64,000 nt of DNA. Origin: Monocercomonoides exilis PA203 (lineage: Eukaryota > Protista > Preaxostyla). The stretch spans positions 186,001 to 250,000 of the forward strand of contig LSRY02000017.1 of NCBI GenBank assembly GCA_001643675.2, written 5' to 3'. A model generated the notes under the pieces. The model searched no databases. It was given only the letters and a program-made list of their open reading frames with translations, and was not told the DNA's origin. The number at the start of each line of letters is the position of its first letter. The first letter of the stretch is position 1. The position numbers and the translations under genes are program-made. Below, one piece after another: positions 1 through 64,000 of this stretch.

Positions 1-167
1 AGGCAAATACTCGTCCAACACTTGTTGAAATCAAGCGAAATTTTATTAGTCAAGCCTCAGCTGGAGCAGCTCAGTAGACAATGTCAGATGCCATTGATTT
101 GCAGTACTATATTGATAGCAAAGAATGCAATTATGAGACGAACTGCTCGCTCGAAGTTAGCCTTTAA
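1..167 (+). pseudogene. 3' end of a paralogue of the giant receptor-pseudokinase family, with an in-frame stop
   Basis: Frame from base 3 reads ANTRPTLVEIKRNFISQASAGAAQ*TMSDAIDLQ, matching the C-terminus RPGLLEVKRELFGHFPAEAVMVTASDAIDLE of ORF 42309-43016. TAG at 75-77, TAA at 165-167. Confidence 0.7.
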
Positions 168-1279
168 GAAATTTTCCCAAAAAACAACGAATAAATTGCG
201 AAAAAAAGAACCAACATAAGCACAGAAAGCAAAGCAAATAAATTGAAACGGAAAAAAGAGGGTTGAAGAAGGAGACAAGTTGGATACAAACTGATATTTA
301 TCCATTTTTCTTTTTATTTTGATTCATCTTTTTGATTTTCAGTGGAGTTAGAAACGGCAAGACAAGTTGCATTTGTTTGTGCGATTCAAACAATACGATT
401 GAGTTTGAGTTGACAAAGAGATGCATTCGAGTTCAGTCAGTTTTTCATGATGTTCTTTCTCTGGGATTCAGAGAAACGGGTGAGAAATCCTTGAATAAGC
501 AGTTGGTTGATTTTTGATATTTTTGAATAAATAGAACAACTAATCCATCTTCAAATTATGCTTTTATTTGCGCTTTGGTCAACTTATTACACTCAATGGA
601 ATAATATGAAATGATTTTTTACAATTGAAAATATGCTTTATTGTAAAATTTTCGAATAAAAAAAATTGGAAAAGGAGAATCAATCGACACCTCTTTTTAT
701 CACCCACATTATTTTAATATTAAAAAAAATTTTTTTTCCCTTTAATAAGCTCTGAAAGAATGTTTTTTGCGTTCACGATTAATTATTTTCGCATTATTAT
801 CGCTAGGGTTAAGAAATTATAAAAAATTTTAGGGTTTTCCTCAAAAAATAAAAATATTCTTTTTTGAAATAAAAAGAAAAAAATGAAGTTGATTTTTCTT
901 TTCAGAATCCCGCTATTATACCAAATAAATCTTCAAATAGTTTTAATGTAGATCATTTGATATGTGATACAAATAATTTTCTATGTCTATTCTTACGTGA
1001 CTGATAAGTCTTCTATTTCCGAATTAATAATAATTATTTGTGAATTTTTAAGTTCCTTCATGAGGTAATTTCTGCGCTTTGGGTTTTTGCATAACCGTAT
1101 TTCGAACACATCAAATCGCTTAATTTAAAAAGTGAATCAAATTTCTGTATTCTTTTTTTAAGCTCTTTTTCAAGAAAAGCAAAAATATGTATATAATCCT
1201 CAATAAAAATTTCGAAAGATAATCTCCATCAATTTTATAAAAAAAATACAGATAACGCAAAAAATTCCGTTCATCGCAT

Positions 1280-1912
1280 AAAAAAACCAGACAAGAACAA
1301 TTTCACTAAACATGTGTAACTATGTGTCTATTGACAGACAAAATTGGTTTCCTGACGGACCGAGAGAAAGTTTTCACGACAGAACTTCAATTATGAAAAC
1401 AACAATATCAAATGTTAATATTATCAAATGTTAATTCAAATTAGCGAAGAAAAAAAATACGTTTTTCAAAAAGGATATTGACTAAAATCAAATTTGGAAT
1501 TTTTTGATCATCGGACTGTCAGTCAAGTCAGTGACTGTCAATGGAGTCAGTATCTGTCAAAAAAGAATTTTTCATTTTATTCAATTCTTCATACTTCACT
1601 TTGTTTCATAAATAAAACGAAAAATTCTTTTTTGACAGATACTGACTCCATTGACAGTCACTGACTTTACTGACAGTCCGATGATCAAAAAATTCCAAAT
1701 TTGATTTTAGTCAATATCATTTTTGAAAAACGTATTTTTTTTCTTCGCTAATTTGAATTAACATTTGATAATATTAACATTTGATATTGTTGTTTTCATA
1801 ATTGAAGTTCTGTCGTGAAAACTTTCTCTCGGTCTGTCAGGAAACCAATTTTGTCTGTCAATAGACACATAGTTACACATGTTTAGTGAAATTGTTCTTG
1901 TTCGGTTTTTTT
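1280..1912. mobile_element. ~630-bp non-coding foldback (MITE-like) element: ~300-bp near-perfect inverted arms and a 29-bp spacer
   Basis: 1292-1581 is the reverse complement of 1611-1900 with a few substitutions (caagaacaatttcactaaacatgtg / cacatgtttagtgaaattgttcttg). Spacer 1582-1610. Confidence 0.85.
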
Positions 1913-2335
1913 TTAACTATCTGAACTTAATAAAACAGGTTTTTAATTGAGCACTAAAATGTTCTACGCATTTATCGTTTTGATAATTCTCATGAAACAG
2001 AAAAATGTTATTATTGTTCCAAAACCCAAAAATTTTTCAAAAGCTGCTTTTTTTTTAATTTACATGTATCTCTCCTCGTTTCAAAAATCAAACGATGGAA
2101 ATTTTCATATTTTCATATCCGTATATTACACTTATAACCATACGGGTCATTTTTTTTTTTTTGAAAAGTCGCAAATGTTTCATCACTTTTTTTTTTTTTT
2201 TTTATTGATTTATAAAAATAGAATTTGTTTTGTTATCTTTTTTAATTAATCCATTATATTTCTCCGTTTGCAATTAAATGTGACAAAACTGATTGATGTG
2301 AGAAAATAATCATTGTGAAAAAATTTGATGGATCA

Positions 2336-2396
2336 AAAACAAACCAAACCAAACCAAAACAAACCAAACCAAAAAAAAAAAGAAAAGAAAAGAAAA
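2336..2396 (+). repeat. (AAACC)n plus (AAAAG)n microsatellite
   Basis: Directly visible tandem pentamers. Confidence 0.9.
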
Positions 2397-2702
2397 ATTC
2401 CGTTGATCATTTTTTTTTTTGGTGTTTGACATTTGCAACTTTTCAAAAAGAATAACTAACATCGAAAATTAAATTAATTGTTTTGTATAGGGTTTGAAAA
2501 TTAATTATTTATAAAAGAAACCGAGTATTATTTCAAAAAATTTCTCCATCGTATCTTTATATGTCAAACATTTATATGGATAACGGAAAAGAAAAATAAA
2601 GAAAATTGAGAAAAATTTAAAAAATATTTTAGTGGAACTAAGTTCACAAAAATATTTTATTACGTCCCTATATTTTTCTCAGTTGAATAATTTTTTATAT
2701 AT

Positions 2703-2958
2703 GGGTGATTATTTGTGTAATTGTATCATTTTTCGAGGTGTTGATCTTTCAAAAATTGTTCGTTTTTTGAAAGAATATTTTAATTCTAAAGAGAAAAAGC
2801 ATGTTTATTGTTTTTCAAAACAAATGTTTTCACAGAATCAAAGATAAAAAAGTATTCAATAAGCCTTTTCACATTTCAATGTTCATTTGTTAATATTCAA
2901 AAAATTTTTTGAACAGAAAATTATGAATGATAAAATATGACGTCAAAAATAATCTCCC
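2703..2958. mobile_element. MITE-like element with GGGTGATTATTT terminal inverted repeat (copy A)
   Basis: at|gggtgattatttgtg ... tcaaaaataatctccc|at, 256 bp. Another left TIR starts immediately after, at 2963. Confidence 0.6.
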
Positions 2959-3094
2959 ATGTGGGTGATTATTTGAGAAAGTACATTATTTCTTCCGATA
3001 AGTTCTGTGTGAAATATTGATTCAAGGATTTGTGAATCAACTTTGTTAGGTTTTGTGAAATAAATAAACAACATCACTTTTATTTTTTCATATA

Positions 3095-3499
3095 CAGTTA
3101 GTGTCAATAATGGTGAACACTTTCTATAACAGTGAACAGTGGCATTATCTCAACAACTATAGGTAGGTGCATTTTGACAATAAGCCCAAATATTCCTTCA
3201 TTGAATATAACCAATATGAATTTTTTTAATAATTTATCCAACACAATGAAATTATATTATAATTATTTTTCTTTTTCGGAGAAACTCGGAGAAATAAGAT
3301 TCTCCGAGTTTCTCCGAAAAATAAAATTGTATGTTTCTTTATTCTTGGGAGCAAGTTGTTTCATTTTTGTATGACTTATCAGTTCATATACATTGAGGGA
3401 ATTATTGGGCTTATTGTCAAAATGTGACTATCAACGGTTGTTGAGATAATGCGACTGTCCACAGTTATTGAAAGTGTCCACCATTATTAACACAAACTA
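3095..3499. mobile_element. Tc1/mariner-type MITE with ~120-bp imperfect TIRs, TA flanks and a central perfect 22-bp hairpin
   Basis: TA|cagttagtgtcaataatggtg ... caccattattaacacaaacta|TA. Arms ~3095-3215 and ~3380-3499. Hairpin 3272-3293 / 3300-3321. A TA-CAGT start is typical of Tc1-like ends. Confidence 0.75.
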
Positions 3500-3635
3500 T
3501 ATACCCTAACCCTAAAAATTGATCAAAAAATGAACCACTTATTTCGAGCGTAAACACTTAAAAGAAGAGCGGGAACAAAGACCTAAGCCCAAGAACTGTT
3601 ACACTAACCCTACAACCTAAACCAAGCAATCAATA

Positions 3636-3833
3636 CAGAGATTATTTTTGAACTTAAACCCTCAAAATAAAATAATACTGGGTCAGATCAATTCTGCCCA
3701 CCTTTCTTAAATATTGCCTATATCCGGTTTCGACTGTATAAAGAATTTGTATTCAAAACCTTTTCACAAAAACAAACAGTTCCAGAAAAATCTTTCACCC
3801 AGAAAATAGTTATGATTTCAAAAATAATCACCC
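3636..3833. mobile_element. Degenerate GGGTGATT-TIR MITE (copy C)
   Basis: Left end cagagattatttttgaa; right end ttcaaaaataatcaccc. Confidence 0.4.
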
Positions 3834-4154
3834 TTAACTATTGTGTTTATATAAGCATGTGTGTTTAAACTTTGATGTCACTGAGTTTAGCCAGTAATTA
3901 TTTTTGAAGTTATCCAATTGACAATAATTTTTCTAAAATGATAGTTTTCCATAATTCAAAAATAGTGCGGATTGCCGAAAATGAAAAATAACAAGAATAG
4001 TTTAAAACATAGAAAAAATGAATGTAAAACTTAAAAGATTAATTGAATCATTTTATTCAAATTAAAAAATTATCAAAAGGTAGATTTCAAAAACAAATTA
4101 TTCATTTCTTCATATTTTCAGTCCAATTAAAAAATTATTTGGATACGGTCATAT

Positions 4155-4409
4155 GTGTGATTACTTTTGAATCCATATTTTTCCATTCGAAAATTTCTAT
4201 TTGAAAATTTGCTTTGAATTTTAATTTATGAACACAGAAAAGAGATAACTGAAACAAAAATCATCTCAATTTTTCTTTCACATCAAACGTTGTCTTTTGA
4301 TTCAATTGAATGAATAAAACTTTTCAGCTAAATTTTTATTATCCAATTCATAAAATTTTCATAATAATGCACATCCCGAAAAAAGTTATGATTTCAAAAA
4401 TAATCACCC
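4155..4409. mobile_element. GGGTGATT-TIR MITE (copy D)
   Basis: atat|gtgtgattacttttgaatccata ... tatgatttcaaaaataatcaccc|atat, 23/27 inverted match, 255 bp. Confidence 0.65.
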
Positions 4410-4888
4410 ATATGTGTAATTTACCAATATGTAACTGTGAGAAGGATTGTTAAAAAAATTTTTCTAAACGAGTCGAGATATATGAATTTAAAAAAAAGTT
4501 CGGGTTTTAGTAAAATTCTTGGGTTTTGGAACGATGGAAACACTTTCTCTTATTTTTCATAATGTGATATTAAGAATTGTTAAAAGAAAAAATCATTAAG
4601 TATTTTTCTTCAAAACGAGTGTAGAAAAATTACTAATCTTTCCGGTAATATGTATTTTGACATATTTCATTTGTATTCAAAATTAATTATCTCTTTATAT
4701 TATTCTTTAACCACAATAAGCGAATGCCGCAAATAAACAACAGAGAAAACTTAACAACAACAAGGATCTGAGTGGTTTGAAGTGAATTTAAAACAAAAAT
4801 TTAAAAATTTATTGTGTAACGAGGAAAATTTATATTCAAAAATTCATCCAATAAAAATAATTCTTGTATAAATATTTCATAAAGAAGA

Positions 4889-7800
4889 TCATATTGCTGC
4901 TGAATCAGAACGCTGCTCTTCATCGCTTTCACTTGAAGAACGGTGCATAACCTGATTTGTTTCAGGTACAGTTTGACGCTCTTCTCCCTCTTCTTCATTT
5001 TTTGGTTCAGCTTTCTCCTTGTGTCCAAACGCGTTCCATTGACCTTCATTTGCCTGTTTTGTCAAGGCTTTTGCTTCTTCACTTTCACTTGGTTCTTCTT
5101 CCCTTCTTTCTTCTTCTTCTTCTTTCTCAGATCTCTCGGCTCTTTCAGCATCCATCTTTGCTTCCATTTTCCACCTTGCATCCTCAACATCAACATCATT
5201 GAAGAAGTTGATCAACATCAACTCAACATCTGCTCTTTTCTGAGGTGCTGTCACTTGCTTGAGTATCTTATCGGCTTCTTCTGCACCTACCATCTCTTCA
5301 GCCACTAAGTCTTGATCTTCTTCGCCCTCTTTCGAATTTGCTGAGGACAAAAGCAGCTGACACATTGGTGCCAACGAACGCACTGCACCTTCGATTCTGT
5401 TACGTCTGCGCTTTTCTCTCTCTTCTTTTCTTGTGAAAGGTGCAAAGGTTGGCTGAGAAACAGTTGACGAGTGACCATCCGACGAGGCTGATGAAGGCTT
5501 GGCTTGAAGAACAGGGATGCGCATCGGCGTTTCGCGATATGTCGACTGAACTATCCACAGAAGAAGCGGACGAAGTGCTTCAAGGAGAGCGATGAACGAG
5601 CGGTACAACTTTCCAACAGACGAAGACGAGCGAGTAGAAGATGAAGAAGAGCTACTTGTAGGATGATCAGACTTGAGCGCAAAAGCAGAACGGGTGAGAA
5701 GACCAATCATTGAGCAAAACAGCTCAGTCAGAAGTACTTTTCCTTCGTCTGAAATGCTATCCAAACTCCATTCATCGCAAATTGCAGTGAAACAGAAGAG
5801 AAAAGATGACATGTGCAATGTGGTAAGCACAGCAGACGACGTTGGTGTATATTTCTCAAAGAATGCCAGTGCTGAGGCTAATGTTTCCTCAATGAACTTG
5901 GCTTCTTCTTCCTTTTCTGAGGTATTTTCGTGATTTGCATCACCCTCAGTTTCTGCTCTGCTCTCTTCCAGCTCCGGACTTGAATCTTTTTCCCGTTCAG
6001 CCTTTTCGTGCTCAATACCAATCACAGCAACGCTGTGGACAATATCGCTCCATTCGTTCTTCTCCTCCTCGCTCAGCTCTCTTCTCTGGATTGATGATTC
6101 AGCCGATGCTTCTTCTCCTTCACCTTCTTCACTGGCGCCGTCATGCTCATCGTCAGGTAGAGTGATCTCTGGACGAGGCGAGCGTGACATTATCATCCAG
6201 CGCTTTCTCATTGCACGTTCTTCTTCAATGTCGTCAATCATCACTCCTCCTTTCCCTCCCTTTTCATTTGCATCTCCATCAACACCTCTCTCCTTCAACA
6301 ACTCTCTGGCCTTCGCTCTCCATTTCTTTTCGCTTTCATTCCACCCTGATTTCCTCTTTTCTACCCACAAGTGCCATCTGTAAAACCATTCCCATTCTCC
6401 TCCTTCGTAGATAAATGGCAAACTGAGACGCTTTTCCTTCAACTTTAATTCCACATTATCACCCTTTGTCAATACCATTGCAGCAGTTCGATAAATAATG
6501 GATAATGAAGGAGGTTGTGGAGGAGGCGAGGAAGGAAGTGGAAGCTGATTAAACGACGGAGGGAGGCTTGCAGCAGACACACCAGCACTAAGTGCGGCGT
6601 CGCTAGGACGCACAGCAGTTGGTGTGAAGAGAGTGCTAGATACTGAACGTGAACCATCTGAATAAAAAAACAAATTAATTTGTCGTCAGGATTAATAATG
6701 AAGCAAGTTTATACATTTTATTCACAATTATAAGCATCATTACATTTCCCCAGATATTTGTTATCGAACAAAAAGTTATTTAGAAAGTAGTTAAAGATTT
6801 CGAAGCATTAAGAACAGAGCTCCACATGGAAAAAAATAGTGTCACACCACTGTTATGCTGCTGAGACGATGAATCATTATCATCCTACGGATTCATTTAT
6901 AAATCATTGTTAATCAATAATACAACCCAGAAGCATATTCAAACATCAGTTCATTTACATGAAAAGATGATGAGTATGCAGTTATACATTCGAATTGTGT
7001 ATTATTCGTTTGATCATATTGAAATCAATTGCATCAAAAGGCGAAAAACGAAAAATGTAAATCGATTCCCCCGACCAAACGTAAAAAAACCCAAAATGCA
7101 TCAAAAGCAAATGAAGTCAGGCGGAACACGTAACCGAAAATCGTCACATAAAAAGTACATATGCAAAATAAAATAAGAAAATAAAAAAGAAAAATTAAAT
7201 ATAATTGAAAAAAAAATGATGAATGCAACATCATCGATTGTCCATGCTGCCGATGAGATATAAAAAAAGAAAGGACAATACCCGACCGTAGTTCACCCTG
7301 ATTATGGTGTCAACCAGCGGGACCTTGTCCAGCAAAGTGTAAGCACGTATTGCCGACTCTAATGATGAATAAGTCACAAAAGCACAGTTCTGCTCGTTTG
7401 AAAGAGAAAAGCGTTCGACGATGAAATATAAAAACATATTCATGAGCAAAATATATTGAAGTCAATGTTGTTCATTTTTTGTTGAATATATTTACGAATT
7501 CAACATTTGTAATTGATAGCATTAAACAAATAATTCAAAAAACGAATAACAAGATATTGAAACATTACGATCAATCTGAAAAATCAAAGAAAGAAACAAA
7601 CCCTTCCGTACATCATTCTGATGTTTTCTATAACTCCGTGCTGAGAAAACAATTCACGAATATGGTTTTCTGTAATCGTTGTTCTCACATTTCCAACCCA
7701 CAATGTTCTTGCAGGCGGTCTTGGTGGTAAATCTTTAATTGGTACATGATTCACTCCTCCACCAACACCAGCAACACTTACTGAACCTGCCATTTGCATC

Positions 7801-8420
7801 GAAGCAGGATTTCCTGCGGGTTGCGCAGGATCATTTTTCCTCCACCCAATAGTAACTTGTTGTCCATGAATAACGCCATGCTGCATCTCATGGAAAGCAG
7901 TTTGAGCATTATGAGCAAAAACAAATGTGACAAATGCACATGATCTATTTCTAATAATTTTCACTGATTCGATTGCTCCAAATCGCGAAAATACGTCTCG
8001 AATTTCACTTTCATCAGTTTGATCATGCAAATGTCCAACATATAAAACACGATTTGGTTGAGGTGGAATGTGAGATGCAACAGGAGGAACTCCATATCCG
8101 CCAGCATAGTATTGTGGTTGCGCAGCTCCGTACATCCCCATAGACGCTTGGGGATAAGGAGAATACTGTTGAGGAACTTGAGGTTGCTGATATTGAGGAT
8201 AACCTTGAGGCTGAGCATTTGGTTGTGCAGCTTGAGCATATCCATATGGTTGGAGATATCCTAAATTTATTAAAATCAAGCGATATATACAATTATGAGA
8301 AATGAAACAGCGATTCCAAGCATTTCACAAACCGTAACTTTGAGGCATTGCATAACCTGCTTGAGCTTGATATTGTTGATATTGTGCATATTGTTGTGCT
8401 TGTTTTTCTTGGTCGGCCAT
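4889..8420 (-). CDS. U2SURP/SR140-like RNA-binding protein (Q/Y/P-rich N-terminus, 2 RRM, SURP, CID-like helical domain), 5 exons, ~886 aa
   Basis: Exons 8420-8333, 8260-7602, 7389-7282, 6884-6848 and 6657-4889 join in frame through GT-AG introns. RRMs: VLYVGHL..CAFVTF and TLWVGNV..CAFVTY. SURP-like IIYRTAAMVLTKGDNVELKLKEK..PFIY..FYRWHL, followed by LSEEEKNEWSDIV as in U2SURP. Confidence 0.7.
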
Positions 8421-8546
8421 ATTCAATCCAAAGAATAAATAACAAAAACTTCCCTCAGTTTAATAATTGTCGTGTTACAGATACCCAAAATAAGAAAGTT
8501 CGGATGATATGGGCTTGTGATCAAAGTGAAAATTTTGAATTTGGGA

Positions 8547-10028
8547 ATGTCCGAAAGCGAAAGCAAAACACCTTCCCAACTTCGCGCCGAATTTACAAAG
8601 GAGATCGATAAAATCGTCCCCGAGGACAAGAAATATGATCCCAATGAAACAGTGTGCCTTTCAGAACATTCAATATTTTTAAAATTTGCATATGAATAAA
8701 CTGCAATATTTGAAAAAGTCAATTAAAAAAGATTCCATTCAACAAAAACGGCCTGATACAGAGCAAAGCGATAATTTAAAAGAACAGTCAACAAATGTCT
8801 TTGCTGCAATTGCAAATTTCCCTTCTTCTAACGTTATTGCATCTTTTTCCGAAAATCCATTCAGTTCAATGACAAATCCATTTTTGCCTAAAGATTCTTC
8901 TAATTCGTCTGCAAATGCCCTTGGAACAAATCCATTTCCAACACCACAAACATCGACAAATTCTTTCACAAATCCGTTTCTTTCATTCTCTTCTGAAATT
9001 ACTTCGAAAAATTCTGATAAATCTTCTTCAGATCCTTTTCAAAATCCTTTCACTTCAAGTTTTTCTTCTTCTTCTGGTTTTTCAACAAGTTGGAAATCTG
9101 GTGATAATCCAATAGCTATTGCATTTAACGCGGAAACTATTCGGAAAAATGCGGAAGCTGAAGCACAAAATTTGAAAGAAGCAATGGAAAAACAAGTTAT
9201 AAAAGATGGTTTGTGTTTAACAGTTTTTTTAACGAACATTTTGAACAATTTGTGTGATAAAGTTCCTCCTGTTGTTAAGCAATCTACCGGTGAGGAAAAT
9301 GATGAGCTTAAATGGTCAGGAAAAGTCAAACTTTATGCTGTTGGAGAAAATGCGGTTTGAAGCTCTTTCTTGTCTTATATCGTATCAAAGAGTTAATTTT
9401 TAATTTTTCAAATAATAATATTGAAATTTCTTTGAACAATCAAAACAACCAGGAAAAAAAGAAAGAATATAAAGAAAGAGGAGTTGGCGATCTTAAGTTG
9501 AATTACTCAAAACCAAAGTCTGGGGAAGGCAAAGAGGAAGAAGGAGATAAAGCAGAGAAGAAAGAGTCAGAAGCTAAAGAAGGATTCTTCCGTCTTGTTA
9601 TGCGAGCAGACATAACATTACGACTTGTGCTAAATACACGTATAACAAAAGAGTTTGAATTATTCGAACTTATCTCTTTTTTGTTTTTATCATTTCCCCC
9701 TTCTTTGAATTTGTTCCTTTTCGTTTATTTTTATTTTTCCCTAAACTCTTTTCATTGAAAATCAAACAAATGACAATTTTTTTTATTTCGTTTTTTCAGG
9801 ATGGAGTTTGTGAATGTTGATGCGCGCCATGTCAGATTTGTTGCAGTCAATGCGATTGAAGACGAGCCAGAGACTGGTGTATTTCTTGTGCGCTTTGAAG
9901 CCGAGGCTCAAAAGAAGGCATTTTTGGAAGTGATTGAGAAAGAAGTAAAAGGAAAAGAAGTTGAAAAGAAGGAAGAGGAGAAAAAGGAAGAAAAGACAGA
10001 AAAAGAAGAGAAAAAAGCGGATAGTTGA
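8547..10028 (+). CDS. Ran-binding-domain protein (Nup50/Nup2/RanBP3-like) with NPF repeats, spliced
   Basis: RanBD motifs STGEENDELKWSGKVKLY, YKERGVGDLKLN, FRLVMRADITLRLVLN and FLVRF. Introns ~8652-8718, 9209-9262, 9355-9452, 9653-9799. Five NPF motifs lie upstream of the RanBD. Confidence 0.8.
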
Positions 10029-10646
10029 AAATTCATTTCATCAACAATCCTTTTTGAAATTAGGAGAAGAGAGAAAATAATTATGTAAAATATGAAAAAA
10101 AAAATTCGATTCATCAACTAAAAATTCTTTTTTTTTCAATTAGGAATACATAAAACATATAAATTGATGTGAAAAATTTAATTAAACAGCAAATACAGGT
10201 AAAAAAACTGAAACAATAAAATAAAAAAAATACAGAAAATGCTTTTCAAAAAACTGAAAGTAACCAGAAAACGTAAGTTTATAAATGTTAATACTGTTAA
10301 AGGTAAAAATTAAAATAAAAGAATAAATAAAAAACCCAAAGAACTTTAAGCTAAAGATGTAATACCTAATTTACGAAAATTAAAACAAACTAAACACTTT
10401 TCAAATGAGAGAAATAATTTGAAAATCACTAATGCCAAAATAACCAATTGAATAAGTCAGTAATTACTGTTAAAAGAAAAGTTGAATAATAAAAATTGAC
10501 AGAAGAAGAAGAATAATAACAATAAAATTAATAATAAAAAAAAAAAGAAAAAAAAAAGATAACAAATGAATAAATATTGACAGCGAGCAATTTCAAAAAT
10601 CGATAAAACTATTTTTCTTTGCAATACAACGATATTGCTTAGATGT

Positions 10647-12710
10647 TTATTTGCTTTGAGCAACAGATTTTTCTATTTGAGACGCATTTCCTTGAGATTG
10701 CAATGAAGAAGAAGAAGAAGATGGCAGATGAGGCTTGCTAGTAAAAGGGCTTCGAGGGAAAGAAATTTCGCTCTGTTGTGGATGAGAAAGAGACAGCGAG
10801 AGAGAAGAAGAAGAAGAAGAAGAAGAAGTGGATGGGTTGGACGGGTGAGGATGAGTGAGCCTGCGGTGTGGAGTGAATGAAGGTGATTGGAACTGAATGA
10901 GAGAGGAAGAGGTGGGAGAGGCAGAAGGAGAAGGAGAAGGAGAAGGGGCAAAGGAGGAGGAAGAGGAGGAGGAGGAGGAGGAAGAAGAAGATGATGATGA
11001 AGAGGAGTTTGGAGTAGAAATAGTGAGAGAAGAGAAAGAATTCGGTGTTTGAGAGGTAGGAGTCATTTGAGAAATTGGTGAGCGAAGTTGAGAAGGAGGG
11101 GAGAAGGCACCGCCTGATGAAAGGAAAGAAGGCGAAGAAGAAGTTGAGGAAGAAGAAGAGGAGGAAGAAGAAAAAGTTGATAGGGAAGTTGCAGGCTTAG
11201 TGGCAGCAAGAGGCAAAGCAAAAGAAGAAGACAAAGGTGTTGAAAAGGGAGAAAGTGCATTAAAATGAGAAGGATGAGAATAAGCAGCAGCAGAAGCAGC
11301 AACAGAAGAGGAGGAAGAGGAAGAGAAAGAAGAAGAGCCCGATCCAAACGATGAAGCAGGCGAGGCAGGAGTTTTCTGAGCAGCAGGTGAGAGACGAAGC
11401 TGATACATGTCAAAAGCAGAGGATCCAAGTGAAAAAGATGGTGTGTCAAATTCTGACAGGGCGTCGAAATCCGACTGAGTGAGAGAGGCCTGAGGAGACA
11501 TGGGAGTGGAAGGCACAAGGGAGATGGTGGCTGAGGAAGAAGTAGAAGCAGAAGAAGTAGAAGTGGAAGTGGAAGAAGAAGAAGAAGTAGAGGAGGATGT
11601 GTAAAGTGAAGCCGAAGAGGACATTGTTGGGTTGTCACCATATCCAAACAGTGAAGGTATGTCGCTAAAGGGGAAAAGTGACATCCCTTCTGTTCCGGTG
11701 AGCACATCATCAGCTGGCGGTGGAGAGAGCACCAGACGTGAGGGAGAAAGATCAGGCTGCTGAGGAATGGGGAGGATGAATGAGGAATGCGGAGACAGAG
11801 CAGACAGAGCAGACAGCTGGCGAGAGAGAGTGGACGAGGGCGGGCGTGTGATGGAAGACAAAGGAGGAGAGCGTATGTGGCTCGAATGGGCAAAGGGCAC
11901 CATGGAGGAGTATGTGGAAGAGAGCGACACAGAAGACGTGTCTGTCATCAGAGACTCGTTCTCTTCGACCGACGTGCCAAACGGCACATCCTCCAAATGC
12001 GACATGTGCCGTCTCGAACGCCTGCTCCTGCGTGTCGAGGCGCTGTATGTTGCTTCGGCTGCTGAATACACACTCTTCTCTTCTGTGCTTTGCCCTGCGT
12101 ATGTCAATAACCGTGAGCCTTGGGACAGCTGGATGTCTTCTGTGATGTCAGGCATAGCCAGCGACGATGCTGCAGACGAATATGCAAATGCTTCTTCTTT
12201 CTTCTCCGCATTGGCTTTCGCCTTTGCTTTTGCTTTTGATTTTGACATTGACTTGCTTTTTGAATTGAACGAATAATTCGTTTTCTTCTGTTTTCCTTCT
12301 GTTTCTATGTCTGCTGTGTCTGCAGTGCATGTGGTGGTGTTGTCTGTGTAGGAACGTGCAATTAGAGATGGAGTAATACCAGTCACATTGGTAACATCCT
12401 CAGAAAGCAACGAATGCGTCATTCCTATTCCATCTTCAGAAAGCCCTTCCATTGTGTCTTCATCCTCATCCTCGTCATCCTCCTCGTCATCTTCTCCATC
12501 ATCATCATCTTCTTCTCCATCTCCGCCTTCTTCGTCTTCTTCCCCATCCTCATCTCCAAGTTCTGAGAATTCTCCATCTCCTTCGCTTCCATTCCCTTCA
12601 AATATGCGATCATTTTTTGCAGTGTACACATCAGCTTCATCTTCTTCCTCATTCTCTTTGTTATTTTCACCTTCTCCATCTCCTTCATCATCTTCTTCGT
12701 TTCCATCATT

Positions 12711-12752
<42 letters not shown>

Positions 12753-15700
12753 GTCGTCGTCGTCGTCATCATCATCATCCTCTTCTGCATTTTCGTGTTC
12801 TTCATCATCATCCTCATCTGAATCCTCTTCAAGTGTTTCAAGTTTATTGTTCTCATCTTCATCTTCATCATCTTCGTCGTCGTCATCATCACCATTATCA
12901 CCATCATCGCCATCTTCTTTGTCTTCTTCTGTTTCCTTTGCAGTCTCATCTGCATTTTCAGAATTCAAATTCTCATCATCATCATCATCGTCGTCGTCAT
13001 CATCCTCCTCATCGTCTTCATCTTCGTCTTCGTCTTCTTCCCCATCCTCTTTTTCGTCTTCCTCCTTTTCATCCTCTTCCACGTCTTCACCTTCAGCATC
13101 TTCACCTTCATTTTCCTCATTATCATCCTCATCTTCATCTTCGTCCTCTTCTTCTTCCTCGTCTTCATCTTCGTCAATTTCTATTTTCGAGTGTCTGTTC
13201 CTTCTTCTCATCCTCCTCTTCCTCTCAAATATCTCTTCTGTCACATTCTTTTTCTTCCCTCTCTTCAGCAGCCTCAGCGCATGCATTTCTGGAAGCACCT
13301 GCTCTGAACAGTATGTCAAATGCGTGTGTTCTGACGAGTTGCTCATCGACGTGTTTGTATCATTTGCTTTACGGTGTTTGTGCAGCTCCATCGACCGTCT
13401 CATCTCGTGATGCGAAGAAGAAGAGCGCTTGTGCGACGAATGGGAAGAATGTGACGAAGGCATCGGCGGTGGCACATCGTCAAGAGGAGTAGGAGATTTG
13501 AACAGACGAGGAGGCGAATGGAAGAAGCGCTTCTGCGACGAAGTCTGCGAAGAAGGAGAGTATGTGCCCAGGAGAACCGGTGGTGCATCAGTTGCGGAGG
13601 AGGAAAGAGGCGCAGACAGAGCTGATGAAAGAGAAGAGGAGGAAGTTGTGGAGATGACAGCAGACGAAGTGACAGCAGCTGGCAAGTCTGATGAGGTAGT
13701 TGGGGCTGCAACAGCAGTAGATTGCTGGAGGCTTCCTGGCTGAGCCAAATGAGACGGGCGGGAAGGAGAGCTTGCCTGCGTGAGTGACTGCTGCGATGTG
13801 GCTGAGGAAGTGCGAGTGTGGAGAGAGTTCGTGTTCTGAGAGGAAGACAATGATTGAGATTGAGATTGAGATTGAGATTGAGACTGAGACTGAGATGAAG
13901 ACTGAGGTTGTCTGGTGAGTGCAGGGCCAGGCGAGGTGGATGTAGACATCTGCTGGATTGGCTGAGAGAAGGAAAGAAGAGCAGAGAAAGAGGAGGTAGC
14001 GAGAGATGTTGGAGAAGTCAGAGAGGCCAAGGAAGAAGAAGCAGAGGAAGATAAAGGTGGAAGGGAAGAAGACGACGACGACGAAGAAGAAGATGATGAT
14101 ACAATGGATGCAGTTGAAGAGCCACCAAGCACAATCGTTGGAGCCAACAGCGATGCAGATACAGAAGACGATGTGTCATCAAAGTACGAGCGAAGCGTGG
14201 CTGACGCAAAAGTGGTGGAAAATGGAGTGTTTGAGGTGCTAATTTCAGAGCGGTGTGCTGTTGATGAGTGTGCGCGTGCTGTCGATGTGGTCGTTTGAGT
14301 GATGGCAGGTGCAGGGAAGATGGGGGCAGTGGCTGAGACAGAGGCAAAGGCAGGCACTGTTAATGTGGGAGAAGTAGTAGTAGAAGAAGAAGAAGTAGAA
14401 GAGGAGGAGGAGGAAGAAGAAGATGCTGAATTTCCAAGTGTCTTTTGTGCAGATTGAGTTGCAAGTGTAAGAAGAGTTGACCCTTTCGTCTTGTCTGTCG
14501 ACATCACACTGAATGCAGAGTTCGCAGACTGCAACTGGATGTCTTCTCCTCCTTTTCGTGTTGGCGTGATCGAAGGTTCATTCACCGTTTGTATTGTTAT
14601 GCGTGTGGGGGTGGTGGGCACAGGAATTAGTGTCTTGTTGGATTGCCTGGGCGACTGCAGCTGAGCATTTGAAGCAGAAGATGTCTGAGAGGAAGAAAGC
14701 TTGCTGGGAAATAGCATTGATTGGTCTGTTGAATTGGAGGATTTGTATCTGGAAGGAGAAGTGAAAGGAACAGATGGAATGGAGGAGGAAGAGAGAGAAA
14801 GAGGAGGAGAAGAGGAAGATGATGATAGGGAAGAAGACGAGGAAGAAGTAGACAAAGTGGCAGATGAACTGGGCGGAGACACCAAAGACACAAAAGGAGG
14901 CGGAGAAAGAAGAGAATTGGCCATTGTATCGTCTGCAGAATTCTGGGGAAGTGAAAGCGGAACCAGCGATTGAGTGAAAGAGCGGGGTGTTTGAAGGCGT
15001 GGAGAGCCATCTGACTGCGAAAGCTGCTGATGCTGTTGATTTTGGTCAAGTTGCTGGGTATTCATAAGATTTCCATTTGAGTTCTCTTTCAAATTCAATT
15101 GCTTCATTTGAACACTTTCAATAGATGAATTGTTGGTCTTTGAAGAAATATGAGAATCTTTCATGGTTTGATTGTTTTTTCTGTCTTCTGCTTGCATGCT
15201 ATCAATTTTAGTGTTTGATTTAAGCATTCCATTTCCATCTTCTTTCACCGAAGCATTAAAAGAACGTGACAAGTCCAATGAATTGTTGCTTTGTGGTGTT
15301 ACTTGCCCCAAATGAGACTGTTGAAGCAGCTGTGACTGCTGCCTCCTTCGAAGATTGTTGGAATACACATCAATCGTTTTGATGGCCGATGAAGGGAACG
15401 GAGAAGAAGAAGAAATAGAAGAAGAAGATGTCGAAGATATTGATGATGTTGATGATGTTGTATTAGTTGTATTAACAGAAGAAGAAGAAGATGATGATGA
15501 TGAGTCCTCAGAAGGCAAAGAAGGATGCGTCAATTGTGGATACACTTCTGGCTGTGGAAGCTGATAAGGATTGCTTCCTTTGCTTTGTTGACTGCTATTT
15601 TTGAAATTACTCTGCTTTCTTGTTGGCGATAAAAGAGACGAAGCAGAAGCAGAAACTGAAGAGGAAGAGGAAGAGGAAGAATTAGAATTATTTGAAGCAT

Positions 15701-18700
15701 TCCCAATAGAACTTGAATTCTGAGCTGTTGGCAGAGTTTTCCCCGTCTGCACAACCAGCCTCACGCCATCGAATGTCTGCTGTGTCTGTGTCTGAACTGG
15801 CTTTTTCTCAGATGTGCTGAATGAAGCAGAGGCAGAAGAGAAGCGGTTGACTGACGCAGACGAAGATAGCACATTTGAATTCCAGCGAGTCGGCACAGAA
15901 GACGGCTGCAAAGGGACTTGTGGCAGAGAAGAAGGGTCGATTGGGGAGATGTACTGCATCGGCTTCAATGGAGGATAAGGAAGAGTTTGAGTCTTGTGCA
16001 GCACGTCAGCACGGGTGGAGGCAGAGGGGGAGGAGAAGTGGGATGCTGAAGAGGAAGAGGAAGAGGAAGAGGAAGATACTGATAAAGATTGAGAGGATGA
16101 TTGAGATGCTGCTGATGAATGAACAGGGCTGATTGATCGCAGAGAAGGTGAACTGGCCAATGAATGGAACCTCTTCTGCTGCGTCTGATTCATTTGGCAT
16201 TCGAAACTTCCGTCGTGCTGCATCCTCTGCGAATTGCCCATTTCGCTGCTTTTTCTCTCCTTTTCATTCATCTCGTCTCCTCTTCTGCCTTCAGTTGGGT
16301 CTGGCAGCAGACCTGCGCCTTTCAACTGTTGTTGTTGTTGCTGCTGTTGTTGTGAATGAGTCTGCCAGTTGTCGCTGCAAATGCTGTTTGGTGTGCAATC
16401 AGATGGAAGAGGTGGTGTAGGGACAGTCGCATAAGACACCACACCTGATGCTACCATCGTCACGGGAGTGGGCGGAGACAATGAAGAAGAAGAAGAAGAT
16501 GATGATGATGATGAAGACGATGAAGACGGGGAAATAGAAGAATTAGAAGAAGATGAAGTGGAAAAGACAAAAGTAGATTTTTTTGGAGAGACGAAAAAAG
16601 GTTGAGTGTTGCTATCGGCATGCCGAATAGAATCAGCAATTTGAACAGAAGGAGAAGACAAAGAAGAAGAAGAAGAAGAAACAGAAACTGAAACAGAAGA
16701 AGACGAAGACGAAGACGACGACGAAGAAGATGATGATGACTGTGGTGGCGGCGATAAAGAAGTAAGCGAAATGCTACATTTGAATTCTTGGACTTGCAGG
16801 CCGGGCGAGTGCTGAGGAAAAGAAGGAGGAATGGCTGCGATCTGTTGAGGAGACATTTCTGGATGAGATGACTGTGTAACAGGCGCTGGTGGAACAGAGG
16901 GAAGTCGAACTGAAGAAGTGAAAGAGGAAGAGGAAGAGGAAGAAGATGAAGGCATTGAAGCATAAGCTTGTGAAGATGATTTGGGCAAAGGATGGTTTTG
17001 AGCCTGAGGCGAAGAAAGCTGATATGACTGGGAAGAAGAGTGAGAAGGCAGCTGAAGCAACGAATAAGGCTGCTGCTGTGTGGAGGTGTGCAGTGAAGTT
17101 GGGATTGGCTGATGTGAAGAAGAGGCTGATGAAGTGGAAGGGACGGATGAAGTGGGGGAATGCTGATATGAAGAAGGCAAATGGGCCAAATTTGGCGAGC
17201 GAGCGGAAGATGCAAAGGAAGGATTAAGCACACGCACAGGTGCAGGGTGTGGCATCATCACTGGTGGAGCATAAGAATTCAGAGGGCGAACAGCGGGAGA
17301 AGAAGATGAAGTTGTAGAAGTGGTAGAAGAAGGAGGGATAGGTGATTGTGAAGGTGTCAAAAGATTGGAAGGGGTTGCTTCATACGAATGAGTATGAGGT
17401 TGTTGCGCTGCATTTGAAAAAGAACGCATTTGAGATGGAAACTGCTGCATCTTCTGTTGAGGAAGGAGATTTGCAGCAGAAGAAGGAATTGAAGGCAAAG
17501 CAGAAGGAAGAGGAGTGAAAGGAGCGTGCTGAGGATGCTGAGCAAACGCTGAGTGAGCCGAAAGCTGGCTGGCTGAGGCAACCTGTTGCAGAGGCGTAAG
17601 CGGCTGGCAGGTTGAATGAGGGGCGTGTGGAGGGAGTGTTGCTGGTAGAACAAGTGGATGCTTCGACACCAAATGCAGCGGGCTCTGGGCAGATACAGCA
17701 GTCAGTGGGGACGAAACAGAGGTGCCGACAACCGGCATGTGGGGCTGTGGCGTGTCTGGCTTTTTTGGGTCACGAGGGAGCGCCCACTCGACACGCAGTA
17801 CTTTTCCTTCCATTTCGTAGCCCTGCAGCTGCTCCATCACAATCACAGCAGCCTCTTTCGTGTGGAAGTGGATGAAGGCATGGCCCAGGGGCTTCTTGGT
17901 TGCCACATCGTTTGGGATGACAATCAGCTTCAGTGCGTGGTGCATTTCCTCAGGAAGCATATTCAGCACGACGCTTCTGATTGAAGCGTTCGTAGCATTC
18001 ACTGGTATTCCCTTCACAAACAAAGTCATCACTTTTTCCAATACTCGCGGATCGGACGCTCTCCTCCTTGCAAACGTCACGTTTATCGTCATTCCTTCAA
18101 TGATCACTCCTGTCAGAAGCCGCATCGCATTGACAGTGACAGAATGAGAGGAATATGAGGCCCATCCAAATCCTCTTGAGTCACCATTAATATCTGTCGC
18201 AAGTACAAAATTTGTTATTGGAATCTAATAAAAAATTATTATAAAAATTCGATTGCAATTGAAAATTTAGTTTAACAAGAAGTGATGAGAATAATTATAA
18301 CGTAATAATAATACTTCAGTTTTTTCTTCAATGATTCTTTTTACAGTGTTTGTATCCAAATGTGTTGGAATATTAGTGATAAAAAGACTATTCTTAGCAT
18401 CTGCATATGTGACATTTACCTGAGATCTGCATCAACGAACATTAAAGTTGAAAAAAGGAAAAATTGAAAAATTCATTTTTTTGAAAAGAATCATGATATA
18501 CGTTTTTCCTGTCAAAGGATCAAAAAAAGCAGGCTGGACCTTACTGTTCAGAGCAGCATATGTCGATTCCATGCTATTGAAGCTGATAAATGCAAAACCT
18601 ACAAAACATGCAAAACAAAATATCTGAATTAATTTTATTTTTTATTATCACACTTCTAACGTTGGGTGTCTTTTTGCTTTTAATAATCGAAGCTTCAACA

Positions 18701-18907
18701 ACATTTCCATAGCAAGAAAATGCTTTTGCTAAATCTCCTTCTGTTATATGCTTTGGAAAATCGCTCTAAAAAGCGATTAATTGGAGAATGATAAATTATA
18801 ATGAAACAAACCACATAAACACCACAGACGCTAGCTCCTGGGTCTATAAACGAGGAAATGCTATGTTGCTGCTTATTCTCCCCTGCATCTTTTGGCAAAA
18901 AGCTCAT
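10647..18907 (-). CDS. hnRNP R/Q (SYNCRIP/RBM47)-like 3-RRM protein with a ~2370-aa S/Q/P-rich and acidic low-complexity tail
   Basis: Small 5' exons give VYVSDFP..GFAFISF (RRM1) and SLFITNIP..SRGFGWASY (RRM2). DPRVLEKVMTLFVKGIP..HAFIHF..LRVEWA (RRM3) resembles the hnRNP R/Q linker. The last exon is a ~7.6-kb open frame. Confidence 0.75.
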
Positions 18908-19005
18908 GCAAGGCGCAGCACAGCAAAATAATATTTCTCAAAACAATTATGGTATCCAATTTTGAAAAAAAGTACAATAACTTAATTTTAATTATCTTCA
19001 TTTTT

Positions 19006-22000
19006 TTATATAACAGTTGTAAAATCAATGGAAAAAACATTTTCCTTTTGAATAAGAAAAAAAAGAGCTCTTGGTCTGCTCATAAGATCTATTGTCAAAG
19101 AAGAATTACCTTCATTTTCCATTCCAAGTTTCTTGAGGCATTTACGAATTCTTTGAGATTGCGTAGGGGACTGAAATAAATTACAAGGGTAGCATCCAAA
19201 GAACAAACTGGCTGCCGAAGATGAAAAAGAACAATCTGCTGTATCAATTGATGATAATTGCTTTTCAGAGTTTGTATTTGAAAATGAAATCAAAAGAGGA
19301 TCGTAAAGCTTTAAACTGACGTTCCATTCCCATTCTAACTCTTTTTCTTCGGTTTTTTGATGAGATTTTCGCGAATGTTTGACTCGTTCTGTACTCGGAC
19401 GAAAAGACCATTTACATTTTTGGCAAAAGAATAGAACATTTTCAGTATGTTCTGGTTGAGTTGGAATGTGCTGAGAATCGCTGAGAGACTTTTGGCTTTC
19501 ATTTTCATTGAATATCTGATAATTTGATAAATGGAGAGAAGATGAATGAGAAGAAGAAGATTGAGACCGATAAGAAGAAGAAGATGATGATGAATCTGGA
19601 GAAGGAGGAGAAAAAAAAGTTGAAGTTGAAGCAGAAGCCGATGATAAAGGGGCTGAAAGTGCTTTTCTTCGATTTCTTTTCGCGAAAGTGAAAAGAGAAC
19701 GTTTCCTTTTTGGAGGGGATTGAGTTGAGCTTGAATGTACTGTTTCTGTACCCATTGTGTCTTCTTCCTCATCACTGACATCCTCTTCTTCAGTGCTGCT
19801 TATTTCTTCTTTTTCAAAACTGCTTTTCCCAATACATTCTACTTCCTCCTCGCACAATTTCCAATTGCACAGCTCTGAGCAAAAAGGGCATTTCGGTTGG
19901 CAAAAGAGGAAATACGAAGGAAACGGAAGATTCTTCTCGTTGTCTTCTCTGCTTGAACGAAGTGATCTGTCCGATGGGAAGATTGTCAACACTGATGCTT
20001 TCACAATGAACTTGGGCTGACTTTGAGACGATGTATGTGAAGCTTTTGTTCTTCGAAACTTAGATTTGCTCAGGATGTTTATGACCTGCGATAAAGGAGT
20101 TGTGTGATATGAGAATAATGGTGAAGCAATTTGCCCATGAGAAGTTGGCATCTGTGAAGCTTGATTGTTGCATTTGCGTTGTGATCCAGTTGATTTCGAG
20201 GCGAAGAGTTTTGATGAACTTGAAGATGGCAGGAAAGATGAAGAAGCAATGCCTTGAGATGAAGACGATGGTGTGGAATGAAATGATTGGCTCGCTTCAA
20301 TTGGTTCAACCAATGGCAGCAGAACGCAAGTCACAGGATATAAGCAATAGCGCAAAAGATGGAGATAAACTCGCTGTATTTCTTTGAATCTCAAAATGAA
20401 GTCCAACGAAAAAGGAGAAACGCTCTCAAATTTTCCTTGCTGCTCTCCAAATGTTGTGACAGTGTTGTATTTTCTATGCGTTTCAAACCATTCAGAAAAC
20501 TGACACTGCGTCAGCCATTCAAAAGTGTGTGCCACTAACATTGCCTCAATTTCGGAAGGATTACCTTTTGCTGCAGGTTCCTCGCAAAATATCATTTTTC
20601 TGATACAAGCAGATATTTTCATCCATTTGGCTTGTTCGCTTCGTCGTTTCTCAATCAATGGTAATAGAGGACAATTGACACTTGGCATTTTGCAAGCTGA
20701 TAGAGAAAGGGACAATTCATCATTTGCTTCTGAATCTCTGTTAGATCGCTGTTCGCTTTTAAAAGAACGAAAAGGCGCAGCAGGTTCTGAATCAACCGAG
20801 GCTGAATTAGAAGAAAGGCCGAAGAGGTAATGAGGATGAATGATATACGCAGCAGATCGGGATAGATCGAAAGAAAGCAACAATGGAGGAATCACAAAAG
20901 CAGGTGAGCGATTATCGCTGACGGCTGTTGCAGTGTTTAAATAAGAGTCGGACTTCTGCTGATTAATAGAAGAAGATGATGCAGACAGCGTTTCTGAAGA
21001 AATACTCTCTTTTTCAACAAACGATGAAGTGCGCGCTTGGCTAGACAAATTGTCATAGAAAGGAATTACATCAAAATGAAGCGGAGATTCCTGTAATTTC
21101 TTTTCAATGACTTCAGGAAGAGAAGGCAGAGATGAGATAAAGGCATTTTGATAAATATCCGTTGGCTCAGAGGATTTTTCACTTGATTCAACAAAATCGA
21201 TACAAGGTTCGTTTTTCTTCAGCAATTGCAGCTGAGCATAGCGCAAGCGTAATTGAAGGATTCGTCGTCGAGCCGTAGCAACAACAGCTTTAAATAAATG
21301 TGAACGCGAATTAGTGAGCGAAGAAGAAGAAGAAGAAGAAGAAGAAGAAGAAGAAGAAGAAGAAGAAGAAGAAGAAGAAGAAGAAGAAGAAGAAGAAGAA
21401 GAAGAAGAAGAAGAAGAAGAAGAAGAAGAAGAAGAAGAAGAAGATTGCAATTTCTGCGAGACATGATGATTAGAGTAATACGAAGAATGCGCAAAACTTG
21501 CTTTGAGTTTTATCAATCTCAAGCAAGTTCCTTCAGTTATCATTCTATTTAATGAATTTGAAAAATCAGAAAACAACCCAGTGCTTGAAGAAGCCGAAGC
21601 CGAAGCCGAAGCCGAAGCCGAAGCCGAAGCCGAAGCCGAAGCCGAAGCCGAAGCCGAAGCCGAAGCCGAAGCCGAAGCCGAAGCCGAAGCCGAAGCCGAA
21701 GCCGAAGAAGAAGAAGAAGAAGAAGAAGAAGAAGAAGAAGAAGAAGAAGAAGAAGAAGAAGAATCTGCGGAGGAGTTAAAATCTGAGCAATCTGAAGGAA
21801 ATTCAACGATAGCCAGTTCGTGCCCAAAAGGTGAGAAGGGATCAAATAGAGCTACAAATGGGAGAGAGATTACAAGAACAACGCCAACCACGTCGATTTG
21901 CGGGAATGAAGGCTCTATGGAATGATAATGAAGAGAGTAGGTGATTGAACCTTCGTTCACTTTTGTAGTTTTTCTTTCTCCAGATTCGTTCGATTCAACT

Positions 22001-23259
22001 CTTTCAGCGATTTTCTGGTTGAAATCACAAGCCGACAGCATCATGCTAAACCCAGACTGCTTGAGATCATAAATCGTAAGGAGATGCCGTGCTTTCCGTG
22101 CAAAGACAAAAGGACTGCTGGATGAAGCAAACCGGCAAAGGTCGATGAGTGGAGAGTCTGTATCTGCCAGAAAAGGGCGCTTGAGTCTGTTGGCTAGGAA
22201 ATTCATAAGCGACGGAGACGAGAGGGGAAGAAGAGGATGTTTATGCAAAGGAAGCTCTACTGGGTGTGGAACGATTTTTCTTTTGCAAAAGCTTTGAGAC
22301 CAGCTTTTCAAGTCAAATGGCATCTGAGACGTTTGACAGATTGAAAGAGCTTTGTTCTCATCTTTTGCAGAATCTGATTCTGCATCCTGTTCTTGCGAAG
22401 AATATTCAACATTGGTCTGAAAAGAATCGGATAATGATCCAGAAGGTTGTTCTCTATTGCTTTGCTTTCCTTTCACAGATTCCCAAATAGCTGTCAACTC
22501 CTTGCATTTCACGGATTCCAAAGAGCATCCAGCCCAACTCAGATTAAGAACACATTTCTTGTAATTTACATAGCTTCCAACATACACCCACCTTAAACAG
22601 GCAATGCAACCAGGAGAAAGAATCTGCTCTACTTCAATTAGCCTTTGAAAGGGGAAAAAAACATTTGCAATAAATCTATCATCTTCAAATGCACTAAAAT
22701 TGGGATCAGAAGTAATAGCACTACTGAGTTCTGAAGTTTTCTGTAGAATAGATGAGTCCACTAGATTTAGAGTTACAAACCAATCCTTTTCAGACGATGT
22801 TGGCTTCGGAATGGAACATTCAAGTACAATTGCCATAATATCATAATGTTGAGTTGCAGACGGTAAGCATTGTTTTAATGGAGTAAAATGCTTTGGCAAA
22901 GGAGGAGGAACAATGTTTATATTTGGTAATTTATTTTGAGTTATTAGTTGGAGTTTTTGGAGTTCTTCATGATTAGTTTCATAATTTTCAGTATCAATTG
23001 ACGATGATTCTTCGCTTAAATCAATCCCTGTGCCATTAACAACATTTTCTGATTCATCTCTAAGGTCAAAAAAAGTTGAAGAAGGAAATGAAGGTAAAAG
23101 ATTATCAGATATCCCCGATGAAATAAAACAAGTTGTAATTGGTAATGGAAATGGAAAATTCATCTGTAAACAAAATGAAGATTCTTTGAGTAGGTTTTCC
23201 TTTTCAGAAATTTTCGTTTTACTTCTTTTACAAAGTTCTTTTCCCAAAAAATGCTTCAT
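19006..23259 (-). CDS. POT1: POT1/TEBP-alpha-like telomere ssDNA-binding protein with low-complexity insertions
   Basis: N-terminal OB1-like FTPLKQC..YDIMAIVLECSIPKPTSSEKDWFVTLNLVDSS..PGCIACLRWVYV. C-terminal TPLSQVI..KFIVKASVLTIFP..CPFC..CQKC..WNVSLKLYD..ASLFFG resembles the POT1 zinc-containing OB3. Confidence 0.7.
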   Translation of the reverse strand: MKHFLGKELCKRSKTKISEKENLLKESSFCLQMNFPFPLPITTCFISSGISDNLLPSFPSSTFFDLRDESENVVNGTGIDLSEESSSIDTENYETNHEELQKLQLITQNKLPNINIVPPPLPKHFTPLKQCLPSATQHYDIMAIVLECSIPKPTSSEKDWFVTLNLVDSSILQKTSELSSAITSDPNFSAFEDDRFIANVFFPFQRLIEVEQILSPGCIACLRWVYVGSYVNYKKCVLNLSWAGCSLESVKCKELTAIWESVKGKQSNREQPSGSLSDSFQTNVEYSSQEQDAESDSAKDENKALSICQTSQMPFDLKSWSQSFCKRKIVPHPVELPLHKHPLLPLSSPSLMNFLANRLKRPFLADTDSPLIDLCRFASSSSPFVFARKARHLLTIYDLKQSGFSMMLSACDFNQKIAERVESNESGERKTTKVNEGSITYSLHYHSIEPSFPQIDVVGVVLVISLPFVALFDPFSPFGHELAIVEFPSDCSDFNSSADSSSSSSSSSSSSSSSSSSSSASASASASASASASASASASASASASASASASASASASSSTGLFSDFSNSLNRMITEGTCLRLIKLKASFAHSSYYSNHHVSQKLQSSSSSSSSSSSSSSSSSSSSSSSSSSSSSSSSSSSSSSSSSSLTNSRSHLFKAVVATARRRILQLRLRYAQLQLLKKNEPCIDFVESSEKSSEPTDIYQNAFISSLPSLPEVIEKKLQESPLHFDVIPFYDNLSSQARTSSFVEKESISSETLSASSSSINQQKSDSYLNTATAVSDNRSPAFVIPPLLLSFDLSRSAAYIIHPHYLFGLSSNSASVDSEPAAPFRSFKSEQRSNRDSEANDELSLSLSACKMPSVNCPLLPLIEKRRSEQAKWMKISACIRKMIFCEEPAAKGNPSEIEAMLVAHTFEWLTQCQFSEWFETHRKYNTVTTFGEQQGKFESVSPFSLDFILRFKEIQRVYLHLLRYCLYPVTCVLLPLVEPIEASQSFHSTPSSSSQGIASSSFLPSSSSSKLFASKSTGSQRKCNNQASQMPTSHGQIASPLFSYHTTPLSQVINILSKSKFRRTKASHTSSQSQPKFIVKASVLTIFPSDRSLRSSREDNEKNLPFPSYFLFCQPKCPFCSELCNWKLCEEEVECIGKSSFEKEEISSTEEEDVSDEEEDTMGTETVHSSSTQSPPKRKRSLFTFAKRNRRKALSAPLSSASASTSTFFSPPSPDSSSSSSSYRSQSSSSHSSSLHLSNYQIFNENESQKSLSDSQHIPTQPEHTENVLFFCQKCKWSFRPSTERVKHSRKSHQKTEEKELEWEWNVSLKLYDPLLISFSNTNSEKQLSSIDTADCSFSSSAASLFFGCYPCNLFQSPTQSQRIRKCLKKLGMENEGNSSLTIDLMSRPRALFFLIQKENVFSIDFTTVI
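21320..21763. repeat. Pure coding microsatellites: (GAA)41, (GAAGCC)19 and (GAA)20, giving poly-Ser and (Ser-Ala)n in POT1
   Basis: Tracts at 21320-21442, 21590-21703 and 21704-21763. Confidence 0.95.
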
Positions 23260-23477
23260 TTTTTTGTATTTATTCTTCTTTCAACATACAGACATAAGTT
23301 TTCTCCTGAGTAAATAAAAATCATTAACATCACAATGTTTTACCTTTTTATTTCATATAAATCAAACCTTGATAACTGTTTTGATTTTATTTTCAAATTG
23401 TGATCTGTAAATATAAGTTTTATTTTCTTTTTTTAATTGATTTATATCTTTATTTCGAACCATTTATCAACTAAATT

Positions 23478-23894
23478 ATGATTGATGAATCCAAAGAAAC
23501 AAAAATTCAATTAACAGCACCTGTAAAGCCTGGACAGCAATCATCATTAAGACGTCCTTTGGCAGATATAACAAATTCTTTCAACTCTTTAACTAGAAAT
23601 GATTTATCACGCCCTGAACCGAGTTCTTCTTCGCAACTACAACACGAGAAAACTTATTTTGCAGATAAAATGACAATCAATACTTCAGGTGCTTTTTCAC
23701 GGAAAAAGATTGATTATGATACACAAAAAGATGAATGCCCTTACTCATTGCCTTTCAAACCTTGGATGGATCCAACATTTTCCATCAAATGTGAAACGGA
23801 TCGATCAGGAATGACAATATTTAATGAGATTGAAGATCCTGAAAAGGAACTTGGAATAATATTTACTCCTTCATTTAGCATATGGGAAGATTGA
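23478..23894 (+). CDS. 138-aa protein with a canonical D-box (RRPLADITN); candidate APC/C substrate
   Basis: Intact ATG-TGA ORF, head-to-head with POT1. RxxLxxxxN motif at 23550-23576 and an acidic C-terminus. Confidence 0.65.
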   Translation: MIDESKETKIQLTAPVKPGQQSSLRRPLADITNSFNSLTRNDLSRPEPSSSSQLQHEKTYFADKMTINTSGAFSRKKIDYDTQKDECPYSLPFKPWMDPTFSIKCETDRSGMTIFNEIEDPEKELGIIFTPSFSIWED

Positions 23895-24579
23895 AGGGAA
23901 TTGCTCAAAATTTTTACGTTTTAATTAATATTTTCTTTTTTATTTTCAAGTATTATTTAAAAAATCTAGCTTTTGGGTGAAATATCGAAAATACAAGCAA
24001 AAATTGTTTGTAATTTTGTTATATTATAAATCAAGGCATGTTAAAAATGAATTTTTCATGCTAACATCTATTATTTTTTTTTTCAAAGAATTATATGAAA
24101 ATGTGAAAATTGTGTGATATTCAAATTTTGACTTTTTTCAACTAAAACACAAAGAACTCTTTTTATTCCACTGTTTTCAGAGTAGTTATCAAATAATTAC
24201 GAGATATTTAAAAAGAAAGATGTTCAATCATATTGTTCATACACATATCTATATCTATATATCTATATATCTATCTATATATTTTATTTTATTAATTTTT
24301 TATAAAAAAGATAATGAAAAAAAAAAAATAAATCTTAAATTATGAAAACAAACCCTGTTCCATTTGAGTTCGGATTATAAAATGTTTCATAATCTTGTTC
24401 TTTAAAAAAAAAAATAAATAAAAATTCTTTTTTGCTCTGAATGAAAAGCCAGATTATTGAAGAATGCTATTCATGCCCATTGGTTTCAAGATGAAACATC
24501 AAATAAAACAAAGAATTTGACAATGCATTAAAAAAAGAGATCGTAGCTATTATTTTTTTTGCTTCAAAAATCAAATGAA

Positions 24580-27500
24580 ATGTCAGCAGTGTTCGTTGTT
24601 ATTTTTATAAAACTTAATTGCGAGCATTACAATTCTTTATTAAAAATTCAAGAAAGAAGATACGACAAAAGAATTTCAGAAAACTTGTGTGAAACATCAA
24701 AACATTTCGACTTTTTGAATAATTGTAAAATAACAGAAGATAACAAAAGACAGTTAAATAATGATGATATTGGATTTGTAGAAACAAAGATAATAACAAT
24801 TAATGCATCAGTGTGCTTGAAAGAAGTCAAGATGAAATCAACAAGCGAGAATAGATATTTGGTTGAAGAAAGGAAAAGCGCGCTTAGCGTGATTTCATGC
24901 ATTATTGTATTTAGAGGACAAAATGAGATAAGTGAATTTCATTGCATTAATTGCAATCTTTATATCATAAATGCAACACTCATTTCAAAAAATGATGATA
25001 ATTGCTTGAATCCTTTGGTTTCAGAAAATATTCAAATGAATGCAAACAAAAATCAGTATCATGCAATACTCATTTTGGACACAACCATGTCAAATAAAAA
25101 ATTGTTATACACACTGTTTTTGAATTCTTGGTCCAATTCCAATCATGTTATTCAATCTTCGTTTTTTCGGAATATATCATCTTCAATGAAAAGAAAGTTT
25201 CAAAACGACAGTTCGTCATCTTTAACATTTTTGAAATCTTGTTCTTTCAGTTCCGTTGATAATGCACTTGACGGAGGAATAGTTAGATCATGCGATATTC
25301 AATCATCATATTTCACACTATTAAACACATCTTTTGATTGTTGCAAGCGAATAAGGAACGAGGCAGTGATATTTATTGGGGGAGAGACACAAAGAAAACA
25401 ACCAGGAAGGCAGTTTTCATTCGATGAGAATAGCCATCAATTTGAATGGTGTGAATGGTTAAATGTGAATGGAGGAGATAACAACGGAGGAGCCATTTCC
25501 ATATCATGTCCAGGAGCAAATCGGTCAATATTATCTTGTTCGTTTGGAAATGTTTCAAGTAATAAGGAAGGAGGCGCCGTTAATTGCAATGGCTCAAATA
25601 CTGTCCTTATAAAGAAATGCAACTTTTCAGAATGCTCTGCGGCACATGGAGGAGCAGTTGAAATGTGGAATCCAGCAAAATATTCAAAATGGTCATTGAT
25701 TGAAAATAGAGTTGAGAAATGTTCAATCTCTGGAACGTATGGAACTGGATGATATTTTTGGTTGGACAAAATGGAGTCGACGGGGTATTTTTTGTTTGTT
25801 GAATGTGAATGCAATTCGAATACAGGAAATGATGCCACTGGTGCAGTAACGTTTAATTGGCCTCCTTCATGCAAGACACAGGAGTTTCTTTTAGAAGAAT
25901 GCAGATTTGCCAACAACAAATTAGTATCGTGCACTTCATATGGAGGGAGTGGCTTGAGTTTAACAGCAACTTTAGGATGGATGAGTGGTTTGAAGTTTAT
26001 CGTATTTTGCTTTTTTGATAGAAATTTTGCTGCTAATGGAAAAGGCAATGATGTTTATTTGCATAAAGATAGCATTACCGAATCTCCATTTAGTGAATGC
26101 GGATCAACATCTTTATCTCAAAGAATTTGCCGAAATAACAGTTCAAACAGTTCAACAATTAACAGTTGGATTCCTTTTGTCGCAAATATAACCATTGTTG
26201 GGAATGGCGGAACAAATTTTGATGGGTGTGGAAGATCAGAAGAAAACAAATGCGCTTCAATTGAATATGCGATTCAGCAAGTTGGCTTTTTTTCAAATGG
26301 AACAATAATGCTCACAAAATCTTCTTTTGTCCCAATGAAGTCAATGAACTTCGGGAGGCGTGTTGTTGATGTGGTTGGAAATGGCACAAATAACACGATC
26401 ATCTTTTCATCTTCAATCCCACCATCTTCTGTTTCATCAACATTGTCCGTAATTTTTTCGATCTCTTCAGGAACTGTGTGTATCTCCTGCGCAAACATTG
26501 CTCACAACTCTTTGAATACTCCAACGCCGGTTTTGTTTGAAGTCACTCAAAAAATAGGCTCGCTAGCACTGATGACAATTGTGATCGGGAGAGATCTTAT
26601 TGGATTTTCTCCCATCTCATCTCCATTGTTTGTTGTCACTGAAGGATCAATCAAGATTAAAGAAACAAATATTTCCTCTTTTGTTCTCGATAACGTAAAT
26701 ATTTTCCAACTGTTTTCAATGAAAGACGCATTAGAATTAAACTCATCGTATATTATTGATATCAGTTTTATGAACGGAGGGAAAAGTTGCGTTCTTTCAT
26801 CCTCAACATCTTCTGGAGCGTCGCTTGTGATCACCAACTGCACCATGACTAACATTGCCTCTGCGCAACAAAACCAACAAATCGCCACCAACGGCGGGTG
26901 CGTATCATTCGCTTCATCGACACCCGAAAATACGTTTTCTGTGAACAGCACCAAATGCTCTAGATGTTGTGTGAATGAGTGAGTGAGCGAAGGTGCAACA
27001 GGTGTAACAGGTGGAAGAGGAGGTTCACTTATGATCGAGTTCAATGAAGGCTCATTGGTGTCAGCCACCTCATTTGTTATGGCCGATGTTATGTTTTCGG
27101 GGAATAAGGCGAGCGTCGGAAGAGATGTGTATTTTGTGTGTGGGTCGCTTGTCGCTTTTGTGAAAGAGCCCTTGTTCGGATTCATGAGAAACATCACTCA
27201 GAAAGACAACTCGATTGTTGGACATGACAGAACAGATGCATTCGGGGACTGGGATGTGGACTTGTTTATATTTATCGATGGATATAAAGCTGACTTGGTA
27301 TATGTGGATGGAACATCTGGAGTGGAAGAGAAATATTGTGGGCCGGAGAAAGCGCCATGTTTGAATGTGAATTATGGAATGGAACATTTGAAGAGAACAC
27401 AAAATGTTAAAGAGGAGATTGTTGTGTGTTCAAATTCGTCTGTGATGGGGTGTGTAGACGTGAGTGGAGTGACAATGAAAAGCAATAATGCAAATAGCGT

Positions 27501-30500
27501 TGACGTGGAATGCAAGAAAGAGATTACGGGATGCGAGATATGTGTATTGAAGTCAACAACAGCTACCAATATAAATTGCATTGAATTTGCAATTCCGACA
27601 AGATTTGAAAAAACAGTTATATGCGTGATTGAATTTTTAGGGAATGCACTTTCGATTACAAACTGCTCACTGAAAAAATCTTCAATTTATCAAATGCCAC
27701 CTATAAGTGAAAAAAATACAGATTCCTCAGAATATGAGTTTGGCTTTTTGAGCATTGAGAAAGGGACTTTGAAAATGGAAAAATTTGAAACAAAAGGAGA
27801 ATTTGAATTTGGAGAGTTTTCGCTTATTGAACTGGGAGATAATCTTGAAAGTGCTGTATTTGTGAGTTGTATCATTAAAAGAATAACAAAAAATAATGGC
27901 GAAGGCGGATGGATTAAAGGTCATCTTGGAAGTGATATTCAAAGCATGGATGCATCAATTGTTATAGAAGGATGCATTGCTGAAAAATGCTTCTCATTTG
28001 ATATCGACAAAAACGGAGGGAAAGGAGGAGGATTATATGTTGAATTAAATGAGAAATGCGATTTGATTATAAATGAAACGAGTAAATTTAGAGGCTGTGT
28101 TGCAGGATGCAAAAACACAGAAGATGAAAATACAAAAGGAGCAGGAGGAGGAATCATGATAATGATGAATAGCATGGAAAGTTCATTTTCAATAAATAGC
28201 AATGAGATATTTTCTTCAGAAATGCCTAATAGAGCATGCCATGGAAAAACATTTTCGTCTTTGCATATGATTTACCATCCATTATAAATGGCAGTTCCAT
28301 TGGATTTGATCCCGAGCTTGGTGTCTTCGCCGCAGACTTTAATGAATTGAGTGGTGTTGAAAGCGAAATGTGAATAACATTGTTCCACTAATTCTCTTTT
28401 TAAGAGCATTTCAATCACCTGCATATGTTGGAGGGAAATTGAATGATCATGATTTTAGACTGTGCGGCTATGCGGACTATTCTTGTAAAACAATTGAAAG
28501 TGCAGGTGAATATCGCTTTCCCAACTCAAAACGTATTATCAGACTTATTCAAACATTTGAATTTGATGAAGAAATAATTTTAAATAGAGAATCATATGAG
28601 ATTGATTCAAATGACAAAAGCATTGCCCTAATGGTTAGATCAAGCAGTACCAAGTTTCGTGATGCATTGATAAGTAATAATGTTTTATCAACATTCGCAA
28701 ATATTTCATATACCCTTGGAGAATCAATAAATAGTCGCACTTTATTCATTCATTCATCAGCCGGTATTTTTAAACTTATTGATTGCGATATAAATACAAT
28801 GGACAGCGCGAATCCTGTGAAATACACATATAAGTGCAAGTGGAGGATCTGTACAAATATTAAAGTTGAATTGCAAAAATGAAAATCGAATAATTTTTGG
28901 AAGCCATCTAATATTTGTGAATGGAAGTGCAGAATGCGCAATTGATCAATTAACTGTTAATCGGATAAAAGCAAGCAGTGGTAGAGGAGTTATTGAACTG
29001 GAAACAAACAACACAACGATATTGCAAAATACCACGTTTTTTAATATAGCATCGGATGCAGGTGGGATAATTCATTTAGAAAAATGCTCTTCATTCAAAC
29101 TGAAGAACACGTCATTTGAAAATATATCAAGAATTACAGATGACGGAGCATGCCTTAGTATGCAAGCAAGTGACGACTTTAAACAAGAAATAAAAGTTGA
29201 GAACTGCTCTTTCAAAACATGTGAAGTGATTGAAAATGGAAAAGGAGGAGGGGGACTATCAATAACACTGAAAGGGTCATGTGAGCTTCAGGTAGTTTTA
29301 TCGCATTTTGAATCATGTTGCGCGCCTTCGGAAAGAGGAACACAAGGGAAAGGCGGAGGAATGAAGATAAGTCTTTTAAATGCTAATGCTCCATTTGTTT
29401 TGGCAGAAACAATCGAATTCAGATCAAATAAGGCAGAATATGGAAGCAATGTGTTTATTCTTTCACCTGACTTGAAAACAAGCATAACAAAAGATCGCAT
29501 ACTCTTTTCGGTTCCTATATCAGAATTCACCAACTTGGAAATGGAAACAGATTCAAAGTGGATTAACACAACAATTCCACTTATGTTCTATCTTGCTGAT
29601 AACCCAGAATTGGTGCATGTGAGTGATGATGGGCATGATACTTCTGCGTGTGGATTTGAGGAATTCAAATGCAAATCAGTTGATTATGCAATAAATAGAT
29701 TTTTAGAAAAAAAAAAGAAACATAGCATTTGGAAGCACGTATCAATTTTTGGAATGCATCGCTTTGAATGCAAGTGAAGGATACCACTTTTGTGGATTAA
29801 CAACAAAGTCAAAGATTGAAATGATGGGAAATGAATCAGATTGTTCATTTTTGATTGATATAACATCAAATGCTATATTTGAGTTGATGACATTTATTCT
29901 TCCTTCTTCGCTTTCATTGGCTCAAACGTGCATATTTGTGATTTCTGATAACAAAGATTATTTGGATATTGTCGACAGTTCAGCTGAATGCTTTCCATCT
30001 TCTAGTGGATGCAACTACTCATTTGTATGCTCTGAAGGAGGAAGGTTATCGATCATCAGCTTTAGAGTGGAATCAATAAAGTTCAATTTGGCAAATTTCT
30101 TGCTTTTGAGTGGAAATGGATTGACTTCAGTAAATAACATGACAATAAATTTTGTACAATCCTCAGATGAAAAGGGAATCATCAAATATACCTCTCAAAA
30201 TTCATTCTCAGTTGTCAATTTGACCGCTCGAAACTCTAACAGTCAAAATTGTGGACTTATATATGACTTAAATGGAAAGCTTCTTTCAATCAAAAATAGT
30301 TCATTTAACACGATAAAATGCTTGGAAGATAATGGAAGCACGCTTAATGGAGTGATAGGAGATGGAAACGAAATAGTAATATGTGACACAATTATTGAAA
30401 ATTGTGTTGCAGCAAAAGGATACGGAGGTGGAATTAATGTAGTTGTGCAAGGAACAGGAAAGCTGCGACTGGGAAGCAATTATGGCGCAACATATTTTGG

Positions 30501-33500
30501 CAAATGCGCAGCAATGGCAGAAGATACACTTGGAGGCTATGGAGGTGCAGTACTGTTGGGATGCATAGATGAAGGAAAAGATTTTGTGATGACAAATCTA
30601 TCATTTGGTCTTGGAGAATCAGGGAATTCTGCAACTTTTGGGGGGAAAAACATAATCATTGAAGGAACAAATTTATCACAGCTGGTAGATTTTCTTTCAT
30701 TTAATTTTTCGTTTTCATGGAAGGTTAGTGAGGATCCAGATTTGCAAGAAATGATGGGAATAGAGAACGGAGATTTTCTGAAATTGATTCCGCTTGCGTT
30801 ATTTTTTCGTGAAAAGCCAATTATTGGATACGTTGTTGGGACAAATAGAGGACTTGATTATTATCTTTGTGGAGATTACGATTTTCCTTGCCCATCACTC
30901 AAATATGCCGGAGCTGCTGTGTTTGGCTCGTCAAAAGCAGTTTTACGGTTGATGGATACTCCATAGATGAAGAAATGACGCTTGATGAACAGCCAATGAT
31001 AATTGATGGAATGCTTGAAACACAAAAAATAATTGTCAATGAAAATGAAATTAAAGGCGAAAAGGAAAGCTTTATTGAAATTACACAAAATGTTTCGTTT
31101 ATCTCTTTAGAGTTTTCTGTTTCTGAATTTGAAACATTAACGAAAATGTATATATTTTTATGTAACAATCTTATTCAAAAATTCGAAGAATGTTCATTTG
31201 CTTCAGAAACAGAATGTGTGAGCGTGGCATATATCTGCGGGAAAAAAGGAAAAGTCATATTAGAGAGGTGTAGAGTTGAAGAAATCTATATGGCAAAAAT
31301 TGGGGCAATTGTTCTTGACAGAGTCAATGCAGAACTTGTGCTTGAAGAAGTGTTATTAAGAAATACCACAAGAGAAGATGAAGGAAGCATAATAGATGTA
31401 ATACGTGGGAAGGAAGTCGCGATAAAGAGTTCAATAATGAAAGAAACCGAATTTTTAAAAGGAACCGAAATAAGTATTAAAGATGTCATTAGTTTTCAAA
31501 TCAGAAATAGCTCATTTTTTGAGATAAAAAGATACTATGGAAATGGAGGTGTGATGTGTGGACAAGTTGGAAACGGAAAGTCTTCAAATATTGAAAACTG
31601 CACCTTTGAGCGATGTGCTTGTGAGGCAGATAATTCAATAGGTGGGAGTATTTTGATGAGAACTTGCGACGAAGGGAAATTTTATTTTGAAGGCAACAAG
31701 ATTGACAGAAACATAGTTCCACCAGGAAGTGGAAAGGGGGGAGGATTGCATTTGACGTTTGAAACAGCAAGAATAGAATATTCAATGAAAAACAATGTAT
31801 TTTCTAATAATGTTGCAGAGAGAGGAGACGATATATTATTGGCGTGCCAGTTACCATGGATAACACTTCTTCAATCGTTATGGAACGGAACAATCACAAA
31901 CGAGACAGTGCAAAAGCGAATGTGGGTTCAAGACCTTTCTGATTTAAAAGAAGACTCTCTTGTTAATTACTTATTTCCTTTGTTGAGCTCGTGTGTGTTT
32001 GTGAATGAAGCAGGAAATGATGGACAAAACTGTGGTTTAAGAGAAAATCCATGCACTTCAATGGACATAGGATTTGATAGGATAAAGGAAGAGCAAATGA
32101 TCATTCAGTTTGAAGGAAGAGCACTTGTTAATAAAACAATAAATGGAAATGGAAAGTCTCTGACGATACGAGGAAATGAAAATATGCAGAAAATGCTTAT
32201 TGAAGAAGGAGGAAAATTTGAATTGACAGAAGGGGTTGCACAAACATATTTGTCTTTTTCATTTCTCCATATTTCAGTATCATGCCATGCAGAAAATCTT
32301 TCTGGGAAGCAATTGTAGAAATTTGGACTGGTAAATGTTCATTCGTTGATTGCTATTTCTCTTTTCCGAAGATACTCGAAAGGCATGTGAAAAATGGATA
32401 ATAGTTGAAGAAGGTGGATATCTTCATTTAGATGGAATAGAGTTTTTTGATCTTCTTTTTATGGAGAATGGAATAGCTCGATTGCATAATGGAAGAGCAA
32501 TTATTGAAAACAGCTTGCTTGTTAATGTGCAAGCAAATGGAATAAGTCTTGTTATTGGAGAATCAGGATCTGATGTGATACTGAGGAACATATCAATTAA
32601 AAATTGCGTTGAAGGCCTTGATGCATTTGTTTCATCAAAAGCAGGCTCAAATCTGAACATAACAGGGAAAAGTTTATTTGAAGAAACGTTGACAGAAAGC
32701 AAAAACGGAGGGTGCATTAAGTGTGAAAATGATCTGAATGATCAACTACTTGTCGAAATGTTATCAATAAAAAATGTTCTGCCAATATTAATGAAGGAAG
32801 AGGAGGTGGAATATATTTGGATTTATTAGATGATTGCCAAAACAATTTTTTGTTTTCAAATGTGCAATTTAATAGTAATCGAGCATTTGAAGCGAAAGAT
32901 TTGTTTGTTTCGTGCAGAAAGTTGAATGACTCAGTAATAACTTCAAGATTTGCATTTGAATACAAAAATGAAGGGTATGAAGTTGATATGAAAGGAAAAG
33001 ATAGAGATTATTTTGACGAAAGCGTTGATCTCCGAATGTTTCTTATGGAAAGGAAAGCTGAAGAAGTGTATGTTGCCAATGAAGGACACGACATTGCTGG
33101 ATGTGGAAGCAAGAGATATCCATGCCATGCAATGTAGAATGGAATTTTTCATATTGATTCAAATGAATTGTTGCTTAAAAGGCAACTTATTCTAAAAGAT
33201 AAAGGAATAATTGAAGATTTCTTTCTGTTTACTCAATCGCTAAAAATATCTGGATGTACCGATGAAGATAGAGAAACACAACACAAGTTTTTATTGTTTG
33301 AGAAAATAATAAAGGGAAATGCCGCTTCGTCTGTTATCACAACCACCGATTTTCTCACTTTGTTTTCATTGAACATGCACATTCCAACAAAATTTATGCA
33401 AAATATAAATGCATTGTTTTCATCAGTGGAAATCTTCTGCTTGAATTCTGCACATTTAGTGTACAATCGTCAAATGCTCTTGAATACTCGTTAATATCCA

Positions 33501-36500
33501 CGACAAAAGGAACTTGTTTGTTAGAAGCATGCAATTTTGAGAGATTTTCGTGTGCTGTATCTCCGTTGATCATTTTATCTTCCATTCTTCTTAATAACGA
33601 CAATTTTTCATATATAGACAATACGAAGAGTTTTGAAGGGAGCATTGCAAAAGTGTTGCTGAAAGAAGATGAAAATCTTGTAATCAATATGACTAATGCT
33701 TCATATTGCTCGCTTCATTCTAGCAATGGGAAAGGAGGCTTTTTTATCTGAATTGCAAAAAATGTGCCAGTTTAATCCCTTTAATTCTTGGAGGCAACGT
33801 GATATTTGGAAAAAATCTAGCAGATATTGGTAAGAATTTGTTTATTTTAGCGGTAGATCTGAATACGACTGTGAAGGAAAATACTTTTAAATTTGATTTT
33901 TCTTCAATCAAAGCTGACGGCAATTTGTTTGTCGGAAGTGATGAAACGCATATTAATAAAGATTTATTTATGTTTCTCATCCCTTTTGTTTCCCTTCAAA
34001 TATACGTGTCATCTAACGGTTTTGACGTTGCACGCTGTGGAAGCAAAGAAGAACCATGTAAAAGTGTATGGAAGAGTATTAATCAGATGAAAGAGAGCAG
34101 CGAAAAGAAAACATTGTATATTATTAATTCCACCATAATTAGAGATTTCTTCAATGCATCAAATTATTTGTTGAAAAAAGTCGAACAAATTGAGGGGAAA
34201 TTTATGAAAGCTGTAATATTCTTTGAAAAAGCAACAGAAAACAGCTTGGATTGTTATATGAGTAATGATTTATCGTTTTCGCTTTCGAACATTACACTCC
34301 AATTATCATCTGGCTTCGACAACACTGCTATCACTGTAATAACAAATAGAGCTGGTGACTTGATGATAAGTGAATGTTCTTTTCATTCAGAAGCTCAAAG
34401 AGATGCTGATTTTATTTGCATTTTTGTTTATGCCATTGAAGGAAATGTGAATGTCAATGATTTATCAATGAACTCCTGTTATATTGGAAACAACATTTTC
34501 TTAATAAAAGATACGGGAATTTCATGTGATTTATCAAATTTACTTGTGTCTGCATTGAATGAAACAAGAGGATGCATTATATCAATTGAAGAATCCAATA
34601 TTCACCATTCTGAAAATAGTGTACATGCCACAAGCAGCATGCATATTGAAAACTCGTCATTTTTGATATTGAAAAGGAGCGATAATCAAGTGAGTGTGCT
34701 TGAATCAAATAGTGATAATGGAATAGAATTGGAGATAAACAAGAGTTCATTCACTGACAACAAAACAGAAAGAAGTGAAAATGGAGGAGCAATATATTTT
34801 TCATTGTGTAAGGCGGGAACATTACTTATATCGGATTCAACAATCAGTCATTGTTGCTGCAGCAGTAGTGGAAAAGGAGGAGGGGCATATTTAAAATGTG
34901 AAGAAACTGAGTTGTTGAATTTTGAATTAGTCAAAATGAATATGAGTGCAAATACAGCAAAAGTTGGAAATGATGTATTTATCAGGTGCTTTAACATTTC
35001 ATCTCAGATCAATGAAAAGCAATTTCAATTTGATCTTCGTGAAAAGTCTTATGTTCATTTTAATGCCATATATGGATCTGACCTAACTGAACGCACAGGC
35101 GACACAAATTTAATTGATTTCATTACTATTTATCAAAGCGATACGATTATTGTATCAAGAAAAAATGGATTAAATGAGAGACAATGCGGCACATATATTT
35201 TTCCATGCTTTTCAGTTGATTATGGACTTTCTCATTTAACTTCAGACTATATCAGTCTCATGTTCGTTGATACAGAAAGCACGATAAAAGCAGAAGCATA
35301 TCTGGAAGAGATGAGCTTGACCTCTAAAAGCAGGTGTTTGTGTGAGGTGGAGATTGCAACAATGATCAAATGCACAAAAGAATCTTTTATAAAAACGTCG
35401 AACACTGTAGCGATATCGAGATTAAGCTTTATATTTGATTTAAATTTCATATCTTTTCATGATACGTTATTTTCGCCAAATGGAGGTTTACTAGAGATAA
35501 CTAACTGTTCATTTTGCTCAAAGCAGCCAGAGCATTCAGAGATTCTTGAAAATGCATATTTGCCATTTCATATTATTCAAATTACCGAAGGGAAATATCA
35601 TGGATATGATATCACAATAGAAAACTTGGTATTTTCAAAGCCTCCTTTTTTAGTTTCTTCTTCTCAGGAATTCTTGATAAGTATTGCTGTTTTTCGCAAT
35701 CTGGTTGTAGAAAGTTCACTTATAAGTGTAACCTGCAGTGGACAGCTTACGGTGAGTCATCTTGCTTTTGTTAACAATACAGTGTCAAAAAACGATTTAT
35801 CATTATTGTCTTGCGTGAGTGTGAAAAATCAGATACAGTTTTCAAACTGTTCGTTCAAAAACACAAATGCAGTTAATGAAAAAAGAAAATTTGCCACGAT
35901 GAATTTGTGCACAGATGTGCTGATAAATTGTTGTGTTTTTGATGGAAGTTCAATAGATAGTGAAATAGAAGATTCAATATTCAAGCAATGCAACAAAGTG
36001 GAAGAAGAGATATGTATGTGGAATGGATCTCTGATAGATGTGATAAATAGTGCTGCAATAATGAGGGATACTATTATCGAAAATTCTCCAGAAGGTGGAC
36101 TGAAAGTTAGCGGAGGTCATGTATCAATTGAAGCAGCGAATTTCAATAGCAATAATCCATTGATTGCTCACTATCCATCATTGAGAAGAAACATTGCTTG
36201 TACGCATTCAGGTAATTTGGAGATAATCAGTTTGAAAGGTGGAGATGGTTTGAAAGAAAACTCATCTCTTTGGATTCTGGAAAATGGATGTGCCTTAACA
36301 GGAATTATTTCTGAAAGAGCTTCTTCATTCTTTATTCCGGTTCTTGAATCAGTTGAGATGAAAGAAACTGGGGCAGAATTAACGCTGTCATTCAAAGGAA
36401 TGTTGCTGCTTCCATGCAATTTATCGTTTGCAATATTAAAAGAAATAGGGGATGAGGAATTTTTGGATAGATACATTATTGATGAGGGATGGCATGTATC

Positions 36501-37861
36501 TGAGAAAGAACTATTAGGGAAAGTACCAAAAGAGGTAGTGGCAAATGAAAAAGATGATGCTGATGTAAGTGTGCATATTTTGTTTGGGAATCCAAATGCT
36601 CCATCATCAACTGATTCATTCATTCTGAAGAACAGAAGCAAAGATCAAACAGGTGTAAGCAATGAACTTGCTGAAGGAGGAAAAGAAGGAAAATCATCAT
36701 GGGCTTTGATTGTTATTATAATGTTGACTGTATTGTTTTTGATTGTTCTTATTGTATCGATAATATTCATCGCTCGGTGGAAAAAGGCGAAGGAGCGAAC
36801 AGAAGAATTGGAAGAGATTGTGGAAGATACTGTAAAAAAGGATCCAAAGATACTTGAAATGATAACAATGGAAATAACTCCCAACATTCAGCAGAAAAAA
36901 ATGGAGAGTGAAGCAAAGAAGGTAAAAAGAAGAATGTGCAAAAAGAAAATGCAGCATTCAGAATCAACAGAATATTTGCTGAGCAAGAGCGAATCGACAG
37001 AAAACATTCTAGGGAGAGATTCAGACAAGGATGTCTAACTTAGTGGATGCAATGGCCTGTTCATCGCCTCACGAAAAGTTGATTGTAGATCTGAGGGATT
37101 CGTTGTTCATGCTGCTTCACGGGAGGAACGAGAAGAAAGAAATGGCGATTGGGGTTTGCAAGAAAGAGAGATGACAGCTGCACAGATCCTGTTCTGGGTG
37201 GCTAATCTGGCGCTGCACTCATTTGACGAGATGGAGAACAAGCTTCAGTCATTGGCCAACCTCAGCCCGCACATTGTTCTGTTTTCAGAGCACATGGTCA
37301 TCTGCATTGTGATACATTCCGATTTTTCTTCTGATGACAGTTCAGACTCATCATCCATCTCTTCATCAACAGTTGTGACATCTGCAAGCGAGGATGATGA
37401 TAGAGACTCTCTGCCTTCATCTGCATTTGAGGATGAGGAAGACAACAAGAAGGAATGTATGAGATGGAAGGCACCAGAACTGATGGTGAACAGGAAGATG
37501 GAGGCAACAAAGAAGTCTGTTGTGTTTTCTATTGGAATGATGGCATGGGAGTGTCTGACGCTCCAGATTCCATTTGGTGACTATGAAGCAGATGTAGCTG
37601 GAAAGAAAATTGCGAATGGAGAAAGACCTCAGCCAGAAGAAATCGATGGTTGCGAATTAAGAACAGGGGTGAAAGCATGTGTGTCACAGAATAGCGAGGA
37701 GAGGCCTGGATTGCTGGAAGTGAAGAGAGCTGTTTGGGCACTTTCCGGCTGAGGCTGTGATGGTCACTGCCTCTGATGCTATTGACTTGGAGGTTGGTTC
37801 TAATAATAAAGGCGAAAATAGGGATAGTGATGCTGAAAGCAGATATTCATTGATTAGATGA
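24580..37861 (+). pseudogene. Giant (~4400-aa) type I membrane receptor: nine CG-x6/7-C-capped beta-helix modules, TM helix, pseudokinase C-lobe; disrupted (left copy)
   Basis: Co-linear ORFs with repeated G.D...CG....PC.S..Y, GGAI/GKGGG and F..N.A motifs. TM WALIVIIMLTVLFLIVLIVSIIFIARW. Kinase-like MRWKAPEL..VFSIGMMAWECLTLQIPF..RP. Stops at 25750, 26980 and 33135 plus several frameshifts. Confidence 0.85.
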
Positions 37862-38329
37862 ATGGAGAAATTCTGGATATTTCGATGCTTTTGAAAAAGA
37901 TATTTTCTTTTTTTATAAGTCATATTAAAGGTTGAAAGGGAAGGGTTTGCGATAGGAATGAATTGAAGAGCAAATCGAACGTAACAAATCCTTTATGTGT
38001 ATTTTCATGAACAATGGGTTAAATCTTTCGGGACTTGTGGTCTTTTGGAAGATAACTATGCATTTCATAAAAGTGTATCAAACATATGCACATATGTATT
38101 TGTGGCATGGTTTTTTTCTGGCCTGTTGCTTATTATTTCAGAGATTTTCTCTGAAGATTATGCATAATGAAAATGAAAGCATCATTGAGTTCTCTCGGAT
38201 TTTTTATTTATTCTACTAATACCATTAATGAATATAAAGCATTTATTATCATGATTTGCAATATTTTACAACCTATTGTTGGTAAATAATAATTATATAC
38301 GCGAAATATCTAAAATTTATATCAAAAAC

Positions 38330-38840
38330 ACAGAATATTTTGAATTTCAACAAATGCGAATGCATTAATCTCAGTGTGAAAATTTTTTGAAACATGAAAG
38401 TGCGAAATAATTGATGTGAGCATTTGGAGCAGTGGAGCTTAAAGCCGAAAAAAATTATGAAAAGAAATGTATAGTTATTATTCCATATTGAAAATATAAG
38501 TTATATTTGTCACAATTATCAAAAAACGAATTGAGGAAAAAACAACAATTACCATCGAAGAAAGGAAAGCATATTCATGCTTGGGAGATTTTAGACATTT
38601 GAACAAAACTTTCTATCATAAGCACAGAAACATTGATCCTGTCATAAAATCGAAGACAATCACAATTGGAGTGATAAGTTCACATTTGTATAATTTTAAC
38701 CTAAAACATGGTGAAGGAGAGCAATTCCTTCTTTAAGTTATTGAAACATACATTGCACAACAATCAGGTTTATTCTTCTGTTGATAATTCATTAAAAAAA
38801 ATTAATTTTGAACAAGAAGAAGATGTAGAATAGGAAATGA
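38330..38840 (+). pseudogene. Old, decayed Merlin/IS1595-family transposase relic (left copy)
   Basis: Translates as AFGAVELKAEKNYEKKCIVIIPY*..TIIKKRIEEKTTITIEERKAYSCLGDFRHLNKTFYHKHRNIDPVIKSKTITIG, co-linear with the adjacent younger transposase. Boundaries approximate. Confidence 0.65.
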
Positions 38841-38842
38841 AT

Positions 38843-39962
38843 GGCAAAACCGCGTTATATGGTAATGGCCTATTTTTGTGAAATTAATATATGAGTAATG
38901 TTGATAATGGATATCATGTTTTCATGCATCAGAGATGTGCGGAAGTTGACAAAAAGTCAAAAACAAAAATTAAAAAATAGAGGAAAAATGGGTGAATGAA
39001 TTTTCTTAAATTAGAATTTTGAAAAATAAATAATTAAACCAACTTCTATGGGGTCAAATTCTGACGCAGTTGCACCGTCCCCAGCTACAAGTGAATCTGA
39101 TTTTTCAAATTCTGACAATTGAAGAATATCATTTTCATCTTATATATCAGATTCTAACTCTGATTCTGTCGAGTCACTTTCTTCACTTTCAGATTCTTTC
39201 AATTCATTTTCTTTTTCTGTTAAATCGAAGACGATTTCCTTTATTAGATCCTCAAATTGTATTTGTAAGTTTCTTCTGACAAGCCACATAGATAAATAGT
39301 CCCCAAGATACTTTTCTCTGCATCCTGTTTATGGAAAAAATTTCCGTAAATTCATCCACAAACCTTCGACAGTGTTTGTTCATGTATGAGTGATTTTGTT
39401 TTTGAATTCTCGCTGATGACAGACAGTATCATGAGCGTAACCATAATCTTTCAATCTGGCATAAGCCTTCCATTCATCGCTCATGATCCGAGTTCCAGGA
39501 AAAATTTTTGCTCGTATTATTGGAACCAATGTCAACCTTCCTATATGGCACAATCATCACGTGGTTCTTTCCTGCACCTCCCTCTGGTTTCCTTTCCACA
39601 GCTCCAAATATCCAGATTTGGCTCTTCTTTTTCCCTCGCCCACACTTTCTGCGCCTCCAAACCGCTTCGTTGATCTCCACAACTCTTCCCGGCCCTCCTA
39701 TAATAGCTTGATTTTTGTTCCATATTGATGTTTATCTGACACGAATAACATTCGTCCAATAATGAATAGTGATTTCACTTATTCCAAGCAGTTCACCAAT
39801 GTGTGCGGCTGATATTCCAATGTGATAATATAAAACAATCATCAAAAATTTTCTCAGTGGTATTTTCGAATTTTCCAAAGATGTGTTTTTAAGACTGACT
39901 GTTTTTTGCCGCATTTTCCGCATCTCCAATACTTGTAAAAAAATGCCTCCTAATGTAAATAT
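38843..39962 (-). mobile_element. 5'-truncated Merlin (ISXO2/IS1016-like DDE) transposon with a defective transposase (left copy)
   Basis: Mirror of 40203-41327. Putative terminus ggcaaaaccgcgttatatgg at 38843. Confidence 0.8.
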
Positions 39963-40202
39963 GGGTGATTCTTTTTGAAAAGTCACAAATGTTTAATTTT
40001 CATATAAATCAAAAATTATATAAATGGCTCAAATTTCTGTTAACATGCACCAAACTTTCCAAATATGGAATCCATTATTGGATAATGCTATTTAACACAT
40101 TCTTAAGTAATTTCATGAATGTTTATAAAAATTTGAGCTAAACATGAAATTTTTGATATATTTGAAAATTTAACATTTGTGACTTTTCAAAAAGAATCAC
40201 CC
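39963..40202. mobile_element. 240-bp GGGTGATT-TIR MITE forming the axis of the giant palindrome
   Basis: atat|gggtgattctttttgaaa ... tttcaaaaagaatcaccc|atat. TIR is closely similar to those at 2703, 2963, 3833 and 4409. Inner imperfect inverted repeat matches at 46/60 positions. Confidence 0.7.
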
Positions 40203-41327
40203 ATATTTACATTAGGAGGCATTTTTTTACAAGTATTGGAGATGCGGAAAATGCGGCAAAAAACAGTCAGTCTTAAAAACACATCTTTGGAAAATTCGAA
40301 AATACCACTGAGAAAATTTTTGATGATTGTTTTATATTATCACATTGGAATATCAGCCGCACACATTGGTGAACTGCTTGGAATAAGTGAAATCACTATT
40401 CATTATTGGACGAATGTTATTCGTGTCAGATAAACATCAATATGGAACAAAAATCAAGCTATTATAGGAGGGCCGGGAAGAGTTGTGGAGATCAACGAAG
40501 CGGTTTGGAGGCGCAGAAAGTGTGGGCGAGGGAAAAAGAAGAGCCAAATCTGGATATTTGGAGCTGTGGAAAGGAAACCAGAGGGAGGTGCAGGAAAGAA
40601 CCACGTGATGATTGTGCCATATAGGAAGGTTGACATTGGTTCCAATAATACGAGCAAAAATTTTTCCTGGAACTCGGATCATGAGCGATGAATGGAAGGC
40701 TTATGCCAGATTGAAAGATTATGGTTACGCTCATGATACTGTCTGTCATCAGCGAGAATTCAAAAACAAAATCACTCATACATGAACAAACACTGTCGAA
40801 GGTTTGTGGATGAATTTACGGAAATTTTTTCCATAAACAGGATGCAGAGAAAAGTATCTTGGGGACTATTTATCTATGTGGCTTGTCAGAAGAAACTTAC
40901 AAATACAATTTGAGGATCTAATAAAGGAAATCGTCTTCGATTTAACAGAAAAAGAAAATGAATTGAAAGAATCTGAAAGTGAAGAAAGTGACTCGACAGA
41001 ATCAGAGTTAGAATCTGATATATAAGATGAAAATGATATTCTTCAATTGTCAGAATTTGAAAAATCAGATTCACTTGTAGCTGGGGACGGTGCAACTGCG
41101 TCAGAATTTGACCCCATAGAAGTTGGTTTAATTATTTATTTTTCAAAATTCTAATTTAAGAAAATTCATTCACCCATTTTTTCCTCTATTTTTTTAATTT
41201 TTTGTTTTTGACTTTTTTGTCAACTTCCGCACATCTCTGATGCATGAAAACATGATATCCATTATCAACATTACTCATATATTAATTTCACAAAAAATAG
41301 GCCATTACCATATAACGCGGTTTTGCC
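40203..41327 (+). mobile_element. 5'-truncated Merlin (ISXO2/IS1016-like DDE) transposon with a defective transposase (right copy)
   Basis: Across frameshifts and stops: YWRCGKC..SLKNTSLENSKIPLRKFLMIVLYY..LGISEITIHYW..IIGGPGRVVEINEA..WIFGAVER..TLVPIIRAKIFPGTRIMSDEWKAY..HDTVCH..TNTVEGLWMNLRK. The first catalytic D reads N. Confidence 0.85.
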
Positions 41328-41329
41328 AT

Positions 41330-41840
41330 TCATTTCCTATTCTACATCTTCTTCTTGTTCAAAATTAATTTTTTTTAATGAATTATCAACAGAAGAATAA
41401 ACCTGATTGTTGTGCAATGTATGTTTCAATAACTTAAAGAAGGAATTGCTCTCCTTCACCATGTTTTAGGTTAAAATTATACAAATGTGAACTTATCACT
41501 CCAATTGTGATTGTCTTCGATTTTATGACAGGATCAATGTTTCTGTGCTTATGATAGAAAGTTTTGTTCAAATGTCTAAAATCTCCCAAGCATGAATATG
41601 CTTTCCTTTCTTCGATGGTAATTGTTGTTTTTTCCTCAATTCGTTTTTTGATAATTGTGACAAATATAACTTATATTTTCAATATGGAATAATAACTATA
41701 CATTTCTTTTCATAATTTTTTTCGGCTTTAAGCTCCACTGCTCCAAATGCTCACATCAATTATTTCGCACTTTCATGTTTCAAAAAATTTTCACACTGAG
41801 ATTAATGCATTCGCATTTGTTGAAATTCAAAATATTCTGT
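41330..41840 (-). pseudogene. Old Merlin transposase relic (right copy)
   Basis: Mirror of 38330-38840. Confidence 0.65.
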
Positions 41841-42308
41841 GTTTTTGATATAAATTTTAGATATTTCGCGTATATAATTATTATTTACCAACAATAGGTT
41901 GTAAAATATTGCAAATCATGATAATAAATGCTTTATATTCATTAATGGTATTAGTAGAATAAATAAAAAATCCGAGAGAACTCAATGATGCTTTCATTTT
42001 CATTATGCATAATCTTCAGAGAAAATCTCTGAAATAATAAGCAACAGGCCAGAAAAAAACCATGCCACAAATACATATGTGCATATGTTTGATACACTTT
42101 TATGAAATGCATAGTTATCTTCCAAAAGACCACAAGTCCCGAAAGATTTAACCCATTGTTCATGAAAATACACATAAAGGATTTGTTACGTTCGATTTGC
42201 TCTTCAATTCATTCCTATCGCAAACCCTTCCCTTTCAACCTTTAATATGACTTATAAAAAAAGAAAATATCTTTTTCAAAAGCATCGAAATATCCAGAAT
42301 TTCTCCAT

Positions 42309-45300
42309 TCATCTAATCAATGAATATCTGCTTTCAGCATCACTATCCCTATTTTCGCCTTTATTATTAGAACCAACCTCCAAGTCAATAGCATCAGAGG
42401 CAGTGACCATCACAGCCTCAGCCGGAAAGTGCCCAAACAGCTCTCTCTTCACTTCCAGCAATCCAGGCCTCTCCTCGCTATTCTGTGACACACATGCTTT
42501 CACCCCTGTTCTTAATTCGCAACCATCGATTTCTTCTGGCTGAGGTCTTTCTCCATTCGCAATTTTCTTTCCAGCTACATCTGCTTCATAGTCACCAAAT
42601 GGAATCTGGAGCGTCAGACACTCCCATGCCATCATTCCAATAGAAAACACAACAGACTTCTTTGTTGCCTCCATCTTCCTGTTCACCATCAGTTCTGGTG
42701 CCTTCCATCTCATACATTCCTTCTTGTTGTCTTCCTCATCCTCAAATGCAGATGAAGGCAGAGAGTCTCTATCATCATCCTCGCTTGCAGATGTCACAAC
42801 TGTTGATGAAGAGATGGATGATGAGTCTGAACTGTCATCAGAAGAAAAATCGGAATGTATCACAATGCAGATGACCATGTGCTCTGAAAACAGAACAATG
42901 TGCGGGCTGAGGTTGGCCAATGACTGAAGCTTGTTCTCCATCTCGTCAAATGAGTGCAGCGCCAGATTAGCCACCCAGAACAGGATCTGTGCAGCTGTCA
43001 TCTCTCTTTCTTGCAAACCCCAATCGCCATTTCTTTCTTCTCGTTCCTCCCGTGAAGCAGCATGAACAACGAATCCCTCAGATCTACAATCAACTTTTCG
43101 TGAGGCGATGAACAGGCCATTGCATCCACTAAGTTAGACATCCTTGTCTGAATCTCTCCCTAGAATGTTTTCTGTCGATTCGCTCTTGCTCAGCAAATAT
43201 TCTGTTGATTCTGAATGCTGCATTTTCTTTTTGCACATTCTTCTTTTTACCTTCTTTGCTTCACTCTCCATTTTTTTCTGCTGAATGTTGGGAGTTATTT
43301 CCATTGTTATCATTTCAAGTATCTTTGGATCCTTTTTTACAGTATCTTCCACAATCTCTTCCAATTCTTCTGTTCGCTCCTTCGCCTTTTTCCACCGAGC
43401 GATGAATATTATCGATACAATAAGAACAATCAAAAACAATACAGTCAACATTATAATAACAATCAAAGCCCATGATGATTTTCCTTCTTTTCCTCCTTCA
43501 GCAAGTTCATTGCTTACACCTGTTTGATCTTTGCTTCTGTTCTTCAGAATGAATGAATCAGTTGATGATGGAGCATTTGGATTCCCAAACAAAATATGCA
43601 CACTTACATCAGCATCATCTTTTTCATTTGCCACTACCTCTTTTGGTACTTTCCCTAATAGTTCTTTCTCAGATACATGCCATCCCTCATCAATAATGTA
43701 TCTATCCAAAAATTCCTCATCCCCTATTTCTTTTAATATTGCAAACGATAAATTGCATGGAAGCAGCAACATTCCTTTGAATGACAGCGTTAATTCTGCC
43801 CCAGTTTCTTTCATCTCAACTGATTCAAGAACCGGAATAAAGAATGAAGAAGCTCTTTCAGAAATAATTCCTGTTAAGGCACATCCATTTTCCAGAATCC
43901 AAAGAGATGAGTTTTCTTTCAAACCATCTCCACCTTTCAAACTGATTATCTCCAAATTACCTGAATGCGTACAAGCAATGTTTCTTCTCAATGATGGATA
44001 GTGAGCAATCAATGGATTATTGCTATTGAAATTCGCTGCTTCAATTGATACATGACCTCCGCTAACTTTCAGTCCACCTTCTGGAGAATTTTCGATAATA
44101 GTATCCCTCATTATTGCAGCACTATTTATCACATCTATCAGAGATCCATTCCACATACATATCTCTTCTTCCACTTTGTTGCATTGCTTGAATATTGAAT
44201 CTTCTATTTCACTATCTATTGAACTTCCATCAAAAACACAACAATTTATCAGCACATCTGTGCACAAATTCATCGTGGCAAATTTTCTTTTTTCATTAAC
44301 TGCATTTGTGTTTTTGAACGAACAGTTTGAAAACTGTATCTGATTTTTCACACTCACGCAAGACAATAATGATAAATCGTTTTTTGACACTGTATTGTTA
44401 ACAAAAGCAAGATGACTCACCGTAAGCTGTCCACTGCAGGTTACACTTATAAGTGAACTTTCTACAACCAGATTGCGAAAAACAGCAATACTTATCAAGA
44501 ATTCCTGAGAAGAAGAAACTAAAAAAGGAGGCTTTGAAAATACCAAGTTTTCTATTGTGATATCATATCCATGATATTTCCCTTCGGTAATTTGAATAAT
44601 ATGAAATGGCAAATATGCATTTTCAAGAATCTCTGAATGCTCTGGCTGCTTTGAGCAAAATGAACAGTTAGTTATCTCTAGTAAACCTCCATTTGGCGAA
44701 AATAACGTATCATGAAAAGATATGAAATTTAAATCAAATATAAAGCTTAATCTCGATATCGCTACAGTGTTCGACGTTTTTATAAAAGATTCTTTTGTGC
44801 ATTTGATCATTGTTGCAATCTCCACCTCACACAAACACCTGCTTTTAGAGGTCAAGCTCATCTCTTCCAGATATGCTTCTGCTTTTATCGTGCTTTCTGT
44901 ATCAACGAACATGAGACTGATATAGTCTGAAGTTAAATGAGAAAGTCCATAATCAACTGAAAAGCATGGAAAAATATATGTGCCGCATTGTCTCTCATTT
45001 AATCCATTTTTTCTTGATACAATAATCGTATCGCTTTGATAAATAGTAATGAAATCAATTAAATTTGTGTCGCCTGTGCGTTCAGTTAGGTCAGATCCAT
45101 ATATGGCATTAAAATGAACATAAGACTTTTCACGAAGATCAAATTGAAATTGCTTTTCATTGATCTGAGATGAAATGTTAAAGCACCTGATAAATACATC
45201 ATTTCCAACTTTTGCTGTATTTGCACTCATATTCATTTTGACTAATTCAAAATTCAACAACTCAGTTTCTTCACATTTTAAATATGCCCCTCCTCCTTTT

Positions 45301-48300
45301 CCACTACTGCTGCAGCAACAATGACTGATTGTTGAATCCGATATAAGTAATGTTCCCGCCTTACACAATGAAAAATATATTGCTCCTCCATTTTCACTTC
45401 TTTCTGTTTTGTTGTCAGTGAATGAACTCTTGTTTATCTCCAATTCTATTCCATTATCACTATTTGATTCAAGCACACTCACTTGATTATCGCTCCTTTT
45501 CAATATCAAAAATGACGAGTTTTCAATATGCATGCTGCTTGTGGCATGTACACTATTTTCAGAATGGTGAATATTGGATTCTTCAATTGATATAATGCAT
45601 CCTCTTGTTTCATTCAATGCAGACACAAGTAAATTTGATAAATCACATGAAATTCCCGTATCTTTTATTAAGAAAATGTTGTTTCCAATATAACAGGAGT
45701 TCATTGATAAATCATTGACATTCACATTTCCTTCAATGGCATAAACAAAAATGCAAATAAAATCAGCATCTCTTTGAGCTTCTGAATGAAAAGAACATTC
45801 ACTTATCATCAAGTCACCAGCTCTATTTGTTATTACAGTGATAGCAGTGTTGTCGAAGCCAGATGATAATTGGAGTGTAATGTTCGAAAGCGAAAACGAT
45901 AAATCATTACTCATATAACAATCCAAGCTGTTTTCTGTTGCTTTTTCAAAGAATATTACAGCTTTCATAAATTTCCCCTCAATTTGTTCGACTTTTTTCA
46001 ACAAATAATTTGATGCATTGAAGAAATCTCTAATTATGGTGGAATTAATAATATACAATGTTTTCTTTTCGCTGCTCTCTTTCATCTGATTAATACTCTT
46101 CCATACACTTTTACATGGTTCTTCTTTGCTTCCACAGCGTGCAACGTCAAAACCGTTAGATGACACGTATATTTGAAGGGAAACAAAAGGGATGAGAAAC
46201 ATAAATAAATCTTTATTAATATGCGTTTCATCACTTCCGACAAACAAATTGCCGTCAGCTTTGATTGAAGAAAAATCAAATTTAAAAGTATTTTCCTTCA
46301 CAGTCGTATTCAGATCTACCGCTAAAATAAACAAATTCTTACCAATATCTGCTAGATTTTTTCCAAATATCACGTTGCCTCCAAGAATTAAAGGGATTAA
46401 ACTGGCACATTTTTTGCAATTCAGATAAAAAAAGCCTCCTTTCCCATTGCTAGAATGAAGCGAGCAATATGAAGCATTAGTCATATTGATTACAAGATTT
46501 TCATCTTCTTTCAGCAACACTTTTGCAATGCTCCCTTCAAAACTCTTCGTATTGTCTATATATGAAAAATTGTCGTTATTAAGAAGAATGGAAGATAAAA
46601 TGATCAACGGAGATACAGCACACGAAAATCTCTCAAAATTGCATGCTTCTAACAAACAAGTTCCTTTTGTCGTGGATATTAACGAGTATTCAAGAGCATT
46701 TGACGATTGTACACTAAATGTGCAGAATTCAAGCAGAAGATTTCCACTGATGAAAACAATGCATTTATATTTTGCATAAATTTTGTTGGAATGTGCATGT
46801 TCAATGAAAACAAAGTGAGAAAATCGGTGGTTGTGATAACAGACGAAGCGGCATTTCCCTTTATTATTTTCTCAAACAATAAAAACTTGTGTTGTGTTTC
46901 TCTATCTTCATCGGTACATCCAGATATTTTTAGCGATTGAGTAAACAGAAAGAAATCTTCAATTATTCCTTTATCTTTTAGAATAAGTTGCCTTTTAAGC
47001 AACAATTCATTTGAATCAATATGAAAAATTCCATTCTACATTGCATGGCATGGATATCTCTTGCTTCCACATCCAGCAATGTCGTGTCCTTCATTGGCAA
47101 CATACACTTCTTCAGCTTTCCTTTCCATAAGAAACATTCGGAGATCAACGCTTTCGTCAAAATAATCTCTATCTTTTCCTTTCATATCAACTTCATACCC
47201 TTCATTTTTGTATTCAAATGCAAATCTTGAAGTTATTACTGAGTCATTCAACTTTCTGCACGAAACAAACAAATCTTTCGCTTCAAATGCTCGATTACTA
47301 TTAAATTGCACATTTGAAAACAAAAAATTGTTTTGGCAATCATCTAATAAATCCAAATATATTCCACCTCCTCTTCCTTCATTAATATTGGCAGAACATT
47401 TTTTTATTGATAACATTTCGACAAGTAGTTGATCATTCAGATCATTTTCACACTTAATGCACCCTCCGTTTTTGCTTTCTGTCAACGTTTCTTCAAATAA
47501 ACTTTTCCCTGTTATGTTCAGATTTGAGCCTGCTTTTGATGAAACAAATGCATCAAGGCCTTCAACGCAATTTTTAATTGATATGTTCCTCAGTATCACA
47601 TCAGATCCTGATTCTCCAATAACAAGACTTATTCCATTTGCTTGCACATTAACAAGCAAGCTGTTTTCAATAATTGCTCTTCCATTATGCAATCGAGCTA
47701 TTCCATTCTCCATAAAAAGAAGATCAAAAAACTCTATTCCATCTAAATGAAGATATCCACCTTCTTCAACTATTATCCATTTTTCACATGCCTTTCGAGT
47801 ATCTTCGGAAAAAGAGAAATAGCAATCAACGAATGAACATTTACCAGTCCAAATTTCTACAATTGCTTCCCAGAAAGATTTTCTGCATGGCATGATACTG
47901 AAATATGGAGAAATGAAAAAGACAAATATGTTTGTGCAACCCCTTCTGTCAATTCAAATTTTCCTCCTTCTTCAATAAGCATTTTCTGCATATTTTCATT
48001 TCCTCGTATCGTCAGAGACTTTCCATTTCCATTTATTGTTTTATTAACAAGTGCTCTTCCTTCAAACTGAATGATCATTTGCTCTTCCTTTATCCTATCA
48101 AATCCTATGTCCATTGAAGTGCATGGATTTTCTCTTAAACCACAGTTTTGTCCATCATTTCCTGCTTCATTCACAAACACACACGAGCTCAACAAAGGAA
48201 ATAAGTAATTAACAAGAGAGTCTTCTTTTAAATCAGAAAGGTCTTGAACCCACATTCGCTTTTGCACTGTCTCGTTTGTGATTGTTCCGTTCCATAACGA

Positions 48301-51300
48301 TTGAAGAAGTGTTATCCATGGTAACTGGCACGCCAATAATATATCGTCTCCTCTCTCTGCAACATTATTAGAAAATACATTGTTTTTCATTGAATATTCT
48401 ATTCTTGCTGTTTCAAACGTCAAATGCAATCCTCCCCCCTTTCCACTTCCTGGTGGAACTATGTTTCTGTCAATCTTGTTGCCTTCAAAATAAAATTTCC
48501 CTTCGTCGCAAGTTCTCATCAAAATACTCCCACCTATTGAATTATCTGCCTCACAAGCACATCGCTCAAAGGTGCAGTTTTCAATATTTGAAGACTTTCC
48601 GTTTCCAACTTGTCCACACATCACACCTCCATTTCCATAGTATCTTTTTATCTCAAAAAATGAGCTATTTCTGATTTGAAAACTAATGACATCTTTAATA
48701 CTTATTTCGGTTCCTTTTAAAAATTCGGTTTCTTTCATTATTGAACTCTTTATCGCGACTTCCTTCCCACGTATTACATCTATTATGCTTCCTTCATCTT
48801 CTCTTGTGGTATTTCTTAATAACACTTCTTCAAGCACAAGTTCTGCATTGACTCTGTCAAGAACAATTGCCCCAATTTTTGCCATATAGATTTCTTCAAC
48901 TCTACACCTCTCTAATATGACTTTTCCTTTTTTCCCGCAGATATATGCCACGCTCACACATTCTGTTTCTGAAGCAAATGAACATTCTTCGAATTTTTGA
49001 ATAAGATTGTTACATAAAAATATATACATTTTCGTTAATGTTTCAAATTCAGAAACAGAAAACTCTAAAGAGATAAACGAAACATTTTGTGTAATTTCAA
49101 TAAAGCTTTCCTTTTCGCCTTTAATTTCATTTTCATTGACAATTATTTTTTGTGTTTCAAGCATTCCATCAATTATCATTGGCTGTTCATCAAGCGTCAT
49201 TTCTTCATCTATGGAGTATCCATCAACCGTAAAACTGCTTTTGACGAGCCAAACACAGCAGCTCCGGCATATTTGAGTGATGGGCAAGGAAAATCGTAAT
49301 CTCCACAAAGATAATAATCAAGTCCTCTATTTGTCCCAACAACGTATCCAATAATTGGCTTTTCACGAAAAAATAACGCAAGCGGAATCAATTTCAGAAA
49401 ATCTCCGTTCTCTATTCCCATCATTTCTTGCAAATCTGGATCCTCACTAACCTTCCATGAAAACGAAAAATTAAATGAAAGAAAATCTACCAGCTGTGAT
49501 AAATTTGTTCCTTCAATGATTATGTTTTTTCCCCCCAAAAGTTGCAGAATTCCCTGATTCTCCAAGACCAAATGATAGATTTGTCATCACAAAATCTTTT
49601 CCTTCATCTATGCATCCCAACAGTACTGCACCTCCATAGCCTCCAAGTGTATCTTCTGCCATTGCTGCGCATTTGCCAAAATATGTTGCGCCATAATTGC
49701 TTCCCAGTCGCAGCTTTCCTGTTCCTTGCACAACTACATTAATTCCACCTCCGTATCCTTTTGCTGCAACACAATTTTCAATAATTGTGTCACATATTAC
49801 TATTTCGTTTCCATCTCCTATCACTCCATTAAGCGTGCTTCCATTATCTTCCAAGCATTTTATCGTGTTAAATGAACTATTTTTGATTGAAAGAAGCTTT
49901 CCATTTAAGTCATATATAAGTCCACAATTTTGACTGTTAGAGTTTCGAGCGGTCAAATTGACAACTGAGAATGAATTTTGAGAGGTATATTTGATGATTC
50001 CCTTTTCATCTGAGGATTGTACAAAATTTATTGTCATGTTATTTACTGAAGTCAATCCATTTCCACTCAAAAGCAAGAAATTTGCCAAATTGAACTTTAT
50101 TGATTCCACTCTAAAGCTGATGATCGATAACCTTCCTCCTTCAGAGCATACAAATGAGTAGTTGCATCCACTAGAAGATGGAAAGCATTCAGCTGAACTG
50201 TCGACAATATCCAAATAATCTTTGTTATCAGAAATCACAAATATGCACGTTTGAGCCAATGAAAGCGAAGAAGGAAGAATAAATGTCATCAACTCAAATA
50301 TAGCATTTGATGTTATATCAATCAAAAATGAACAATCTGATTCATTTCCCATCATTTCAATCTTTGACTTTGTTGTTAATCCACAAAAGTGGTATCCTTC
50401 ACTTGCATTCAAAGCGATGCATTCCAAAAATTGATACGTGCTTCCAAATGCTATGTTTCTTTTTTTTTCTAAAAATCTATTTATTGCATAATCAACTGAT
50501 TTGCATTTGAATTCCTCAAATCCACACGCAGAAGTATCATGCCCATCATCACTCACATGCACCAATTCTGGGTTATCAGCAAGATAGAACATAAGTGGAA
50601 TTGTTGTGTTAATCCACTTTGAATCTGTTTCCATTTCCAAGTTGGTGAATTCTGATATAGGAACCGAAAAGAGTATGCGATCTTTTGTTATGCTTGTTTT
50701 CAAGTCAGGTGAAAGAATAAACACATTGCTTCCATATTCTGCCTTATTTGATCTGAATTCGATTGTTTCTGCCAAAACAAATGGAGCATTAGCATTTAAA
50801 AGACTTATCTTCATTCCTCCGCCTTTCCCTTGTGTTCCTCTTTCCGAAGGCGCGCAACATGATTCAAAATGCGATAAAACTACCTGAAGCTCACATGACC
50901 CTTTCAGTGTTATTGATAGTCCCCCTCCTCCTTTTCCATTTTCAATCACTTCACATGTTTTGAAAGAGCAGTTCTCAACTTTTATTTCTTGTTTAAAGTC
51001 GTCACTTGCTTGCATACTAAGGCATGCTCCGTCATCTGTAATTCTTGATATATTTTCAAATGACGTGTTCTTCAGTTTGAATGAAGAGCATTTTTCTAAA
51101 TGAATTATCCCACCTGCATCCGATGCTATATTAAAAAACGTGGTATTTTGCAATATCGTTGTGTTGTTTGTTTCCAGTTCAATAACTCCTCTACCACTGC
51201 TTGCTTTTATCCGATTAACAGTTAATTGATCAATTGCGCATTCTGCACTTCCATTCACAAATATTAGATGGCTTCCAAAAATTATTCGATTTTCATTTTT

Positions 51301-54300
51301 GCAATTCAACTTTAATATTTGTACAGATCCTCCACTTGCACTTATATGTGTATTTCACAGGATTCGCGCTGTCCATTGTATTTATATCGCAATCAATAAG
51401 TTTAAAAATACCGGCTGATGAATGAATGAATAAAGTGCGACTATTTATTGATTCTCCAAGGGTATATGAAATATTTGCGAATGTTGATAAAACATTATTA
51501 CTTATCAATGCATCACGAAACTTGGTACTGCTTGATCTAACCATTAGGGCAATGCTTTTGTCATTTGAATCAATCTCATATGATTCTCTATTTAAAATTA
51601 TTTCTTCATCAAATTCAAATGTTTGAATAAGTCTGATAATACGTTTTGAGTTGGGAAAGCGATATTCACCTGCACTTTCAATTGTTTTACAAGAATAGTC
51701 CGCATAGCCGCACAGTCTAAAATCATGATCATTCAATTTCCCTCCAACATATGCAGGTGATTGAAATGCTCTTAAAAAGAGAATTAGTGGAACAATGTTA
51801 TTCACATTTCGCTTTCAACACCACTCAATTCATTAAAGTCTGCGGCGAAGACACCAAGCTCGGGATCAAATCCAATGGAACTGCCATTTATAATGGATGG
51901 TAAATCATATGCAAAGACGAAAATGTTTTTTCCATGGCATGCTCTATTAGGCATTTCTGAAGAAAATATCTCATTGCTATTTATTGAAAATGAACTTTCC
52001 ATGCTATTCATCATTATCATGATTCCTCCTCCTGCTCCTTTTGTATTTTCATCTTCTGTGTTTTTGCATCCTGCAACACAGCCTCTAAATTTACTCGTTT
52101 CATTTATAATCAAATCGCATTTCTCATTTAATTCAACATATAATCCTCCTCCTTTCCCTCCGTTTTTGTCGATATCAAATGAGAAGCATTTTTCAGCAAT
52201 GCATCCTTCTATAACAATTGATGCATCCATGCTTTGAATATCACTTCCAAGATGACCTTTAATCCATCCGCCTTCGCCATTATTTTTTGTTATTCTTTTA
52301 ATGATACAACTCACAAATACAGCACTTTCAAGATTATCTCCCAGTTCAATAAGCGAAAACTCTCCAAATTCAAATTCTCCTTTTGTTTCAAATTTTTCCA
52401 TTTTCAAAGTCCCTTTCTCAATGCTCAAAAAGCCAAACTCATATTCTGAGGAATCTGTATTTTTTTCACTTATAGGTGGCATTTGATAAATTGAAGATTT
52501 TTTCAGTGAGCAGTTTGTAATCGAAAGTGCATTCCCTAAAAATTCAATCACGCATATAACTGTTTTTTCAAATCTTGTCGGAATTGCAAATTCAATGCAA
52601 TTTATATTGGTAGCTGTTGTTGACTTCAATACACATATCTCGCATCCCGTAATCTCTTTCTTGCATTCCACGTCAACGCTATTTGCATTATTGCTTTTCA
52701 TTGTCACTCCACTCACGTCTACACACCCCATCACAGACGAATTTGAACACACAACAATCTCCTCTTTAACATTTTGTGTTCTCTTCAAATGTTCCATTCC
52801 ATAATTCACATTCAAACATGGCGCTTTCTCCGGCCCACAATATTTCTCTTCCACTCCAGATGTTCCATCCACATATACCAAGTCAGCTTTATATCCATCG
52901 ATAAATATAAACAAGTCCACATCCCAGTCCCCGAATGCATCTGTTCTGTCATGTCCAACAATCGAGTTGTCTTTCTGAGTGATGTTTCTCATGAATCCGA
53001 ACAAGGGCTCTTTCACAAAAGCGACAAGCGACCCACACACAAAATACACATCTCTTCCGACGCTCGCCTTATTCCCCGAAAACATAACATCGGCCATAAC
53101 AAATGAGGTGGCTGACACCAATGAGCCTTCATTGAACTCGATCATAAGTGAACCTCCTCTTCCACCTGTTACACCTGTTGCACCTTCGCTCACTCACTCA
53201 TTCACACAACATCTAGAGCATTTGGTGCTGTTCACAGAAAACGTATTTTCGGGTGTCGATGAAGCGAATGATACGCACCCGCCGTTGGTGGCGATTTGTT
53301 GGTTTTGTTGCGCAGAGGCAATGTTAGTCATGGTGCAGTTGGTGATCACAAGCGACGCTCCAGAAGATGTTGAGGATGAAAGAACGCAACTTTTCCCTCC
53401 GTTCATAAAACTGATATCAATAATATACGATGAGTTTAATTCTAATGCGTCTTTCATTGAAAACAGTTGGAAAATATTTACGTTATCGAGAACAAAAGAG
53501 GAAATATTTGTTTCTTTAATCTTGATTGATCCTTCAGTGACAACAAACAATGGAGATGAGATGGGAGAAAATCCAATAAGATCTCTCCCGATCACAATTG
53601 TCATCAGTGCTAGCGAGCCTATTTTTGAGTGACTTCAAACAAAACCGGCGTTGGAGTATTCAAAGAGTTGTGAGCAATGTTTGCGCAGGAGATACACACA
53701 GTTCCTGAAGAGATCGAAAAAATTACGGACAATGTTGATGAAACAGAAGATGGTGGGATTGAAGATGAAAAGATGATCGTGTTATTTGTGCCATTTCCAA
53801 CCACATCAACAACACGCCTCCCGAAGTTCATTGACTTCATTGGGACAAAAGAAGATTTTGTGAGCATTATTGTTCCATTTGAAAAAAGCCAACTTGCTGA
53901 ATCGCATATTCAATTGAAGCGCATTTGTTTTCTTCTGATCTTCCACACCCATCAAAATTTGTTCCGCCATTCCCAACAATGGTTATATTTGCGACAAAAG
54001 GAATCCAACTGTTAATTGTTGAACTGTTTGAACTGTTATTTCGGCAAATTCTTTGAGATAAAGATGTTGATCCGCATTCACTAAATGGAGATTCGGTAAT
54101 GCTATCTTTATGCAAATAAACATCATTGCCTTTTCCATTAGCAGCAAAATTTCTATCAAAAAAGCAAAATACGATAAACTTCAAACCACTCATCCATCCT
54201 AAAGTTGCTGTTAAACTCAAGCCACTCCCTCCATATGAAGTGCACGATACTAATTTGTTGTTGGCAAATCTGCATTCTTCTAAAAGAAACTCCTGTGTCT

Positions 54301-55594
54301 TGCATGAAGGAGGCCAATTAAACGTTACTGCACCAGTGGCATCATTTCCTGTATTCGAATTGCATTCACATTCAACAAACAAAAAATACCCCGTCGACTC
54401 CATTTTGTCCAACCAAAAATATCATCCAGTTCCATACGTTCCAGAGATTGAACATTTCTCAACTCTATTTTCAATCAATGACCATTTTGAATATTTTGCT
54501 GGATTCCACATTTCAACTGCTCCTCCATGTGCCGCAGAGCATTCTGAAAAGTTGCATTTCTTTATAAGGACAGTATTTGAGCCATTGCAATTAACGGCGC
54601 CTCCTTCCTTATTACTTGAAACATTTCCAAACGAACAAGATAATATTGACCGATTTGCTCCTGGACATGATATGGAAATGGCTCCTCCGTTGTTATCTCC
54701 TCCATTCACATTTAACCATTCACACCATTCAAATTGATGGCTATTCTCATCGAATGAAAACTGCCTTCCTGGTTGTTTTCTTTGTGTCTCTCCCCCAATA
54801 AATATCACTGCCTCGTTCCTTATTCGCTTGCAACAATCAAAAGATGTGTTTAATAGTGTGAAATATGATGATTGAATATCGCATGATCTAACTATTCCTC
54901 CGTCAAGTGCATTATCAACGGAACTGAAAGAACAAGATTTCAAAAATGTTAAAGATGACGAACTGTCGTTTTGAAACTTTCTTTTCATTGAAGATGATAT
55001 ATTCCGAAAAAACGAAGATTGAATAACATGATTGGAATTGGACCAAGAATTCAAAAACAGTGTGTATAACAATTTTTTATTTGACATGGTTGTGTCCAAA
55101 ATGAGTATTGCATGATACTGATTTTTGTTTGCATTCATTTGAATATTTTCTGAAACCAAAGGATTCAAGCAATTATCATCATTTTTTGAAATGAGTGTTG
55201 CATTTATGATATAAAGATTGCAATTAATGCAATGAAATTCACTTATCTCATTTTGTCCTCTAAATACAATAATGCATGAAATCACGCTAAGCGCGCTTTT
55301 CCTTTCTTCAACCAAATATCTATTCTCGCTTGTTGATTTCATCTTGACTTCTTTCAAGCACACTGATGCATTAATTGTTATTATCTTTGTTTCTACAAAT
55401 CCAATATCATCATTATTTAACTGTCTTTTGTTATCTTCTGTTATTTTACAATTATTCAAAAAGTCGAAATGTTTTGATGTTTCACACAAGTTTTCTGAAA
55501 TTCTTTTGTCGTATCTTCTTTCTTGAATTTTTAATAAAGAATTGTAATGCTCGCAATTAAGTTTTATAAAAATAACAACGAACACTGCTGACAT
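42309..55594 (-). pseudogene. Giant beta-helix receptor-pseudokinase, disrupted (right copy)
   Basis: Reverse complement of 24580-37861. It shares the stops and most frameshifts and differs at homopolymer-length sites. Confidence 0.85.
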
Positions 55595-56352
55595 TTCATT
55601 TGATTTTTGAAGCAAAAAAAATAATAGCTACGATCTCTTTTTTTAATGCATTGTCAAATTCTTTGTTTTATTTGATGTTTCATCTTGAAACCAATGGGCA
55701 TGAATAGCATTCTTCAATAATCTGGCTTTTCATTCAGAGCAAAAAAGAATTTTTATTTATTTTTTTTTTTAAAGAACAAGATTATGAAACATTTTATAAT
55801 CCGAACTCATATGGAATAAATCCTTTTTGAAAAGGAAGAGTGATTGAAAATTTTTGCAATTAAATATGGTGCAATTTTTTTTCTTCATTTTTGAGAAAAA
55901 CTGCAAGTTGTTCTGAGATTTTTTTTGTTTGACTTCATTATATGTCAATCTTACTGGCGAGAAAAAAACATGATAATATTATAAAAGATGTTGTTATTTT
56001 TAAAATAAATTCAAAAATTAATGAAATAAAATGAAAAAATGAAATAAAATAATTAACTTTTTAAAATAAATTAACGAATCCTTGGGTGGAAATTGTTTTT
56101 ATCTGTTTTATAATGTGTCACATTATGATCTTAAGTTTTTCATTGACTCAGACTTGCAAGGTTCAAATAACAAACGATTTAACAATAGATATTATTCTGG
56201 ATTTGCGTGAATATTTCTCAAACTTAAATTTCAAAAATGAAGAAATAAAATATCTGATATTTATTACGAAACATTTTCAAATATTGAAATTTTTTTCTCA
56301 TATTGATCAATCACAATATTATTTTATTTTTTGAATTGTATTTTGGAAAATA

Positions 56353-59300
56353 ATGACGGAACAGTTATTTTACGATATGTATGCCCCTACCCATTTAAAA
56401 GAAGCGCAAAAATCAATTAAATCAAATATTTATAACATGAAAGCTTGGATTATTCTTTTGAATGATGCATCTTCATTATCTGCATACGATGTGGAAAGTT
56501 CTCGACGTATTTTTGCTTTTTTTCTTCGAATATTTCCAACAGCAGGTAAATATTGGAAAAACTACATTGAACTTGAATGGAGAGAAAAGAAATTTGAACA
56601 AGTTGAGATAATATTTCAACAATGTCTTGTTCATGCTACATATGTTCCACTATGGGAATGCTATATCCGCTACATAACTGAAATAAAACATGTTAGCAAA
56701 CCTGAAAGAGTGGCCGCATATGAAGAAGCTCTTCGTCAAGTTGGATTTGACATTTATTCAAAACCACTTTGGAAAGGATATCTTAGCTTATTACGTCAGG
56801 AAAATGAAATGCAGCCGCATTTGGCAGAACTAATCAGAAAAGTGTATCACAGAGCATTATCAACACCCATGGTTGGAGGCGAAGAATTTAAATCCCAATA
56901 TGAAGCATGGGAACGCTCAATAGATCCAAAAGCCGCAATACCACTTCTGCATGAATGTTCTCATCGTTTCCGTTTGTCAAACATTCATCTGAACAGAAGA
57001 ATGACATTGGCTCACGGACTTGCCATTGCAGCATTACCGCTTAAGCCAATGAACACAGAAGCTGAAAAAGAACAATTATTTCTTTGGCGCCGTTTAATTG
57101 CATTTGAAGAATCTAATCCATGTGGCTTTGACGCCATCACTCTTAGGAATAGAGTATCATTCACTTTCCGAATGGCACTTCAGCCGCTTTTCTTTTTTCC
57201 TTCGATGTGGCTTATGTATGCACAATTTTTGATAACATGCGGCTGTTTAGATGATGCAAATACGGTGTTTTTGAGGGCCACAGAAGCGCTACCATCCACT
57301 CCTCTTATTGCATTCGCGCATGTTGATATGTTGGAAACATACGGTTATTTGAAGCCTGCAAGCGAAGTATTGCTTCGTCTAATCATGCGGCTTAGCCAGC
57401 AGAGCACAGTTCCAGCTGTTGCCGTTCAACACATTCGAGGATTGACACTTGCATTTATCCAGCTGCAGCGATTTTTGAAGAGGACTGAAGGAACAGAGGC
57501 TGCTCGGAGTGTGTTTGTGAGCTCTCTGAAAGCATTGGCCGTTCAACGTCCTGAAAAGCCTACATCGGACTCCGATTTTGCGCTGGTTGAGCTGTTTGAG
57601 CCATCAAACAAAGAAAATCCGTTGATTTATTTGTTTTTTGCAGCGATAGAAATAGAAATATATCAGAATGATTCACGGCGGACTGCAAGAGCCTTGTACG
57701 AGATGGGGGAGCAAGAGGTCTTTCACTACAGGAACGCTCTATTTGTCACTGAGCATGCGAAATTCCTTGCGGAGCAGATTGGCGACGAAGAAGGCGCACG
57801 AATGGTGTTTGAGGCATTTCTTGCTGAAAGAGAGCAAACAGAAACAGAAGGAGAGCTTGAAAACATTGAAGAAACAGGAAAAAACGATGAAAAGAACAAC
57901 GATGAAAGCATCTTGGGTTCAATTAAGATGGAGCTCGACGAAAAGCCGATCCCTATTCATTCAACACTCGGAACATTGACTGATTCAGAAGAGAAGTCTG
58001 CTCAGAAGTTAGAGAAAAATAGCGAACAAGCGCTTCCGCAAAGGAAAAGAAAGCCGAAAAGCAAAGAGAATGCTTTCGAGTTGCTTAATGTTTTGAGCGA
58101 GTATTTTGCACTTGAAAAGAAGTTGGGGAACATGGAGCAGATGAAACGCTTGCAGAAGAAGCTGAGCATGGCAGAGACAGCATTCAAAGCCAGAGAAGAG
58201 AAGGAGAAGAGGAAAAAAGAGCTTGAAAAAGTTGCAGAAGAAGAAGAAAAAGATGCAGATGAATCAAGCAGTTCGATGGATATCGACAGCAGCTCAGAAG
58301 ATCTGTCTGGAGCAGACGCAGTCCGAAATCAAAGCAATCAGAAGAAGCAAAAGAAGAGCAAGAAAGGTAAAGGTGCCACTGACAAAATGCGTCAGATTCC
58401 TTCTCAAGATTTTGAAGAGGGGGATGCTGATGATGAAGATGCTGAGCATCTGCTGCCGTCTGTTGGCATTGGCCGGCGATTGGTGCAGCAGTACCAGTTT
58501 ATGGGATTGTCGCCTTGCAGCGAAGAAGAGTTTGCGATGATGGATGTTTCTCGGATGCTGAGGCAAAGGCAGAAGGAGAGGAAGGAGCAACAGAGGCTGA
58601 TTGAAAGGATGCTGAGGGCAGATGGCAGAGAGAACAGAGAAGGAAGCGAAGCAAAAGGAGGGAAAGACGGAAAAGCGAAGAAAGATAAGAAAAGCGGAAA
58701 CAAAAGCGATTCGGAACAGTCATCTTCGATTTTTAGATCATACTCTGCACTCTCATCAGCGTCCCAATCTCATTCAGCGCTTTTACAGTGTCCGTCTTTG
58801 GCTCCATTCGATCCTCAGTCTAATTCCAAGCGACGTGTGACAGTCAACGACGATGGAATGTGGGACTGGGATGCAGAACTGACAGAGGCAGAGGAGGCTT
58901 GGAAGAGGAAGAACGAAGGAAAGAAGATGATCGAGATAATTGACGATGAGGGAGACGAAGAAGGAGGGAAGGATGGACTGAACTTGGTGATGAAAGAGAT
59001 GCAGCTGTTGAAGAGCAGAGGCGTGTTGGGCAGCAAATATGACAGCATAAAAATGGATGTGGAAGAAATAGCAGACAAAAACAAAAGCAAAAACAAAAGC
59101 AAGATGAGCAGCGAAAAAGGAGTCCAAGCTAATGCAGTTGATCCGATCTCGGCTGTTCCGTTCACAATCAAATCGTCCACTTCCTTTTATTCGATTTCTT
59201 GTTCTGTGAATACTCCCTTTGCTGTGTGCGCCTGGAGTGCAAATGCACTAAGACAAAGGATTATGAACTACACTAATCCGATGCCTTCTTCTCTTGTTGT

Positions 59301-60559
59301 GTATCGCCCTGATCTATTCACGCAACATCTGAATGCTGTCGAAGAGGCCAGAAAAGGTGTGAAAGATCGATTTTTGCTTATTTTGTTTCATTCGAACGTT
59401 ATATTTTTTTTCTGATTTATTTGTTTTGTTACGTTCATTGTATAATCCATCATTATTCACAGATAAAAAAACCGATCCGTTAACACTTCAATTCCCAGGG
59501 CAAACAGAAACATTGGAGAAATTGCAGCAATCAAAACACGCCAGCCAGACTGATAAGCCCGACTCTCAAGATAGTTCCTCGTTGGCATACAGAACGCCTG
59601 TTCCTTTGAATGTCACGAAGAGTCCATCAGATGCCACTTACAGCCAAAAGGATGTTGTGACTGCACTTCAGAAGGCTGTTGTGATTTCTGGTGTCGTTGC
59701 TCAGCATCCTCTCCAGCCGCCTCTTATCTTTCCTGTCTCAACATATCTGCTCCCTTCTTCGTCTTCTTCTTCTTCTTCTTCTTCTTCGTTGTCGTCTTCA
59801 TCACCTGCATCTGAATCCAATTCGCCAGCTTCTTCCAATTCTCCTTCGTCTCCATCTTCTTCACATGCCTCTTCCCATCCCATCACTTCCATTCCAGATT
59901 GCGCTCAACGTCTGCTCAATGTCATTCCGTCTTTCTCTTCTTATTGCGGTGCCATTCCATCGCCAGAGATGGCAATGTTGTGTGTGTTGCAGACGGACCT
60001 GACACGCATTTCACAGAAACTTGGAGAGAAAAATAGAGAATCTATTTCATCATCATCATCATCATCAGCTTCTTCTTCCATTTCATCTGTTTCTTCAGCT
60101 GTTAAATCTTCTCCTGCTGATAGCATTTCAAAGGAAGCACGCTCAATCTCTTCATTTCCATCAGCAACTTATTCAACTTCCACTTCTCCTTCGACTTTGC
60201 CAGTTTCATCTTCATCCTCCACAACATCTTCTGCGTTTGCTCTTCAAAATCCGGCGTCTTCTCCACAAACGATGCTTTCTGCACAAGCTCGCTCTTTGTA
60301 CCTTTCTGGCAATTCAGACAGAGTTTCGAAGGATCCAATTGAAATCAGCGAAGTTTCGGCAGTGCAACCCGCACGTATCTCGACAGCACTGCCAGGCTAT
60401 CAGCCATCAGACAGTCAAAATACGAATCGTCCTCTTGCTTCTCCATTCACTTCATCTGCTTTGTCCCAACCTGCTGCAACCGCTGGACAAATACCTAAAC
60501 GGACTTCTTTTTCTCGCGATTTTTTCCCTCCATTTTCAAAACCACCAAACTCAATTTAG
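56353..60559 (+). CDS. CSTF3: Cleavage stimulation factor 77 kDa subunit / Rna14 (HAT repeats), one intron
   Basis: N-terminal HAT repeats AWIILL..RIFAFFLRIFPTAGKYWKNYIELE..FEQVEIIFQQCL..LWECYIRYI and LWRRLIAFEESNP..RVSFTF. Phase-1 intron 59357-59462 joins the two ORFs in frame. Confidence 0.85.
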
Positions 60560-60924
60560 CATAACAAATCAGTTGAATACAACCTTTATCGCTTATTCTC
60601 ATTGAAAAAATCGTATAACTTAAATGATTGATTTTCTCTTTTATCATAGTTAATTCGGACGACAATTTTTCATTTCACTCACTTCACTTTTTCAATTCTT
60701 ATTTTGTGAATATTTTTTTTTCAGGTGAACGAAAATTTTTATAACAAAAATAAATTTTTTTCTAAGCAACACAAAGAAATAGAATTTTAAATAATTTTAA
60801 ACTTGAAAACAATCACTTTGGTTTGCTGGGCAATATGAGAAAATGAAAGGGAGAACAAGGAGATTTTTTGAACTTTTTTCCTTTTTAAGTAATTATGTAT
60901 GCGATCGTTAAGTCACAAAAAAAG

Positions 60925-62052
60925 ATGGCCTATAGAGTGGTGTTTCTTGGGGAAGGTTGTATTTTTCAAATTGCATTTTTTCTAATGTGTTCATTTTTGT
61001 TAAATTTTTTACGCTCCTGCAAATAATTTTTGATTACAACTTTTTAATCATATTTTTTCAATTTTTCATAATGAAACCGTTATTTCAAATTTACCGAAAT
61101 AAATTCGAAAAGGTCGTGTTGGGAAAACATCTCTCATCATGAAATATGTAAAAAATGTTTTTACTGACAAGCAAGAATCAACAACTGAAGCACAGAACTT
61201 TCGACAAAACGTTAAAGTTGATGATGTTGTTGTTCCACTTGACATTTGGGTATGAAATCAAGCGCAATTATTATAGTTGAAAGAAGTTATTTGATGTTTT
61301 TGCTTGTCTTTAAAATTTTGCAACAAATTTTTCATTTTTTTTTTCTTTTAGGATACAGCTGGACAAGAAAGATATCACTCGCTTGGACCAATCTACTATC
61401 GAGATGCAAAGGGTGAAACATCTTTTATTTTTAAGTTTAGTTCATCTACTCTTATTCCTTCTTTTCTTATATTTTAGGTGCAATACTTGTCTATGATATA
61501 ACTGATATTGACTCCTTTGTGAAAGTGAAAAAGTGGGTTAAAGAACTTCACGCAATGGTTGGAACAAATATCGCAATTGCTATATGCGGAAATAAAATTG
61601 ATAGAGAGAGGGAAAAAGTTGTTGATCTTTCAGAAGCTGAAGCGTTTGAAATCAAAAACTTATTTTTTTGAAATATTTTTTATGCAAAATCATAAATTTT
61701 TATATATGCAGATATGCCTCAAGTGTTGGAGCAGTTCATTTCACAACATCGGCCAAAAGCGGAAAAGGAGTTCAAGAAACTTTCACATACGTGGCACGAG
61801 GTTTAATTGTTTTGTTTAATTTCAAAGGAATATTTTTTCTTATGATTACTACAAAATATTAAATGTCAAATAATTTCTATTTTATTTCTATTCTGTTGTG
61901 TTTATTATTGCTTTGAAAATTTTGTCATCTATTGTTGTTTAGAAATTAAAAAGAAGGATAAGACTGGCGGACCAGCTTCAAGTGCTGGAACAGGCTTAAA
62001 AGTTGGATTAAGAGAAGATCCTCCTGCAAAATCATCAGGATGCTCTTGCTAA
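60925..62052 (+). CDS. RAB21: Rab21-like small GTPase, 6 exons
   Basis: Spliced product [84 protein letters not shown] and WVKEL are Rab21-type; CXC prenylation end. Confidence 0.9.
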
Positions 62053-63522
62053 GAAGTTATGTTTGCACACAACCACCTCAATCACATCCTCTATATTCAA
62101 TCCTAAATTAAAGTTAATAACTCTTTCTTTAATTCTGAAATGCTGATTTGGCTAATTCTTGTTATTAATCTTTTATAAAATGCCTGCAATCAATCCAATA
62201 TTTTGTTTGAAGATCTTTTGAGGGAATTTCTCCTTCTCCAATTTAATATCCTCTGACTTGGATTCAGTTTCGTTGAAACGTTTTCAAGGACAGGCATCTT
62301 GAGACATTTATTTCCTGTCAATTTTTGTGCTTTTAATTATCAAAAGCGCATTTATCAATTTTTTCACTTCTGAAATCACAATATTTACAAAGAGAATGCA
62401 AAATTTTAGTCAAAGTACTTGGAAAAATTAAAAAAGATTCTTAAAATGTTTAATATAAAATTATATTCACTCTATTCAACTCCATTTTTTATTAATTCAT
62501 TCATATTGACTTTTCAATTTTGTTCATTGATTGATTTGTCGAAAAACATTTATGGAAATGAGAATTTTTGGTCCAGCCTTTTTTATGAAAAGAATGCTAA
62601 TTGACCAACAAGTTAAGAACTGCAAATAATTATTGTTTCGCAAAGCGTTTACACGTAGCACAACATACTTTCGAAAGAGATTGAAAACAGTGTTGCATGT
62701 CAATCCAAAACAAAACGAATAATAATTTGTGAAATATCATAACAAGTCGGTTACTATAGGTTGACAACCTGGGAGGTCGTGGAAAACCTTGTTGTTAAGA
62801 ACAATCTGTAACGTCAAGTTCTTTCTTCATTCTGGAACAATAATTTTTTTATTTTTCCATTCGAATTATGTTCTTCAAATTTTAGAGTTTATATGGGGGA
62901 AATTTCGGACTTTCAAGCTTTTTTTTGCACAAGGCATTGAAAAATTGCTTCATTCATAACTATGTTCCGCTTTCTCAGACTTCAATAAAAATTTGAGTTT
63001 CATATCCGTAAACAGGTGTCATTGAAATCAAAACATAAAGTGTTGTGACATTTCACGAATGTCAAAAAATGGACCAATTATTTGTGTTTTTTGACCTCAA
63101 AAAGTCAATGAAAAGTGCAAAATTTTTTCAATGAAAATGCCTGGAAAAAAATATTTTGCCACATATGAAAATGAAAACGAACAGATGTTACATATTATTT
63201 ATTGATAGCTATTGATAAAAATTGCTTGATAAGTTTTGATTGATAGAAGAACAAATTTTTTCAAAAAAAAATCAGATTGGATATTTAAAATGAAAAAACA
63301 ATTTTTATTTCTGTGTTTTTCTCATATACTCTGAATTTGAATTATCGTCTGTAATTCTGCTTTTGAGCAAACTTCGCTTGGTTCTGAGATCATTTGTTTC
63401 AGTTTCTTTGTATTTAACACACAAATTATTTCATTTCCGTGCATTAAAATCATCATCTGTCAAAATTTGAAAGAAAAGTTCATTTTGTTTTATTTTCAAA
63501 TTAAATAAAAATTTCATATTTC

Positions 63523-63587
63523 GATTAAGCCTGGGTGACGTGAAGAAAAAAATTGTCACGTCCGTCACCAATTTTCCACTTTTCAAG

Positions 63588-63627
<40 letters not shown>
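63523..63627 (+). other. Short A-tailed segment flanked by an 8-bp direct repeat (possible retroposed insert)
   Basis: catatttc at 63515-63522 and 63628-63635. ~40 A at 63588-63627. Internal ggtgacg..cgtcacc hairpin. Confidence 0.35.
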
Positions 63628-63628
<1 letters not shown>

Positions 63629-64000
63629 ATATTTCATTTAGGAAAGAACTATTGAAATTAGAAGTTTATAAATAAATGATTTCAAATTACGTCTTTTTGT
63701 TATTTAAAGTGATTGATCGAAATATCCCATAACAATATGATTCACAAAACAAATCTAATCATACTTTGATATATTTCAGTTAAAGAACATAGATTCTCAA
63801 TGGAATTGTATGAGCATTGCTACGTTCATGAATGTAGTGAGATTTAATTGCTTCAATACTTTTCCTTCAACTTTTTATTTATTCAATTAGATAAACGAAA
63901 GTTGCGTTGTTTTCAAAAAATAATAGTTTGTTTAAAGCTCAGAAATTTAACGCCATCAAATAATGCAGCAGTGTGTGGCTGTTGATATTTTTGAATTCTT

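Follow-up and report, generated by a model that had tools for sequence, protein, structure and literature searches.

A 31-kb palindrome in Monocercomonoides exilis as a probable fold-back duplication seeded by a MITE

The window analysed here, a stretch of 64,000 nucleotides of Monocercomonoides exilis DNA, contains a 31-kb palindrome that is probably a real interstitial inverted (fold-back) duplication, in which a break or stalled fork beside a MITE would have been followed by snap-back, the copying backwards of 15.6 kb and a join at microhomology, with loss of the intervening DNA. As such, it is a clean natural case of a known DNA-repair accident and not a new kind of mobile element. The palindrome consists of the following arms:

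24365-39993, forward strand: left arm, 15,629 nt, with 0 substitutions against the right arm
40172-55809, reverse strand: right arm, the reverse complement of the left, 15,638 nt, differing from it in homopolymer and AG-unit lengths only

The inverted blocks (24358-40054 and 40111-55816) are collinear, and alignment of the left arm with the reverse complement of the right using blastn gave 99.82% identity over 15,701 columns. Across 24365-39993 and 40172-55809 no substitution separates the arms, and their length differences amount to 14 indel events, 13 of them gains or losses of 1 nt in homopolymers 4-10 nt long and one of a single AG unit, as expected for duplicated, poorly polished Nanopore sequence. 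Frame-breaking versions of these indels are scattered across both arms, and since exact duplicates are left unpolished in this Nanopore assembly, gene models within such palindromes are unreliable. Outer arm sequence occurs exactly twice in the 82.3-Mb assembly, while the left and right flanks are each single-copy in it and both run on into a contig of 1.65 Mb. Two inverted 15.6-kb arms around a 178-bp spacer, set between single-copy flanks, had been proposed in a preliminary description of this DNA; the arms and spacer were borne out by the inverted-repeat blocks, blastn and the arm alignment, and the flanks by their uniqueness across the assembly.

The axis of the palindrome is occupied by a single transposable element, with these parts:

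39963-40202, no strand assigned: intact 240-bp MITE with perfect 31-nt terminal inverted repeats (39963-39993 and 40172-40202), of a family with 4-bp target duplications
39994-40171, no strand assigned: core of the MITE, identical with the 178-bp spacer of the palindrome and non-palindromic (112/178 positions self-complementary)
39959-39962, no strand assigned: ATAT target duplication to the left of the MITE, with its partner at 40203-40206

The element is short, non-coding and present in many copies, and carries terminal inverted repeats and a target duplication, as is characteristic of MITEs. Its family comprises at least 40 full-length 240-bp copies of 82-89% identity among 870 candidates genome-wide, and the terminal repeats and 4-bp duplications were found in 9 of 11 other copies. 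Family members are about 73-80% identical to their own reverse complement, partial self-complementarity of the core being the norm in the family, and the MITE at the axis folds into a single DNA hairpin (-63 kcal/mol, z -12.5). The perfect symmetry of the palindrome starts exactly at the terminal repeats of the MITE and the ATAT duplication, which, being self-complementary, also fits the symmetry. When the flanks of the 11 other copies were inspected for inverted symmetry, none was found and the flanks were unrelated; the palindrome is therefore not a property of the MITE itself. Derivation of the MITE from Merlin is not supported, as its target duplications are 4 bp and not 8 bp long and its terminal repeats differ from those of Merlin.

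On either side, the MITE abuts a truncated Merlin element, beyond which an older relic follows:

38843-39962, reverse strand: Merlin copy covering nt 1-1123 of its family (1454 bp) and ending at the MITE, which truncates it; encodes transposase aa 12-311 with one frameshift; mirror copy at 40203-41327
38506-38730, forward strand: older Merlin transposase, a weak relic with 29% identity along 75 aa (E 0.009); mirror copy at 41440-41664

In tblastn, the inner copy matched its family with 86-88% identity over transposase aa 12-311. Full-length members measure 1454 bp and end in the terminal repeat GGCAAGACC, with 8-bp target duplications in four of the five copies read, and PF12762 matches over sister copies of the inner element identify an IS1595/Merlin-type DDE transposase. 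The succession of receptor gene, old Merlin, inner Merlin in opposite orientation, MITE and mirror image had thus been described correctly. The last 331 bp of the family sequence (nt 1124-1454) are absent from the window, beyond the MITE on either side, and this missing tail is the one-sided loss expected of fold-back repair. A model in which the new strand returned to its original template right after the MITE was rejected, because comparison with sister Merlin copies places the MITE inside a Merlin that lacks its tail.

At the outer ends, the following features were located:

24358-24364, no strand assigned: outer left boundary, partner of 55810-55816 in the alignment of the arm ends
55810-55816, no strand assigned: outer right junction, with a mismatch at 55810 followed by 6 nt identical to 24358-24363
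55823-55834, forward strand: 12-mer that matches the terminal-repeat core of the MITE exactly and lies 7 nt beyond the right junction
56353-59415, forward strand: right-flank gene, a Suf/CstF77 homologue (PF05843, 4.9e-78), starting 537 bp outside the palindrome

By our own arithmetic, 6 chance matches at the base composition of the junction have a probability of about 4e-4. The 6 nt past the mismatch are read as junctional microhomology; they could also place the boundary of the duplication 7 nt further out, with one later change. A target-site duplication was sought at the outer ends of the palindrome and none was found, the left flank ending in ...CCCTG and the right one starting with TAAATCC.... 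The 12-mer occurs four times in the window (0.15 expected), but the right flank was rejected as a decayed MITE, as the similarity is confined to these 12 nt. The junctions are spanned by ORFs of 39-69 aa, a size at which annotation as genes is improbable. Among the names given to the flanking genes at the outset, CstF77 was supported by the match to PF05843, whereas 'POT1', 'D-box' and 'Rab21' were not confirmed, and the 1417-aa ORF of the left flank had no match in a Pfam search.

These features can be ordered into a repair pathway, with one arm taken provisionally as the original. The ancestral locus would have read flank, receptor-kinase gene or pseudogene, old Merlin relic, a 1454-bp Merlin carrying the 240-bp MITE at ATAT, the rest of that Merlin, further DNA and the second flank. 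Next to the MITE, a break or the collapse of a fork, presumably with resection, would have exposed single-stranded DNA, which could snap back into a hairpin through the 31-nt terminal repeats of the MITE and the self-complementary ATAT; the paired 3' end would then prime synthesis, so that 15.6 kb of adjoining DNA were copied backwards. The new end may have been joined to the far side of the break at a microhomology of 6-8 nt, at the cost of the Merlin tail (at least 331 bp) and of any DNA past it. A 'very recent foldback duplication' was one of two options in the preliminary description, and it gains backing from the intact hairpin MITE at the axis, the symmetry starting at the terminal repeats, the loss beside the MITE and the probable microhomology at the junction. 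Against it, palindromes with spacers below 200 bp are expected to be fragile, and snap-back synthesis over 15.6 kb is long for a simple end-joining event. A search of the genome for Ku domains found none, and Ku and DNA-PKcs are reported to be lacking in metamonads (PMC8516963), which together favour resection and microhomology joining. Alternative transposition (reversed-ends or sister-chromatid) was worked through on paper and set aside, as the products to be expected are inversions, deletions or structures with two elements, not arms on either side of a single MITE.

Each arm carries, outside the Merlin elements, one copy of the same large gene:

24547-37749, forward strand: left copy of a giant receptor-kinase-family gene, comprising an ectodomain of beta-helix/PMP-like type, a transmembrane segment (36700-36774) and a tail resembling kinases, in open pieces of up to 1104 aa
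42312-55627, reverse strand: right copy of this gene, with its transmembrane segment at 43398-43472, in open pieces of up to 1245 aa

The pieces of the broken gene were searched one by one and never read through, and the kinase-like tail matched PF07714 (1.1e-10), with ILK and RYK as best PDB matches. Apparent in-frame stops common to both arms (25750, 26980, 33135 and 37036, with their mirror positions) interrupt the gene; short introns were considered as a rescue for these stops, and no convincing splice sites or GC dips were found for them. The cargo gene thus looks broken in both arms, so the palindrome represents a route to new copies rather than a working gain. Its family numbers about 2,000 candidate loci in the genome, most of them unpaired, and a further paralogue that had been noticed ending at the start of the window is real (end at 1-152). 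Tail-to-tail inverted pairs of family members recur, of which one was checked by sequence and the others are pairs of matches only; candidate inverted pairs lie at C36:844479/852793, C36:538391/542526, C58:237173/245415 and C47:297337/323801. On the same contig, a diverged inverted pair has 8.8-kb arms of 85% identity around a 15-kb spacer, from which it follows that inverted duplicates of the family do persist. The idea that palindrome formation could expand the family therefore stands in part: tail-to-tail pairs recur, but most of the approximately 2,000 loci are unpaired and the cargo looks broken. That hairpin-forming transposons are recurrent fold-back seeds in this Ku-less protist, and that palindromic tail-to-tail twinning is a main birth route of the approximately 2,000-locus giant receptor-kinase family, whose diversity would then be shaped by arm-to-arm conversion, is a speculative extension that we hold to be doubtful.

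Arms this similar imply a very recent event or, alternatively, arm-to-arm conversion that has kept them identical. An old palindrome, formed in the same way and kept identical by gene conversion like those of primate sex chromosomes, is the most serious competitor, although we judge it rather unlikely. It would account for the 0 substitutions in 15.6 kb despite a cargo that already has common stops; the halves of the MITE, on the other hand, were not homogenised, and the 85% identity of the diverged pair with the 15-kb spacer indicates that conversion is not universal.

Less probable still is an assembly artefact: the genome would contain the arm once, and its second copy, with the connection to the right flank, would be the product of a Canu misjoin or of Nanopore reads that were chimeric or folded back. 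The assembly was made with Canu from R9.4.1 reads (N50 8.9 kb, corMinCoverage 0), after removal of chimeric reads by Porechop. As the read N50 is below the arm length and correction was run at corMinCoverage 0, an exact inverted repeat of 15.6 kb is difficult to bridge, and the differences between the arms are sequencing-type noise only. Yet both flanks are unique and continue into the 1.65-Mb contig, so that an artefact would need two independent chimeric joins, the first precisely on the MITE hairpin and the second at a probable microhomology 15.6 kb from it, and would have to run on into more than 1.4 Mb of unique contig. A fold-back read would enter the reverse complement of the left flank and not a different unique flank, independent consensus errors are present in each arm, and chimeric reads had been taken out by Porechop. 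The loss of the Merlin tail and the probable homology at the junction are biological scars, and not far away there is the diverged inverted pair of this gene family.

We find it very hard to credit that a spacer-less palindrome formed first, at ATAT in the Merlin, and that the MITE inserted later exactly at its centre. Removal of the MITE and one ATAT does leave a perfect ATAT-centred palindrome, and ATAT is a preferred target of the MITE; but out of the hundreds of A(A/T)(A/T)T sites in 31 kb, the insertion would have had to hit precisely the central one, a coincidence of which a hairpin-seeded fold-back is free, and great instability would be expected of a 31-kb palindrome that lacks a spacer. 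The other option raised initially, a palindromic cargo-carrying unit in the form of a giant transposon of fold-back type with the receptor gene inside its 15.6-kb terminal repeats, resembles the locus in its general shape and in the transposon material at the centre, but it can be dismissed with near confidence, as the outer ends lack a target-site duplication and the arm ends a terminal motif, the arms have no further copy in 82 Mb, and the centre is an ordinary MITE and a truncated Merlin, each with its own, different ends.

If confirmed by reads, the fold-back duplication would be an unusually legible natural record of a transposon hairpin turning a break into a large palindrome, legible in that its seed element has stayed whole, the sequence that was lost can be identified by name, and the second junction can still be seen. 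Likewise upon confirmation by reads, it would provide one concrete way in which an organism that lacks classical end joining adds copies to its largest gene family.

Among known systems, fold-back transposons and cargo DNA transposons with long terminal repeats share long inverted termini around a short centre with the M. exilis palindrome, which differs in being single-copy and in having neither target duplication nor terminal motifs. The ampliconic palindromes of primate X and Y chromosomes have kilobase-long spacers, and the identity of their arms is kept by demonstrated gene conversion over millions of years. Nearly identical, gene-bearing arms on a scale of tens of kilobases and a multigene-family cargo are common to both; the M. 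exilis spacer, in contrast, measures 178 bp, and great age with conversion is only a candidate account of the likeness of its arms. Origin-dependent inverted-repeat amplification (ODIRA) yields an inverted triplication bounded by two inverted-repeat junctions (PMC4689423). It resembles the M. exilis case in that a replication-based template switch at short inverted repeats gives rise to inverted copies, but the assembly holds two copies and not three, and just one junction lies at an inverted repeat. Large palindromes or fold-back inverted duplications have reportedly been obtained from short inverted repeats by Butler 1996 and Tanaka 2002. In yeast, mammalian cells and the human germline, short inverted repeats are documented as seeds of large palindromes and of fold-back (snap-back) inverted duplications (PMC3907307, PMC10164571). 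With these the M. exilis palindrome shares the two inverted arms, the short spacer made of a pre-existing inverted repeat and its loop, and the loss of sequence distal to the repeat; their second junction lies at microhomology, to which the 6 nt past a mismatch may correspond here. It departs from them in being interstitial and small (15.6-kb arms) with both sides of the chromosome kept, rather than a terminal inverted duplication with deletion or a dicentric, and in having as its seed an intact MITE and as its host a protist without Ku.

The palindrome at 24365-55809 is real in sequence: its arms show no substitution relative to each other, and genome-wide each flank is found once and the sequence of the outer arm exactly twice. 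Its parts are arranged as follows:

24358-24364, left outer boundary
24365-39993, left arm
38843-39962, Merlin DNA transposon copy, inner end of the left arm
39963-40202, 240-bp MITE at the axis
39994-40171, 178-bp spacer
40172-55809, right arm
40203-41327, Merlin copy, inner end of the right arm
55810-55816, right outer junction
55823-55834, 12-mer outside the right outer junction

The arms differ at 14 places, each time by +/-1 in a homopolymer of 4-10 bases or by one AG unit. Frame-breaking run-length versions are distributed over both arms, so that neither arm is a poorer version of its partner, and the pattern fits two truly identical copies out of reach of short-read polishing. The run is longer in the right arm at 11 of the 14 differences, from which it follows that polishing handled the two identical arms unequally. 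The window lies at C11:186001-250000 in an assembly that comprises 82,301,135 bases in 101 contigs; the published M. exilis PA203 Nanopore assembly, of about 82.3 Mbp and likewise 101 contigs, was built with Canu 1.8 from R9.4.1 reads with an N50 of 8.9 kb and polished with Nanopolish, then ten rounds of Pilon, and according to its authors polishing remains poor in multi-copy regions (PMC8767320). A weak Preaxostyla lead from a protein atlas agrees with M. exilis as the source. Gene models within exact duplicates of this assembly are not to be trusted. We consider it improbable that the palindrome itself is an assembly artefact, as chimeric joins would have had to arise twice independently, once precisely at a MITE hairpin and once, 15.6 kb away, at a microhomology; beyond the second, more than 1.4 Mb of the contig is unique sequence, whereas a fold-back read would run on through the left flank in reverse complement. 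Elsewhere in the window, 10647-18125 (minus strand) holds an open frame of 2,492 codons with one RRM as its sole Pfam match; GC content there reaches 49%, and GC skew lies at 0.36-0.44.

The spacer is the non-palindromic core of the axis MITE, which belongs to a family with at least 40 scored full-length copies (82-89% identity) among 870 candidates in the genome, terminal inverted repeats of 30-31 nt, and target duplications of 4 bp that follow the pattern A(A/T)(A/T)T. The window copy is intact, with ATAT on both sides; being self-reverse-complementary, this motif belongs to the palindrome while also being the target duplication. In single-stranded form, the element is predicted to make a single long hairpin (-63 kcal/mol, z -12.5). 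The flanks of eleven other family members are unrelated, so mirror-image flanks are not inherent to the element. Its derivation from the adjacent Merlin was ruled out by the 4-bp duplication and the different termini. At 2424-2456 lies a fragment similar to the right end of the MITE, with a 12-mer match at 2439-2450, and at 1280-1912 a small palindrome (302-nt arms, 98% complementary, 29-nt spacer), probably another fold-back or a MITE-like element.

The inner 1.12 kb of the arms represents a compact Merlin family of 1454 bp full length; its termini carry the repeat GGCAAGACC, its target duplications are 8 bp long, and its transposase is of IS1595 type. Sister copies run 331 bp beyond the site occupied by the MITE in the window copy; this tail, in which the transposase gene has its 5' end, was not found anywhere in the 64-kb window, bearing out the preliminary description of the element as 'double-3'-ended'. 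Since the tail is missing here while sister copies continue, the MITE had inserted into a Merlin, and everything on one side of the MITE was lost at palindrome formation. Farther out, the arms hold a weak relic of an older Merlin. A locus on another contig (C19:622496-626618) contains two inverted copies of the same Merlin family, one truncated at nt 469 and abutting the end of the other.

At the right outer boundary, the right arm reads CTCATATGGAA, after which the unique flank sets in; the left boundary, reverse-complemented, reads CTCAAATGGAA. Their comparison yields one mismatch, then six identical bases. By our arithmetic, at this base composition six matches would arise by chance with a probability of about 4e-4, and a single substitution within 7 nt of the boundary, given none in 15.6 kb, is equally unlikely; judged from the sequence, the natural reading would be a join at short, imperfect homology. 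The 12-mer CTTTTTGAAAAG, 7 nt outside this junction, is identical to the core of the axis-MITE terminal repeat and has four copies in the window against 0.15 expected; beyond it, the right flank has no similarity to the MITE. It could hint at a break made by the transposase of the MITE, and might mark a cryptic transposase site, or else a small hairpin prone to breakage. The outer ends of the palindrome have no target-site duplication and outer arm sequence is limited to the two arms, for which reasons a mobile palindromic unit, initially considered, was rejected.

The other initial proposal, fold-back duplication, is supported by the MITE hairpin, the lost Merlin tail and the probable short homology at the outer junction. 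A break or collapsed fork beside the MITE would be resected to expose single-stranded DNA, on which the MITE could snap back on itself; the unpaired tail beyond ATAT would be removed, the neighbouring 15.6 kb copied backwards by synthesis, and the new end joined at microhomology to the opposite side of the break, with loss of the Merlin tail and all that followed it. Given the symmetry of the structure, either arm could be the original. Domain searches of the whole genome returned no match for Ku, and metamonads have been reported without Ku and DNA-PKcs (PMC8516963); Mre11 is present with one DNA-binding domain match (C34:391148-391327), and a whole-genome search for Sae2/CtIP, run without positive control, returned no match. 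Loss of classical end joining may have favoured resection, and thereby the fold-back outcome.

One gene of the giant receptor family lies in each arm, with a long ectodomain of PMP/beta-helix-like motifs (partly a weak lead), a single transmembrane segment and a kinase-like tail (PF07714); among solved structures, the pseudokinases ILK and RYK are closest to the tail. Its scored relatives number at least 141 among 2,120 candidates, most in uninterrupted open frames of 2,500-4,200 codons; protein tyrosine kinases are among the largest gene families according to the assembly authors, overlapping 'unclassified repeats' (PMC8767320). The window gene is broken: with the frame-keeping version taken at every arm-discordant run, both arms still have in common four in-frame stop codons and about five frameshifts. 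As these remain, and no convincing introns account for them, the gene was probably a pseudogene already before duplication; some of the shared frameshifts might stem from systematic Nanopore error.

On the same contig, a second tail-to-tail receptor-family pair was verified in sequence (C11:853142-861888 and 876855-885540; 8.8-kb arms, 85% identity, about 15-kb spacer). Divergence between its arms rules out an artefact of assembly, and inverted duplicates of the family therefore do persist. The suggestion that palindromes expand the family is plausible as one route among several, and is weakened by the broken cargo of the present one. Also on this contig, C11:830001-830652 and 835854-836505 form an inverted repeat (99.85% identity, 5.2-kb spacer) that reaches the start of the stretch examined and may be larger. 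Kinase-tail matches with identical scores also occur as close inverted pairs, which are candidates for further near-identical receptor-family palindromes:

C36:844479/852793, tail-to-tail
C36:538391/542526, tail-to-tail
C58:237173/245415, tail-to-tail
C47:297337/323801, tail-to-tail
C11:1080314/1136032, head-to-head
C9:1471990/1492772, head-to-head
C20:795634/818228, head-to-head

The literature on M. exilis makes no mention of palindromes. The features of the palindrome are consistent with fold-back repair in which a short inverted repeat acts as the seed, a process already described (PMC3907307, PMC10164571). The mechanism is of an already known kind; the value of this palindrome lies in the completeness with which the fold-back footprint survives.
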